A DNA stretch of 64,000 bases, taken from positions 192,001 to 256,000 of the forward strand of contig CAXWPH010000015.1 in assembly GCA_963666055.2 (NCBI GenBank). The letters run 5' to 3'. Positions 1 through 64,000 of this stretch are shown one piece after another. The notes beneath the pieces were generated by a model that saw nothing but the letters and a program-made list of their open reading frames with translations, made no database searches and was not told the DNA's origin. The DNA is from Acidobacteriota bacterium (GTDB lineage: Bacteria; Acidobacteriota; UBA890; WLXD01). Within the stretch, counting starts at the first letter, position 1, and each line of letters starts with the position of its first letter. The translations under genes and the position numbers were made by a program.

Positions 1-831
1 GTCGTCGGCGCCGGCGCGGACGCAGGCAGCGCGCAGCTCGGCGGTGAGCTCGTCCTCGGTGTCGCCCGGCAGCAACCGGCGCTCGTAGGTTGCCCGGCAG
101 CCGCTCGGCACCACCGAGTGCGCCGGATGCGGGATAGAGATGATGTCGGTGAGGCACATGACGCCATCGCCGACGAACGGATCGCTCGCCATGGGCAGCG
201 CCTCGATCTGCTCGATCACGGCGCGCATCGAGTGCACCGCGTTGACGCCTTGATCAGGCGTGGAGGCATGAGATGGCACGCCTTTGGTGGCGACGACCCA
301 TTCGGCGCGGCCGCGTCCGGCGCGCACGACATCCAGGTCGGAAGCCTCGCCGATGACGACGAAATCCGCCCCGTGCCTTTGCATCACGACACGCAACGCC
401 GCCCCTTCGATGAGCTCTTCGCCAACCGACGCGGAGACCACGGCGCGACCACCGAGCGTCGATCGATCTAGCGTGCCGATGCCGTGGATCATCGCCGCCA
501 GCGCGCCCTTCATGTCGGAGCTGCCGCGGCCGTAGATTCGCCCGTCGGTCTCGTCACCACCGAACGGGTCATGGGACCAGGTACCGCGCGGATGAACGTC
601 GACCGTGTCCATGTGCGCGTCGAAGAGAATTGTGGGCCCGTCAGCGATGCCCTCGACCACGCCGACGGCGTTGCCGGAAGCATCGATCTCGACCTCGTCG
701 TAGTCCAGCAAGCGCATCTCGGCGACGATGCGCGCCGCGACCGGTCCCTCACCACCCAACACGCTCGGAATGCGCACCAGGTCACGGGTGAGGGACACGA
801 GGGCCTCTGAAGGGTCGCCGCTGCCGGTCAT
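1..831 (-). CDS. M20/ArgE-DapE family metallo-hydrolase (YgeY-like), runs off the window edge
   Basis: Manual translation (not in the ORF track): LLDAHMDTV, GRIYGRGSSDMKG, VGEELIEG, VVIGEAS, KGVPSHASTP; ATG at 831. Confidence 0.9.
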   Translation of the reverse strand, partial: MTGSGDPSEALVSLTRDLVRIPSVLGGEGPVAARIVAEMRLLDYDEVEIDASGNAVGVVEGIADGPTILFDAHMDTVDVHPRGTWSHDPFGGDETDGRIYGRGSSDMKGALAAMIHGIGTLDRSTLGGRAVVSASVGEELIEGAALRVVMQRHGADFVVIGEASDLDVVRAGRGRAEWVVATKGVPSHASTPDQGVNAVHSMRAVIEQIEALPMASDPFVGDGVMCLTDIISIPHPAHSVVPSGCRATYERRLLPGDTEDELTAELRAACVRAGADD

Positions 832-998
832 CGGGTGTCGCCGGCCTCGGCGCGGCGCGTGCCTACGAGCCAGGCGCGGCCGCCGGTGCCGCGCAATAGA
901 TCGAGCGTCGCCATGGCAACGAGCACCACGACAAGGAGAATTCCCAGGCGCAGTAAGGTGCGATCGGGCGGGCGCGACGAACTCGTCGTTTCGGTCAA
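828..998 (-). CDS. Small 56-aa single-pass membrane protein
   Basis: TTG start after AGAGG; MTETTSSSRPPDRTLLRLGILLVVVLVAMATLDLLRG...; its TGA overlaps the ATG of the M20 gene (ATGA). Confidence 0.55.
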   Translation of the reverse strand: MTETTSSSRPPDRTLLRLGILLVVVLVAMATLDLLRGTGGRAWLVGTRRAEAGDTR

Positions 999-1162
999 CG
1001 ATGCCTCTGGAGGAGAAGCGCACCCGGGCGACGATTGCTTTGCTCCGGGTTCGCCGCCCGGGTGCGGAGCCTGACCTCTGAGTCAATTATGGGAGGCGTC
1101 GTGCCGTCAACCAAGAGCGTATCGACCGTACGGTTGCAGTGGCCGGTGATCGGACACTGAAA

Positions 1163-1192
1163 CCCATCACACTTCCACCTCGGCCCTGCTAG
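1163..1192. repeat. Solo end of the CTAG-flanked MITE family
   Basis: cccatcacacttccacctcggccctgctag resembles the right end of the element at 63778-63956. Confidence 0.6.
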
Positions 1193-1253
1193 AGTCGCCG
1201 CGGCGATATACGTATCGCCGGCCAAGCGCGTGCCCCTGATCCGGAGGCTTCCG

Positions 1254-2522
1254 ATGTCCGACCGGGACCAACCCCTGCCGCCCACCGACAGCCGTGAGGC
1301 ACGCGACCTGCTGGAGCGGTTCCTGGTGTCCTGCCGTCGTTACGGAGTCGACCGGCGTCGCTTCATCCGTTTGGTGGGAGCGGGCGCGGCGGGCGGGTTC
1401 CTGGCAGCATGCGCCGCGCCGGAGGAAGGCGCCGCGGCAGCGTCCAGCGGCTCCGACGCGCCGGCCAGCGTCTTCTTCAAAGACAATACCGAGCTCATTC
1501 CTCACGGGGCACGCAACCTCGAGGCGCGCATCGACCGCCTGGACTCCTTTCTGACACCTGCGCCCGAATTTTTCGTACGCAACAACTCCACCAGCATCGC
1601 CGTCGACACCGATCGCTATGCGCTGCGCGTCGAAGGCGCGGGCGTCGACAATCCGCTCGAACTGAGCCTCGCACAGTTGCAGGCGCTGCCACGGCGTAGC
1701 GTCTTCTCTTACCTCGAATGCGGCGGCAACCAGCGGGCGTTTTTCAGGCTGCTGCTGGGGCGCGCAGCCACCGGAACGCAGTGGGGTCGCGGCGGCGTCG
1801 GCATGGCGGAATGGGGCGGGGTGCCACTAGGTGAGGTGCTGCGGCTCGCTGACCTACGCGACGATGCGGTAGACGTGCAGTTGATCGGGCTCGACGTGGA
1901 ATCTCCCGAGCAGGGTTTTCGTCGCCCCATTCCCGTCGCCAAGGCGCTCGATCCTGACACGTTACTGGCAGACCGCATGAACGGTGCGGCGCTTCCCCCG
2001 GATCACGGTCACCCGCTGCGGGCCATCGTCCCGGGTTGGATCGGGAGCACCAACATTAAGTGGCTCGGCCGCATTGTCGTCTCCACCGAGAAAATCTGGA
2101 GCCGCAACAACACCACCTCCTACGTGCTGATTGGCGACGCATATCCGCCAGAGGGCGAGGCGCTAGGACAGCCCGCGACCCTGCAATCGATCAAGAGCGT
2201 GCTGGCGCTACCGTGGCCGGCGCGTCTGAGCCCGGGCACTGTGACCCTGCGCGGCTTTGCCCACTCGCCCCACGCGCCCATCGCGCGCCTGCAGTGGAGC
2301 GTCGACGATGGCGCGACGTGGTCGGAGGCCCGGCTGTTGGAGCCGGTCATGCGTTACGCATGGGCCCGGTTCGAGATCGAGTGGGTGGCATCGAGCGGTG
2401 CGCACACAATGATCACCCGGGCGACCGATGTGGCCGGAAACGCGCAACCCGACGACATCCCGTTCAACGAGAAAGGCTATCTGTTCAACCTGCCGCTGCC
2501 ACACCCCATCTCGGTGGCATGA
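1254..2522 (+). CDS. Tat-exported sulfite oxidase-family molybdoenzyme (SorT/SoxC-like)
   Basis: DRRRFIRL twin-arginine signal, FFVRN, YLECGGN (Mo-ligand Cys), DHGHPLR, IKWL, C-terminal dimerisation domain. Confidence 0.9.
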   Translation: MSDRDQPLPPTDSREARDLLERFLVSCRRYGVDRRRFIRLVGAGAAGGFLAACAAPEEGAAAASSGSDAPASVFFKDNTELIPHGARNLEARIDRLDSFLTPAPEFFVRNNSTSIAVDTDRYALRVEGAGVDNPLELSLAQLQALPRRSVFSYLECGGNQRAFFRLLLGRAATGTQWGRGGVGMAEWGGVPLGEVLRLADLRDDAVDVQLIGLDVESPEQGFRRPIPVAKALDPDTLLADRMNGAALPPDHGHPLRAIVPGWIGSTNIKWLGRIVVSTEKIWSRNNTTSYVLIGDAYPPEGEALGQPATLQSIKSVLALPWPARLSPGTVTLRGFAHSPHAPIARLQWSVDDGATWSEARLLEPVMRYAWARFEIEWVASSGAHTMITRATDVAGNAQPDDIPFNEKGYLFNLPLPHPISVA

Positions 2523-2893
2523 CTCAGGGGCGCCTGGCGCTGGTGCTCGTGGGGCTCGCGGGGTGGGCTGCCGTTGCGCTTGTCGCCTGTGACCGCACGC
2601 CGTACGCCGATGTAGACCGGGGTAGCGATCTCTACGCGCGGTATTGCTTCCAGTGCCACGACTCCGGAGACGGTATCGGCTCACGGCTCTCACCGGCGGT
2701 GCTGAGCAGCTACGGGACAGCGGCCGGACTGTTCGAGTACAACCGCAAGTTCATGCCGTACGCTGGCGAGGGTAGCCTTGCGACTGAGGACTACTGGGAC
2801 ATCACCGCCTACATGCTCGTGCAGCACGGCTTCGCTGCGCCGGAGCTCCAGCTAGCCCCCGCGGGTGCACCCGATATCCAGCTGCGCCGATAG
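2519..2893 (+). CDS. Monoheme c-type cytochrome lipoprotein, probable electron acceptor of the upstream enzyme
   Basis: ATGA overlap with the upstream gene; LVAC lipobox; CFQCH; KFMP distal Met motif. Confidence 0.85.
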   Translation: MTQGRLALVLVGLAGWAAVALVACDRTPYADVDRGSDLYARYCFQCHDSGDGIGSRLSPAVLSSYGTAAGLFEYNRKFMPYAGEGSLATEDYWDITAYMLVQHGFAAPELQLAPAGAPDIQLRR

Positions 2894-2961
2894 GTCGCGG
2901 GTCCGAAAGGGCTTCGGAGTGCGCCGGCTTCCTCCTTACAATTCTGTCGGGAGGGTCCGTC

Positions 2962-4605
2962 TTGGCCGCAGTAGTATCAATCAAGTCAGCGCGGCGCAGA
3001 GAGGCCGCAAACACACCGCGGCAACTGCTCGGACGCGGCCGCTCGGGCGTGGTCTACCGCCAGGATGCCCCGGAGGGAGCGCTGGCGGTGAAGGTGTTCC
3101 TCGGCGACACCCTCGGCGATCTGGTGCATCGAGTCGCCTTCGGGGCTCCCAACCCGTACTCGTGGTCCGGCCCCGCCGTCCGATGCGCCCTCTATCGCCG
3201 ACGCATCCTCGCCCTGCTGGTGCCCTATTGGTTCGGCGAGCGCTTGCAGGTGGCAGACGCCACCCAGGTACTCTGGAACCAGGCAGCACGCGCCTGGGAG
3301 CTCCACACGCGCTACGTGAAGGGGTATCCAGCGGCACTGCACCACCCGTTCTCCGCATCGCGCGACCACGAGCAGGTCGAGCTTCGCGACGAGATTATGC
3401 GGCCGCTGCAACACCATCTCGACGCCAGCGGCTTTGACGGCCTGGTATGGCCGGCGGGCCACGGCAACCCCGTGGCAGCCAACAATTTTCTGGTGATCGA
3501 GCGCCGCCGCGGACGTCGCGGCGCCGCCGGCACGCGCTGGGCCTGGATCGATCTCGAGTCTGGTGTTCCCGCCCTGTTTCCCGCCGACCCGCGGCCGCTA
3601 TTCACCTACTACCTGCCGCGCAGCTTCCGACTCGGGCGGCCGCTGTTCGACGATGTCGACGTGGAGCGTCTCCTCGGCTACGTCGAGGCTCACGCCGATG
3701 CTATCGACGCGGTGGTGGGCAAGGGCGGCGTTCATCGGGTGCGGCAATGCGTCTGCCAGCTGCGGGACGCCCAGCAGGAGTGGAAGTCGTTGCCGCGACG
3801 CGATCGCAGCCTGCACTGCGCCATGGTCCGAGGCCAACTGAACGTCACCCAAGCACGCTGGTATCAAGATCACCCGCTACGTTGGCACGCATCCGAGATT
3901 AGGCGCGGATCACGGTCAGCGGTCTCGCATATGGTGTCTGGCGCGCGGCGCTGGCTGCGCGTTGTGCGCCACATCGATGCTCTCGAGGGCCTGCGCCTCG
4001 CCTGGCGGTTTGCTGCCTCGCAGCCGTATCGCGCCCGCATCGGCCGATTCTACGCGTTGCGCCGAGTGCACCGCTGGCGTCAGCGCGGCCAACTCGGGCA
4101 GCGCGAGGCCGCCTTCCTGCGCCGGATGTCCGGACACGAGCAGTCTAGCTACCTGACCGACTTCGCCGTTCATCTGGCGCTCAAGCCAGCCTGCAAGTCG
4201 GTAACCTGGCTGCTGCTGCCGCTGCTCGCCCAGCTAGCGATGCTGCCACTCTGGGTGGTGCCGTTCGGGCTGCTCCTTGGCGGCAGCATCGCACGCACCG
4301 CCTACACGGTTTGTCGGGCCGCACAGGCACGACTCCGAGGGCTTCCGGTTCCCTGGATCGCACTGGCCGTCGGGCTACTACCGATCGTCGGTACCGCAGC
4401 CTACCCAGGCCAAATTCTCGCCACTGGAAGATCGGGACAGGGGAAGCTGGCCGGCTTCCTGCTCTACGATACGTTCACCGCGGTGGGACGCCGGCTACCG
4501 ATCTGGGGCGGCAAGGACACCGCCACGGAGCACGTGTTCAACCGTCTCGCCGATCGGATAGTCGTCGATCGATCGGCGCTGATGGGGCAGGTGGGCGAAC
4601 AGTAA
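2962..4605 (+). CDS. Hypothetical membrane protein with a kinase-like N-terminal region
   Basis: 547-aa ORF; LGRGRSGVVY, AVKVF, NNF and WIDLE motifs; hydrophobic C-terminal segments. Confidence 0.6.
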   Translation: MAAVVSIKSARRREAANTPRQLLGRGRSGVVYRQDAPEGALAVKVFLGDTLGDLVHRVAFGAPNPYSWSGPAVRCALYRRRILALLVPYWFGERLQVADATQVLWNQAARAWELHTRYVKGYPAALHHPFSASRDHEQVELRDEIMRPLQHHLDASGFDGLVWPAGHGNPVAANNFLVIERRRGRRGAAGTRWAWIDLESGVPALFPADPRPLFTYYLPRSFRLGRPLFDDVDVERLLGYVEAHADAIDAVVGKGGVHRVRQCVCQLRDAQQEWKSLPRRDRSLHCAMVRGQLNVTQARWYQDHPLRWHASEIRRGSRSAVSHMVSGARRWLRVVRHIDALEGLRLAWRFAASQPYRARIGRFYALRRVHRWRQRGQLGQREAAFLRRMSGHEQSSYLTDFAVHLALKPACKSVTWLLLPLLAQLAMLPLWVVPFGLLLGGSIARTAYTVCRAAQARLRGLPVPWIALAVGLLPIVGTAAYPGQILATGRSGQGKLAGFLLYDTFTAVGRRLPIWGGKDTATEHVFNRLADRIVVDRSALMGQVGEQ

Positions 4606-4644
4606 CCGCCCAGCCGTCGCCGGCGACTATCTCGCCGCCGTCTC

Positions 4645-5403
4645 CTACGTGCGCAGGTACGAGGCACCGTTGGCGTCGACGATGCAGCCGGTGAGATACC
4701 CGATACCTTCGCTGGCCAGAAACGTCACCACTCGCGCAATCTCATCGGGCATGGCGACACGGTTGAGCGGGCTCTGCGCGCGAATCGCTTCACCCGCTTC
4801 CCCGGCCAGGTGAGGCGCCGCCATGTCAGTCTCCACAAACCCCGGCGCCACCACGCCCACGAAGATCCCGTGCGGCGCCAACTCCTGCGCCAGCGACTGG
4901 CTGAGCGCGTTGAGCCCCGCCTTGCTGGCGCCGTAGGCAGGAGCCTGGGGCTCACCGCGAAAGGCGCCGCGCGAGGAGACATTGATTATGCGGCCGCCGC
5001 CGCGCTCCATCATGTGCCGTGCCACGCAGTACATCAGATTCGCCGGGCCCAGCAGATTGGTGCCCAGCGCCCGATCCCAGGCACGGCGCCAGGCGACGAA
5101 GTCGACCTCGGCAACTCGATGCAGCTGGTATACGCCGGCGTTGTTCACCAGCACGTCGATCCGGCCCATTTCGGACGCGGTTTCGGAGACCAGGCGCTCA
5201 CACGCATCCGGATCCGAGACGTCGGCCTGCACGACGAAGTGCGGCCCACCGTCCAGCTCGCCGACCGTCTCCTCGGCGGCCTCACGATTGACGTGATAGT
5301 GCACCGCCACGCGGCCGCCCTGCGCCGCGAAGCGAGCTGCAATCGCGCGCCCGATGCCGCGCGACGCCCCGGTCACCAGAATGTTGCGTCCGCCGAATCC
5401 CAC
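4645..5403 (-). CDS. SDR family oxidoreductase
   Basis: [17 protein letters not shown]. Confidence 0.93.
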
Positions 5404-5501
5404 TGCCCCTCCAAGGATCTATCGTGGCTTCTCTTGCTTGCCGAACGAACCTGCTCGCAGACCCATCCTACGGCGCCCGCCGAAGCCAAGGGAACACCGA
5501 G

Positions 5502-5530
5502 CCCGCCACACTTCCACCACGGCCTGCTAG
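5502..5530. repeat. Solo end of the CTAG-flanked MITE family
   Basis: cccgccacacttccaccacggcctgctag differs at 2 positions from 63928-63956. Confidence 0.8.
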
Positions 5531-5545
5531 CTGGGTACTGTCGAC

Positions 5546-5959
5546 TCAAGCTGAGTCTTGCCCGCTTGACACGTATCGTTTGCTTGATGGTTGGCAGCCG
5601 CGGCGCCAAATCCAGCCGTAGATCACGACGTTGAGCGCGATCACCACCAGCCCCAGACCGATTTGGAGCTCTCGCGTCAGCTCGGCGGGGTAGAGCACGG
5701 GACTCAGGTAGTGCTCGACGAAGCCTCCTTCGTATCCGTGCAGGCCGGCTTGCCGGCGCCACCGGTTTTCCAGCGGCGTGAGAGGACAGATCCAGCCGCC
5801 GAACTCGATGAGCGCGCCCCACACGGCACACGGCACATGCACCCAGGCGAGACGGCGCCACCGGAGCACCAGGAGCCCTCCGGCCACCACGATCGTCACG
5901 AAGCCGAGGTGAATCAGAACCGTCAGGTCGGCGAGAAAACGGTAGAGAGAGGCGTCCAT
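5546..5959 (-). CDS. DUF2784 family membrane protein
   Basis: LADLTVLIHLGF, GWICPLTPLEN, GFVEHYL..LYP. Confidence 0.88.
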   Translation of the reverse strand: MDASLYRFLADLTVLIHLGFVTIVVAGGLLVLRWRRLAWVHVPCAVWGALIEFGGWICPLTPLENRWRRQAGLHGYEGGFVEHYLSPVLYPAELTRELQIGLGLVVIALNVVIYGWIWRRGCQPSSKRYVSSGQDSA

Positions 5960-6320
5960 GCTTTCTCCGAACATCCCTTGAACGCTGTGGGTGGGACAAA
6001 GAGGTACCGGCCGGGCGAGGATCGCAAATCCCCTTTGATACCAGTCGCTTCCAGAGGATCGTGCTGATTGGCCATGAGCAGCTCTAGCTGGTCGAATCGC
6101 TTCCGTTTGGGCCTCATCTGCTCAGAATCCACCTGCTTGGACGTCGGCCGGATCCAGATGGGAATCACGTCCACGATCGCATACCGTAACCCTCGATGAT
6201 CACCGCACACACCGACGTCGAATTCCTCGAGATCGTCGAAGAAGACGAATTTCATTGCTTCTATGGATAGGCTCAGCGTCTGGCAATAACTTCGAACGAT
6301 TCGCCCCCCCTGGTAGCGCA

Positions 6321-7310
6321 ATGGAACCAGGCACCAAACTCGGCCACTACGAGATCCTGTCCCCGCTCGGCGAAGGCGGGATGGGGCAGGTGTATCGAGC
6401 ACGGGACACGACGCTGGATCGTGATGTCGCCATCAAGGTGCTGTCAGAGGACTTCGCCAGCGATGCCAACCGACTGGCACGATTCGAGCGGGAAGCAAAG
6501 CTGCTTGCCTCGCTGAACCATCCCAACATCGCCACCATCTTCGGATTCGAGGAATCGGACGGTGTGCTCTTCATCGCCATGGAGTTGGTGGAGGGTGACA
6601 GCCTCGCCGAACGCATCGCGGCCTCGGGGCGCATCGAGATCGACGAGGCACTGGAGATCGCCCGCCGGATCGCATTGGCGCTTGAAGCGGCTCACGAGGC
6701 TGGTGTCATCCATCGGGACTTGAAGCCTGCCAACGTGCAGGTGTCACCCGATGGCACCGTCAAGGTGCTCGATTTCGGGCTTGCCAAAGCCTACGAGGTG
6801 GAAGGCAGCGATCCGTCGTCGGATCTGAGCCACTCACCCACGATGATGGCCGCCACTGGCACCGGCGTGATCATGGGTACGGCTCCGTATATGAGCCCCG
6901 AACAGGCACGAGGTACACCGGTCGATAAACGTAGCGACATATGGGCGTTCGGCTGTGTGCTGTACGAGATGCTTGCCGGCAAGCGTGCTTTCGGCGGGGA
7001 GACCGTCAGCGACACCATGGCGGCAATTCTCAGAGCGGAGCCGGACTGGGCATCGCTCCCGGGGACCACCCCGAGAGCATTGCGGCGACTTCTTGACCGG
7101 TGTCTTACGAAGGAACCGCGTGACCGTCTCCACGACATTGCCGATGCTCGCATCGAGATCGTCATGGCCATAGCCGATCCAGACGGCGGCATCACTGTGA
7201 AGGATGGCTCTGGTGAGGCTATGAAGCCCTCCTGGCGGCAAGCGATCCCAACGCCTGTGGCAGCTGGCCTTTGCGTCGGCATCGCTGCCGCTGAGGGCAC
7301 CCCGGCGTGA
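6321..7310 (+). CDS. Hanks-type Ser/Thr protein kinase, probably C-terminally truncated
   Basis: LGEGGMGQVY, VAIK, HRDLKPAN, DFGLAK, YMSPEQ; ends within a half-formed TM segment just before an IS fragment. Confidence 0.88.
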   Translation: MEPGTKLGHYEILSPLGEGGMGQVYRARDTTLDRDVAIKVLSEDFASDANRLARFEREAKLLASLNHPNIATIFGFEESDGVLFIAMELVEGDSLAERIAASGRIEIDEALEIARRIALALEAAHEAGVIHRDLKPANVQVSPDGTVKVLDFGLAKAYEVEGSDPSSDLSHSPTMMAATGTGVIMGTAPYMSPEQARGTPVDKRSDIWAFGCVLYEMLAGKRAFGGETVSDTMAAILRAEPDWASLPGTTPRALRRLLDRCLTKEPRDRLHDIADARIEIVMAIADPDGGITVKDGSGEAMKPSWRQAIPTPVAAGLCVGIAAAEGTPA

Positions 7311-7372
7311 TGATGGAATATTACACGTGTGTAGTAGTGGGGATATCCCGGCGGATCGACTGCGGGTTGCTA

Positions 7373-7431
7373 ATCTGCACACGTAGACGGCGATCTTCTC
7401 GCGCTCTCGGGCTCGGTGCCCGTCCTCGCCA
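7373..7431 (-). mobile_element. 59-bp internal fragment of the IS3 element at 24572-25944
   Basis: Matches 25442-25500 with one mismatch. Confidence 0.85.
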
Positions 7432-7564
7432 TACAAGAGCCAAAGCGAATCGAACAGGGATCGCTCGGGTGCGCCCTACACTACCGTGTCAGACGCGCTA
7501 CTAAGGACACGCCCGGTAGGGTCGGTGGGAGTTCTGGAGCGTCTCAGAGCTCGCGAAGAGGTTT

Positions 7565-9760
7565 CTAGTAGATGTACCCCAAGCTCCGCAGCAGAGAGCG
7601 TGTCCTGTCGTCTAGTCCGGTAAGCGTCTCTCCGGCTGCCCTATCTCGGTAGGTCGCTATGGGTTCCACCAGGGGCAACAGGGTCCCATCCTGCTGCCGG
7701 GGTGCCAGCCCATCCGGGACGTGCCCTGGCATCCGCTTCGACGCCGGAAGGCTCAGGTGGGCCAGGATCAGCGGCAGGACATCTACCTGTGAGAGCGTCG
7801 GCCCGACAGAGTGATCTGGTGGCATATGGGGTCCAGCGAAGACGTAGATTCCTTCCGAATCGTGGGCGCCGATGAGACCTTCACCGGGCTGGGTACCATG
7901 GTCCGAGACGACGGCTACGAAAGTATCGCTGCGAGCCCTACTTAGGATCTCTCCCAAGTGTGCATCGAAGGCCTGGTAACCGCGGTCAATTGCGCCTGCG
8001 GCCCATCTTACGGCCAGCTCGCTGTACGGCCGGTGCGGGGTGTGCGTCCGGAAGTAGGAAACGTAGTCTGCCGGCACACCGACGCGGAACATCCAGAATG
8101 CGTGTTGGATCCGATCCGTGAACGTGAATACCTGCACCAAAGCGTCCCACGCCAGCCGGTCCATCAGCGCTACGGAATTCGACGCTTGTAGGGCGGCTAC
8201 CTCGAGTTGGTCCCCTTCGGTGAAGGCCAACGTTTGGGGCGTATGCGTTAATTCAAATGACATGCCCTCCGCAAGATACGGCGCCGCCGAGGTACCTGGC
8301 AGGTCAAGCAAGTCGGGCGGATTGGATTGCCCGGCAAAGCGTTCCGCGATAAGCGGTCGGAACAGCACTCGCACGCCAGCCGGGTGCAAGCTGTCGACAA
8401 ACACCCGAGTCAGCCACGCTAGACTGTCGGGTCCTCGTACACGTAGCCATGGGCTCCAGAGCCCCTCCGTCAGAGTGAAAAGCGGTGTGCTCGAGCCGTC
8501 TGGTACGAAAGCTTGAATCCGCCTGCCACCATCCGTTTTGAGTAGCAGATCGAGCGAAAACACTTCAACCCCGCCAGCACCGAAAGCGGCGGCGAGAGCG
8601 CTAGTTTCGTCGAATCTACGCCAGATTTCGTACAAGACTGTGCGCTTCGCAGCCAGGTCATCGGGCCCTTCAGGTATCGCGCGGAAGCTAGCGCGGTACC
8701 GGATGTTCTCCTTGAGTTTTCTGACGAGCAACAGCGGCCGAGGACCTAGTGGGTCTGGACTCGCGCCGCTGAACACGACCCAGCCGCGGTAGGTTCTCCA
8801 CGCGAGCTCGGGGATCGGCATACCGGCCAGGAACGGTCCGACATCCGATTCCGCGGGAAACGTGGCCGGAACATTGATCGTGATCGCGTTCCAACCATGA
8901 CTACTCAGAATCTCCCACAGTGCTTTTGACCGACGGTTGTTAGAGAACGCACGTTCCCAGCCGTCGATGCCATGAACCTCTACCGGCTGGCCTGTCATGA
9001 TCGTCGTCCAATCCTCTGGAGAGGATGATGTGCTCGTGCGTAGGACCCCGCGTATGCCCTTGGCGATTAGGCCCTCTAGACGCGGCATCTCGCCCGCCGC
9101 AATCAAGGGATCGATAACGCTCCAGTCAGCGGAGTCGACCCCGACGACAATCAGTCGTCGCTCTCCGCTTGGGTGCATCGATACCTCGCCGGGGACTGGC
9201 GGGACTCGCGGACTCCAGATCTCGAGCGTCGTGTCGAAGGCGGGGCGCCATAGCGCGTCGAGAAGAAACGAGGTCCCCAGGAGTCCCAAGCAAACGACCA
9301 CAGTCGAGCCGAGGACCACCTGGGGGCTCGGGATATTCCGCTCGCGCGACAGATACGCGCTTAGCGCGCGCATGAATGCAGCGGAGATGACCACCGCGGT
9401 CAGGAGTGCGAGCGCGCTCGGGAGCGAATACACGTCTCCCGGCAGCCACCTGATGTTCGCTTGCCCAAGAGCCAAGAGCACCACGATCATGTAAGTTGAT
9501 ACGCTGGCGCTGTACAGAACTCGGGCGGCCACCCCCAACTTGAATCGCGCAACCGTCAGAAGGAGGCTGGCAAGCATGCTACCCATCACGCCGGCGATGC
9601 CACCTATGGCGGCGAATCGTAACGGTGTTGTGCCGAGGGTTCCGAGTCTCGCGTCGAGCACCGCCACGACAACGAGCTCAAGAACAAGGACGCTTCCGCC
9701 CGCCAGCGCACCGATCGCCGCGGTATAACAGGGTGCTGAAAAACGGCTCCGGTACAACAT
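7565..9760 (-). CDS. Membrane-anchored alkaline phosphatase-superfamily (type I phosphodiesterase/NPP-like) protein; start uncertain
   Basis: N-terminal TM helices, VVGVDSADW, WTTIMTG, TDRIQHAFW, VVSDHG, terminal LRSLGY. Confidence 0.8.
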   Translation of the reverse strand: MLYRSRFSAPCYTAAIGALAGGSVLVLELVVVAVLDARLGTLGTTPLRFAAIGGIAGVMGSMLASLLLTVARFKLGVAARVLYSASVSTYMIVVLLALGQANIRWLPGDVYSLPSALALLTAVVISAAFMRALSAYLSRERNIPSPQVVLGSTVVVCLGLLGTSFLLDALWRPAFDTTLEIWSPRVPPVPGEVSMHPSGERRLIVVGVDSADWSVIDPLIAAGEMPRLEGLIAKGIRGVLRTSTSSSPEDWTTIMTGQPVEVHGIDGWERAFSNNRRSKALWEILSSHGWNAITINVPATFPAESDVGPFLAGMPIPELAWRTYRGWVVFSGASPDPLGPRPLLLVRKLKENIRYRASFRAIPEGPDDLAAKRTVLYEIWRRFDETSALAAAFGAGGVEVFSLDLLLKTDGGRRIQAFVPDGSSTPLFTLTEGLWSPWLRVRGPDSLAWLTRVFVDSLHPAGVRVLFRPLIAERFAGQSNPPDLLDLPGTSAAPYLAEGMSFELTHTPQTLAFTEGDQLEVAALQASNSVALMDRLAWDALVQVFTFTDRIQHAFWMFRVGVPADYVSYFRTHTPHRPYSELAVRWAAGAIDRGYQAFDAHLGEILSRARSDTFVAVVSDHGTQPGEGLIGAHDSEGIYVFAGPHMPPDHSVGPTLSQVDVLPLILAHLSLPASKRMPGHVPDGLAPRQQDGTLLPLVEPIATYRDRAAGETLTGLDDRTRSLLRSLGYIY

Positions 9761-10089
9761 TTCAGGCTGGATCGTCTCGATCAAGGTGAGTTGCCTGGAT
9801 AGCATAAACGGTGAAAGCGCGCCGCGGGAATCTAGGCTCGTTGGCGACAATGCCACCCGCCGGCCGTTCGTTGCCGTCCGGATCATACGGTGCCGAAATG
9901 GGCGTTGGCGAGTCTCATCCTAGGCAGCAACAAGAGCCAGAGCACCAGCGGCACGGTGACGCTGGTCATCAACTGGTTCGAGGAGTTAAATCAGCTCGTG
10001 CCGACGGATCCGTAGAGTCGCCAGCCGCCATCCTGCCGACAGTCAGGTCAACGGTACACTCTGCGCTCGCCGTCTCCTGACCTGGAACG

Positions 10090-13191
<3,102 letters not shown>

Positions 13192-13283
13192 CTTTATTCT
13201 TCTAAACAATTGTAGGTATTGAATATCTGACCTATCCTGATCTTTCGATCAACTCTCCGACAGTCGCCACCTTTCCACTGTTT

Positions 13284-13302
13284 TGGTGACTATCTGGTGA
13301 CT
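13284..13302 (+). promoter_or_regulatory. Putative integrase arm-type direct repeats
   Basis: TGGTGACT-atc-TGGTGACT in an AT-rich stretch just upstream of the integrase. Confidence 0.5.
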
Positions 13303-13319
13303 TAAACACGAGGATCAGG

Positions 13320-14649
13320 ATGACGAGACTGACCAAGAAAATCGTCGATGCCGCCGTCCCCAGACAACGCCCCTACTTCATCTGGTGCGGGGAGCTGTCG
13401 GGCTTCGGCCTGCGCGTGTTCCCGTCAGGCAAGCGCACCTACTATGCCGACTACCGCAACCGTGACGGTGTGCGCAGGCGCATGGCGCTCGGGCCACACG
13501 GCAAGCTCACGGCCGATGAAGCTCGCAAACTCGCCGTAGTGGCGTTCGCCGGGGCACTCAAGGGCGGCGATCCGGCCGCCGAGCGTGCCACACGCCGTAA
13601 CACCCTCACTGTCGGTGAGTTGTGCGACAAGTACATGCAGGCCGCCGAAGGGGGCCTGATCGTTGGCAAGCGGGGCAGGCCCAAGAAGGCATCCACTCTG
13701 TACAACGATCAGGGGCCGGATCCAACGCCATATCAAGCCGCTCTTGGGAACCAAGCGAGTTCACGAGTTGACGCAAGCGGACGTGAACCGCTTCATTCGC
13801 GACGTGGCCGCAGGCAAGACGGCGGTGGTGGAGAAGACGGCCAAAGCGCGCGGCAAGGCCGTGGTCACGGGGGGTCTTGGCGCCGCCACTCGTTGCGTCG
13901 GCCTGCTGGGCAGCATCCTGTCCTTTGCGGTGTCCGAAGGGGTGATCCCGTTCAACCCGGTGCATGGGGTCAAACGGCCCGCGTACAATCGCCGCACGCG
14001 GCGCTTGAACGCCGAGGAGTACAGGGCTCTCGGCGCGGCCTTGCAGGGTGCCGAGGATGAAGGCAGCAACGGTCCGAGCCCTCATGGTCATGCGGTTGCT
14101 GGCGCTGACCGGATGCCGTGTTGGCGAAGTCACGAACCTGAAATGGTCCGAGGTGGACTTCGAGGGGCGGTGCTGGCGTCTGGAAGACTCCAAGACGGGT
14201 GCGTCGGTTCGTCCGATCGGGCGGGCGGCGTTGGATGTGCTAGGCACTGTGGAGCCGGATGAACGGTTGCCTATCTGTTTCCAGCTGCTCGCGGCAAGGG
14301 ACCGGTCACGGTAGATGGGATGCGTCCCCTTTGGCGCAAGATCGTCCAAGGCGCTGCACTAGAGGGTGTTACCTTCCACACTCTGCGTCACTCCTACGCC
14401 AGCATGGCGGGCGATCTGGGCTTCACCGAGCACACCATCGCCGCCCTTGTGGGCCATGCGGCCAGTTCGGTAACGAGCCGCTACATCCACCACCTTGATA
14501 GCGTGCTGATCGCGGCCGCCGACAGGGTGGCGGGGCGCATCCACGAGCTGATGACAGGGGGAGATCAGGCAACGGTTCTACACTCAGGAAGGGAACCGCG
14601 GTCGGCGACAACCGAGTCCATCACCGGCTCGCTACAGGCGACTTCCTAG
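13320..14649 (+). pseudogene. Tyrosine recombinase/integrase with N-terminal arm-binding domain, frameshifted into four pieces
   Basis: LTKKIVD..GFGLRV..GKRTY; TGCRVGE, DSKTG, HTLRH, LVGH, SRY spread over ORFs at 13320, 13663, 14048 and 14320. Confidence 0.9.
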
Positions 14650-14929
14650 CGCGGCACGGTAGGGGGACCCGATCTCCTCAGGGGGGAGTTGTTGAGGTAT
14701 CTTCGACGGCTTCGTGCGCCGCGATTTCGAGGTCCATGCTCCGCGTGATCACCGATCTCCGTCCGCGGTGCCGTCGCCCAGTTGCGCTACCGGGGTCGTG
14801 CGGAAGGCCCGCAGACTAGGGCGCAAGCGTATTAGAGCCGCTGAGAGCCGCCGCCGCCGCACCCAGCATCAGAGATTTGGTATGCGGTACCCGCCGGCGA
14901 TCCTGGGCCGCTGTGTGGCGGCTGCACCG

Positions 14930-15075
14930 TGCGCCTATCCCTGAATCGCGATGGCGTGCTCCGCAGCCGGGGACGCTGCTTCGCCGCGCCTATCGGGGCC
15001 GCGACCTGGTGGTCGAAGTGCTCGATGGGCTTCACGTTCGAGAGGCGCCGCTACCGGTCGCTGTCGGCCATTCAC
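14930..15075 (+). pseudogene. DUF2924-family fragment
   Basis: PQPGTLLRRAYRGRDLVVEVLDG / FTFERRRYRSLSAI across a frameshift. Confidence 0.7.
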
Positions 15076-15184
15076 GGGCGTGCCCGAGCCGTACCCTTCA
15101 CCCATCCTGCTCCTCCAGGTGCCCAGGGCACTGCCTGGTCCCATAGTGATGCATCTGCTCGAAGTCCGCGACGAGAAGTCGGCC

Positions 15185-15241
15185 TTAGGTTCAGGATCTA
15201 GTGGGCGCAAGCCCCGTGGGGTTCAAGACCATCCTGGGAAC
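15185..15241 (+). pseudogene. 3' fragment of tRNA-Leu(CAG), probable att remnant
   Basis: ttagg-TTCAGGA-tctag anticodon arm, gggcgcaagccc variable arm, GGTTCAAG T-loop; no D arm. Confidence 0.6.
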
Positions 15242-15494
15242 TTCGGTTTAACCTCTTATAAAATAAGAAGATACCGAGGGGACGGGGCATTTCGTTTCGG
15301 TCCCCTTTCGCCGCTTTAGTGGCGAAAGTTAACAAACAGTTAACAAAACGGTCGCGAATGCGTCGGCAGCGGAAGTAATGGTGCCGGTTGTCGACGGGGA
15401 CATCGTACGCTCGATGCAGTGGGCCGACACGGCATAGCAAGTTCCTTATTAAGCTTGCCGACTCTCTCGGCATCATCAAGAACCACCAGGCTAG

Positions 15495-15706
15495 ATCATG
15501 CCCGCGAACTTTCGCCGCCATGCGTACAACGTCTGCGGGCTCACCCCCATCTTCCGCCAGATCTAGCGCACCGGCGTCCCGCCTCCGCGCGTACGCGATC
15601 TGCTCGTCCGTGTACCTCTTCTTCTTCATCGGTCCTCCCTGTTCGAGGACCACGTTACTCCGATTCCGTCAACCTCCAGCTGGACCAGTTCTCGGGGTTT
15701 GGGTCA
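15495..15706 (-). mobile_element. IS3-family left end and orfA remnant
   Basis: TGACCCAAACCCCGAGAACTGGTCCA terminus; MKKKRYTDEQIAYA. Confidence 0.72.
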
Positions 15707-15805
15707 CGACTCAGCCTGCAGTCATGTCGCCCAGCCTCACTCTGCACCCCGGCGCGCCTTCCTCACTTCTATCTGGCCCCCGCAGCCCACATATCCCCGT
15801 ATCCC

Positions 15806-15971
15806 CTACGCGGCCTCGTAGGTGATCGAGAAGATCGTGTCCGTCAGCCACCGGCGGAACGGCTCGTTGTCGCTGAACTGCTTGAACAGCTCCGTGTCGT
15901 CGTTCAGCAACGCCGTCATCACCCGCTGGGGCGCCTTGTCGTGCTCGATCCGCGCGTTCTGCTTGTCGGAG
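15806..15971 (-). pseudogene. hsdR: C-terminal tail of a type I restriction endonuclease R subunit, cut by an IS
   Basis: SDKQNARIEHDKAPQRVMTALLNDDTELFKQFSDNEPFRRWLTDTIFSITYEAA*; abuts the IS terminus at 15972. Confidence 0.75.
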
Positions 15972-16767
15972 TGACCTGACCCCCGAAAACGGGTCCAGAT
16001 GTAATCTCACGATCTGGGACCAGAAAGGGAGGTCAGAATGCCGGTCAAGAGGCACAGCGCCGAGCAGATCGTGCGCAAGCTCCGGGAGGGTTAAGTGGAG
16101 CTGGCGCGAGGCGCGACGGTCAAGGATGCCTGTCGCAAGCTAGCGATCACCGAGCACACCTACTACCGGTGGCGGCGCGAGTACGGCGGGCTGAAGCTGA
16201 ACCAGGCGCGGAAGCTCAAACAGCTCGAGAAGGACAACTCCCGGCTCAAGAAGCTGGTGGCGGACAAGGAGCTCGACCTGGCGATCCTCAAGGAGGTCGC
16301 GGAGGGAAACTTCTGAGCCCAGCACGTCGGCGCGAGGCGGTAGCTCACGTACGACGGCAGCTGGGCGTAACCGAAAGACGATCCTGCCGGGTGCTCAGGC
16401 AGCCCAGGAGGACACCGCGATACGTGCCGAGGCCGGCGGACGACGAGCAACTGGTGAGGGACAGGATCGTGGAGTTAGCTCGGGAGTATGGACGTTATGG
16501 GTACCGGAGGGTGACGGTGTTGATGCGCATGCAGGGCTGGCTCGTGAACCACAAACGAGTGCAGCGGATCTGGCGTAGCGAAGGCCTGAAAGTGCCGAAG
16601 AGGCAGCCCAAACGAGCCCGGCTCTGGTTCAACGATGGCTCGTGTATCCGGCTGCAACCGGAGCGCAAGAACCACGTGTGGGCGTATGACTTCGTCCATG
16701 ACCGGACGCACGATGGCCGGTCCATGAGGATGTTGACGATCGTGGACGAGTACACCCGCGAGAGCCT
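15972..16767 (+). mobile_element. IS3-family element, truncated
   Basis: IRL TGACCTGACCCCCGAAAAC; orfA has an internal TAA; orfB ([22 protein letters not shown]) is cut by the next IS. Confidence 0.9.
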
Positions 16768-18027
16768 TGACCTGACCCCACGGTTAGTACCACGTCTTAT
16801 CTCAGTAACTCGGTGCTGACAAGGGGTTGTTGAGGCCGGCGAAGCGGAGCGTAGCCGGCTTCAACAACAGCGCCTCCGGGGCCGGTGGTCGGTAGCCCAA
16901 CGAGCTGTGCGGTCGCATGCGGTTGTACTGCTGCCTCCATCTCTCGATCAGAACCTTTGCCTCCTTGAGCGTGTAGAAGATCTCGCCGTTGAGCAGCTCG
17001 TCTCGGAGCTTGCCGTTGAAGCTCTCCACGTAGCCGTTCTCCCACGGCGAGCCCGGCTCGATGAACAGCGTGCCCACACCGAGCCTACCGAGCCAGTCGC
17101 GAACCGCCTCGGCGGTGAACTCCGGTCCGTTATCGGACCGGATGTGCTCAGGTATGCCCCGGTGCACGAACAACCACCCGAGCCGCTCGAGCACGTCCTC
17201 ACAGTTGAGCTTCCGTGCCACGTCGATCGCCAGGCTTTCTCGTGTGTACTCATCGACGATCGTCAGCAGCCTCATAGCCCGACCCTCGTGCGTCCGGTGA
17301 TGGACGAAGTCATACGCCCAGACGTGATCTTTGCGCTGTGGTCGCAGCCGGATGCACGAGCCATCGCTGAGCCACAGCCGGGCTCGTTTGGGCTGCTTTG
17401 TCGGTACTTTCAGCCCCTCACGCCTCCAGATACGCTGCACTCGTTTGTGGTTCACCCACCAGCCCTCCATACGCAACAACGCCGTCACTCGCCGATACCC
17501 GTAGCGCCCGTATTGTCGGGCTAGATCCACGATCCGCTCCGTCAACATCTGCTCATCGCCCGGTTCTGTTGGCATGTACCTGTGTGTCGTGCGTGGTTGT
17601 TTCAGTACCCGGCACGCCCGCCTCTCGGAGACGCCCAGCCGCCCCCGTACATGCGCCACCGCCTCGCGCCGTCGAGCTGGGCTCAGAAGTTTCCCTCCGC
17701 GACTTCCTTCAGGATCGACAGGTCGAGCTCTTTCTCCGCCACCAGTTTCTTGAGCCGGGCGTTTTCTTTCTCCAGCTGCTTGAGCCTTCTGGCCTGGTTG
17801 ACCTTCAGCCCCCCCTACTCCCGCCGCCACCGATAGTAGGTGTGCTCGGTGATCGCTAGCTTGCGGCAGGCATCCTTGACCGTCCCGCCTTGCGCCAGCT
17901 CCACTTCAGCCTCCCGGAGCTTGCGTACGATCTGCTCGGCGCTGTGCCTCTTCGTCGGCATTCTGACCTCCCCTTTTCGACCCAGATCGTGAGATTACCT
18001 CTGGATCCGTTTTGGGGGGTCAGGTCA
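16768..18027 (-). mobile_element. Full-length IS3-family element (1260 bp) with a premature TAG in orfA
   Basis: TGACCTGACCCC at both ends; orfB DDE motifs [21 protein letters not shown]; orfA reads RRE*GGLK. Confidence 0.93.
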
Positions 18028-18221
18028 GGAGGCCAAAACCCGTACCACTGAAAGAGGCTCGTCGAGAGACGGTTGTCCGGACAGCCGGTGCCGGAGCGCA
18101 CCGTGGCGTCTCTGTTGGCGGCAAGGGCAAGCCAGACGCCGCTAACGCCCTGAAGAATCAAAGGGATATCGGCCTTGATCTCGGAAACTCCCGCAGTCGT
18201 ATCGGTTGATTAGGTGGTAGG

Positions 18222-18309
18222 CGGGGAAGGTGGGATTCGAACCCACGGTACGGGGTTAACCATACGCGCGCTTTCCAAGCGGCTCTTTCGGCCTCTCGGA
18301 CACCTCTCC
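18222..18309 (-). pseudogene. Degenerate tRNA-Ser(GGA)
   Basis: GGAGAGGTGTCCGAG..TTGGAAA..long variable arm..GGTTCGAATCCC; A-C mismatch in the acceptor stem, shortened anticodon stem, CCT instead of CCA. Confidence 0.75.
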
Positions 18310-18404
18310 GCAGGATTCGCGACTGCCATCTACAGTAGGCGCGGTCGCGCCTATGTTCGGCTGATCGGACCTAAACGCGAGGATCGCGCTATCGGGCCGG
18401 GCGG

Positions 18405-19591
18405 TCGCTTTGGAGGCGCTTCGGGAGGAAGCGACGATGGCGGAGCTGGCAGCCCGCTACGATGTGCATCCGAACCTGATCGCCAACTGGAAGAAGAAGG
18501 CTCGGCAGAAGGTACTGGCCGGCTTCTCGGGCAAGCAAGAGCGGGATGAGGTCTCTCGGGAGGCGGAGATCAAGGAGCTGCGGGCGAAGATCGGAGAGCT
18601 CGTCATCGAGCGGGATTTTTTATCCAAAGTCTTCGGTCGTTGAGCCGCGGCCGGAGAGTAGCGATGATTGATCGCGACCACGCACGGCTCAGCAGCGCGC
18701 GACAGTGCTGCTTGGTGTCAATCGCGCGCTCGTCGTTCTACTACGAGGGCAAGGGCGAGAGCCCGTTGAACCTGCGCCTGATGCGGTTGATCGGCGAGCA
18801 GTTTTTGGAGACGCCGTTCTACGGCTCCCGTCAGATGAAACGCTGGCTACGTCGTCAGGGCTACACGGTCTCTCGCAAGCGGGTGCGCCGCCTGATGCGG
18901 CTGCTGCGGTTGCAAGCTATCTTCCAGCGGCCCAGGACGTCTCAGCCGCACCCGGAGCACAGGATCTATCCCTACCTGCTGGGCGATCTGCAGATCACGC
19001 GACCGAACCACGTTTGGTGTGCGGATGTGACCTACATCCCGCTGCAGCGAGGTTTTCTGTACCTGGTTGCGGTGATGGACTGGGCGAGCCGCAAGGTGCT
19101 GTCCTGGCGCCTGTCCAACACGCTCGATGCGAGCTTCTGCGTCGAGGCCTTGCAAGAGGCTCTCGAGCGCTACGGTGCGCCCGAGATCTTCAACACTGAT
19201 CAGGGTAGCCAATTCACCAGCGTCGACTTCACCGACGCGCTCAAGGAGGCCGGCATTCGGATCTCCATGGACGGCAAGGGCCGCTGGATGGACAACGTCT
19301 TCATCGAGCGGCTGTGGCGATCACTGAAATACGAGCAAGTCTATCTGTCAGAGTACGCGACTGGCTCCGAGGCTCGGGCCGGGATCGGCTGCTGGATGGA
19401 CTTCTACAACGAGCGCCGACCGCACTCGTCGCTCGACGACCGGACGCCCGAGGAGGCGTACACTGACGACGGGGCTGAAAGGAGCCTGGGGCTACGCCCC
19501 GTCTCCTGTCAGCCCAAGGCAGCCTGAATCATGAACCCGGATTCCACCTTAGCTGTGACCCAAACCTGTCCAAAGGATGGGGTCCACCTCT
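18405..19591 (+). mobile_element. IS3-family element with 5'-truncated orfA and intact orfB (18640-19527)
   Basis: HVWCADVTY, FNTDQGSQF, DNVFIERLW; right end ...GGGGTCCACCTC. Confidence 0.9.
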
Positions 19592-19949
19592 ACCGGCACC
19601 GCTGCCACCCACCCGAGCGCCGCCAACCGATGCTCGCGACCAGCGACCCCGAGGCGATCGCCAGCGCGCAACCAGCGCCCGAGCTCGAACCCGACAGCCA
19701 GTAGCCGCCAGGCGCCAGAGGGGGGCGGACGGGTCCCCGAGGGCGAGACGTATTCCCGTTTCCGTTGGACTTCCCCAGGGAATGCCCTCCTTCTACTCCA
19801 GTTCGGACGAGCTAACCTCGGGGGGCGCGGTGACTCGTACGACTATAAGAAGCCAACGTGATTCGGTCCGGCATGGAGATGTGAGCACGCTGAGTGAGCT
19901 GAGTTCCATCCCGCCCGTTGCTATCCGACCAGCGCACCCCCGCACCGCA

Positions 19950-20365
19950 ATGCCCGAGCGCCCCGAGGCTCTGCTGCGCCCTCCGCACCGCCCGACGTCG
20001 AGGCGCCGGGCCCAGAAATTTCCCGACGATGCCTCCTTGCAAAATCGCGTTATCGAGCATCAGCCAGCAACTTCTTCAGCCGGGCGTTGTCGCGCTCGAA
20101 CTCCTTGAGCCACCGTGCTTGATCCACCCTCAGGCCGCCGTACTCCTTGCGCCACCGGTACTATCGTGTTCTCGTTGATACCCAGGTTACGGCAAACTTC
20201 TTGGTACCTTGGCACCCTTCGCCAGCTCCACTTCCGCCTCCCTGAGCTTGGCGATGATCTGCTCTACGCTGTAGCGCTTCCGTGCCATTCATCCCCCTTC
20301 CCGAACCAGCCTCAGAGCCTCAATTCCTAACTCTCAAACTGACCCAACTATCGGGGGTCAGGTCA
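19950..20365 (-). mobile_element. IS3-family left end and degraded orfA
   Basis: TGACCTGACCCCCGATAG terminus; [32 protein letters not shown] with frameshifts. Confidence 0.8.
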
Positions 20366-20455
20366 CCTTTGCCGGAGGGCCAGCTGGTTTTGTGCCGCAT
20401 GGCGGTGGGCGCGCCGCATTGCTGCGTGTGCTGTCCGTGACCGATCAGGCAGTTA

Positions 20456-21415
20456 TTAGAAGGCGTACTTCAGGTTCATGCTGAGGTCGAACATGGCGAT
20501 ATCGTGGCTCGTCATCCAGCCTTGCACTGGCTCGCTTCCATCACGTCGCACGTTAGGCTCGTGACTGCGTAACGGGTCCCAGACAGTGGCATCGGTGAGG
20601 GACGAGTAGTTGACCCAGCGGCCCCGGACGCCCAGCGATACTCGCTCGGTGAGGACATGATCAGCACCGAGCAGCACCTGATAGCCGAACAGCGTGTCGC
20701 TGAGTTCGCTTTGCGCACTGCTTACGGTGCCAGCCAGGTTCCGGCGGAACACAGCTAGCTGGGCTTCGGATTCAAACGGGAAGTCTGCGCCCGTGATGAT
20801 CTTGCTCGGGTCGGGGTTCCTCGCCCAAACGCTCCCGAAGTCCACATCGGTAAACCCGACTCCGGCACCAACCCCGACATAGGGGGTGAGCCGGCTGCTG
20901 TTGACGAAATCGAAATACAGGTTCCCGAACAGGTTGTGTGAGGTCAGGTTACCGAGACGTTCCTCGGCCCGTTCGATCTCTTGACCGAGCTTGGCGAAGT
21001 TAACCCCCGCAGCGCTCGCAACCGGCGATGTCTGATCGTACTCCGAGTTGTAGAAGAAGTACTCCAACTCGAGCCGAAACCGCCCCCCCAGGCGATAGCC
21101 GAGCGCCCCGCCGGCCGCAATGCCCTTGGCCTTGTCAAACACGCTCTTCCAGGTATCCCCCTCTCCGCGAGCGGCCGTCGTGCACCGCTCTCCGCCCAGC
21201 AAGTACCACGGGTTGAGGAACTCGTCGCACGCGCTTTCCCGGTCGTCGCTGTCTCCGATTAGATCCATCCCCGAGGCGAAGCTAGCGCCCCGCTCGCTGC
21301 TCAGATAAAAGCCACTGTTCGCCTGTGCCCAGGCCGGGCCAACACTAACGCCGATAAACGCGACCAGCAGTACGCAGGTCCGTAGGATCAGTGCTCTGAA
21401 AGACCGTTTGTGCAT
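20456..21415 (-). CDS. Outer-membrane beta-barrel protein (opacity/OmpW/P44-like)
   Basis: Signal peptide ending AWA, FRLELEY, LTPYVGVGAG, terminal LKYAF. Confidence 0.82.
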   Translation of the reverse strand: MHKRSFRALILRTCVLLVAFIGVSVGPAWAQANSGFYLSSERGASFASGMDLIGDSDDRESACDEFLNPWYLLGGERCTTAARGEGDTWKSVFDKAKGIAAGGALGYRLGGRFRLELEYFFYNSEYDQTSPVASAAGVNFAKLGQEIERAEERLGNLTSHNLFGNLYFDFVNSSRLTPYVGVGAGVGFTDVDFGSVWARNPDPSKIITGADFPFESEAQLAVFRRNLAGTVSSAQSELSDTLFGYQVLLGADHVLTERVSLGVRGRWVNYSSLTDATVWDPLRSHEPNVRRDGSEPVQGWMTSHDIAMFDLSMNLKYAF

Positions 21416-21481
21416 CGCTTACTTCCCTACTAGAGAGGATACCGTAGGGTTGCTTTATTGGAGTTCCCCATGGTCATGCCT

Positions 21482-24385
21482 TCATCCATCTAACTGGAAG
21501 CCCCAGTCATAGTTGACGCGCGCGTAGTAGTAAGCTCCGTTAAAGCCGAACGGCGAAAACTGGCCGTAGTAGTTACCTGTCCCGGCTGCAGCCAGTGGAT
21601 TGACCTCCGGTTGCGTGTTCAGGAGGTTCTGGGCCCCTGTAGAGAAAGTGAGATGGTCGTTAATCGGTACGTCGAACACGACATCGAGGAGCGCCTTGCC
21701 CGCGTACAACTCGTACAGGTAAGACATATCGGGGTCGCCGAGCGTTGCGGACGCCCAGGCTCTGGCGTCCTCCCGGTCCCAGTATTTGCCGAAGAAGTTC
21801 ATGCGTGCCATCAGGCTCCACCGGGGGGCCGTGTGGTCAACGGCGATGTTCCATCGCATCTGAGGCAACCCGCGTTCGATTGCGCTGCGACGGTCGTCGT
21901 CGATGGTCTCGGACGTGAAGGACGTGATCTTGGTCGAGGTGTAGTTGAAAACGACGCTAAAGACAGTTTCGCTGCCCAGCCCTGTCGTGGCGTAGGTCGA
22001 CACGACATCGACACCTTCCGTCTTGGTCGCGAAGTCGTTCACGAAGAAGCGGAACTTCTGCAGGTTGGCCGCCTCGACGAACCCGCCCGCAATCAACGAC
22101 ATGGTCTCATCCGCCGTGAGCGAGAAGTTCTTCGTGATGGTGAGGCGATCCGAGACGTTGATCCGGAAGTAGTCGGCGGTAAACGTGAAGGCGCCGTTGT
22201 CGACGACCGCTCCGCCCGAATAGTTGATCGAATTTTCAGGCTGGAGTGGTTTCCCTCCCCGCAGCGCCGCGGCCGGGGAGATCGACGGAATCGTGCCGTT
22301 ATTGACAAGATCCATGAGTGCGAAGTCGTACTCGGTCGTCACGTTGAACGCATTCTGCTGCCCTGGGGTGGGCGCACGGAACCCGCTACTGATCGCCGAG
22401 CGTAAGGCGACGGTCTCGGTAAATTCGTACCGTCCGGCGAGTTTGCTGTTCATCGTGGTACCGAAGCCTTCGAAATCTTCGAGCCGGACGGCGGCGCCCA
22501 GGGTCCACTCATTGGCTACGCCGCCCACCTCGACATCGCCGTAGACCGCAACGTTGGCACGGTTCCAGGTGCCGGAGTTCTCGGGCCGGGTGCCGTTGTA
22601 GCCGTTGGACCCGGAGCTGAATCCCTGCGATGCATAGGGGCCGATGGCCCATGAGGCGGGGTCGCCGGCACCGAGATGGTACTGCTCCTGGCGCCACTCG
22701 GCGCCGCCCGCCACGTTGACCGTATCGCTTGCGACATAGGATAGGTCGAGGTTCACGCTGAGATCGGTCTGCCGCAACAAGTTCGGCCTGAACTGAGTCG
22801 GGCTTTCTGGGCCGAGGGAGGCGTTCACGGTGTCATAGATGAACGTATCGACCTCGTTCCGGCCCCAGCTCACGCTCGCGTCCCAGGTAAGACCGTTGGC
22901 CATGAATCCGCGTATACCGGTAACCACCGACGCGTCGAACAGGTCACCGCCGAACTGTGGCGTGAACCCTCCTGGAAGGCCACCGGGCGCGCCAGAGAAG
23001 GGTTGATGGAACGTGAAACAGTTCGGGTTATTGGTAACCTGGTCGAAGGCGAGCGGGTCGGGGACATTGTCGGTGATGGTTACCGTCGGACAGTTGGCCG
23101 AACCCTGGCCGTTAGCGGCTAGCACGTCGCCGACGAGCAACGTGTCGCCGCCGTCGATGCTGAAAACCGAGCCGCGGGTATTCGGGTTTCGGTAGTAGAA
23201 GCCGCCGGTCACCTTCTTGCTCGCGTAGTTGCTGTGCGCATACCACTGCAGCCTGTTGGCGAACAGGTAGCCGAAATTGCCGAAGACCTTCAGGTCGTCC
23301 TCGATCTTCGGCACGCCCCAGACCTGGGCAGTGTCTCGAACGTTCAGGTTGCCGGCTGCCCGGAGCGCCGCAGCATCGTCACGCTGGATGGCACGGTTGG
23401 TCGGGCCCACGTTACCGTATTCCAGGCTCAGGTTTGCGAACCCAGTCGCACCCAGCGGCAACCCAACGTTGCCGGCGACGGTGTATGCACCGCCGTTGCC
23501 GCCGATGCCGTTACAGGACGTGCCGGGAATCCCGCAGGTGCCTTGGTCGCCTGTGTTGACGTCGAAGAACCGTCCAGTGCGTAACTGTATGCTGCCGCCG
23601 GAGCGGGCCTCCTTGAGCTGGAAGTTCATGACGCCGGCGATCGCATCCGATCCATACTGCGCCGACGCGCCGTCGCGAAGCACCTCAACCTGCCGCAGCG
23701 CGATGGAGGGGATGACCGAGATGTCCGGACCTTGTGAACCGTCCGAGAGCCCGTTGCCGAGCCAGGTGATGACCGCGGCGCGGTGGCGACGCTTACCGTT
23801 CACCAGGACGAGCGTGTGGTCGGGCGCCAGGCCGCGCAGGTTGGCCGGACGGATGATCGAGGCCGCATCGCTGATCGGCTGCGTGTTGACGTTGAAGGAA
23901 GGCACGGAGGTTCGCAATTGGTTGGTGAGATCGGCGTAACCTTGGCTAGCGAGCTCATCGGCGGTGATGACGTCGACGGGCACGGCGGACTCGGTCGCCG
24001 ATCGTGGCTGGGCACGGCTGCCGACAACGACCACTTCCTCGTGGAGTTGCACGGACATCTCGATATCGACAGTTACCGTCGCCCCGGCGGTGAGATCCAC
24101 CTGCTCGCGCACGACCGTGGTGAAGCTGGGCAGGCTGAAACTCACGTCGTACACACCAGGCGGCAGGGCGATGGTAAACTTGCCGTTGTTGTCGGTGAAC
24201 GTGGTCTGCCGGACCTGACCGCCGGGCATTTGGCTGCGCACCTGCACGGCGACACCGGGCAGACTGTACTCCGCGATGGTAACCGTGCCAGAAATCACCG
24301 CGTCTTGCTGGGCGGCGGAGACAACAGGCACAAATAGGAGGGCGGTGAAAACCAGCCCACCAGCGACGGATTGATGGGATCTCAT
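21482..24385 (-). CDS. TonB-dependent receptor with N-terminal carboxypeptidase-regulatory-like domain
   Basis: GAGG RBS and signal peptide; EEVVVVGSR, LVLVNGKRRH, VEVLRDGASAQYGSDAIAGVMN, SGFRAP. Confidence 0.93.
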   Translation of the reverse strand: MRSHQSVAGGLVFTALLFVPVVSAAQQDAVISGTVTIAEYSLPGVAVQVRSQMPGGQVRQTTFTDNNGKFTIALPPGVYDVSFSLPSFTTVVREQVDLTAGATVTVDIEMSVQLHEEVVVVGSRAQPRSATESAVPVDVITADELASQGYADLTNQLRTSVPSFNVNTQPISDAASIIRPANLRGLAPDHTLVLVNGKRRHRAAVITWLGNGLSDGSQGPDISVIPSIALRQVEVLRDGASAQYGSDAIAGVMNFQLKEARSGGSIQLRTGRFFDVNTGDQGTCGIPGTSCNGIGGNGGAYTVAGNVGLPLGATGFANLSLEYGNVGPTNRAIQRDDAAALRAAGNLNVRDTAQVWGVPKIEDDLKVFGNFGYLFANRLQWYAHSNYASKKVTGGFYYRNPNTRGSVFSIDGGDTLLVGDVLAANGQGSANCPTVTITDNVPDPLAFDQVTNNPNCFTFHQPFSGAPGGLPGGFTPQFGGDLFDASVVTGIRGFMANGLTWDASVSWGRNEVDTFIYDTVNASLGPESPTQFRPNLLRQTDLSVNLDLSYVASDTVNVAGGAEWRQEQYHLGAGDPASWAIGPYASQGFSSGSNGYNGTRPENSGTWNRANVAVYGDVEVGGVANEWTLGAAVRLEDFEGFGTTMNSKLAGRYEFTETVALRSAISSGFRAPTPGQQNAFNVTTEYDFALMDLVNNGTIPSISPAAALRGGKPLQPENSINYSGGAVVDNGAFTFTADYFRINVSDRLTITKNFSLTADETMSLIAGGFVEAANLQKFRFFVNDFATKTEGVDVVSTYATTGLGSETVFSVVFNYTSTKITSFTSETIDDDRRSAIERGLPQMRWNIAVDHTAPRWSLMARMNFFGKYWDREDARAWASATLGDPDMSYLYELYAGKALLDVVFDVPINDHLTFSTGAQNLLNTQPEVNPLAAAGTGNYYGQFSPFGFNGAYYYARVNYDWGFQLDG

Positions 24386-24571
24386 ATCTACCTCAGACGT
24401 GTCCCGGAATGTTGCGGAAAAACGGATCATCGTAGCCTCTACGCAAGCAGTGGATAATACCATCCTAAAGGGTACGTATCCGTCCCTGGTTCGGTGACTC
24501 CTGGGGTCGGTGGGAGCTGGGTCGTAGTCAACGGGCTTCTTTGCGCGACCAGATTCAAACTCAGCCACTAC

Positions 24572-25944
24572 TGACCTTGCCCCGCTTTCCCGGACACTTA
24601 GTTAAGATCCATTGTCGTAGTCGTATTAGCGGCTGTGGGAGCTGTTGGCAACGCGGAGCGTTGTCCAAGCGACGGTGGAAATCGGGAGTCGATTTCCACG
24701 GGCGCGTCAGCTTCCACAGCTGATTGGCCGCTCTGGCCTGGCCGCCGCATTGCCGCCTCCAACTGAGCCGGACTCTGGTGTCCGATCGAGGTGTGCATGC
24801 GAGCCCGGTTGTAGAACACTTCGATGTAGTGGAACAACTCGGCTCGGGCCGCCGCCCGGGAACTGAAGCAGCCACCGAGTTCGAACTTCAGGGTAGAGAA
24901 GAAACTTTCCATCGGCGCGTTATCCCAGCAGTCTCCTTTCCTGCTCATGCTGATGGTGAAGCCACGGTCACGCAGCTTGTCTAGGTAATCGTCGCTGCTG
25001 TACTGGCTGCCGCGGTCGCTGTGATGGAGCACTCCGGAACCGGGACGGCGTTGCTCCAAGGCCTGATCCAGGACCGCCAGCGTCAAATCGTCCGTCATCG
25101 TCTCGCTCACCGCCCAGCCGATGATCCGTCGCGAGCACAGATCCATCAGCACGGCCAGGTATAGGCATCCTTCCTGCGTCCACAGGTATGTCAGGTCGCC
25201 CACCCAGACGCTGTCCACGGCATCCACCGTGAAGCGCCGTGCCAGCACGTTGGGCGCCGCTGACCGCCCAGGTGTGGGCCGTGTTGTCACCCGGAACCGA
25301 CGGGGTTGGCGAGCTCGAAGTCCTTCCTGGCGCATCAGCCGAGCTACCCGCTTGCGAGAGCAGCGGATCCCTCGTTGCCGAAGTTGCTTGTGGATGCGCG
25401 GACTTCCGTAACGGTCGCGGCTCTCTCGGAATGCAGCTCTGATCTGCACACGTAGACGGCGATCTTCTCGCGCTCTCGGACTCGGTGCCCGTCCTCGCCA
25501 CTCGTAGTAACCGCCGTGAGACACCTCGAGCATCTTGCACAACCGCCGCACCGGGAACTTGCCGGACAGTTGCTTGATGATCGGGTACTTCATCGCGGGC
25601 GTTCCGAGAAGATCGCCAACGCTTTTTTTAGAATGTCGCGCTCCTGCCGTACTCGCCGCAGGTCCCGCCGTAGCTGTTGCCCGTCCAGGTCCTGGTCGGG
25701 CATCTTCCCCGCGCCCGGAAACGCCGTGACCCCCTGCTCCTGGAGCTGTTTGCGCCACTTGGTCAACATGCCGCGGCCAACACCCAGATCCCGGGCCACC
25801 TCAGACACCGGATGGCCCAGCTGCGTCACCATCCTCACTGCCTCAATCTTGAACTCGCGACTGTACCGCCGTCGTGACCCCATGCTTCACCTCCGAGCCC
25901 ATTATCGGGCTTCCAAAGGTGTCCGGGAAATCGGGGGAGGCCCA
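24572..25944 (-). mobile_element. Apparently intact IS3-family element (1373 bp)
   Basis: IRs TGACCTTGCCCCGCTTTCCCGGACAC / TGGGCCTCCCCCGATTTCCCGGACAC; orfA 25590-25883; A-AAA-AAG -1 slippery site; orfB WVGDLTY, HSDRGSQY, DNAPMESFF. Confidence 0.94.
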
Positions 25945-26225
25945 TCGCGACAATCCGCGAAGATCCTTGCACCGTCGGTTGACGGCGATCGATCGGTGGT
26001 CGACCTTCTTCCGCAAGACCCCGGGGAAATGGGCCGCCTTGCCATGATGTTTGGAGACATTCTGGATCGCTTTTTCCCTGCGACGTTCGTGGATGTAGAT
26101 CAGGTACGGGCAGCCTATAGGAATACTCTAGAGCGCTGGTTGGAAGCGTGGAGTGGCCACTTTCAATAGGCAAGTCTCCCCACACACGAAGCTAAATGGA
26201 TTTGTTGTACGGGGTGTGGGAGCTT

Positions 26226-26558
26226 TCAGGACTTTGCAGATTTCTCTGCCGCCGGTTCCTCAGGGATCGCCTGGTACCTCACGCGTCCCTTCGTCTTGCG
26301 CCTCTTGGCCTTACCTGTATCTACGAGCTTCTCCAGCCCGTACACGATCGTCTGGTGGGCGAACTCTTGGCCCTGTTTGCTGAGGCTACGCTGGATTTCG
26401 GCCACCGTCATCGACTCGCTGCTGCTGCTTAACAACTCCACCGTCAGCTCGTAGATCCGTCTCCGTTTCGGATGCTGACGCCTCTTGCGGGCCTTCTTTC
26501 TGGCCGGCGCCTTCTTCTTCGCCGGCAACGTAGCCTTGGCCGACGTTGTGGGATCCAT
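26226..26558 (-). CDS. Basic winged-helix-like DNA-binding protein; start uncertain
   Basis: Lys/Arg-rich N-terminus, then MTVAEIQRSL..HQTIVYGLEKLVDTGKA..RVRY. Confidence 0.5.
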   Translation of the reverse strand: MDPTTSAKATLPAKKKAPARKKARKRRQHPKRRRIYELTVELLSSSSESMTVAEIQRSLSKQGQEFAHQTIVYGLEKLVDTGKAKRRKTKGRVRYQAIPEEPAAEKSAKS

Positions 26559-26639
26559 GAGAGAGGCGACGCTACAGCAACCGGGCAGGTCTGCCAGCGT
26601 CGCCTTCAGCCGCCGGTTTTCCAGCTCCGTGAAAGCCGT

Positions 26640-26878
26640 CGCCCCTTGTTGACATCCATTCCGCCGTACTGGCAGATCAGCTGGACGTTGTCGTGGTCCC
26701 AGAAGCGCTCGGGCGCCAGGTGGGCGGGCTCGATGTGGTCGAGCTACTCGGCGGCGACCTTGAAGCCTGCTTCGGCGCAGGGACGGCACAACGGTTCATC
26801 GCGGAGGATTCCGGCGCGCCACGTGCGATAGCGGCGCGTCCAGCGCAGACGGCGGAGTGCTTCGGGCTCGATCGACAT
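26640..26878 (-). pseudogene. Phage packaging-type HNH endonuclease remnant (copy 1)
   Basis: WRAGILRDEPLCRPCAEAG..AE*LDHIEP..FWDHDNVQLIC, with an internal TAG. Confidence 0.82.
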
Positions 26879-27094
26879 TTTCGTTCGTGCCCATTTCGTG
26901 CCAGGCCACGAAGGAGGATCAACACCATTATTGTCAATGACTTATGCGGTGTTCCGTAGGACGGAGGACAGGGCCAAAAGACGCTCCTGGACAAATGGAC
27001 CCCTTCTTCACAACCCTACTGACGCCATTCCAATAAGACCGTACGCCTTTTTAATCAACGACTTAGCGTCTTCTTCAAAGCTTCTGGGGTTCGT

Positions 27095-27185
27095 CCCCGA
27101 AAAGTTCCTTTGCTTACATATCGCAAGGCACTGAGCGGTATCCGGGTGAGGGCCCTAGTTTACTTTGGTGGCCCCCCGTAAAATC
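27095..27185 (-). repeat. Conserved non-coding cos-like motif upstream of HNH (copy 1)
   Basis: GGGGGGCCACCAAAGTAAAC..GGATACCG..AGTGCCTTGCGATATGTAAGCAAAGGAA, homologous to 44395-44490. Confidence 0.6.
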
Positions 27186-27519
27186 CTTATTCCATTGATG
27201 TTAAGGCCTGGTGCAAGTGGCTGCATGCGTGTGGTCCTCGAGGGCTCGAAATCGCGTGACGAGCGCTCGAGCTCGAGAGTGGGGGCTCTATCTATGTTCG
27301 GTCAGCCCCCGACGCAGCGCACCGCGTAGCACGTCGCGGCTGACACCGTACTTGGCGGCGAGCGCGCGCTGACTCATGCCGGCGTCGTGATGGCGCACCA
27401 GGTCGACGGCCTGGCTGTCGTCGGGCTTTGTGAGCACCAGGGCCAGGTCATTACCGAACGAGGGCGTGCGTGTTTGTGAAACCGTGTGCGGCGCGTTAGC
27501 TCGCGCGCGAGTTGCGACG

Positions 27520-27640
27520 AGCCATCACCACGACGTACTCCGATGCCGGGCTCCCGGAAAGCGTCGAGGATGCCGCGCTGGAAGGGCCGCCAGTCGGTGC
27601 GCCACCGGTTGCCCGCCTGACTGCGCCCGTCACCACTACA
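27520..27640 (-). pseudogene. Lambda GpA-type large terminase N-terminal fragment
   Basis: RWRTDWRPFQRGILDAFREPGI / EYVVVM. Confidence 0.65.
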
Positions 27641-27642
27641 AC

Positions 27643-27693
27643 CAGCACCGAGTTACTGAGATAAGACGTGGTACTAACCGTGGGGTCAGGTCA
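27643..27693 (+). mobile_element. Solo right end of the IS3 at 16768-18027
   Basis: 51 bp identical to the reverse complement of 16768-16818. Confidence 0.9.
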
Positions 27694-27821
27694 GCCGCGG
27701 CCACCTCACAAAAAAATCTGCTCAGCAAAGCAAATAAGCCTACATTGAGGCGCGAATTCAGCGGATTCTGTGCGCTCAGGACCGTGCGCCATGCTCTCAG
27801 GTGCACGAGGAGGATTGGAGG

Positions 27822-29912
27822 ATGAGGATCTTGTCGCCCCTGCGTCCGCTGATGGCGCCGTTGTTGTCCGCGGCTTTATTGGCGCCGCTTCTCAGCACGA
27901 CGGCGCGCGCGGCACCGATACGAGATCCGGCCCAGCAGGAGCAGGAAGAGCAGCAGCAGGAGCAGCAGACGACCAACATCCAAGAGGTCGTCGTTGTAAC
28001 GGCGTCGCGCACCGAGGAGCTGTTGCTGGAGGCACCGACTGCGATCACCGTTATCGCCGCCGCCGACATCGCGCTGAGCGCGGCGCAGAACTACGCTGAC
28101 CTGATGCGCGGCGTGCCTGGACTGAACGTCATCCAGACGAGCGCTCGGGATGTCAGCATGTCGTCTCGCTCGTCCACCAACACACTGGATGCATCCCAGT
28201 TGGTGCTCATCGACGGGCGGACCGTGTACCTGGACTTCTTCGGGTTCGTCGCCTGGGACCTGTTGCCGCTGGATTTCTCCGAGATCGAGCAGATCGAGGT
28301 GATTCGCGGTCCGGGATCGGCGGTCTGGGGAGCCAACGCTCTTAGCGGCGTAGTGAACATCATCACCAAGTCCCCGAGGCAGTACGGCAACGCATTCCGG
28401 GTGCGCATGGGTGGCGGTGAGCGCGGCACTGGATTCGCCTCGATCACCTATTCGGGCATACGCGGCAAAACATCATTTCGGGTGACCGGGGCCTATTCAA
28501 CGCAGGATCCGTGGGACCGACCGGGTCCGTTGCCCAACGGCATCTCGCGGGATACGTTTTCGAATCAGGGCTCCCGACAACCGAAGTTCGACTCCCGTGT
28601 CGATGTTGACACGGGAGTCGACTCGTACTTGTCGCTTTCCGCCGGTGTCGCCGGCACGGGCGGCACGATCCACTCCGGCATTGGCCCATTTTCGATCTTC
28701 GACGGCATGACCTTCTCGTACGCGCGTGCCGATTACAACTGGCGGCTGTGGAACTTTCGGGCCTACGCTAACTTCGTCGACGGCGACTCCCTCAACATAC
28801 TGAACGGACTGCCGTTCAATTTCAGGACCCAGACCTACGATTTTTCGGCTACGAACACGTCGCTTCTCGGGCCGCATGCAGTCACCTACGGTGGAAACTA
28901 TCGCAAGCTGAGCTTCGACCTGTCGATTGCCCCAGGGGAGGACAATCGTACCGAGGGAGGGAGCTTCGCCACCTTCGATCTCGATATCAATGACTACGTG
29001 ACGATCAACGCCGGAGTTCGAGGCGACTATTTTGATGTCATCGACGGCGCGGTGACTTCGCCGCGCGGGGCGATTCTGTTTCACCCGGCCGGATCATCAA
29101 ATCACGTGATCCGCGCCGGCTTCGGTCGTGCCTTCCGAGTTCCCTCGCTGGTCAATAGCTACCTCGAGGTGGAGATCTTCAACGCCGTCAACGTGGGCCC
29201 ACCGATCGGGCAGATCGTCTTTCCGACCACTGCCGTGGGGAATCCCGAACTGGTCGAGGAGCGGCTGGATCAGTTCGAGATCGGCTACCGCGGCTCGGTG
29301 GCGAACGGCAAGTTCTCCTGGGACATCGCTGCCTACCGCACCGAGACCAAGGACAGCATCGACTTCTACACCAGCGAGACGTATACGGCCTTCAACCCAC
29401 CTCCAGACTGGTCGCTGCCGACGTTCCTGTTGCCGCCCTTCGGTCCCGTGGCGTTGCCGGCGCTGTTCACCTACCGCAACATCGGCGAGATCGTGAATAA
29501 GGGTTTCGAGGTCAGCTTGCGATACCTTCCGATGGCGCGCAATACGGTGATGGCCAACTACTCGTATCAGGCCGAGCGCGAGGTCAAGGGCATCCCTGAG
29601 CAGGACATCGGGATCTCGCCAGAGCACCGCTTCAACGTCTCGTACAACGGCTGGAGCGGCAATCTGTACTACGGCGCTTCCGTCAATCACGTCGGCGAGG
29701 CTTACTGGACGGATGTCCTAGACTCCCGCTTCTGGGGCACTACCGAGTCCTACACGACGCTCGACACGACGCTCGGCTACATGTTCCTCGACGGCACGGC
29801 AGAGGCTTCAGTGCGCGCTACGAACCTCACCGACGTCGGCGTGCTGCAGCACATCTATGGCGACATCATTGGTCGGCGCGTGGTGTTTGAGCTGTCGGTC
29901 AGCATCAGATAG
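27822..29912 (+). CDS. TonB-dependent receptor
   Basis: GGAGG RBS and signal peptide; EVVVVTASR, LVLIDGRTVY, IEVIRGPGSAVWGANALSGVVNIITK, GNPEL. Confidence 0.93.
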   Translation: MRILSPLRPLMAPLLSAALLAPLLSTTARAAPIRDPAQQEQEEQQQEQQTTNIQEVVVVTASRTEELLLEAPTAITVIAAADIALSAAQNYADLMRGVPGLNVIQTSARDVSMSSRSSTNTLDASQLVLIDGRTVYLDFFGFVAWDLLPLDFSEIEQIEVIRGPGSAVWGANALSGVVNIITKSPRQYGNAFRVRMGGGERGTGFASITYSGIRGKTSFRVTGAYSTQDPWDRPGPLPNGISRDTFSNQGSRQPKFDSRVDVDTGVDSYLSLSAGVAGTGGTIHSGIGPFSIFDGMTFSYARADYNWRLWNFRAYANFVDGDSLNILNGLPFNFRTQTYDFSATNTSLLGPHAVTYGGNYRKLSFDLSIAPGEDNRTEGGSFATFDLDINDYVTINAGVRGDYFDVIDGAVTSPRGAILFHPAGSSNHVIRAGFGRAFRVPSLVNSYLEVEIFNAVNVGPPIGQIVFPTTAVGNPELVEERLDQFEIGYRGSVANGKFSWDIAAYRTETKDSIDFYTSETYTAFNPPPDWSLPTFLLPPFGPVALPALFTYRNIGEIVNKGFEVSLRYLPMARNTVMANYSYQAEREVKGIPEQDIGISPEHRFNVSYNGWSGNLYYGASVNHVGEAYWTDVLDSRFWGTTESYTTLDTTLGYMFLDGTAEASVRATNLTDVGVLQHIYGDIIGRRVVFELSVSIR

Positions 29913-30106
29913 TGATGGCATGGTCCGACTCACCAGTCGGGCTCGGGGATCACCTTGCCCGCTACCGATCTGGACGATCGGTGGTGTGGGATGGGCCTGT
30001 CATGCTAGCGATGCTACACTCGGCGCCGCACCACAGAAATGGGCGAGGCTAGGGTTCCTCGTGGCGTAGGAATGAGACCCCGCCGCTGAACCAGGAGTGA
30101 ACGTTT

Positions 30107-31104
30107 ATGCGCAAGGCAAGTGTTGTGTTCACCGCAGCCGTTCCGACGATCGCCGTAGCCGCGCTTGTGATCGCGGGGCTCGACGTTCGCCCGTTGAGGG
30201 CAGGTGACCACTTCGACTCGCCCAGCGTCCTCAAGGACGGCCGCACTGACATCGGCGATGTCTACATCTTCCCGGCCCAGAAGAAGAAGAGAGAAACGAC
30301 GCTGATCATGACCGTGGCCCCGCTCGCGGGCCTATTGAGCCCGGCGGAGTTCAACGACGAGGCCCACTACATCTTCAACTTCGACAACGACGGAGACTTC
30401 AAGGTCGACCGCCAGTGGGCGGTGGCCTTCGATGGTGACAACATGCAGTTAGCCTCGATGGCGTAGAGATGGGCTCAGGCTCATATGGGCGGCGGCCAAT
30501 CCGGCTCGACGGCGGCGGGCGGGCGAATGCAGGGATGTTCGACGATCCCTTCTACTTTGATCTGCTGGCGGCGCAGAACGGGCTGGCGTTCTGTCCGGGG
30601 GGTGTGGGTTTCGACTTTTTCTCCAACGCCAACGTGATGGCGATCATCCTTGACATACCGAACGGCAGCGTCGGGCTAGATGTGCTGCCCGGGGTGAACT
30701 TCTGGGGCTCAGTGCAGATAGGTAACAAGCAGATCGACCGCATGGGCCGTCCGTTCATCAACCTGTTTTTGGTGGGGCCATTGAAAAAGAACCAGAACGC
30801 CTTCAACAAGAACAAGAGGCCCCACAACGACCCCAAGAGGTTCGGCACGGTGGTCAACAACAACGTGATGGCGCTCGGCGCCGACGAAGCGACCGCCGCG
30901 GTGCTGGTGGCCGCGCTGCTGCCCGACGTGATGCAGTACAGTCGGCAGGCAGAGAGTATGTTCCCGAACGGCCGCGGGCTCGCTGACGACGTTGCCAACA
31001 TCACCCTGGCGTTGTTGACAAGCAACCCGGCAGCGACCGACTGCGTCGACGGCAACGACGGGGAGTTCTCCAAGAAGTTCCCGTACCTCGCCGCCGCCCA
31101 CTGA
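30107..31104 (+). pseudogene. DUF4331 family secreted protein, frameshifted near 30450
   Basis: AGDHFDSP, DIGDVYIF, DDPFYFD, QIDRMGRP, FPNGRGLADDV, FPYLAAAH; the two halves are in different frames. Confidence 0.82.
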
Positions 31105-31109
31105 CCGGG

Positions 31110-32068
31110 CGAGATGAAAGCCGCCGACCGCCTCCCGAAACAAGATCCCAGAATGCGCTGAGATCCCAGGCGGCGAGCCGCTCGGCACGTTTCGCTTCTT
31201 CAACCGCCCATTGCTCGAACGAGCTCGTATAAGTGTCGATCCAGTCCTCATGCCCGCGCGCTTCGGCCAGCATCAGGTTGTAGAGGAGGCTGGCTCCGTG
31301 CATGACCTCCGAGAAGATCCGCGCGTGTTTCAGCTGCCGCCGGATGCGCGTTGGGAACTCCGCCGCTGCCACGTGCTCCCAGGCAAAGCCCACGCGATCC
31401 CAGGGCTCTTCCACCTGGTCCACGAGGTGGGCCAAGAGCGTGCAGGGTGCTGCGCTCAGGATGCGCTCCCGCAGATACTCGGCCTCACTGAATCGGAGCC
31501 TAAGCTCGGCGCCCTCCGGAAAACCAGCTGGCGGGTCAGGGATGTGTGGATGCCAGTTGGTGGGCTCCGGGCTTGAAGCTTCGTTTTCACGATCACGCGC
31601 TTGACGACCCTTGAGTCGAACATAGAACTGGTCGAGGCTGCGGTGGTATTGAGCCTGGGATCCCTGAAACTGCAGAATCCCCCAACGCCGAAGCCCCGCC
31701 CAGTAGACGCTGCTAGGCATCCGCTTCACGGCTGCTCCTGCCTCGCCGCCGATGACACCTTTGACGTCGTCGCTCTCAGAGAGGTGCTTGATCAGACGTC
31801 CTTCGGCGCGGCGGAAGCGAATCCCGATGCGCGAGCTCCGCACCGCTCGCCGCTCGAAGTCACGACACATCCAGGGGATGAAAAGGAAGTACCGGGCGCG
31901 GGTCTGGATCGTCGTCGTGCCAGGGAACAGCAACTCGGCCAACGGGTCCCGAACCCCTGCCAGGCCGAGCTCGTCGCGCGTGTCACGTATCTGGAACAGC
32001 GAGATGACGTCGAGCGCGCGGCGTCGCTCCTGTTCCGAATAATCCAGCCACGCGAAGCTAGAAGTCAT
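31110..32068 (-). pseudogene. DUF6361 protein (Azaca ZacA-like defence component), C-terminally truncated
   Basis: FAWLDYS, RDELGL..VRD..LFPGTTTIQTRARYFLFIPW, PSSVYWAGLRRWGI; the tail runs antisense into DUF4331. Confidence 0.75.
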
Positions 32069-32164
32069 CGCCTCAGATCCGTCTAGGCTCCGGGAAAGGC
32101 TGCCGTCGATTGACCCTGTCTTTCGGAGCGGCGCTGATGCCGGTTCGGTGGCTCGAACTCCATC

Positions 32165-32248
32165 TGAAGCGCAGATGGTACCAGCCGCCCTTGTTGAGCA
32201 CTTGGGCTGTCGGGTTGTCCTCGTGGAGCCGCTGCATAATCATCACGT
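32165..32248 (-). pseudogene. Fragment resembling a phage large terminase motif
   Basis: VMIMQRLHEDNPTAQVLNKGGWYHL. Confidence 0.5.
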
Positions 32249-32299
32249 GCGCTGCGCCCCTCGAAGCTCCGCGCGTCGAGAGCGTCTGACTGGCGCGGC

Positions 32300-32362
32300 C
32301 CTGACTTTCGATGCCCCCGGTTGAACAGGCATACGCAGGTGCGCGGAGACGCCGGCCGGCGG
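32300..32362 (-). repeat. cos-like motif (copy 2)
   Basis: CCGGCGTCT..CCTGTTCAACCGGGGGCATCGAAAGT, homologous to 40320-40375. Confidence 0.55.
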
Positions 32363-32638
32363 CCGACCAGAGGCAGGGTAAGCGCAAAACGGCCCGCGAG
32401 ACGCTTCAGCAGCGTATACACAGGCGAAAACCTCGGGCGGTGATGCGGGATCCTCCCCCATTGTGGCTGCGTCTGTCGGGGTTGTGGAAAACCTCCACCC
32501 GGACAAGACAAGAATCCGGCGCGCTGCCAGCGCTCAAGAGCTAACGATCTCCTCCAAGAGCGCTCTGGTCGATGAACCGCAGTCCAACCGCCGGCACGCC
32601 GCGGGTCCGAAACCACCGCCGTGGGCCGTGCGTTCGCT

Positions 32639-33007
32639 CTAGAACGCGATCGCACCTGCCCTCAGCAGATTGGTCAGGTGGGCAACCACGTTCGACTTCC
32701 GTCTCTTGAAATAGAAAACTCGTCCTTGCTCATTGTCGCTCACGTGATAGCAATTCCAGCGCTCCAGCCCCATGTCATTGAGCCGTCTATCCAAGTCCTC
32801 CAGATCAGCGTTTGCTACCTTGAGTGACGTGTACTCGATGGCCCAGAGGTCCTGGAGCTCTTCTGCCGACAGGTCACGCAATTCGCCTGCCCTCGTCCGC
32901 GCGTCATCAATTATCTCCTGAGCATCCTCTCGCAACTCAGCCAACGGAGCCTGCTGACACCCGACAGAAAGCACCATCATTGACACGACAATTCGTATGG
33001 TTCGCAT
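32639..33007 (-). CDS. Small lipoprotein with a DUF4177-like C-terminus
   Basis: LSVGC lipobox; EY..LDRRLNDMGLERW..FYFKR. Confidence 0.65.
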   Translation of the reverse strand: MRTIRIVVSMMVLSVGCQQAPLAELREDAQEIIDDARTRAGELRDLSAEELQDLWAIEYTSLKVANADLEDLDRRLNDMGLERWNCYHVSDNEQGRVFYFKRRKSNVVAHLTNLLRAGAIAF

Positions 33008-33037
33008 ATCGTTCTCACCCTATGTAGCCAGTGACAG

Positions 33038-33144
33038 TGACCTGACCCCGCGGTTAGTACCACGTCGTATCTCAGTAACTCGGTGCTGACAAGAGGACGT
33101 TGAGGCCGGCGAAGCGGAACGCAGCCGGGTTCAACAACAGCGCC
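33038..33144 (-). mobile_element. Solo right end of the IS3 family seen at 16768
   Basis: TGACCTGACCCCGCGGTTAGTACCACGTC.. closely matches 16768-16874. Confidence 0.88.
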
Positions 33145-33174
33145 TTGATCGGCCCTCAGGCTCGCCCACAGAGC

Positions 33175-33450
33175 GCCACGTTCACTACCTGGAGCGGGTA
33201 TGCGTCGTGTGCCACGTGGTACGCCACCGGGTTGAGCACGATGCTCGTCTTGCCCCATTGGCTCGATTCCCATCACGACGACGTGTCGATGCCGGGCTCG
33301 CGGAAGGCGTCGAGGACGCCGCGTTGAAATGGCGCGTGTCGGAAACGGTCCGCTGGCGCGGCAGTTCGAGTGCGCGGGCCCAGAGGTCGCGGTGACCTCG
33401 AGCTCGGCGCGCACCGCCTTCGGGCCGCCCCATGTGCGCGGCTCGTGCCA
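33175..33450 (-). pseudogene. Second GpA-type large terminase fragment
   Basis: APFQRGVLDAFREPGID / VVVM / SSQWGKTSIVLNPVAYHVAHDAYPLQVV (Walker A region) across frameshifts. Confidence 0.68.
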
Positions 33451-33499
33451 CCCGGCTTGAGATCGTGGCCGGCCAGGCGAGCATGATCGTCTTGCAGCT

Positions 33500-33625
33500 G
33501 ATGGTGCGGTTCATCGAGGAGCATCGTGACGGCTACTCGGTTGAGCCGATCTGCGCGCAGGTGCCGATCCACCTCGTCCAGGTACTATGAGCACAAGAGT
33601 CGTCAGGCAGATCCCACGAGCGCAT
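33500..33625 (+). mobile_element. IS3-family orfB N-terminal fragment
   Basis: MVRFIEEHRDGYSVEPICAQVPI / SRYYEHK. Confidence 0.7.
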
Positions 33626-33936
33626 CGGGGCGGCACAGGAACCTCGCCGCCGCGGGCGCTTCCCTTGGTTGCAATGCAGGCCGGACGCTGACTCTCGCCC
33701 GCCATGCCGGCTCGCTACGCATGCGGACAGTTCGCTACCCGGAGCGCCGTGGCGCGGGTGCGCTTCGGGCCAATAGCGGTTGTAGGAGCGCGCGCGAACT
33801 GATGGCATGATGGCAGTCGCCGCCAGCCTTGCAATTGCGGCGAGCGTGCTACTCGCGAGCACTGCAATCTCGGCACAGGAGGACCTCAACGTGACGCTCT
33901 GCCCTTCCCCACCTTCGTAGCTTCACCCGACGCTGA

Positions 33937-34359
33937 ATGCCATACCGACCGATCTCGACGCGGCTACTCCGAGTAGAGGAATTCCAACGTGCCATCCAGG
34001 GGCTTCAAGTTGGCGACCGGTTGCGTATCACCAGCTTCGACGAAAGGCCTGTTTCGGCCGTAGTGTACACGCGCGGCGGGGGCTTCTTGGGAACGGGCCG
34101 CCAGGTCGGCTATCTGAGCAACGCAATTGCACGAAAGGTCGCGGAGTACGAGAGCAGTGGCGGGTTCGTCTATGCAGTAGTTACAAAGCGCTTGCCGCTG
34201 GGCGCTGAGATTGACGTTTGCTTCACTGACGATGTGGCCGAACTGATGCCCGCATCGAAACCGGGATACGATGCCGAGATCGCCGGCGGGTGCGGTTTCC
34301 TGCTGGTCTTGGTCGTCCTGGTCGTCCTGGTGACCGCGCTGCTGACCTGGGCCTGTTGA
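33937..34359 (+). CDS. HIRAN-like domain protein with C-terminal membrane anchor
   Basis: LQVGDRLRI..AVVY..RQVGYLSNAIA; hydrophobic tail. Confidence 0.6.
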   Translation: MPYRPISTRLLRVEEFQRAIQGLQVGDRLRITSFDERPVSAVVYTRGGGFLGTGRQVGYLSNAIARKVAEYESSGGFVYAVVTKRLPLGAEIDVCFTDDVAELMPASKPGYDAEIAGGCGFLLVLVVLVVLVTALLTWAC

Positions 34360-34449
34360 CGTGGCGTTCTCACGGTCGGCGGCCTCCGTGTCGCGGGATC
34401 CGGTGGCTTCAGGCAGCCGATCGACAGGCTATGGCGGTCATTCCAGATT

Positions 34450-34600
34450 GCTTCGAGAATCTTGTCCTTGTGAACGCGGATGGCCTCGAGCAACTCCGGG
34501 ATCGGAGGGACGTGGCACGGAGATGCAGCCTTCGCCCGCACGCGTGCATGCTGATGCCTTCCGTCCGGGCTCGTCGGATCAATCGCTCGGCGACACTCAA
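34450..34600 (-). pseudogene. TubC-N-like small phage/satellite protein, frameshifted
   Basis: SVAERLIRRARTEGISMHACGRRLHLRA / PIPELLEAIRVHKDKILEAI. Confidence 0.55.
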
Positions 34601-34688
34601 AGCGAAACACTCCACTCGGCATCTGCCTGAGCCGGTTCCGTGTTCGGGCCCGCTTTCTCGGCACTGTTCGCGGAAGGCATCCTTTCAA

Positions 34689-34754
34689 CCGGTACATCCG
34701 GTACAAGCCCTGTCGGCCGAGCATGGTCTGTACCGGCTGTACCGCTTGTACCGG
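34689..34754. repeat. Converging 9-bp-period repeats (putative replication-origin iterons)
   Basis: CCGGTACA twice, then TGTACCG(G) three times. Confidence 0.6.
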
Positions 34755-34811
34755 ATGAGTCGGTGCCGGTATGGGTGCAACTACCCTCCTCCGGGGCGTG
34801 GCGTTCCCACG

Positions 34812-35112
34812 CCTCGCGGTTCGCGACTGGCTCGGTAGGCTCGGCGTGGGGACGCTGTTGATCGAGCCGGGCTCGCCTTGGGACAACGGTTACGTGGAGA
34901 GCTTCAACGGCAAGCTCAGAGACGAGTTGCTGGATAAAGAGATCTTCTACACGCTCGCCGAGGGCAAAGGCCTTGGGTGCAGGGCTGGCGCCGTGAGTAC
35001 AACCAGGTGCGGCCCCATTGCTCACTCGGCTATCGGCCATCCGCACCCGAAATGACGTTGCCAGCTCCGATTCTATGAGTTACGAAACGGCCCAATCACC
35101 TGGGGCAGGTCA
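34812..35112 (+). mobile_element. IS3-family orfB 3' fragment and right end
   Basis: [38 protein letters not shown]; terminus GGGGCAGGTCA. Confidence 0.85.
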
Positions 35113-35278
35113 CAGTTCGATCCCAACCGCATTGGCGCCCTCAGCTGTTCGACCATCGCATCGCCTCCAGCAGCCCTTCGAGGTGCGCCATGCACTCGCA
35201 AATCCGGCGAGCACGCGTGGCTAGAATCTCAACCAACAGAATCAGTGACTTGCATGCCAATGTGGGAGCTGGCAGGCG

Positions 35279-37723
35279 CTACCAGTCGAACGAGCGCGTC
35301 ACCTTCAACGTTAGGGTGCGGTCGTGGCGGCCGAACTGGAAGCCATCGTACTCGCCGGCCTGACGGTACACCAGGTAGATATCGTCGCCGATGCGATAGA
35401 TGTAGCGCAGACGCGCGAAGATCGACACGGTGTTGAAAAGGTTGTTGTACTGCACCAACGCGTCGGTGAGCCAGCGGTCCGAGAAGCTGTAGCTGGCGCG
35501 TGCGTTGAGCAAGTTAGAGATGAAGCTGCCGCCCGGCAGGTCGATCTTGTTGTAGCTGAAGGCGGGGGACAGCTGCAGCTTCTCGCTGAACCGAATCGTC
35601 ACTTCCGGTGATAGCGACAGGATCGTGCCGTCAAAGAATTGACCGAACGTGCCCATCGTGGCGGCGCTGATCCTGCGCCCGTCGAAGGTGAACGCGAACA
35701 CGTCCAAACTGTTGAACTCGTACTCGCCGGGAGGGATCGTCACTTCCGGATGGATCTGGAAGGGGAAATCCAGTCGCTCGAAGGTGTTGAGGTAGGCGAC
35801 GCCGATCGCATCTCCGGACTCGAAGTTCAAGAACGCTCCTGCGGACCCCTGTCGCGTCACGAGGTCCCCGCGCGTGTCGTGAAAGGTAGTAAAAAAGGTG
35901 TCGAAGGTCACCGAACGTAGCCACGAGACATCAGGCCGAGGGTTGAATGACGCTAGGTAGTCGCGCCGCACAACGTCCTCGCGAAGAACAAATCCCAGGT
36001 CGCTGCGGAAGCCGGGGTCGATGCGCATCACATCGACGCTGGCGGTCCACAGATCGCTTTGCCACCCGATGCGGAACTGGCCGGCGTACTTGCCCTCCTC
36101 GAGGTCGTCGTCGATGGCTCGGGCACCGAAAGCCGAGATGTTGAGGTTGTCGAGAAACGTGAAGCTGACGTCGGCGCCCACCACCGTGTTCGTGTGCCCG
36201 TCGGGTCCTTCGACGTTGGTCACCAGCGCGCCGACGGACGATCGCTCGAGGACATCCTGTCGCCAGCGCAGGGCCGTGTAGTTGCGCCCCTCGCCGAACT
36301 CCGAGTCACCCGTACGGACGTGTAGGAAGCCGAGGTTACCGCTGCCGATCTTGCCGGTCATCTTGGCGCCGAAGTCGATCGGTAGCGGCTCGCCGAACTC
36401 CGACAGCCCGATGTTGCGCGAGTGGAACAATTGAAGCACCGGCGCCTCGAAGCCGCCGGAAAGACCGGACTGCTGCCCGAAGCTGAAGTTGTTGGCGCCC
36501 TCCAGGAAGAAGTCGCGTTTCTCAGGGAAAAACAGGTCGAAGCGTGTCAGGTTGACGCGTTGCTCATCGAGCTCGACCTGGGCGAAGTCGGTGTTGTAGG
36601 TCAGGTCGGCGGTCAGGTTCGAGGTGAGCTGGATCTTGAGATCGTCGATGCCGAGCTGCTCGTCGACGTTGTTGGTGCGCCCGGGGTCCTCGAACAGCGA
36701 CGTGACGGTGCCAAGAAAGTAGGGCCTTAGACGGAAGCGCTGGGTGACCGACAGGTTCTCGAAGCCGCGCAGGTCGCCGGCCTGCGACACAGCGATGAAC
36801 TGGAAGTCGCGCCGGTAGTTGCTCCAGGCCACCTGCTCGTTCTTGCGCAGGATCTGGCGCTCGAAGTCGACACCCCAATCCGAGGCACCTGCCGAGTAGC
36901 GCAGGATCCGCAGCGGGATCACCAGCTCGGCCTCCCATCCACGCGAGGTGATCTGTGCCGCCGCTTCCCAGGCCTCGTCCCAGTTGGAGTTGACCTCGCG
37001 CTCGTTGCGGATGGTGGCATCGTAGCGCGTGCCAAGCGGGTTGACGGTGAACTGGAACGCGCTGCGGCCGTCGTTGAAGGTATCGAGCAGAACGGTGAAG
37101 GTATCGTCCGACCTACGGAATTGGTGCCCGATCGCGTCGCGTCGCAGCTCGGTGGCTATGATGGCGCTCGGGTCACTGTCGTAGGCGATCAGGCCGACAT
37201 AGAGGTTCTCGTCGTCGTAGAGAATACGGACCTCGGTGCGCTCGGTTGCAGGCTGACCTTCCCGCGGCTCGCGTTGCAGGAAGTTGGTGGCGACATCGGC
37301 CAGCGTCCAGCTGGATTCGTCCACGATACCGTCCATCACGGGCGGCTCGACGGCGCGGACGACGTTCATGCTGGCAGCGGCGCTATCGGGTGCGGGCGCG
37401 CCGTCCGGCTCCTGAGGCGACGATCCTACCGCCGGCACCGGGAAGGCTGCCGAGATCGCCAGGCTCGCCAGTGTGAGCGACGCGAGAGCACAATGCCATC
37501 GCGCCCGTCCTCGGCACCACCGAGTCCGACCGTTTCGAGCCACACGGCAAGCTCGCGCGCCACGGCCAGCGTAGCGGAAGCCGTGGGCCCCACCGGCACA
37601 AGCGCCCCCGCTGGTGAGGAAGCTTCCGTGCGGGCCCCTTTCCCACGTCGGCTCTTCGACCTCATGAGTTCCAGTTGCCCCTTTGGGGTCGTCAAGAACG
37701 GCGTGTAGAGACATTCTTCGCAT
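35279..37723 (-). CDS. CBM9-like plus DUF5916 outer-membrane protein; start uncertain
   Basis: PVMDGIVDE..W, TERTEVRILYDDENLY, NTDFAQVELD, LFFPEKRDFFLEG. Confidence 0.85.
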   Translation of the reverse strand: MRRMSLHAVLDDPKGATGTHEVEEPTWERGPHGSFLTSGGACAGGAHGFRYAGRGARACRVARNGRTRWCRGRARWHCALASLTLASLAISAAFPVPAVGSSPQEPDGAPAPDSAAASMNVVRAVEPPVMDGIVDESSWTLADVATNFLQREPREGQPATERTEVRILYDDENLYVGLIAYDSDPSAIIATELRRDAIGHQFRRSDDTFTVLLDTFNDGRSAFQFTVNPLGTRYDATIRNEREVNSNWDEAWEAAAQITSRGWEAELVIPLRILRYSAGASDWGVDFERQILRKNEQVAWSNYRRDFQFIAVSQAGDLRGFENLSVTQRFRLRPYFLGTVTSLFEDPGRTNNVDEQLGIDDLKIQLTSNLTADLTYNTDFAQVELDEQRVNLTRFDLFFPEKRDFFLEGANNFSFGQQSGLSGGFEAPVLQLFHSRNIGLSEFGEPLPIDFGAKMTGKIGSGNLGFLHVRTGDSEFGEGRNYTALRWRQDVLERSSVGALVTNVEGPDGHTNTVVGADVSFTFLDNLNISAFGARAIDDDLEEGKYAGQFRIGWQSDLWTASVDVMRIDPGFRSDLGFVLREDVVRRDYLASFNPRPDVSWLRSVTFDTFFTTFHDTRGDLVTRQGSAGAFLNFESGDAIGVAYLNTFERLDFPFQIHPEVTIPPGEYEFNSLDVFAFTFDGRRISAATMGTFGQFFDGTILSLSPEVTIRFSEKLQLSPAFSYNKIDLPGGSFISNLLNARASYSFSDRWLTDALVQYNNLFNTVSIFARLRYIYRIGDDIYLVYRQAGEYDGFQFGRHDRTLTLKVTRSFDW

Positions 37724-37938
37724 TCTGTGTTCCTGCTGAACAAGGGCTTTGTTCCGAGTCGCACGCAGAGCGTGCCCAACCGCTGGTTTCGGCGAACGTA
37801 CCGTCACTCGCTCGATCGAACGATACGGTCGTCTCGAGCCTGTTTCGGTGCGCTTCATGCCACGGTCGTTTGCCGTCACGCATCACGGTCGTATTGTTGA
37901 GCAGTTACGAGCGGCGCGCACGACGGCTGTAACGGATC

Positions 37939-39066
37939 ATGAGGGGTATGCAGTTGACCAAGACGTCGCTGGACTCGGTGCGATGGCGCTTGCTGTACGC
38001 CATCACCGCGTGGGCAGGGATCGCCACGCTACTGCTTGCGACGAGCTGGGGCGACGAGCACCGTAACCGGCTCATCTGGGCGGTCAGCGACTCGCTTGGT
38101 CTCGCCATCTGGGCACTCCTCGGTGTGGCCCTCTACCCTGTCCTGGCGGCGCCGTGGTCCCGACGCGGAGCTTGGGCGCGGAGAGTGCCTCTGTTGCTGC
38201 TTGCCTGGCTCTGCGGAAGCCTGGCAGGACACATGGTCGAGGTAGTAGTCGATGTGATCTGGCTCGATCTGCAGACGGGTCAATGCGGCGTGGCCTGCTC
38301 CATATTGCGCCGATTCACCCACTGGGGACTCCTGCCAGTACTGTTTCTACACCTACCCGGGTTTGTCGGCCTGCTTGCTCTGTGCACAATCGTGGTGTTG
38401 TTGGACCGCTCTCGCCAGCGAAAGGCTTCGCACGCTGTACTGATGGCGGAGCTTGCGGACGCTCGTCTGACGAATCTGCGCGCCCAGCTGCAGCCACACT
38501 TCCTGTTCAACACGCTCAACACTGCCGCCAGCCTGGCGGGCACCGACTCGCGAGCAGCGATCGAGTTGCTGTCGGAGTTGAGTTCGCTGCTCCGCAGGGC
38601 GTCTTCGGCAGGCGACAGCCACTTCGCTACGATTGCGGAAGAGGTCGCCTTCCTCCGCAGCTACATTGCGATCATGCAGTATCGCTTCGGCGACCGCATC
38701 GTGGTTGATGTGCATGTCGACAAAGGTATCGAGTCGGGGCTCATTCCTGTTCTGACGCTTCAGCCTCTAGTGGAGAACGCATATGTACATGGGCCTGGAG
38801 CCTCGCCGAGCGGGGGCAGAATCCGCGTGAGCCTCGTCCGCTCCGGACAACGGATCAAACTGAGCGTCACTGACGAGCTGGCTGGGGCCCCCGGTGTGAG
38901 TGTCACGTCCGGCCAGGGCGTAGCACTAGAGAACCTCGAGGCGCGTTTGTCGCACCTGTACGGCGCCGAAGATGCCTCGTTACAGACGACGTCAAAGGGG
39001 GATGCGGGATTTATCGCTACGGTGGAGGTGCCGTTTGTCATCTCCGAGGAGGAAATTTCACCTTGA
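37939..39066 (+). CDS. LytS-type membrane histidine kinase
   Basis: LRAQLQPHFLFNTLN, LQPLVENA, GVALENL. Confidence 0.92.
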   Translation: MRGMQLTKTSLDSVRWRLLYAITAWAGIATLLLATSWGDEHRNRLIWAVSDSLGLAIWALLGVALYPVLAAPWSRRGAWARRVPLLLLAWLCGSLAGHMVEVVVDVIWLDLQTGQCGVACSILRRFTHWGLLPVLFLHLPGFVGLLALCTIVVLLDRSRQRKASHAVLMAELADARLTNLRAQLQPHFLFNTLNTAASLAGTDSRAAIELLSELSSLLRRASSAGDSHFATIAEEVAFLRSYIAIMQYRFGDRIVVDVHVDKGIESGLIPVLTLQPLVENAYVHGPGASPSGGRIRVSLVRSGQRIKLSVTDELAGAPGVSVTSGQGVALENLEARLSHLYGAEDASLQTTSKGDAGFIATVEVPFVISEEEISP

Positions 39067-39851
39067 GCGCATCCAAGCCGATCCGCGTTCTCGTTGTGGA
39101 TGACGAACAGCCAGGAAGGCAACGCCTAGTTGACTTGCTGGCTCAGCGGGGCGATTGCGAACTGGCGGTAGTCTGTTCGGATGGCAAGCTCGCTTCAGCC
39201 GCAATCAACGAGCATGCTCCAGATCTCGTCCTGCTGGATATCCAGATGCCAGGACTCAGCGGTCTCGAAGTCGTGCGGCGTCTGGGTGGCAACGCACCAC
39301 ATACGATCTTCGTCACAGCATATGCGGAGCACGCACTGACCGCCTTCGAACTGGCTGCCGTCGACTACATCCTGAAGCCTTTTACCGAAGATCGGTTCAA
39401 CGCCAGCGTTGATCGTGCGATCGAGCTGATCCGCTCGGCTCGGACAGGCGCTCGGCTGGCGACACTCCAACATCTGCTGAAATCGCGGGACGGGCGAGTT
39501 GACACTCACGACCGACCGTGGCCGCAACGCGTCGCTGTCGAGAGCCGAGGGAAGCTTCGCATTGTTGCCCTCAACGACGTAACCCACATCACCGCCGATG
39601 GCCCCTACGTGAACCTCCATGCAGGCGATACCACGCACTTGGTCCGTGTCCGGATCAAGGATCTGGAAACAAGACTCGATCCTCAGTCGTTCTGGAGAAT
39701 CCATAGGTCTACCATGGTGAACGTAGATGCGATCGAGTCACTGAACGCGCTGGGGGCCGGAGACTATGTCGTGCGCCTCAAGTCAGGCGAGGAGCTGCGG
39801 CTCAGTAGAACCTTCCGCGACGAGTTGTCGAGTCGCATGGCACTGCTATAG
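39063..39851 (+). CDS. LytTR-family response regulator
   Basis: VVDDE, LLDIQMP, FVTAY, DYILKP, FWRIHRS. Confidence 0.93.
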   Translation: MSASKPIRVLVVDDEQPGRQRLVDLLAQRGDCELAVVCSDGKLASAAINEHAPDLVLLDIQMPGLSGLEVVRRLGGNAPHTIFVTAYAEHALTAFELAAVDYILKPFTEDRFNASVDRAIELIRSARTGARLATLQHLLKSRDGRVDTHDRPWPQRVAVESRGKLRIVALNDVTHITADGPYVNLHAGDTTHLVRVRIKDLETRLDPQSFWRIHRSTMVNVDAIESLNALGAGDYVVRLKSGEELRLSRTFRDELSSRMALL

Positions 39852-39926
39852 CTGAGTCGCCGCCGCAGCGCGTCGATGGCATCGCCTCCAACGCCGGCAG
39901 CCTCGAAGTGATGGTTGGCGTGCCGA

Positions 39927-39989
39927 TCACTGGACGTCGGCGTCGCCTTGCCCGGCAGCCAGACGGTACCAGCAGACGGCGTCGGCATG
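39927..39989 (-). pseudogene. Single Sel1-repeat remnant
   Basis: HADAVCWYRLAAGQGDADVQ*. Confidence 0.6.
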
Positions 39990-39999
39990 GCTCCTCAGG

Positions 40000-40251
40000 T
40001 GTAGAGCGATCGCCCCGGCGTGCTTGCGCTCGTGGGCACTGCCGGCAGATCGGGTGGATGGTGTCGCGGTCCCAGAAGCGCTCGGGAGCTAGGTGGGCGG
40101 GTTCGATGTGGTCGAGCTGCTCGGCACCGACCGTGAAGCCCGCCTCGGCGCAGGGACGGCACAACGGCTCGTCTCGGGGGATTCCGGCGCGCCACCGGCG
40201 ATACCGGCGATGCCACCGCATTCTTCGGAGAGTTTCGGTCTCGGTCGGCAT
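40000..40251 (-). pseudogene. HNH endonuclease remnant (copy 2)
   Basis: EPLCRPCAEAGFTVGAEQLDHIEP..FWDRDTIHPICRQC, then a frameshift. Confidence 0.82.
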
Positions 40252-40261
40252 GCTCTCAGTC

Positions 40262-40375
40262 TAAATGTGTGTGTGTAAATGTACTGGGGGGCGACGGTAT
40301 CCGGGGGTCATGGGGCTGGAACTTCGATGGCCCCCCGTTGAACAGGAATGCCCGGGCATGGACAGACGCCGGCGG
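40262..40375 (-). repeat. cos-like motif (copy 3)
   Basis: CCTGTTCAACGGGGGGCCATCGAAGT..CCCGGATACCG..CCCCCAG, immediately upstream of the HNH start. Confidence 0.6.
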
Positions 40376-40569
40376 TACCTTTCACCGACTCGGTCGCTGG
40401 GACCCGTCGAGCGACTTCACGAGATCTGCTACTGGAGCGGACGGGACGCCCCGCCCGGCGTCCCCGTTGCAAGTAGCGCCGACGGCAAGTGAGCACCGTG
40501 CCCGCTACCCGTCCCCCCGGGACGGTGCGCTTCCAATGTGCTGCGTCGACGGGATCTCGTCCCCAGGGC

Positions 40570-42517
40570 TCAATTCACGCCGCCTTCACTTGTCTGGCGC
40601 AGTGCAGCGAGCACTCGCTCGGGCGTGAACGGTGTTTGATACAAACGGATTCCCACCGCGTCGTGGATGGCGTCGGCGACGGCCGGCGCGATCGCCGGGC
40701 AGGGCATCTCGCCGACACCCCGTGGACCGTTGTTCGGGTACGCCTGCAGCCAGGCGATGTCGATCTCGGGAGTGTGACGAAAGCTGGGCACTTCGTAGTC
40801 GCCGAACACACGCGCATGGACCTGATGGCGATCGGCGACGAGATTCTCCACCAGGCAGTATCCGATGCCCCACATGATCGCCCCGCGGACGTTGACGGTG
40901 CAGTTGCGCCGATTGATGACCGTACCAATGTCAAGTGCACAGCAGACACGCTTTACCCGCACGACTCCCGTCTTGCGGTTAACCTTGACCTCGACGAAGA
41001 AGACCCCGAGCTCGCGCGCCCCGTGATTGATGACAGACACACCGAGCCCGTGATCCGGCTGCCGCATGTACGTGCTGTACCGGATCAAATCGGCGCCTGA
41101 ACTCAACAGCTCGTTGAACGCTTCGAGCTGCACGTTGCGTCTTCGGAACTCGACCCGGTCGATCCCGGCCAGCTCCGCTAGATGGCTCATGTGGCTCTCC
41201 ACTGCGAAGCTGACCTGCATGAAGCTAGTACCGCGGACCACCGCGTGGCGCAAAGGCAGCTGGGTCTTGTACAAACGCGTGCGCGAGTTGGGCACCTTGT
41301 AGGTATCCAGCGTGCCGTGACCCGTGTCGTTGATGATGTCGATGTGACGGGTATCAATGGTGCCGTCGGCATTAAGGGTGCTGCTGATATCGATCACACA
41401 CGGCTCTTTGGCGCGCGCCCGGCCGACGAACTGGTCCGCACGGCTGTAAACGTACTTCACCGGCGCCCCGGCAAACCGCGACAGCTCCGCCGCCTCGCCG
41501 CCGACGGTGTTGGAGATCTTGCCTCCGTAGCCCCCGCCAACAGGCATGCCGGCCACCCGCACCTTGCCCGCACCTAGGCCGAGGCGCCGAGCGATCAAGG
41601 CCCGTTGCAGGTGGGGTCCCTGGCTTGCCACCCACACGGTGGTGCCGTCCAGCCGCACGTCAGCGACAGCGCTGTCAGTCTCCAGCGGTGCTTGCGTGGT
41701 GAAGTGCGTGATGTACGTTTCGCTCAGGCGCACGCCGCCACCGGGTCCAGGAGCATCGACATTCCCTATATTCTCGATCTCGGTGACCAGTTGAGCGCCC
41801 CGACGGATGTCGCGTTCGAGATTGAGCTTGGCGCGGCCCGGAGGCTTGCGCCAGCGAGCGGTGATTGCCTTCAACCCCAGCTCGACGGCGTGGTAACTGT
41901 CGCCGATCACTGCGGGGCGGCCACGGACGATTCCTACTTTGGCTACTCCGGGCACCGTACGCGCCCTGTCCAGGTCAGCCGAGATAAGAGGGCTCAGGTG
42001 CTCGTGATACGGCGACCGAAGGTATGCACCGTACAGCAGCCCGCCGGGACCGAGATCTCCGACATACTGCTGCGCACCGGTCACGATGTCGCGAGCCCGG
42101 ACATCGTCCAGACCTCTGTCCACGTACGACCCGGACAGCTCCTGGCGCGCTGGCGGCTCCAAGTCCACGAGCACGACACTGGAGACAACCAGCTGGCTCA
42201 TGCCCACGGTCATGCTCGGGTCTGAGGCCGACACGACACCGCCGCGCCGGACCTGGACTTGCTCCGGGTCCAGTCCCAGAATCTCTGCCCCGGCCCGCCG
42301 CAGCGACATCGAAGCGGCCAGCGCAGTTTGCCAAAACCCCCATCCCACCTGCTGTGTGGCACTGCTGCCCTCGGTAGTTCCATCGTCCGGACACAGCTCT
42401 GTGTCGCCCATCACCACGTCGACTGCCTTGGGCGATATCTCGAGTGCCTGGCTGACGAGGGCGACGATGACTGTCTCCAGACCCTGGCCGATCTCGGTGA
42501 TCGCCAGGCCCGGGAAT
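40570..42517 (-). pseudogene. Xanthine dehydrogenase-family molybdopterin-binding subunit, probably N-terminally truncated
   Basis: EIGQG, VMGDT, VGGGYGGK, GAIMWGIG, GVGE, GIRLYQTPFTPERV; no start or partner subunits upstream, where an IS end lies instead. Confidence 0.8.
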
Positions 42518-42588
42518 CAGACGATCAGCAGCACGGATCGCCCGACTAGAGAGTCTCTACCGCTTCAATGCCCAACCCTTGGGCAAAA

Positions 42589-42636
42589 CACCGAGCCACT
42601 GAGACAGGACGTGGTATTAACCGTGGGGGCTGGTCA
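42589..42636 (+). mobile_element. Diverged solo IS3 right end
   Basis: caccgagccactgagacaggacgtggtattaaccgtgggggctggtca aligns with 27646-27693. Confidence 0.78.
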
Positions 42637-42677
42637 GTCTTCGTCCAGGCTTGAGCACACAGGGGAGTATTCGAGCG

Positions 42678-43373
42678 ATGTTTTTCTTCGATCCGACGTA
42701 TCTGGTGTTCATCCTACCGGGATTGGCTCTGTCGCTCTGGGCAAGCTTCCGCACGAAGTCGGCATTCCGGAAATATTCGAAAGTGCGGTGTGCGCGCCAC
42801 CTCACCGGCGCCCAGGCCGCCCGCCTCATGCTCGACCGCGCAGGGCTGCACGACGTGAGCATTGGGCGGTCACACGGCGTACTCTCGGACCATTACAATC
42901 CGGCCACGCGCCGCTTGGCATTGTCGAAGGACGTCCACGATGCCGCCTCGATTGCGGCGATCGGCGTGGCCACGCACGAAGCCGGCCATGCCATACAGCA
43001 TGCGGCCCACTACGCCCCCCTCTGGCTGCGGAGCACACTCGTGCCCACGGCCAACATCGGTTCGTCGATCGGCTACGTCGTGATGATGATCGGACTGTTT
43101 ATGGCATCGCAGTCTTTGGTGGCCGTTGGCGCGGTCCTGTTCTCGGCGGTCCTTCTGTTCCAGGTGGTGACTCTTCCCGTGGAGTTCGATGCCACCGCTC
43201 GCGCCAAGAAACTCGTGGTGGAGTACGGGATAATCAGTGAGCACGAGCGGGCGGGCATGGACCGCGTGTTGAACGCCGCCGCGCTCACCTACGTGGCCGC
43301 CGTGGTCAGCACGCTCCTGACCCTGCTCTACTTCTTGATGCGGGCTGGCTTGCTAGGCGGCCGGGACGACTAA
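42678..43373 (+). CDS. YugP-family neutral zinc metallopeptidase
   Basis: LSDHYNP, VATHEAGHAIQH, TLPVEFDA, AAALTYVAA. Confidence 0.92.
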   Translation: MFFFDPTYLVFILPGLALSLWASFRTKSAFRKYSKVRCARHLTGAQAARLMLDRAGLHDVSIGRSHGVLSDHYNPATRRLALSKDVHDAASIAAIGVATHEAGHAIQHAAHYAPLWLRSTLVPTANIGSSIGYVVMMIGLFMASQSLVAVGAVLFSAVLLFQVVTLPVEFDATARAKKLVVEYGIISEHERAGMDRVLNAAALTYVAAVVSTLLTLLYFLMRAGLLGGRDD

Positions 43374-43430
43374 CGGTGCTTTCCGAGTAGGTTGTTCACA
43401 TCGGGGCCTTCTGAGACCAATGGGGTAACC

Positions 43431-43505
43431 GGGACCAACCTTGGTGTGCCCATTGCGGTGCTGCCACCGCGGATCTTCCGCGTCGGCGCCAGCGTGAGTT
43501 TCTGA
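43431..43505 (+). pseudogene. C-terminal remnant of a TonB-dependent receptor
   Basis: GTNLGVPIAVLPPRIFRVGASVSF*. Confidence 0.55.
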
Positions 43506-43659
43506 GGCGCACCGTGCTGATCTGAGCTGTCGGGTCCGGGCGGGTGGCGGCGTCCCATCGTGTATCGCGGCCTGGCCTCTCGGCTCCTACCTGAGCGAGC
43601 CCGCATGCGCGTCGGCGGGGGAGGTGCAGAACTCGGGATTGGCGGGGCCGATTCCAAGA

Positions 43660-43775
43660 CCCGGTACGAAGAAGCTGCTCCAGGAGAGAAAGCAGATCGA
43701 AGAGGAATTCGGTGACAGTCTTACCTGGCACAACGCCGAGAACGCTCAAGCGTGCCGAGTGTATGTTCAGAGGGG
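43660..43775 (+). pseudogene. DUF4268-like fragment
   Basis: LLQERKQIEEEFGDSLTWHNAENAQACRVYV. Confidence 0.55.
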
Positions 43776-43811
43776 CACCGTGATCCGTACTGCCCTGCGG
43801 CGGGCCTCCCG

Positions 43812-44060
43812 GCGGAGCGCATCCACCAGGAAGAGCTGTCGATCCGCGTCAAGCGCCGCTGCAAGTGGAACGAGCCACAGGCGAATGTCGCTGCCGGCTC
43901 TAGCGCGCCGAACGAGCGCTGGAGCATGGCCTTCATCACCGACCAACTGCACAGCGGCCGCTAGTTCCCCATGGTGACGGTCGTGGATCACTTGACTCGT
44001 GACTGCCCGGTGCTGGAGGCCGGTGTGTCGATGAGCGGGCAACTAGTGGCAACGTGCATA
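43812..44060 (+). mobile_element. IS3-family orfB fragment
   Basis: APNERWSMAFITDQLHSGR*FPMVTVVDHLTRDC. Confidence 0.75.
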
Positions 44061-44199
44061 AGCGTCTGTCGGTGCAGCGGCCCGTCACTGAAGGGCTGGC
44101 CGGCGAGTGGACACTCGGTGATGGTCAGCTTCTCGAGTCAGTAGATGGATGCGGCGCGGACTCGGGGCCCTCGGAGCGGCAGCGGGAGTCATTTGCCCG

Positions 44200-44385
44200 C
44201 CAGCTCGACCAGATGTGGTCGATGTGCTCCGCTGCGACCGTGAATCCCGCTTCGGCGCAGGAACGGCATAACGGCTCGTTCCGGAGGATTGCGGAGCGCC
44301 ATCGCTGGTAGCGGCCGCTCGATCGCATCCGGCGGACGACTTCGGGATCTGTCGGTGTTTTTCGGGGTCTCATTCTCGTGGACAT
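44200..44385 (-). pseudogene. HNH endonuclease remnant (copy 3), truncated after DHI
   Basis: RYQRWRSAILRNEPLCRSCAEAGFTVAAEHIDHI. Confidence 0.8.
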
Positions 44386-44394
44386 AATATGCTC

Positions 44395-44490
44395 AAAATT
44401 TTCCGTTGCTTACAAGTCGTAAGGCACTCGACGGTCTAGAGTGGTAGCCCGCCGTTTACTTTGATGCCCCCCCCCCCCCCCCCCCCTAAA
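44395..44490 (-). repeat. cos-like motif (copy 4) with an expanded G20 tract
   Basis: G20-CATCAAAGTAAAC..AGACCG..AGTGCCTTACGACTTGTAAGCAACGGAA. Confidence 0.6.
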
Positions 44491-44886
44491 CGACTGTGCC
44501 CTATAGGGTTACGCGGGTGGACGGACGGCGCTAGAGCGCGCGCGAGCGTGGGCCCATAAATGCGTGTTAGGGGCTCGAGATCTCAGCAGCGTGGTGGTGG
44601 CCAGCTGGCGCAGTCGGCGCGCGGTGGTGGCCTCGACGATCGCCCCTGTACCACATGTACCACGTGGTCCTGTTTTGGACGTATGGGCGCGGGCCCCCGT
44701 CGTAGGTGGTGCAATATTCGAGGGCCTGGGGATCTTCTCGCCTAGTGTGGCTCCAGGCGGAGCGCGAGGCCCATAGCGCCCTAAGTGGGCCTCGAGCGCG
44801 TTAGGCGGGCCCGTGGTGGCGCACCACTCGGCGCGGCCGGTGGTGGTGTGCCGATGTGGTGCTCGAGCGCCGGCGCGAACGCCTAA

Positions 44887-45243
44887 TCAGATGGTCTCTA
44901 CCGCCTCGATGCCAGCGGCCTCTAGCAACCGCTTGACCAGCCAGCCGAGTTCCCCGCCATTGTCCTGTGTCAGCGCATCCACGACCGCGCTCTCGTCGTC
45001 GCACACGTAGGCGGCGAAGCAATCGAGCTCGCCGTCCCGACGAGAGCGGCCGACGACGTGTAGCACGAACGGACGCGGGCCGCTCGCCGACGCGCAGCGG
45101 TACAGCGCGAGGCTCGTTGACGCCGAAGCGCTTGCGGTCCGCGCACGATGCGTGGCATCCGCCCTCCGCATCAGCTTCGTGGCATGCAACGCCATGCCTG
45201 CCGACTCTTGCTCTACGTACTCACGTACCGTCAGCGGCGCCAA
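44887..45243 (-). CDS. Hypothetical protein of the satellite-like element
   Basis: 118-aa ORF overlapping the end of the primase-like gene. Confidence 0.45.
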   Translation of the reverse strand: MAPLTVREYVEQESAGMALHATKLMRRADATHRARTASASASTSLALYRCASASGPRPFVLHVVGRSRRDGELDCFAAYVCDDESAVVDALTQDNGGELGWLVKRLLEAAGIEAVETI

Positions 45244-47177
45244 AAACTCCTCGGGCTACAACGTCGTAGGCTCCCAGCTCGGGGACCTCGACCCTCTTCA
45301 CGCTTGGTGTTGGCGCCGAGCGTGCCGAGCGCGGTACCAGTCGACTCGCCTGCGCCGGTAGGCGGTCGCGGCAGTTGTTCGGGCGGCGCTCGGCGGCCCG
45401 CGATCGCTTTGTCCCCGGCAGGCGTGTCGGCGGCGAGTGTGTGTGGGGGAGTACTCCTGTCGGACCGTACCCTCTTCGGGTCATTATGTGTACCCAAAAA
45501 CCTCATGTGCGCCATGGGGAACTCAACGATGCTCCTGTGCTGCATGGGGAACTCGATGATGCACCCGCGCGCAGGCTCGGCAGCCGGAGCATTGGCTAGA
45601 GGACCTGGTGCAAAGCGCCGGCAGCGGTGCTCAAGGCGATCGGCTTCGCGTTCGATCCGGAGCCAGCCGAGGCGCACGGCGCGTTCGATCGCTGGTTTAC
45701 ACCAGCGCGGCGTACCGACCAACGCGCGCAACGTCGAGGCCGGCACGTCGGGTCGCCCTTGCCGGCACCGGGCAAGCGTATAGCCGACGACGCGCCGGAA
45801 CGCGCGCCGCAATGCCCGGTGTGGCATCTCGGCCGCGTCCGCCTCGAGCCGGGAGCGCACGTCGTCAGGCAGCTGCTCGAGCTCGGCTGCGGCGATCTCC
45901 CGGAGCTTGTGAGGCATCGGCATCATGGCCTCGGTCGCGGCGGGGTTGCGCAGCAACTCGGCGCCGCGTGCGTAGGATCTCGTGCAGTCGGCTCGCCAGC
46001 CGCGTAACTCGGCCCACGTGGCGCCCTGGAACGTGATCGCGTCGAAGGCGGTGAGCGTTGCATCCAGGTCGAGGCCCACGGCGTGCGCGAAGTGCCCGAT
46101 GGCGCGGGCGGTTGCATTGCGGTAGCCCGGTTCCACCGATCCGGAGCGCAGCAGTTGTGCGATCTCGCGCGGTCGATCCCAAGCCAGCGGCCCGACGGAT
46201 CCGAAGCGCGGCCGCTCACCGCCCGCGGCTTCCGCGAGCTCGTTCCGCTCGGCGCGTGCCTCGGCCGCGGCTGCGATCGCCTCCAGCGGCGATGGTGCCC
46301 GATTTAGGCAGGTCTCCGCACCCGGACCTGCGGCGAAGGATCCGCGAGTGTCCTGCGCCATCCTCGGGACACGAATCGGACACCTGCGCACCCGGAGCCG
46401 GTCGCAGTTGCCGCGCAGCTTGAGAATCGAGCGCAGCTGCTCGGCAGGCGATTCCTTAAGCTCCGCACCCGTGACAGGGTCGAGCCGGGCGGCGTCAAGG
46501 CCGGCCGGTAGACGACAAGCACCCACCAGGATCTCGCACCACTGCCCCGGCGGCGCCCCCGGCTTGGCGCGCAACAGACGCCGCACGTGCTCGGCCGCCT
46601 CGTCCGCCGGCATCGGCCGATCCAGCAGCACGTATACGTGCATCGATTGCTCGCGGTTGCAACTCGGCCGCGTGGCGAACCACACGGGCACGCCGGCGGC
46701 GCGGATCTCGCGCAGCGCTTCGTGTCGTGTCTCCGGGTCGCAGAGGTGCCGTGGCCCGTCGTAGTCGATCACCAGGTGACGAACGCGCCCACGCGCATCT
46801 TGCAACGGCGCGCCGAGCACCAGCTGGTGCAACCAGTGAGCCGCGGCGAGCGGCGGCAAGATCACCAGCCCACGGTGCCAGGACACTTCCTTGTTCCATT
46901 GGCCGCGACTGTCGCGGATCGTCTGAAAGAACCTCGAGGCCGCCGAGGTGTCGTCGCCGACGTGCGGTACCAGCTGGAGCAGCGCTTCGGTTACCAATTC
47001 CGGCGTCAGCTCCGCGGCGAAGCCCTCCGGCCACCGGTGCGGAAAGCTCGGCAGCCGCGCCAGCACTGCCCGCGGCAGCACGGCGCACAGGCCGCCCGTG
47101 AGCTCTGGGTGCTGGTGCTCTAGGTTGCGTAGGCGCCGGTAGCGCGTCGGCAGCCGCGATGGCCAGCACGGAGACAA
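45231..47177 (-). CDS. AEP-like primase/replication initiator with PriCT-like and winged-helix regions; start uncertain
   Basis: LVIDYD, SMHVYVLLDRP, CRLPAG, PGYRNATA, wHTH-like TLRALVG..AIERAVRLGWL. Confidence 0.62.
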   Translation of the reverse strand: MSPCWPSRLPTRYRRLRNLEHQHPELTGGLCAVLPRAVLARLPSFPHRWPEGFAAELTPELVTEALLQLVPHVGDDTSAASRFFQTIRDSRGQWNKEVSWHRGLVILPPLAAAHWLHQLVLGAPLQDARGRVRHLVIDYDGPRHLCDPETRHEALREIRAAGVPVWFATRPSCNREQSMHVYVLLDRPMPADEAAEHVRRLLRAKPGAPPGQWCEILVGACRLPAGLDAARLDPVTGAELKESPAEQLRSILKLRGNCDRLRVRRCPIRVPRMAQDTRGSFAAGPGAETCLNRAPSPLEAIAAAAEARAERNELAEAAGGERPRFGSVGPLAWDRPREIAQLLRSGSVEPGYRNATARAIGHFAHAVGLDLDATLTAFDAITFQGATWAELRGWRADCTRSYARGAELLRNPAATEAMMPMPHKLREIAAAELEQLPDDVRSRLEADAAEMPHRALRRAFRRVVGYTLARCRQGRPDVPASTLRALVGTPRWCKPAIERAVRLGWLRIEREADRLEHRCRRFAPGPLANAPAAEPARGCIIEFPMQHRSIVEFPMAHMRFLGTHNDPKRVRSDRSTPPHTLAADTPAGDKAIAGRRAPPEQLPRPPTGAGESTGTALGTLGANTKREEGRGPRAGSLRRCSPRSFWRR

Positions 47178-47379
47178 ACCCGCCGCGGGGTTGTCGATCG
47201 CTGCGGCGGCGCCAGGATTCTCATTACGGCTTGGTGTCCAGCATGACCACGATCCAGTCGTTCCTAAACTGGGTCTCTGGTACCCATGAGTTCTTGTCTG
47301 GTATTGTGTCTGTAATTGTATGCACCTTGAGATCGTGTCTTGGTATCTTGTTTCATTGCAACGACTTAGAGAAAATAAG

Positions 47380-47477
47380 TGGCGGAGGGGGTGGGATTCG
47401 AACCCACGTGCCGGGTTTTTACGCCGACAACTCGATTTCGAGTCGAGCGCGTTACGGCCGGACTTCGCTACCCCTCC
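47380..47477 (-). tRNA. tRNA-Ser(CGA)
   Basis: GGAGGGG/CCCCTCC acceptor stem, CTCGA-CTCGAAA-TCGAG anticodon arm, long variable arm, GGTTCGAATCC, GCCA end. Confidence 0.95.
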
Positions 47478-47688
47478 GGGCTGGCAGTCGAGCCCGCCTA
47501 GGATAGCATCGGGTGACGTTTTCGCGCCCCGCATCCACGCCCTCGGGTGGCGCGGGAAAGCCTCTAAGAAGCTCCCCATATTTCTTGGTCGCGTCGTTGT
47601 TGCTCGGGTCGATCGCCGGAGCTTTTCCGACTACAACTGGGGCCTGTGGGCAGTGTGGTTAACGCAGCCGGAATAGCGCTTCACTGGC

Positions 47689-48633
47689 TCAGTAGCCGAA
47701 TACCACCATCTGTTCGCCGCGTTGCTCGGTCAGCGACTGGAAGTGCGCCACCAGCCGGTCGCGGCGCTCGAGGAGCGCGGCCAGCTCACCGTTGCTTAGG
47801 TAGTCGCTCACGGCGTCGCTGATTGCCTCGGCTGTCAGGGCTCTCAAGTTGGTCCAGAAGGTACGCTCGATTGCCTGCAGCGGCGTCTCATCGAGGCGCG
47901 TGGATACGCGAAAGGCACGCGAGTGATCGGTGAGCCACACCCGCCAACTCGGGTCGTACAACAGGTTTCTGCGGTTGCGGTCGCCGTTGGCGATGAGCGC
48001 ATCGAAAGTGTTCATCGTCGCGAGCTGCTTGTTCCAGCGTTGCGACGAGGGGTCGACGAGCTGGCGCGTTACGCGCTCCGATTCGCTGAACGATGTTGGG
48101 ATGACGATCTGCAAACTACCCTCGACCGGGCCGATGTGTCGGCTCACCGCCGGTGGCACCTGATGCAACCCGAGCAGGGTGCTCAGCTCGTACGCGGCGC
48201 ACTCGAAAAGGCCGCTGTCGCGGAAGTGCACCTCGCTGCTGCCATCCGCAAATCGTGCCACCCCGAGACGATCCTCGATGCTGCGGAAGACGGCATCGAG
48301 CTCCACGTCGCCCTGCCGAAGGCGGACTAGATAGGTTCCGCGTCCGAACTCATCGGCGTCGTTGAAGGCGATTGGCCGCCCGCCCTCGTCGTAGCGGCTC
48401 CGCGAGACGATCTCGGCGGAGCGTAGGAACTGCAACACGTCGGCGTCCGACTCGAACGGCAGCGGTGTTCCGTCGGCGTCGGTGAGCAGGCGCGTTGGCA
48501 GCTGCGCTGTCGGCGCCCTGCCAAGTGTGGCGACGGGCTGGACGACCGTCGTGGGTAGCAGGCTCGTAGCAGGTGGAAGAGCGAAGAGTCTCGGCGAGAG
48601 GCTCACCGTCGACACGGCGACCGAGAGCGCCAT
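47689..48633 (-). CDS. Hypothetical protein with a PI3/4-kinase/FAM20-like fold
   Basis: ECAAYELSTLLGL..VPPAV, FDALIANGDRNRRN, WLTDHSRAF. Confidence 0.68.
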   Translation of the reverse strand: MALSVAVSTVSLSPRLFALPPATSLLPTTVVQPVATLGRAPTAQLPTRLLTDADGTPLPFESDADVLQFLRSAEIVSRSRYDEGGRPIAFNDADEFGRGTYLVRLRQGDVELDAVFRSIEDRLGVARFADGSSEVHFRDSGLFECAAYELSTLLGLHQVPPAVSRHIGPVEGSLQIVIPTSFSESERVTRQLVDPSSQRWNKQLATMNTFDALIANGDRNRRNLLYDPSWRVWLTDHSRAFRVSTRLDETPLQAIERTFWTNLRALTAEAISDAVSDYLSNGELAALLERRDRLVAHFQSLTEQRGEQMVVFGY

Positions 48634-48683
48634 GTATCTCCTGAGACGAAGCGACGATCTCGACGATCGAGACGTCGGACCTG

Positions 48684-50792
48684 CTAGTTGCCCAGGTGCT
48701 CGTTCCACCAGGTCAGCTCCTCGAAGTACCGGTGCACCATGTCCCAGGGACGCCAGCCACCATGATAGGAGTCGGGATAGCGAACCATCCTCGCCGGCAC
48801 CCTCTGCTTGCGTAGCGCCGTATACATCTGCTCACCCTGTTCGATCGGCACGCGGTAGTCGCTCTCGCCGTGAATGATCAAGGTCGGAGTCGAGATGCCA
48901 TCAGCGTGCTTGATGGGCGATTGCTCCCACAGCAGATCGCCGCTGCGTTGTTTCCAGGGCGGTCCATAGAATTCCGACTCCTTGGTGCGCGGAATGTCGG
49001 CGGTGCCGTAGTCGCTGAGCCAGTTGGAGATCCCGGCGCCGGAAATCGCCGCTGCGAAGCGGTCAGTATGGGTGATGATCCAGTTGGTCAGAAAGCCGCC
49101 ATAAGAGTAGCCGGATACTCCCAGACGCTCCTCGTCGATGGCGAAGTTCTGCAGCGCGTAGTCGACCCCCGACATCACGTCTTGGTAGTCGAAGTTGCCC
49201 CAACCGCCCCAGGTGGCCCATAGAAAGTCCTCGCCATATCCGCTGGACCCGCGTGGGTTGGTGTAGAGCACCACAAACCCCTCCTTCGCCCAGAGCTGAA
49301 ACTCCAACGAGTAGCGCTCGCCGAAGGCGCCGTGCGGTCCGCCATGGATATTCAGGATCAGCGGGTAGGGGCCTCCATCCGGTGTATAGCCCGGCGGCAG
49401 GATGACCCAACCCTCGATCGGCGTCCCATCGTTACTGGGGTATTCGATCGGACGAGCGACCCTCGGCGTCGTGTTCGCGATCAGCAGCTCGTTGAACCGA
49501 GTGAGCTGGGTCTCTCCGTTGACTGGCCGCGTCACGTAAAGCTCCGCCGGCGACGTGCTCGTGGTGGAGGTGTAGGCGAAGGTGCGCGGATCAGCGCTGA
49601 AGCTCATGCCCGCGAGCCATCGCCGGCCGTCGGTGAGCTGCTGAATGGCGCCACCGGCAACCGGCACCGAGAAAAGATGGTTCTGGCCGCCGATCCCGCC
49701 GCTAAAGCGGATCATGTCGTCGGCACCGACTTCATGGGCACCGGGTCGGAGGTCCCAAGACGCAGTGAGGTTGCGGGCCTCACCGCCGCCGACATCGAGC
49801 GCGTACAGGTCGGTCGGTGCTCCGCGGCCGCGCTCTGCTTCGATGACTGCGTCGAGCCCCTCGACGCCGCGGTAGACCACCGTCGAGCCGTCGGAGCTCC
49901 ACTGCGGCCGACTGTTGACGAATCCGTCGTTGGTGAGTCGTTCGATACTGCGGGCGAAATCGACCGACCAAAGGTCATGCCGCGGGTAGGTGAACTCGTC
50001 GCGCTGATGCTCGTCGGCAGCGAAGACGAGCCGCTCGTTGTCGGGGTGCCACGCTATGTCGCTGACATCGAAGCCCAGCTGGGTCAGCTGGCGCGCCGGC
50101 CCGCCGGCGCGCGGAACCAGGTACAGCTCGCGCGGCGGTGACGCCAGCGGATCGACCGGGTCGGGGAGGTAGCCGCGGCGGTCGAACCGGTACTGTAGCC
50201 AGTCGTAGATCAGACCATTGAAGCGATCTCGTAGCAGCTGCTCGAGCTCGGAAGCTCGTTCATAGCTTCCACGTCCTGAGCGCGTGCGCGCCGCCGCCTC
50301 GCCGGTTGGCGGGGTAGCCTGCGTATAGGCGATCCAGCGTCCGTCTGGGCTAAAGACCGGGTTGCCCTCGACGCCCTCGATCTGAAACGCTTCGCCGCCC
50401 TGCTGCAAGTCGAGGAACCAGATGCCGCCCGGTACCTCCTGGGTGGCGCCGCGTCCGGAGGTGAATGCGAGCAGCCGTCCGTCGGGGCTCCAGATCGGAT
50501 TACTGGCGTCGAAGGCGGCGCTGGTGAGTCGCCGGGGCGGGGTCACGTCGCGTGGATCGGCAAGCCAGAGCTCGCTCCGCCGCGCATTCTCGGCCTCCAT
50601 GGCCATAGTTCGAACGAACGCCACCGCGCTTCCGTCGGGTGACACGGCGGGGCTGCTCACGCCGACGAGCTCGTAGTAGTCGGTCAAGCTCACGGCGCGA
50701 GTGGCAAACTGGGTGCTGCCATCGGTGCTGATAGAAACAACGGCGCTGATCGCACACGCGATTACGAGAGCCATGCGGTGTCGCCGGATCAT
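48684..50792 (-). CDS. S9 family peptidase with WD40/PD40 propeller
   Basis: Signal peptide, SPDG repeats, IHGGPH, GYSYGG, DYRVP, YHG. Confidence 0.93.
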   Translation of the reverse strand: MIRRHRMALVIACAISAVVSISTDGSTQFATRAVSLTDYYELVGVSSPAVSPDGSAVAFVRTMAMEAENARRSELWLADPRDVTPPRRLTSAAFDASNPIWSPDGRLLAFTSGRGATQEVPGGIWFLDLQQGGEAFQIEGVEGNPVFSPDGRWIAYTQATPPTGEAAARTRSGRGSYERASELEQLLRDRFNGLIYDWLQYRFDRRGYLPDPVDPLASPPRELYLVPRAGGPARQLTQLGFDVSDIAWHPDNERLVFAADEHQRDEFTYPRHDLWSVDFARSIERLTNDGFVNSRPQWSSDGSTVVYRGVEGLDAVIEAERGRGAPTDLYALDVGGGEARNLTASWDLRPGAHEVGADDMIRFSGGIGGQNHLFSVPVAGGAIQQLTDGRRWLAGMSFSADPRTFAYTSTTSTSPAELYVTRPVNGETQLTRFNELLIANTTPRVARPIEYPSNDGTPIEGWVILPPGYTPDGGPYPLILNIHGGPHGAFGERYSLEFQLWAKEGFVVLYTNPRGSSGYGEDFLWATWGGWGNFDYQDVMSGVDYALQNFAIDEERLGVSGYSYGGFLTNWIITHTDRFAAAISGAGISNWLSDYGTADIPRTKESEFYGPPWKQRSGDLLWEQSPIKHADGISTPTLIIHGESDYRVPIEQGEQMYTALRKQRVPARMVRYPDSYHGGWRPWDMVHRYFEELTWWNEHLGN

Positions 50793-50899
50793 GCTGAGCT
50801 CCCCCGGGTTTGTAGGTTCGCGCCCGCCCGGATTATAGGCGAGCCGATCGCAGGAATCCCGGGACCGTGACCGGCCCGGACAACCGAGCCGAGGGAGAG

Positions 50900-51682
50900 A
50901 TGACGATGGACGGGATCACGGCGCTCGTTACCGGCGCCTCCAGCGGCATCGGGTGCGAGCTGGCCAGACTGTTCGCCGCCGACGGCCACGACCTGGTGCT
51001 TACCGCGCGGCGCGAGAGCCGGCTCCAGCAACTGGCTGCCGAGCTGTCTGATGCGCATCGTGTGGAGGTGGCTGTGATCGCCGCGGACCTGGCCGCGGCC
51101 GGTGCGGCGCGCGCGTTGCACGAAAGTGTTCAGCAACGTGGCCTGCAGATCGATGCCGTCGTAAACAACGCCGGGTTCGGGTGTTCTGGAAGCTTCGCCG
51201 ACACGGATCTCGATCGCCAGCTGGAAATGATTCAGGTCAACATCAGCTCCCTCGTCGAGCTTACCGGCCTGTTCCTACCGGCGATGCGTCAGCGCGGCCG
51301 GGGCTGGATCATGAACGTGGCTTCGACGGCGGCTTTCCAGCCCGGGCTGCTCATGAGCGTCTACTTTGCCACCAAGGCCTTCGTCCTCCACTTCAGCGAG
51401 GCGATCGCCGAGGAGGTAGGTGACGCGGGCATCGTCGTGAGTGCTTTTTGCCCTGGTCCTACGCTGAGCGAGTTTCGCGCCGTGCTACATGGGCGCGATG
51501 ATCTTCCGGTGCCAGCGGGCGTTCCCGACGCGGCAACGGTCGCCGCCGCTGGCTACGCGGCGCTTTGGCGTGGGCGGCGGGTGTTCATACCCGGGCTCAA
51601 GAATCGCCTGATGGCGCTGTCGGTTCGCTGCGCGCCGCGTGCACTCGTGGTGCGCGCCGTGCATCGGATGCAACAACGGTGA
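50900..51682 (+). CDS. SDR family oxidoreductase
   Basis: TGASSGIG, NNAGFG, YFATK. Confidence 0.92.
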   Translation: MTMDGITALVTGASSGIGCELARLFAADGHDLVLTARRESRLQQLAAELSDAHRVEVAVIAADLAAAGAARALHESVQQRGLQIDAVVNNAGFGCSGSFADTDLDRQLEMIQVNISSLVELTGLFLPAMRQRGRGWIMNVASTAAFQPGLLMSVYFATKAFVLHFSEAIAEEVGDAGIVVSAFCPGPTLSEFRAVLHGRDDLPVPAGVPDAATVAAAGYAALWRGRRVFIPGLKNRLMALSVRCAPRALVVRAVHRMQQR

Positions 51683-52693
51683 TACAGAGCGCCAGGCTGG
51701 GACGAGGCTTCAAGGCGTGATGCGAGAGAGCATGCCGCGCCGCAGGGGGATGTAGAAGCCCCAGTAGAAGGGCTCCTGATCGGCGCCCCTCGGGAACCAA
51801 AGGCCGACGATCTGCTGGTTCAGCCACGGCAGTCCTTCCACCCAGTGGGGACCGAGCGTGCCGGCCGAGTCTGAGAAGTCCCCGCGAAATACGCTCGTAG
51901 GGGCGTCTGCGCTGCGACAACCACCGCAGGAAAGTTGGCTGGGACGCCGAAGCGCTCGAGGGTGCTGCGGCCGGCATCGCTCACTGCCAGGCGAAACTCC
52001 GCCGGCACGCTCGTGCCGGATCGAGCCGACACGACGTCGAACCGATAGTTGAAACGCATCCCGAGGGTCACGTCGTCGGTGATCTGACCGGCGTCGCGGC
52101 TTTCGATCGTCAGGCCCGGCGCGTTGATCTCGAGCCCGACGCGCAACACGAACAGGCGGGTGACCGCCCGGTCCAGCCGCTCCAGTCGAGCCCGAAGAGG
52201 TCTTGTAGGCGTGCGCGAGACTGGCCAGAAGTCGGTGACGCGAAGGTGTTGAACTCGGCCACAATGTGGCCGCCGCGCGCGCCGAATTCCTCCACAGCAT
52301 CTACCTCACGGTCCTTGAGGCCGCCATAGATCAGCGCCGAGTAGTCGAGCCCGGCCATGCTGGGCCGATCGCTCTCGTAGTCGCCACGATAGACACCATA
52401 GCTGTCGGCAAGGTAGAGCATGTTGGCGTTGGCCAGGTGGCGCGGCTCGAGATCCTCCCAGGTGCCGTGGTTCACTGTGTCGTCGGGATCCGGGTTGAAC
52501 CCGATATAGTCGCGGTCCAGTTGCCAGCCACGCTCCCCCACCGCGTCGCCCACCTTGTCTCGTCGACCACCAGCACGCGCCATGGCGAAGCGTCTTTCAG
52601 GTACCAACGCAGCGGCGCCGCGCCACAACTGAAGACGGTTGCCAGCATCAGGCCGATTCCCACCCACACGACGATCCGACGCAGTACCTTCAT
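51597..52693 (-). pseudogene. Hypothetical exported protein broken by frameshifts or deletions
   Basis: MKVLRRIVVW.. start with ATGA overlap; LYLADSYGVY, AEFNTFASPT, DWSGWTGR and AYFAGDFSD-like blocks lie in different frames. Confidence 0.55.
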
Positions 52694-53364
52694 GAGGCTC
52701 CCCCCTCGACCAACCGTAATCGGACCGTAACCTCCGTTCCGTCGACCGGCAATACGCCCGGGCGCACCGTGAAGTGCGGCCCGCCGGCAACGAAGTCGCG
52801 CACCGTATAGCGCGCGTTGCCTACTTTGCTGCCCGGGCACGAATAGAGGCAGACGACGCAGCCGGAGTGCCAGGCATCGATATTGCCGCGATGGCCGCCG
52901 AAGCGCATGTCGAAGCCGCGATCTCCGGAGTCGTCGAGAAACTCGTCGAGCGCTAGCGGCTGCTCGGATCCCGGCAGCAAGAATTCCAGCTCGACCCTGG
53001 GACCCTCGATTGTTCGATCGGGAGCCGCCGCCGCGGTGTCATGGCGTTGCTCCCAGGTGTCGATGGAGAGCGCGTCGCCGGGCGCAGCGCCGAGTGACTC
53101 GAGAGCGTCGATGACTTGAACGTCACTTACACCAGCGACAAAGAGCGCGTGGTCGGTGGCTCGCCCACCGCGCCACACCACGAGGTGGTAGCCGGCGGTG
53201 TCTCCCTGCGCAAAGGCGCTCGACTGCACTGTAGCCAGAAACTCGACCGCGTTGCCGTCGACGAGCCGGACCACGCCGGTTGGCGTCGGCACGCACGATC
53301 CGAGGCTCAGGGCGGCTGCAATCGTAGCGGCAAGCAGCCAACGGTCTGGCGTAGATAATCTCAA
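52690..53364 (-). CDS. YdjY-like lipoprotein
   Basis: LGSC lipobox; SGCVVCLYSCP Cys cluster. Confidence 0.72.
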   Translation of the reverse strand: MRLSTPDRWLLAATIAAALSLGSCVPTPTGVVRLVDGNAVEFLATVQSSAFAQGDTAGYHLVVWRGGRATDHALFVAGVSDVQVIDALESLGAAPGDALSIDTWEQRHDTAAAAPDRTIEGPRVELEFLLPGSEQPLALDEFLDDSGDRGFDMRFGGHRGNIDAWHSGCVVCLYSCPGSKVGNARYTVRDFVAGGPHFTVRPGVLPVDGTEVTVRLRLVEGGAS

Positions 53365-53421
53365 GCAGCCCTCCCCGCGTTGGGACTCTCTGTCCTCATC
53401 AATACTAGGCTGAGCGCAGCG

Positions 53422-53838
53422 ATGATCGAATCACTGTTTTTGGCCCTGGCACTGATTGGCCTGCTGGTGTCCACCTACTTCACCGCGGTGGCGTTGCGCT
53501 GGATGCGGCCTGATGCGCAGTGGATCCCGCCGTTCTGTCGACTCGACGAGGGCACTTGCACGTTGGTGGTGTTCACCCCGCAAGCGCGGATATTCGGTGT
53601 GCCCAACTCGTTGCTGGGACAGGCGTACTATCTGGCGCTGCTCATCGGTGTGTTGCAAGGTGCCGCCCTGCAACGGCCGTGGGTGTACGGCTACCTGGCC
53701 GTTGCGGCCGCGACGGTGGTGCTGGCCGCATATCTGTCGTATTCGCTGGTCTACGTGCTTCGTGTCCGCTGTACGTTGTGCTTCACCAGCCACGCAATCA
53801 ACACAGTGCTCTTCGTGTTGCTGTTGGCGACGCTGTAG
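53422..53838 (+). CDS. Vitamin K epoxide reductase (VKOR) family protein
   Basis: FCRLDEGTC loop cysteines, FGVPNSLLG, CTLC. Confidence 0.88.
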   Translation: MIESLFLALALIGLLVSTYFTAVALRWMRPDAQWIPPFCRLDEGTCTLVVFTPQARIFGVPNSLLGQAYYLALLIGVLQGAALQRPWVYGYLAVAAATVVLAAYLSYSLVYVLRVRCTLCFTSHAINTVLFVLLLATL

Positions 53839-54717
53839 CTATGGGGTCAGCAGATCTGCGAGGCCGAGCGATACCAGGCCGACCGCTACTCCAACGAACA
53901 CGTCAACCACATAGTGATAGCGGCCGTACACGGTGCTCACGAGCATCAGGCCGCCGATCACGCCGCCGGCGAGGGCGCCGCTCACCCCCCAGATTCGCCA
54001 GCACCAGACCATGAAAACCAGGCAGGTAGAGCTGTGGGCGCTGGGCATCGCCCCCCCTTTGTGTGCGGTCGAGCTCCACATGACACGGTTCGTCCAGGCG
54101 GTGACCAGGTATCCCGGCAGCCGCCGTTCGGACTCGGGAAGCAGGCCCTCCGAGACCAGCGCCCAGCGCGGCCCCCAGAGCGGCATCCAGGGATAGGCGG
54201 AGTAGCTGATCACGTAGCCCAGACACACGGCCAATCCCATGGCTTCGAAGCGCCGGAAATCGCCTGCCGCGTACAGCGCGACGCCGAGCACTGGCGTATA
54301 GAGCACGTACAGCCAGTAGGAGATGTGCATCAGCTCGTTGAGCCACGCGGGGCGGTCGAGGGCGAGCCACAGGCTGGGATTGCCGAATAGTCGCTGGTCC
54401 AAGTCGATCAGCGGCCGGTCGTACGAGAACTCCGGTGGATAGAAGAGGTGCAGCGTGTGCCCTGCCCAGGCGTACGCCAACCAGAAATAGATGATTGGCA
54501 ACCACAGGCGCGCCAAGAGGAGGGCGCTACCGGAGCCTTCGGGATTGCCCGGCGCCACGCTGGCCAACCCGGCGAAGCCGATGGCGACGAAGAAGTTCAC
54601 TGCATGAATGCGCCGTCGAATGGGCACCGGACGGCGGGCCAGCGCATGGTGCAACGAGTTCACCGCTGCGAAGGGGATGGTCAGCAGGCAGAGAAGGGTG
54701 CCGATCTGCAGCGACAA
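53839..54717 (-). CDS. PAP2-family membrane phosphatase/phosphotransferase (AUR1-like)
   Basis: AMPSAHSS, STVYGRYHYVVD, multiple TM helices. Confidence 0.86.
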   Translation of the reverse strand: MSLQIGTLLCLLTIPFAAVNSLHHALARRPVPIRRRIHAVNFFVAIGFAGLASVAPGNPEGSGSALLLARLWLPIIYFWLAYAWAGHTLHLFYPPEFSYDRPLIDLDQRLFGNPSLWLALDRPAWLNELMHISYWLYVLYTPVLGVALYAAGDFRRFEAMGLAVCLGYVISYSAYPWMPLWGPRWALVSEGLLPESERRLPGYLVTAWTNRVMWSSTAHKGGAMPSAHSSTCLVFMVWCWRIWGVSGALAGGVIGGLMLVSTVYGRYHYVVDVFVGVAVGLVSLGLADLLTP

Positions 54718-54994
54718 GACAGGAGGCTCCGCAGGACGCGCTCGACGCGGCGCGAGCGCGACGTGATTCTATTCGTTGTGGTACCGGCGGGGTGCCCCAA
54801 GAGCTGGTGGTGAGCGCACAGCGGAACCTACGGCAGCACTCCGGCGCGCGAAGATTCACCATCGGACACAGCGTTTGCCTCTGGACAGCGCTCCGTCGCC
54901 TTACTAACCTGAATAGGAGAACCGGGGCGGTCGAATACACTTGCGCCGCCAGCCGCGGGGGCAGGCTGGCGTGGCACGACAGATCGGGGTGGGA

Positions 54995-55837
54995 ATGTTC
55001 GACTCGCGTTGGAAACGTGCGGCAGCAACCTGTCTGCTCGGTGCGTTTGTCTTTTCCGTACCGGCACAGGCGCAGGATTTGGGCGGAGCGCCGAGCAAGG
55101 CTTGGACGAACGAGGCGCAGCTCGCGCTGGTCAGCGCCTCCGGAAACAGCGCCGGCACGACGCTGGCGGTGACCGATCGGTTCACCATCAACGGAGACTA
55201 CTCCGAGATCATCATCTTTGGAGAGGTCTACCGCTCGACCTCCACGCAACGCGCGCTGGTGAATCGCCAGAACGGTACGGTGCGCGAGACGCTTACCAGC
55301 GAGACGACGGCGCAGCGCTACGAGTTTGGTGTCAAGTACCGACAGAACTTCGTCGGCAACATCTTCTGGTTCCTCGGCGGCGACTGGTTTCGGGACCGCG
55401 CCGCCGGAATCGACAACCGGCTGACGGGCCACGCTGGCCTGGGCGTTCGTTTTCTCGAGAACGCCCGCGCCTCGGTCGTGGGTGAGGCCGGCATCGGCCT
55501 GACGCGTGAGACTCAGGTTTCCGCACCGCTGGACAACTATGTGGCCGGTCGTGTGGGCCTCGACATCAAGATGGGGCTTTCCTCCACTGCCGAGCTCAGC
55601 TTTGGCGGTGAGTTTCTCACCAACCTGCAACACAGCACCGACTACCGTTTCAACGGCCGCGCAGCGATCACCGCGCACATGAGCGAGCTCTTCGCGTTGC
55701 GTATCAGCGGCATCCTGCGCACCGACAACGTACCGCCGATCCTGATCATCGATAGCATTCCGAACAATCCGCCGGCACCGTACATCGTCGGACGCAGCGA
55801 CCGGTTGATCATCGGCTCGGTGGTGATGACGTTCTAG
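54995..55837 (+). CDS. DUF481 family outer-membrane protein
   Basis: Signal ending AQA, ALVSASGNS, RDRAAGIDNR, terminal F. Confidence 0.75.
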   Translation: MFDSRWKRAAATCLLGAFVFSVPAQAQDLGGAPSKAWTNEAQLALVSASGNSAGTTLAVTDRFTINGDYSEIIIFGEVYRSTSTQRALVNRQNGTVRETLTSETTAQRYEFGVKYRQNFVGNIFWFLGGDWFRDRAAGIDNRLTGHAGLGVRFLENARASVVGEAGIGLTRETQVSAPLDNYVAGRVGLDIKMGLSSTAELSFGGEFLTNLQHSTDYRFNGRAAITAHMSELFALRISGILRTDNVPPILIIDSIPNNPPAPYIVGRSDRLIIGSVVMTF

Positions 55838-55984
55838 TGGACTGAGTCAGGCCACTAGCTGCTAGCCGACTGTTGCGCTAGCTCTCGGTCCAGTCCATGG
55901 TCGGCGCGCTCACCGGCATACAATACCGCCGAGCCGCGGCGACAGCCGCCCGGCGTCGACCCCAGGTCCTGGCTAGGAAACTGC

Positions 55985-56593
55985 ATGCTTGACCGTTCTC
56001 GAAGCGCCTATCGGTTCTTTCCCTTGCTGTTGACGCTCGCCGCATTCGGCTGTGGGCCGGCAGAGCTCGGCACGCCGACCGCCGATGAGATCGAGGCGCT
56101 GCTCGACGCCACCTTCCCGCGCGCCGCTGGCCAGGTGCAGGTGCGCGACATCGAGCGAGCCGACAGCAGCGTGCGCGCCAGGGCGGACTACGCCGGCTCC
56201 GATGTAACGCTGCTGCTGGTGGTCGGCGAGTCGTCGTGGATCGTCGACGGGGCCGAGATGGGCGGCAACACCTACACCACCGATCAGCTGCAATCCATCG
56301 GCAACTCGCTGGCCCTCATGCAGGAGGTCTCCGATGCGCTGGCGGTGTTCCGTGCCGAGACCGGAGCGTATCCGCGGCTCGAGGACCTGGTCGGCCTGCG
56401 TGAGCTGGTCCCCGATTATTACTCCCCCTCAGATACCGGCTTCATCGACGGGTGGGGCAACGGCCTGCGCTACCGGATGCAGGAAGATGAATACACGCTG
56501 ACGTCGGATGGTCCGGACGGGCGCAGTGCTACCACCGACGATCTATTCCTCATTACCGGACCGGGCGAGGAAGCAGCGGGCGCCGAAGACTAG
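55985..56593 (+). CDS. Lipoprotein with a GspG C-terminal-like domain
   Basis: AFGC lipobox; ALAVFRAETGAYP, DGWGNGLRY, SDGPDG..TTDD. Confidence 0.68.
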   Translation: MLDRSRSAYRFFPLLLTLAAFGCGPAELGTPTADEIEALLDATFPRAAGQVQVRDIERADSSVRARADYAGSDVTLLLVVGESSWIVDGAEMGGNTYTTDQLQSIGNSLALMQEVSDALAVFRAETGAYPRLEDLVGLRELVPDYYSPSDTGFIDGWGNGLRYRMQEDEYTLTSDGPDGRSATTDDLFLITGPGEEAAGAED

Positions 56594-57078
56594 GCTGGTT
56601 TGCAACCCGCGTCGGCGGCGGCGCGTAGCTCTCTGAAGAAGGCGCGCAGGAGCTCGCCGCACTCATACGGATGCGTCGCGTGCCGCACCTCGCGTAGATG
56701 CGGCGCCAGCGCCGGGTCGGGAAGCTCTATCGCCGAGCCGCAGGCCCCGAAACGCGGATCCCGCGCACCGTAGATAAGGCGTTCCACGCGCGCCATGATG
56801 ATCGCCCCCAAACACATCAAACAGGGCTCCAGCGTTACCACCAGGGTCGAGCCGTCGAGGCGCCAATCACCGGCGACGCGACCTGCCTCCCGCAACACCA
56901 GGATCTCGGCATGCGCCGAGGGGTCGTCGAGCTGCTCGGTGCGATTATGGCCGTCCGCGACAGGCTCGTTGCCACGCAGCAGGACGGCGCCGACAGGCAC
57001 CTCGTTCTCCTCCGACGCCTGGTTCGCCTGGGCGATCGCCAGGCGCATCCACGCGTCGATGTCGAGAAGACGCGTCAT
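56590..57078 (-). CDS. tadA: tRNA-specific adenosine deaminase
   Basis: EVPVGAV, DPSAHAEIL, TLEPCLMC, DPRFGACGS, LLRAFF. Confidence 0.9.
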   Translation of the reverse strand: MTRLLDIDAWMRLAIAQANQASEENEVPVGAVLLRGNEPVADGHNRTEQLDDPSAHAEILVLREAGRVAGDWRLDGSTLVVTLEPCLMCLGAIIMARVERLIYGARDPRFGACGSAIELPDPALAPHLREVRHATHPYECGELLRAFFRELRAAADAGCKPA

Positions 57079-57126
57079 GCGGAGCAGACCATCCCACTTC
57101 CCCGCCGGTCTGCCAGAGAAACGAAG

Positions 57127-57200
57127 CGCGCCCCGGAGGACTCGAACCTCCAACCTCCTGGTCCGTAGCCAGACGCTCTGTCCAATTGAGCTAGGGGCGC
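57127..57200 (-). tRNA. tRNA-Arg(ACG), CCA not encoded
   Basis: GCGCCCC/GGGGCGC stem, TAGCTCAATTGGACAGAGC, CTACGGA anticodon loop, GGTTCGAGTCC. Confidence 0.95.
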
Positions 57201-57342
57201 ACTTGAAGAAAAAGCTCGGACCGAGTCGGCAAGCATAGCATCGCGGTTTTGGGGCGGCAAAACGCACCGGCATTCGCCGCGCCCCAACCGCCGGTAGTCG
57301 GCTCGGCCCTGCTAAGCTTAGGCGCAGCGGGGGTGGGATTCG

Positions 57343-58158
57343 ATGCGATCGAGACTCTTGATCGGCTTGCTCGTGGTCGTGGCGGTGGTGCCGGCGCAGG
57401 CGCAATCCGAGCTCGATACGCGGCTGCGAATGGCGCTGTTCAAGCTCCAACAGGGCGACGCGATCAATGCGCTGATCGATATCGAGGCGATCCTCGCCCG
57501 CGACGATCACTATTGGCCTGCTTACTATCATCTGGGCCGCACGCAGGTACAGCTCGGCGACGATCTCGGGGCCAAGGCCTCGTTCCTCCGTGCCGCGGAG
57601 CTCAACCCCGGCAACGCGGAGCTGCACTATCTCATCGCCACCGTGGGGTGGCAGCTGGCCGACTTCGAGGCTGCCTGGACGCACGGGATCGCCGCCATCC
57701 AGGCCGGCTACGATCGGCGCCAGGTCGAGCAGCTGTTCAAGGAGCTGCGCCACTACTCGGACGAACCCGCAGACTTGACACGCCGGCTCGCGGCGCCGGG
57801 CGTGGTAGTGGTCGAGCTCGGATCCGACGATGACGAGTATCAGGACGGTGGCGAGCTGACGTCGGTAGCGCGCCAGCTGCGTTCAGCGATCTTCCGCTCG
57901 CTCGAGTTGGCCTCGGTACAGGAGGCAAGTCTGGCCCGATACCGCGTCGAGCTCGAGCGTCGCCCTGCAAGTCAGCTCGACGATGCACCGGGCGTCGGCG
58001 TCGCCACGTCTTCGTTCCGCGCCGTCCTGTTCGCCGTGGCCGACGACTCCCACCTTGGCGAGTATGTCATGCGACTCGACGCCTCGGCGGATGCCCCCGA
58101 ATCGATGTTCGAGATCAGCCATGTGGTTGCCAAGCTCGAGGCAGCTATCGCTCGGTAG
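57343..58158 (+). CDS. Exported TPR protein
   Basis: Signal ending AQA; AYYHLG, AAELNPGNAELHY. Confidence 0.78.
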   Translation: MRSRLLIGLLVVVAVVPAQAQSELDTRLRMALFKLQQGDAINALIDIEAILARDDHYWPAYYHLGRTQVQLGDDLGAKASFLRAAELNPGNAELHYLIATVGWQLADFEAAWTHGIAAIQAGYDRRQVEQLFKELRHYSDEPADLTRRLAAPGVVVVELGSDDDEYQDGGELTSVARQLRSAIFRSLELASVQEASLARYRVELERRPASQLDDAPGVGVATSSFRAVLFAVADDSHLGEYVMRLDASADAPESMFEISHVVAKLEAAIAR

Positions 58159-58196
58159 CCCGTCACTCCAGTGGCCAGTCACGCAGGAGCCAAGCG

Positions 58197-59540
58197 TTGA
58201 GCATCGGACCCTACGCCACGTTGATTCGCGGCGGCACCTTGATCCTCCCCGACGGCGATCTCGGCGTTCGTGCCGAGTCCGGGGACCTGCTAATGGAGGC
58301 CGGCCGGATTACCCGCCTGGGTGTAGTCGATGATCCGCCCGAGGGGACCCGTGTCATTTATGCCAGTGGGTGCGCCGTGTTGCCGGGATTCGTGCAGACG
58401 CACGTGCATCTCTGCCAGACGCTCTTTCGCGGCATCGCCGATGAGTTGCCCTTGCTGACCTGGCTGCGCGAGCGCATCTGGCCGCTCGAGGCGGCGCACA
58501 CCCCGCAGTCGATGCGCGCCAGCGCTCGCCTGGGGGTCGCAGAGTTGCTGCTGAGCGGCACCACGGCGATACAGACGATGGAATCGGTGCACCATACGGC
58601 AACCGTCATCGAAGTACTGGCCGAATCGGGGATGTTCGCGGTTACCGGCAAGTGCCTCATGGACGACCCGGGAACCTGCCCGCCGGAGCTGCTGCAGCCT
58701 ACCGAGACGGCGCTGCGCGAAGCGGTCGATTTGGCCGAATGGTGGGACGGATCAGATCACGGACGTATCCGAATATGCCTCGCCCCGCGCTTCGCCGTGA
58801 GCTGTACCGACGCATGTATGAGCGAAGTGGGGGCGCTGGCGGCGACCGGCGGCTGGCGGGTGCACACCCATGCGTCGGAGAGCCGAGATGAGGTGACGCT
58901 GGTCGAGCAACGCACAGGGCGGCGCAACATCCACTATCTCGCCGACATCGGGCTGGCGGGGGCGCACGTCGGGTTGGCCCATTGCATTTGGGTGGACGAA
59001 GACGAGGTCGAGACGCTGGCACGTACCGGCACACACGTGCTGCACTGTCCGAGCAGCAACTGCATGCTGGGCTCCGGGATCGCTCCGTTACCGCTGCTGA
59101 TAGAGCGCGGGGTGTCGGTGAGCCTCGGCGCCGACGGCGCCGCCTGCAACAACACGCTCGACATGTTCCGCGAGATGCGCCTGGCGACGATGTTGCAGAA
59201 GTCGATTCACGGCCCTCTCGTGATGTCCGTTTCGACGCTGCTGGACATGGCCACGCGGCGGGGCGCAGAGGCGCTCGGTTGGGGATCGGAAATGGGTGCG
59301 CTCGTACCCGGATCGAGGGCCAACGTGGTGCTCGTCAGCCTGGACGGCACGCATGCCACGCCAGGCCCCGATGCGTTGTCAACGCTGGTGTACTGCTGCC
59401 GAAGTGCCGATATCCGCGCCGTGTGGCTTGCCGGTGAGCAGGTGGTCGCGGAAGGCCGCTTGGCGGTGTGGGATGAGGAAGAGATTCGCCGCGACGCGAA
59501 CCGCGAGGCCCAGGCCCTGGTCGAGCGGGCGGGGATCTGA
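58197..59540 (+). CDS. Amidohydrolase (MtaD/5'-deoxyadenosine deaminase-like)
   Basis: QTHVHL, HTHASE, LAHCIW, HCPSSN, LGADGAACNN. Confidence 0.9.
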   Translation: MSIGPYATLIRGGTLILPDGDLGVRAESGDLLMEAGRITRLGVVDDPPEGTRVIYASGCAVLPGFVQTHVHLCQTLFRGIADELPLLTWLRERIWPLEAAHTPQSMRASARLGVAELLLSGTTAIQTMESVHHTATVIEVLAESGMFAVTGKCLMDDPGTCPPELLQPTETALREAVDLAEWWDGSDHGRIRICLAPRFAVSCTDACMSEVGALAATGGWRVHTHASESRDEVTLVEQRTGRRNIHYLADIGLAGAHVGLAHCIWVDEDEVETLARTGTHVLHCPSSNCMLGSGIAPLPLLIERGVSVSLGADGAACNNTLDMFREMRLATMLQKSIHGPLVMSVSTLLDMATRRGAEALGWGSEMGALVPGSRANVVLVSLDGTHATPGPDALSTLVYCCRSADIRAVWLAGEQVVAEGRLAVWDEEEIRRDANREAQALVERAGI

Positions 59541-59639
59541 CGATCTCTCGGTGTGCTTCGATCAGTTCGGCGCTGCCAGGGCTCGGCTACGTACCCCGGC
59601 GACATGCGCTCCGAGTCATAGCGCAGAGGTTCGTGCTCG

Positions 59640-61988
59640 TCAGCGTCGCGGTGTTGGCGTCGCCTCCAGGCTGCGAAGAAGATTGATGACTTGAGGATCC
59701 CGGGGCGTGAGAGCGAGCAAACGACGCGCGTAGTCGAGGGCGCGGTTACCGTTGCCAGCATCGCGGGCGAAGGAGACCAACGCAAGCAGGATGTCGCGGT
59801 CGCTGGGGAAGCGCTCGTGAGCCTGATCCAGCACCCGGAGCGCGCCCTCGACGTCTCCGGAGGAGTGTGTCGCCACACCCGAGACATAGGCATATCGCGG
59901 CACGGTCGGCGCCAGCTCGGCGGCGCGCCGTAGGGGCTCCAGAGCGTCTGCGCGGCGTTGCCGGCGAACCAGGGTCAAGCCGAGGCTGTGGTGCAGCGCC
60001 GCTTCGTCGGGTGAGCGCTCGATTGCGAGGCGTAGGAAACGTTCTCCCTCACCGTCGCGGCCTTGGGTCCGGTACAGGTCGGCGAGGTTCAGGTAGGCGG
60101 GAGCGAAAATCGGGTCGAGCTCGAGCGCACGCCGATAATGGCGCTCCGAGGCCGCGGGATCGTCGCGAACGAGAGCCAACCAGCCGAGATTGACCTGTCC
60201 CTGCGGTTCGTCGGCGTGCAACGACAGGGCGCGCTCGTACTCGCCCAGCGCTGTCTGTAGGGCGGGGCCAAGCTCCCGGACCACCGCCTCTGCCGAGAGC
60301 GACCCGAGCGCCTGGGCTGCTGCCAGCCGAGTCGAGAGCATTGGGTCTCGTAGCAGCGGAGCCAGCGCACCAGCTGCGGCGCGGGGACTGGCGCCGGCAA
60401 GTGCTTCGACAGCGGCTCGACGCACCAGCGGATCGCGGTCGCGGAGCGCACCTTGAACGACGGGCAAGGAGGAGGGTGTCAGGTACGGGGCCAATAACTC
60501 GAGCGCGGTGGCACGCACGATCGCCGGGTAGTCATCGTTGCGCGCCACTTCGACGAGGCGTCCCTCGGAATCCCGGAGGCCGGCCCGGCCGGCCGAGATC
60601 GCTTCGGCCCACTCCGGCCCACGGGTGCGACCTGCGCCGTACCAGCGACGTATTGCAGCGGATGCCCACTCTGCGCCCTCGGCCCTGTGGCAGTCATCAC
60701 ACGCGTTGGGAACACCGATGGACACGCTCTGGTCTGGTCGCGGAACCCGGAAGCTGTGATCCCGGCGTTCGTCGACCACCATGTAGGTGCGCGACGGCAT
60801 GTGGCAGGAAACACACGCTGCCGCCTCCGTGCCCGCCTCGTGGAAGTGGTGCGCGGGGCTATCGAACTTCGTCGCCTGGTGGCACTGATTGCACAGGGCG
60901 TTGCCCTGCGCGTAGACCCGCAAGTCGTGGGGCTCGTGGCAGTCACTGCAGGTCACACCGGCGGCGTACATGCGGCTCTGTACGAATGATCCGTAGACGA
61001 ATACCTCGCCGAGGATCTGGCCGTCGGCGTGATACAAGCCCTCTTCCAGCAGCGCGAGCCGGTGGGTGTTGGCGAGGGGTTGCCCGGCCTGGTAGTCGTC
61101 GGTCAGCGTTCCACGGCGCGAGTGGCACCGACCACAAGCTTCGACTTCCAGCTGCGTTGCGCGAGCCGGTGTGCGTGTTGCCAGCCCGGTTCCAGGATCG
61201 ATGTTCCACGACGGACTGCCGTTGCTGAGATCCACCACCAGCTGCATCGCGGCGGCGTCGAGGCCGGCGGTGACAGCGCCGCCGTCGGCCCAGTCAGCGT
61301 GCCCTGACCCAGGTCCGTGGCAAGCTTCGCACGAGACGTCGATCTCCGAGAACGTGGTCTCATAGCGTTGCTCGGCGGCCACGAAGCTCTTTCGAAGGTT
61401 GGTGGAGTGGCATTCAGCGCACATGCGGTTCCAGTTCTGGTCGATTCCAGTCCAGTGCAGTCGATCGCCAGGCTGCAGCACCTGATCGGGGTACAGATCG
61501 AACCAGCGCTGCCCCCCTTGGTTCTCTGAGCGGGCATCCCAGGCGATTCCGAGCGCCTGGTAGCGTCCTCCCGGAAGCTCGATGAGATACTGCTGCAGGG
61601 GTTCGACCCCGAACGTGAAAGTGATCGCGTAGTCGTTTAGCTGGCCTCTCGGCCCGACCGTCCGCACCGAGTAACCTCCGTCGACGCGTGAGAAGCGCGT
61701 CGCCGCACCGTCGTGGGTGAACGTGGCGTCGTCGAAGTTGCCGAGTACTGTGGTCGCGGTGGCGCGTTGCATGGCGCGATCATGGTGTGAGCCGGTCCAC
61801 CGATCGGTTTCACGCGCGTGACACTCGGTGCACCGAGCTCGGCCCACGTATACGGCCGCTGCCGCGTTGGATCGTCTGGCACCGCGCTCGAGGGTTGCCG
61901 GGTCCGGGCTCGGGCTACACGCGACGTAAAGCAGAAGTACAACCGACGTGGCGGCACAGCGCCGCGCGGAACGCACATCGTGTGACAT
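59640..61988 (-). CDS. Octaheme c-type cytochrome with HEAT and TPR repeats
   Basis: Eight CxxCH motifs (CTECH, CAECH, CEACH, CGRCH, CSDCH, CNQCH, CVSCH, CDDCH); DPLVRRAA; AYLNLADLY. Confidence 0.9.
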   Translation of the reverse strand: MSHDVRSARRCAATSVVLLLYVACSPSPDPATLERGARRSNAAAAVYVGRARCTECHARETDRWTGSHHDRAMQRATATTVLGNFDDATFTHDGAATRFSRVDGGYSVRTVGPRGQLNDYAITFTFGVEPLQQYLIELPGGRYQALGIAWDARSENQGGQRWFDLYPDQVLQPGDRLHWTGIDQNWNRMCAECHSTNLRKSFVAAEQRYETTFSEIDVSCEACHGPGSGHADWADGGAVTAGLDAAAMQLVVDLSNGSPSWNIDPGTGLATRTPARATQLEVEACGRCHSRRGTLTDDYQAGQPLANTHRLALLEEGLYHADGQILGEVFVYGSFVQSRMYAAGVTCSDCHEPHDLRVYAQGNALCNQCHQATKFDSPAHHFHEAGTEAAACVSCHMPSRTYMVVDERRDHSFRVPRPDQSVSIGVPNACDDCHRAEGAEWASAAIRRWYGAGRTRGPEWAEAISAGRAGLRDSEGRLVEVARNDDYPAIVRATALELLAPYLTPSSLPVVQGALRDRDPLVRRAAVEALAGASPRAAAGALAPLLRDPMLSTRLAAAQALGSLSAEAVVRELGPALQTALGEYERALSLHADEPQGQVNLGWLALVRDDPAASERHYRRALELDPIFAPAYLNLADLYRTQGRDGEGERFLRLAIERSPDEAALHHSLGLTLVRRQRRADALEPLRRAAELAPTVPRYAYVSGVATHSSGDVEGALRVLDQAHERFPSDRDILLALVSFARDAGNGNRALDYARRLLALTPRDPQVINLLRSLEATPTPRR

Positions 61989-62159
61989 GATCGCCCTAGA
62001 GTAGACGACTCGGTGCGCCTTGCCTGCAGCGTGCGCATGACCGGAACACTTCTCCGGCACGCGCTTCAAGTTTTGACAGCTTACGACCACAAGATCACGT
62101 TCTGAGGTTCTCGTGCAGACCGTCCCGGACTCCGTACCGGCAAGTATGCGGTTGGACCA

Positions 62160-62762
62160 TTGAGCGATCGTCCCGTACGCACCACTCTCTGGCGCGAGCC
62201 GCTGCTACATTTCGTGGTTGCCGGGTCCGCCCTGTTCGCTTTGTTCGCCCTGCTGGGCGAGCAGGAAGCTCGCGACGATCGCATCCTGGTGACCAGGAGC
62301 GACGTCGAGCGGCTCGCCGAAACATGGCGGCTGCAATGGGAACGCTCCCCGACCGAGGCAGAGCTGGTGCGCCAGTTGGACGCGTTCGTTCGAGTGGAGG
62401 TGCTCTACCGCGAAGCCGTGGCTCAAGGTCTCGGTCAGGGCGACGCCATCATACGGCGCCGCCTCGCACAGAAAATGGACTTCGTTCTCGAGAGCATGGG
62501 CGATCAGAGTCCGCCCGATGATGAGGAGCTGCGGCGTTTTCTCGCCGCCGAGCCGGGGCGCTTCCGCGTCGATCAGGACGCGCCCTTCCCGGCGCTCGAT
62601 GACGTACGCGACGCGGTGCTGACCGCCTATCTCCTGGAGCAACGGCTCGAGGCCAAGCGTTCCGCATATGCAGACCTGCGAGTGCGATACGAGATAGAGA
62701 TAGAGGATCCCGCTCTACACGATCAGCTCGTCACGATGTGGTCTGCGGGGCCGGACCGGTGA
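62160..62762 (+). CDS. SurA/PpiC-related protein lacking the central rotamase region
   Basis: REPLLHF, EVLYREA, DAIIRRRLAQKMDF, directly followed by ALDDVRD. Confidence 0.75.
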   Translation: MSDRPVRTTLWREPLLHFVVAGSALFALFALLGEQEARDDRILVTRSDVERLAETWRLQWERSPTEAELVRQLDAFVRVEVLYREAVAQGLGQGDAIIRRRLAQKMDFVLESMGDQSPPDDEELRRFLAAEPGRFRVDQDAPFPALDDVRDAVLTAYLLEQRLEAKRSAYADLRVRYEIEIEDPALHDQLVTMWSAGPDR

Positions 62763-63751
62763 GATCTGCCCCGATCATAGGATTGCTCGCTATCCTTGTC
62801 GGCGCCGCTCTGCCGGCGCTCGCGCATGAGGTTCGTCCCGGCTACCTGCAGCTCCGCGAGATCGCTCCGAACGCTTACGCGGTGCTCTGGAAGCTCCCCC
62901 TGTCAGCAGCGGCGGGGCAGCGTCTGGCACCGGTGCTGCCGCCGAACTGCCGTCCCACGAGCGAGGTCGTCAGCTGGCGTGGCCCGGTTTCGATCATCGA
63001 GCGCTGGACCGTCGCTTGCGACGGCGGCCTGCAGGGCCGACCCCTGTCGATTGATGGCCTGGAGGCGACCCTGACAGAAGTGTTGGTGCGCGTCGAAGAC
63101 GCGGACGGCGCGGCGCGCACCGCGATGTTACGGCCTCAAGCTTCGTCGATGGTTGTTGCTGCCGAACCTTCGACGCTTGCTGTGGCCCGCACATACACGC
63201 GGCTGGGTACCACCCACATCCTGCTCGGTATCGACCATTTGTTGTTCGTTCTGGCATTACTCCTGTTGGTGAAGAAGCGCTGGGTGCTGGTGAAAACCAT
63301 CACTGCGTTCACCGTGGCCCATAGCGTCACGCTAGGCTTGGCGACGCTCGGTTTCGTGCGGATTCCGTCCAGTCCGGTCGAGGCGGTGATCGCGCTCAGC
63401 ATCATGTTCCTCGCCGCTGAGCTCCTGCGGTCAGCGCGCGGTGATGCGACCCTGACGGTGCGATACCCGTGGATCGCCGCGTTCGGATTCGGACTGCTCC
63501 ACGGGCTCGGATTCGCCGGTGCCCTCACGGCGCTCGGATTGCCGGCCGGTGATATCCCTGTGGCCCTGCTGTTCTTCAACGTCGGTGTGGAGCTCGGCCA
63601 GTTGCTCTTCGTCGCGGCGGTGCTGGTGCTGGTAGGGGTGGCTCGCAGGCTGCAGATAGCGTGGCCCGAATGGGCCGTCCCCTTACCTCCTTACGCTATC
63701 GGCACGGTCGCCAGCTATTGGTTCATCGGTCGATTTCTCGCGGTGTTCTGA
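62759..63751 (+). CDS. HupE/UreJ family protein
   Basis: HILLGIDHLLF, TAFTVAHSVTL, FGLLHGLGFA, FNVGVELGQ. Confidence 0.92.
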   Translation: MRSAPIIGLLAILVGAALPALAHEVRPGYLQLREIAPNAYAVLWKLPLSAAAGQRLAPVLPPNCRPTSEVVSWRGPVSIIERWTVACDGGLQGRPLSIDGLEATLTEVLVRVEDADGAARTAMLRPQASSMVVAAEPSTLAVARTYTRLGTTHILLGIDHLLFVLALLLLVKKRWVLVKTITAFTVAHSVTLGLATLGFVRIPSSPVEAVIALSIMFLAAELLRSARGDATLTVRYPWIAAFGFGLLHGLGFAGALTALGLPAGDIPVALLFFNVGVELGQLLFVAAVLVLVGVARRLQIAWPEWAVPLPPYAIGTVASYWFIGRFLAVF

Positions 63752-63777
63752 GGCGTGCTCCGCGGCGAGTCGGAAGT

Positions 63778-63956
63778 CTAGCAGACCGTGGTGAAAGTGT
63801 GGTGGGTCTGGCGACAGGGTCTTGCGAAGTGGAGGCAAGGAGAGAGGAGGAGGCGATGATTACCGCATCGTTGACGAGGAACGACGCAGCATACGCGCGC
63901 AACCCCCTGTCGCCCGAAGGGTTACGGCCCACCACACTTTCACCACGGCCTGCTAG
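63778..63956. mobile_element. MITE with 25-bp terminal inverted repeats flanked by CTAG
   Basis: CTAG-CAGACCGTGGTGAAAGTGTGGTGGG ... CCCACCACACTTTCACCACGGCCTG-CTAG; no transposase ORF. Confidence 0.85.
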
Positions 63957-64000
63957 AGGTCGAACGCCATTCGCCACTGGTAGATCGAGGTCGGGTCGGT

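Follow-up and report, generated by a model that had tools for sequence, protein, structure and literature searches.

The region from 26226 to 47379 of the 64,000-nt window (the whole stretch of Acidobacteriota DNA that we analyzed) is best read as a decayed mosaic island, consisting mostly of broken mobile-element copies. We put the probability at about 0.55 that this is a mosaic of PICI-like satellites, likely captors of the cos-HNH cassette of a helper phage.

The unit that recurs spans ~450 bp and consists of an HK97-type cos-like site followed by a gene for a predicted HNH nickase. The window's own genome assembly (G000, with contigs C7, C10, and C15) contains 11 cos-like sites and 10 HNH loci, and the copies in the window are the following:

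44380..44508, minus strand: cos-like site 1 (G-run, AAAG, ACCG, A-tract)
44212..44385, minus strand: HNH copy 1, cut after the first His
40277..40358, minus strand: cos-like site 2, 3' part degraded
40018..40251, minus strand: HNH copy 2, with an altered C terminus and its core in a single open frame
32290..32339, minus strand: cos-like site 3, truncated before ACCG, without HNH
27093..27196, minus strand: cos-like site 4
26630..26878, minus strand: HNH copy 3, internal stop

Consistent with the initial annotation, the three minus-strand HNH genes are homologues (75 to 83% identical over 138 nt), and all four of its noncoding G-run motifs were found, the one at 32.3 kb in truncated form. An intact HNH copy in the relative G002 exceeds the PF01844 cut-off. 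Among 27 units, a total that counts G000/G002 orthologues twice, the HNH core is in one frame in only 8 and ACCG is retained in 20, one of which is mis-anchored. Upstream of cos, several units have unrelated cargo or IS. A motif profile, scanned genome-wide in G000 and in fetched stretches only of G002 and G003, had no match in the reversed genome; because it was built from HNH-linked copies, its HNH-linked matches arise partly by construction. In a quick HNH tree of 118 rows that included every second viral locus, 36 of 41 family rows formed one group (support, 89), and the family was placed neither nearer satellites nor nearer phages. When viral and metagenome contigs were scanned for HNH, the matches were distant HNHs only, with best-segment identity mostly 33 to 54%. 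A terS-HNH fusion, considered on account of an RPRKTP-like N terminus, was dropped because relatives are without that N terminus.

The earlier proposals that the G-run marks a cos-like site and that the HNH is of a terminase-associated type were borne out. Of 76 viral loci with related HNH genes, 28 had a loose, island-derived pattern ≤400 nt downstream of the gene (4.7% when shuffled), whereas upstream it occurred in 0 of 79; the window order is reversed relative to these loci, with the cos-like site upstream of HNH. The HK97 and D3 records terminate just past a G-run..ACC plus a GC-rich 9-10-mer. Cutting at HK97 cos leaves 10-nt 3' overhangs and is promoted by gp74 (PMC9410871), and phage HNHs of the HK97/gp74 kind nick AC^CG (PMC3592412). 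No viral contig matched the exact motif pattern, and nhmmer with the island motif missed phage cos regions, including that of the G200 prophage described below, which leaves the loose pattern and inspection as the basis of the cos call. Small viral contigs showed no enrichment of the loose pattern, either upstream of TerL (5 of 69; shuffled, 8.4%) or around HNH (2 upstream and 1 downstream of 77).

Remnants of two other terminase types lie in the window:

33183..33344, minus strand: frameshifted N-terminal remnant of GpA large terminase (PF05876, 27.8 bits, over the cut-off)
27522..27597, minus strand: second GpA remnant, 81.6% identical over 76 nt to the 33183-33344 copy
32166..32291, minus strand: fragment of a Terminase_6-like TerL, a third terminase type (45% to the TerL of L048, E 1e-5)

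The two GpA fragments thus cover the same region, as first annotated. Besides G000, we examined 23 fetched G002/G003 stretches; handles such as L035 and L048 denote loci of relatives. GpA was accompanied in the loci examined by Nu1-like terS and by replication genes other than AEP, and AEP and GpA never occurred in one element of G000 or the 23 stretches. The native terminase of cos-HNH is an HK97-type TerL (phrog_9), into which HNH continues in L037, L044, and L045. PF03354 had no match in five genomes of the genus, though divergent TerL remnants exist, and PF20454 is absent from G000. Behind lambda-type Nu1/GpA, cos-HNH would make no single working motor, so at least this junction probably arose by recombination.

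The anchor and replication modules of the island are as follows:

47380..47477, minus strand: tRNA-Ser(cga), the island anchor
47220..47379, minus strand: att-arm-like linker joined straight to the AEP gene, without an integrase
45519..47219, minus strand: conserved part of an AEP-PriCT-HTH-like replication protein of an orphan family, frame open to 45231
34600..34815, minus strand: 3' end of a CHC2-DUF3631 primase gene, which an IS3 remnant truncates at 34816
34401..34597, minus strand: TubC-N-like ORF remnant

The AEP-like ORF adjoining the tRNA gene, noted initially, has AEP-TOTE/PriCT proteins as Atlas neighbors (0.94-0.97). Its top Foldseek matches are all AEP folds, at E values of at least 3.5e-3 with a pLDDT-51 model, and it had no match in Pfam or PHROG. 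A word search found 9 relatives and a full HMMER search 6, all at least 85% identical and therefore giving no outside context for the gene; a contig scan added 3 marginal matches among 25 candidates. G000 has the same att-arm/AEP fusion behind tRNA-Ser(gct), and G002 has it at three sites; such a replicon would need an integrase in trans. Downstream of the AEP gene lies cos-HNH, terS-terL(Terminase_6), or a terS-like gene (G000 and the 23 stretches). The iterons (34689-34754; three direct and two inverted 7-8-mers) and TubC-N-like ORF annotated at 34.5 kb are present, the ORF as a remnant; the iterons belong to a second, unrelated primase of the DUF3631 type and not to the AEP. An intact G003 homologue of the TubC-N-like ORF matches PF18563 at E 0.0047, below the cut-off.

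All three modules found upstream of the cassette, the integrase-less AEP replicon at tRNA-Ser, the DUF3631 primase with iterons, and Nu1-like terS with GpA, occur in PICI-like int-xis-rep islands of the genus, and these islands support the involvement of PICI-like satellites that had been proposed. Furthermore, cos-HNH stands directly behind PICI-like left arms at four loci. L045 carries, within ~6 kb, int, a regulator, xis, the CHC2-DUF3631 primase, iterons, TubC-N, cos, and an HNH remnant, with ~600 bp of probably foreign DNA between TubC-N and cos. In L036 of G002, the TubC-N-like ORF joins a cos of the 32.3-kb type directly. L035 has AEP, cos, and an intact HNH at the window's tRNA, and C7 has int, a helicase, Nu1-like terS, a GpA remnant, cos, and HNH. 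The cassette, which matches the start of the packaging region of a tailed, HK97-like temperate phage, likely follows three unrelated modules because several PICI-like islands captured it for packaging by that phage. None of the recovered elements was complete with an att site at either end.

The window itself retains part of what defines a PICI. A primase-replicase with ori is represented by the AEP-like ORF and the DUF3631 tail with iterons, and the cos-like site is a candidate helper packaging signal. Direct att repeats flanking an element are absent from the window, and no integrase lies at the att site within 26.2-47.4 kb; related elements (L045, L048, and C7) have one. Regulators in the window are limited to stray HTH ORFs, with no match for AlpA; L045 and L048 encode a xis-like HTH and a regulator. 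The window does not hold the cf-PICI set of own capsid, protease, portal, connectors, TerS, and TerL. No tail, holin, portal, or connector gene was found among the scanned window ORFs, and PF04860 is absent from G000.

The remaining features of the island are the following:

44887..45195, minus strand: small ORF, also upstream of several other cos-HNH units
40525..44213: cargo block with a molybdopterin-binding dehydrogenase subunit and a Zn peptidase, sharing 99% identity with C15:1711.6-1718.2 kb
42589..42637: isolated IS3-family end, matching the terminus of the IS3 element at 16768-18028
33620..33810, plus strand: C-terminal part of a Cre-like tyrosine recombinase, a remnant with 78% to its intact counterpart in L048
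33038..33145: IS3-family end
27643..27693: IS3-family end at the boundary of a block that shares 99% identity with C7:26848-27434
27292..27471, minus strand: small HTH ORF
26226..26570, minus strand: winged-helix ORF behind HNH copy 3, with weak HTH family matches

The tRNA-Ser(cga) site is unoccupied in the relatives G001, G003, and G004, the empty-site comparison suggested at the outset. The initial view that no recent duplication was involved was not confirmed: three window blocks (27109-27695, 40525-44213, and 46911-47408) match other parts of the assembly at ~99% identity, and several such blocks have IS3 ends as boundaries.

A possible donor of the cassette is represented in a distant genome, G200, by an intact tailed prophage with the order cos-like site, HNH, TerL, portal, capsid, and tail. 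Its HNH matches the cos-HNH family at E 2e-48 and its TerL at 57%, and no terS was recognized beside its cos. For seven of the nine best full-length TerL matches, the contig equals in size that of an HNH match, which is indirect evidence. This closest intact homologue found partly bears out the initial annotation's own caveat, that intact homologues might prove to be full-length prophages. The main rival explanation is accordingly plain prophage debris: a G200-type phage integrated repeatedly and decayed, cos-HNH survived by chance, and deletions joined satellite replication genes to it as neighbors. Besides the tailed homologue, TerL 5' ends after HNH in three units, the broken state of most HNH copies, and scattered G200-type remnants in G000 (one TerL, one portal, and one capsid/protease, the sole capsid remnant being on C10) agree with this explanation. 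However, cos-HNH outnumbers any other gene of such a phage in G000 by ~ten to one, and no phage tail match was found there at E ≤ 1e-8. Together with the four junctions to PICI-like left arms, this leaves debris an unlikely, though serious, alternative. Head, tail, and lysis genes follow cos-HNH in the G200 homologue but not in the window.

Less probable still is a selfish cassette whose HNH would nick ACCG in packaging regions of incoming phages or satellites, with repair copying cos-HNH in. Such spread would account for the GpA, Terminase_6, and HK97 TerL fragments that each abut some copy, and homology between copies mostly begins 0-130 nt before the G-run and often stops at the HNH stop codon. 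The cassette nevertheless keeps its own nick site intact, unlike what is known of homing endonucleases, no target-site repeat was seen, and recent duplications are bounded by IS3 ends rather than by the cassette. The initial model, in which a single satellite family (primase, GpA, cos, HNH) entered the tRNA-Ser site four times, is largely refuted and very improbable: every window part is co-oriented and in three places (27 kb, C7, and L037) a GpA remnant precedes cos-HNH, but AEP and GpA share no element in the loci examined, the window has two different primases, the att-repeat search found no partial tRNA-Ser repeat between its four units, and the native terminase is of HK97 type.

Under the preferred reading of satellites that captured a helper cassette, helper induction would lead to satellite excision, and replication from the satellite's own primase and ori would yield concatemers that present a helper-type cos. 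The satellite's HNH would nick the conserved ACCG, and the helper's terminase would make the other cut and fill helper heads. Deletions, IS3 activity, and recombination between islands would then have broken up the elements and left their pieces stacked in one orientation behind tRNA-Ser. A more specific version, which we regard as tentative and rather doubtful, is that these are islands with interchangeable replicons, carrying no more than the helper's cos plus an HNH nickase of their own, that parasitize siphophages with the order cos, HNH, TerL and without terS in its usual place; with no small terminase there, the HNH may itself supply packaging specificity.

The cos-type PICIs (EcCICFT073 and SaPIbov5; PMC6092414, PMC10085698) similarly combine int, regulator/xis, primase-rep, ori, and helper-type cos without head or tail genes, and HNH is occasionally found in PICIs too (PMC10085698). 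In contrast, the position behind cos that terS takes in HK97 is filled here by an HNH of the element's own, no AlpA, Rpp, or Ccm was identified, replication and terminase modules are freely interchanged, and the window copies are broken. The cf-PICIs (10.1101/2022.09.08.507074) likewise have HNH with HK97-type TerL, but the window is without portal, capsid, and connector. More distant TerL relatives (≤43%) lie on IMG/VR contigs of ~10 kb that also encode integrase, capsid, protease, and portal; TerL precedes HNH in 70 of their 77 loci, and their head proteins had no match in G000 at E 1e-5. Phages of the HK97/D3 type with gp74-like HNH share the cos architecture and HNH class (PMC9410871, PMC11331095, PMC3592412) but have HNH, cos, terS, and TerL in that order, as opposed to cos, HNH, and TerL here. 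Tycheposons and VEIMEs (10.1101/2020.12.28.424599, PMC9618062) are comparable tRNA-anchored islands of modular int-rep elements and remnants, some VEIMEs carrying HNH; tycheposon stacks have partial tRNA copies between elements, which the window does not. The literature listings searched described neither the order cos, HNH, TerL nor a satellite with only cos-HNH.

Intact relatives are more useful than the window, which is itself mostly wreckage. If the preferred reading holds, the G200 prophage points to a phage family with HNH in the terS position, making the role of gp74-like HNH in cos recognition testable with three parts (cos, HNH, and TerL). The capture of a helper's cos together with an HNH would then be another route by which satellites exploit HNH-dependent cos phages.

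Between 26.2 and 47.4 kb of the window, the parts of the minus-strand island behind tRNA-Ser(cga) (47380-47477) were all present where the initial annotation had placed them, and we favor reading them as a decayed mosaic of PICI-like satellites that probably captured a cos-like site and its HNH nickase gene from a helper phage. A profile of the G-run motif found 11 sites in the genome of the window (G000, with the window at C15:192001-256000), 10 of them with an HNH remnant directly after; the reversed genome gave no hits. Homology between motif copies usually began 0-130 nt ahead of the G-run, and the consensus ran G5-6, AAAG, ~22 nt, ACCG, ~18 nt, TGTAA, an A-tract, a TAnnnT-like box (by eye, a putative promoter), and the HNH start.

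The closest phage HNH genes are positioned just upstream of terS/terL. A loose pattern derived from the island motif occurred downstream of HNH in 28/76 viral loci and upstream in 0/79 (2 and 3 on the opposite strand; 4.7% in shuffles), and the HK97 and D3 records end immediately past a motif-type ACC and GC-rich run. Published accounts describe HK97 cos as having 10-nt 3' overhangs with cutting promoted by HNH gp74 (PMC9410871), an A-tract 15-29 bp past the cut as the TerS binding site (PMC11331095), and AC^CG as nicked by several cos-phage HNHs (PMC3592412). The ACCG nick site is retained in 20/27 units, one of them mis-anchored. The pattern counts, record ends, and published properties together support the earlier proposal of a cos-like site and suggest a homologue of HK97-type cos with the HNH nick site kept, although the island site precedes HNH and that of HK97-type phages follows it.

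In one stretch from G002 (L037) and two from G003 (L044 and L045), HNH leads directly into the 5' end of an HK97-type large terminase (phrog_9). A search of 401 phylum genomes, with full-length relatives as queries, matched nine, and of six loci fetched, one, from G200, carried the close HNH (E 2e-48). Its order is cos-like site, HNH, TerL (57%), portal, ClpP-type protease, capsid, connector, holin, and neck, followed by tape measure, distal tail, tail fibre, Sak4, and an integrase past the tail genes adjoining tRNA-Lys. Replication genes lie just upstream of cos, and no terS was recognized between cos, HNH, and TerL. This gene content is that of a tailed temperate phage.

Prophage of G200
L367 4000-14100 and L373 500-20000 (G200:C1 ~5.165-5.198 Mb)

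Three of the other five loci read TerL, HNH, capsid and two read TerL, capsid with HNH not detected; they resemble more distant IMG/VR contigs of ~10 kb (median 9.9 kb, n=80; TerL before HNH in 70/77) that look like cf-PICIs. A large set of such ~10-kb elements (L368-L372 from G366, G209, and G263; L264; L271-L350) has the order TerL, HNH, capsid, protease, portal, and complete genomes of this phylum are among them.

The HNH family was found in 3/41 relatives (G000, G002, and G003, all one genus) and 3/26 class genomes; among homologues further away are proteins whose names point to Ca. Palauibacter. Only 8/27 units have the HNH core in one frame, which weakens all functional readings. G000 has ten HNH loci, whereas what is left of other G200-type phage genes comes to a single remnant each of TerL, portal, and protease/capsid; the tail genes had no match there. 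Plain prophage debris alone would account for the TerL stubs behind HNH, but it leaves unexplained both this ten-to-one cos-HNH excess and the recurrent rep-cos-HNH junctions, and we consider it unlikely. That cos-HNH is a self-spreading cassette fits worse and is distinctly improbable.

The rep modules of the favored satellite mosaic are diverse. The AEP-like primase (AEP) is joined to an att-arm-like linker, and this fusion stands behind tRNA-Ser(cga) at one G000 and two G002 sites, behind the tRNA-Ser(gct) of G000, and at a further G002 site with only ~10 nt of the tRNA end left. Downstream of AEP lie cos and an intact HNH (L035), HNH alone (L033), or a terS-like gene (L049 and L050). On G002 C9 (L048 6439-12980), int, regulator, xis, AEP, terS, and a Terminase_6 TerL with an internal stop occur with no HNH. 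From the 3' end of AEP, 87 bp (window 45550-45636; L035 10669-10755; G000 C7:33917-34009) recur directly behind HNH in C7, L035, and L039, possibly as a recombination hotspot or concatemer junction.

At 34.4-34.8 kb, the iterons together with the TubC-N-like ORF do not belong with AEP but make up the 3' part of a CHC2-DUF3631 primase module, so that the window contains two unrelated primases. In G003 (L045) this module is intact: int, regulator, xis, primase, iterons, TubC-N, ~600 bp, cos, and an HNH remnant. TubC-N is joined to cos in G002 L036, and the counterpart cos in the window is 2 kb apart, at 32.3 kb; the two junctions share a 9-mer. GpA is partnered by a Nu1-like terS that is fused to a nuclease, along with a replicon of HTH or helicase type (L052, C7, and C13), and a GpA stub lies upstream of cos-HNH in C7. 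In three capsid-less islands the Nu1-like terS upstream of GpA carries a fused endonuclease domain (phrog_16945) at its N-terminus. Further int-xis-primase-TerL islands of G000 (C14 and C6) showed no head gene, neither capsid nor portal, in the ORFs that were scanned; C6:327.3-328.9 kb has a third TerL copy.

Nu1-like terS fusions
L052 10126-11331
L007 8979-10292
L001 16886-18058
Apparently intact int-xis-primase-(terS-like)-TerL islands
L253 3300-10700 (G000 C14)
L255 8200-16600 (G000 C6)

The initial annotation's single family, ordered primase, GpA, cos, HNH and integrated four times, is very improbable: it fits worse than prophage debris, and AEP and GpA never shared an element among the loci examined. 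Its exclusion of recent duplication also failed, since 27109-27695, 40525-44213, and 46911-47408 each have a ~99% identical counterpart elsewhere in G000, some of which may reflect strain mixture in the assembly; ends of IS3-family elements account for the 51-nt repeats at 27643, 33038, and 42589. The tRNA-Ser(cga) region is present twice in G002 as well. Three relatives (G001, G003, and G004) have this tRNA-Ser(cga) site empty. The genes downstream of it in G003 and G004 have their G000 counterparts at C15:2.07 Mb, behind the second AEP stub, indicating that G000 is rearranged between tRNA-Ser ends. Window blocks match at least four separate G002 places, and no partial tRNA-Ser copies occur between the four window units, unlike in tycheposon stacks (10.1101/2020.12.28.424599). 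These observations argue that the stack is a mosaic assembled by recombination and does not record successive integrations in order of age.

Other features in the window
33937-34359, plus strand: intact ORF of 140 aa, ending in a hydrophobic helix
31001-32068, minus strand: truncated DUF6361 gene
13320-14349: frameshifted integrase close to the left island edge (~13.1 kb)
18220-18309: tRNA-Ser(gga); another copy, 90% similar, is at C15:2008 kb

The 140-aa ORF had no match in Pfam or PHROG and looks HIRAN domain-like; the DUF6361 family occurs in defence islands. ARAGORN called one tRNA-Pyl(cta) and two tRNA-SeC in G000 (C5:65608-65685, C6:7932-8029, and C13:66090-66187), and one tRNA-SeC gene is the integration site of a Nu1-GpA island.

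No att-bounded complete element was recovered in the loci examined, which likewise weighs on all functional readings. In the literature searched, we found neither the order cos, HNH, TerL nor a satellite with cos-HNH alone described. Published accounts name HNH as an occasional PICI gene (PMC10085698) and as present in some VEIMEs (PMC9618062), and the EPIP gene set is unlike that of the window elements (PMC12822802). Because integrase and att repeats are lacking in the window elements, we file them as remnants rather than PICI members, elements that we read as having worked like cos-type PICIs.
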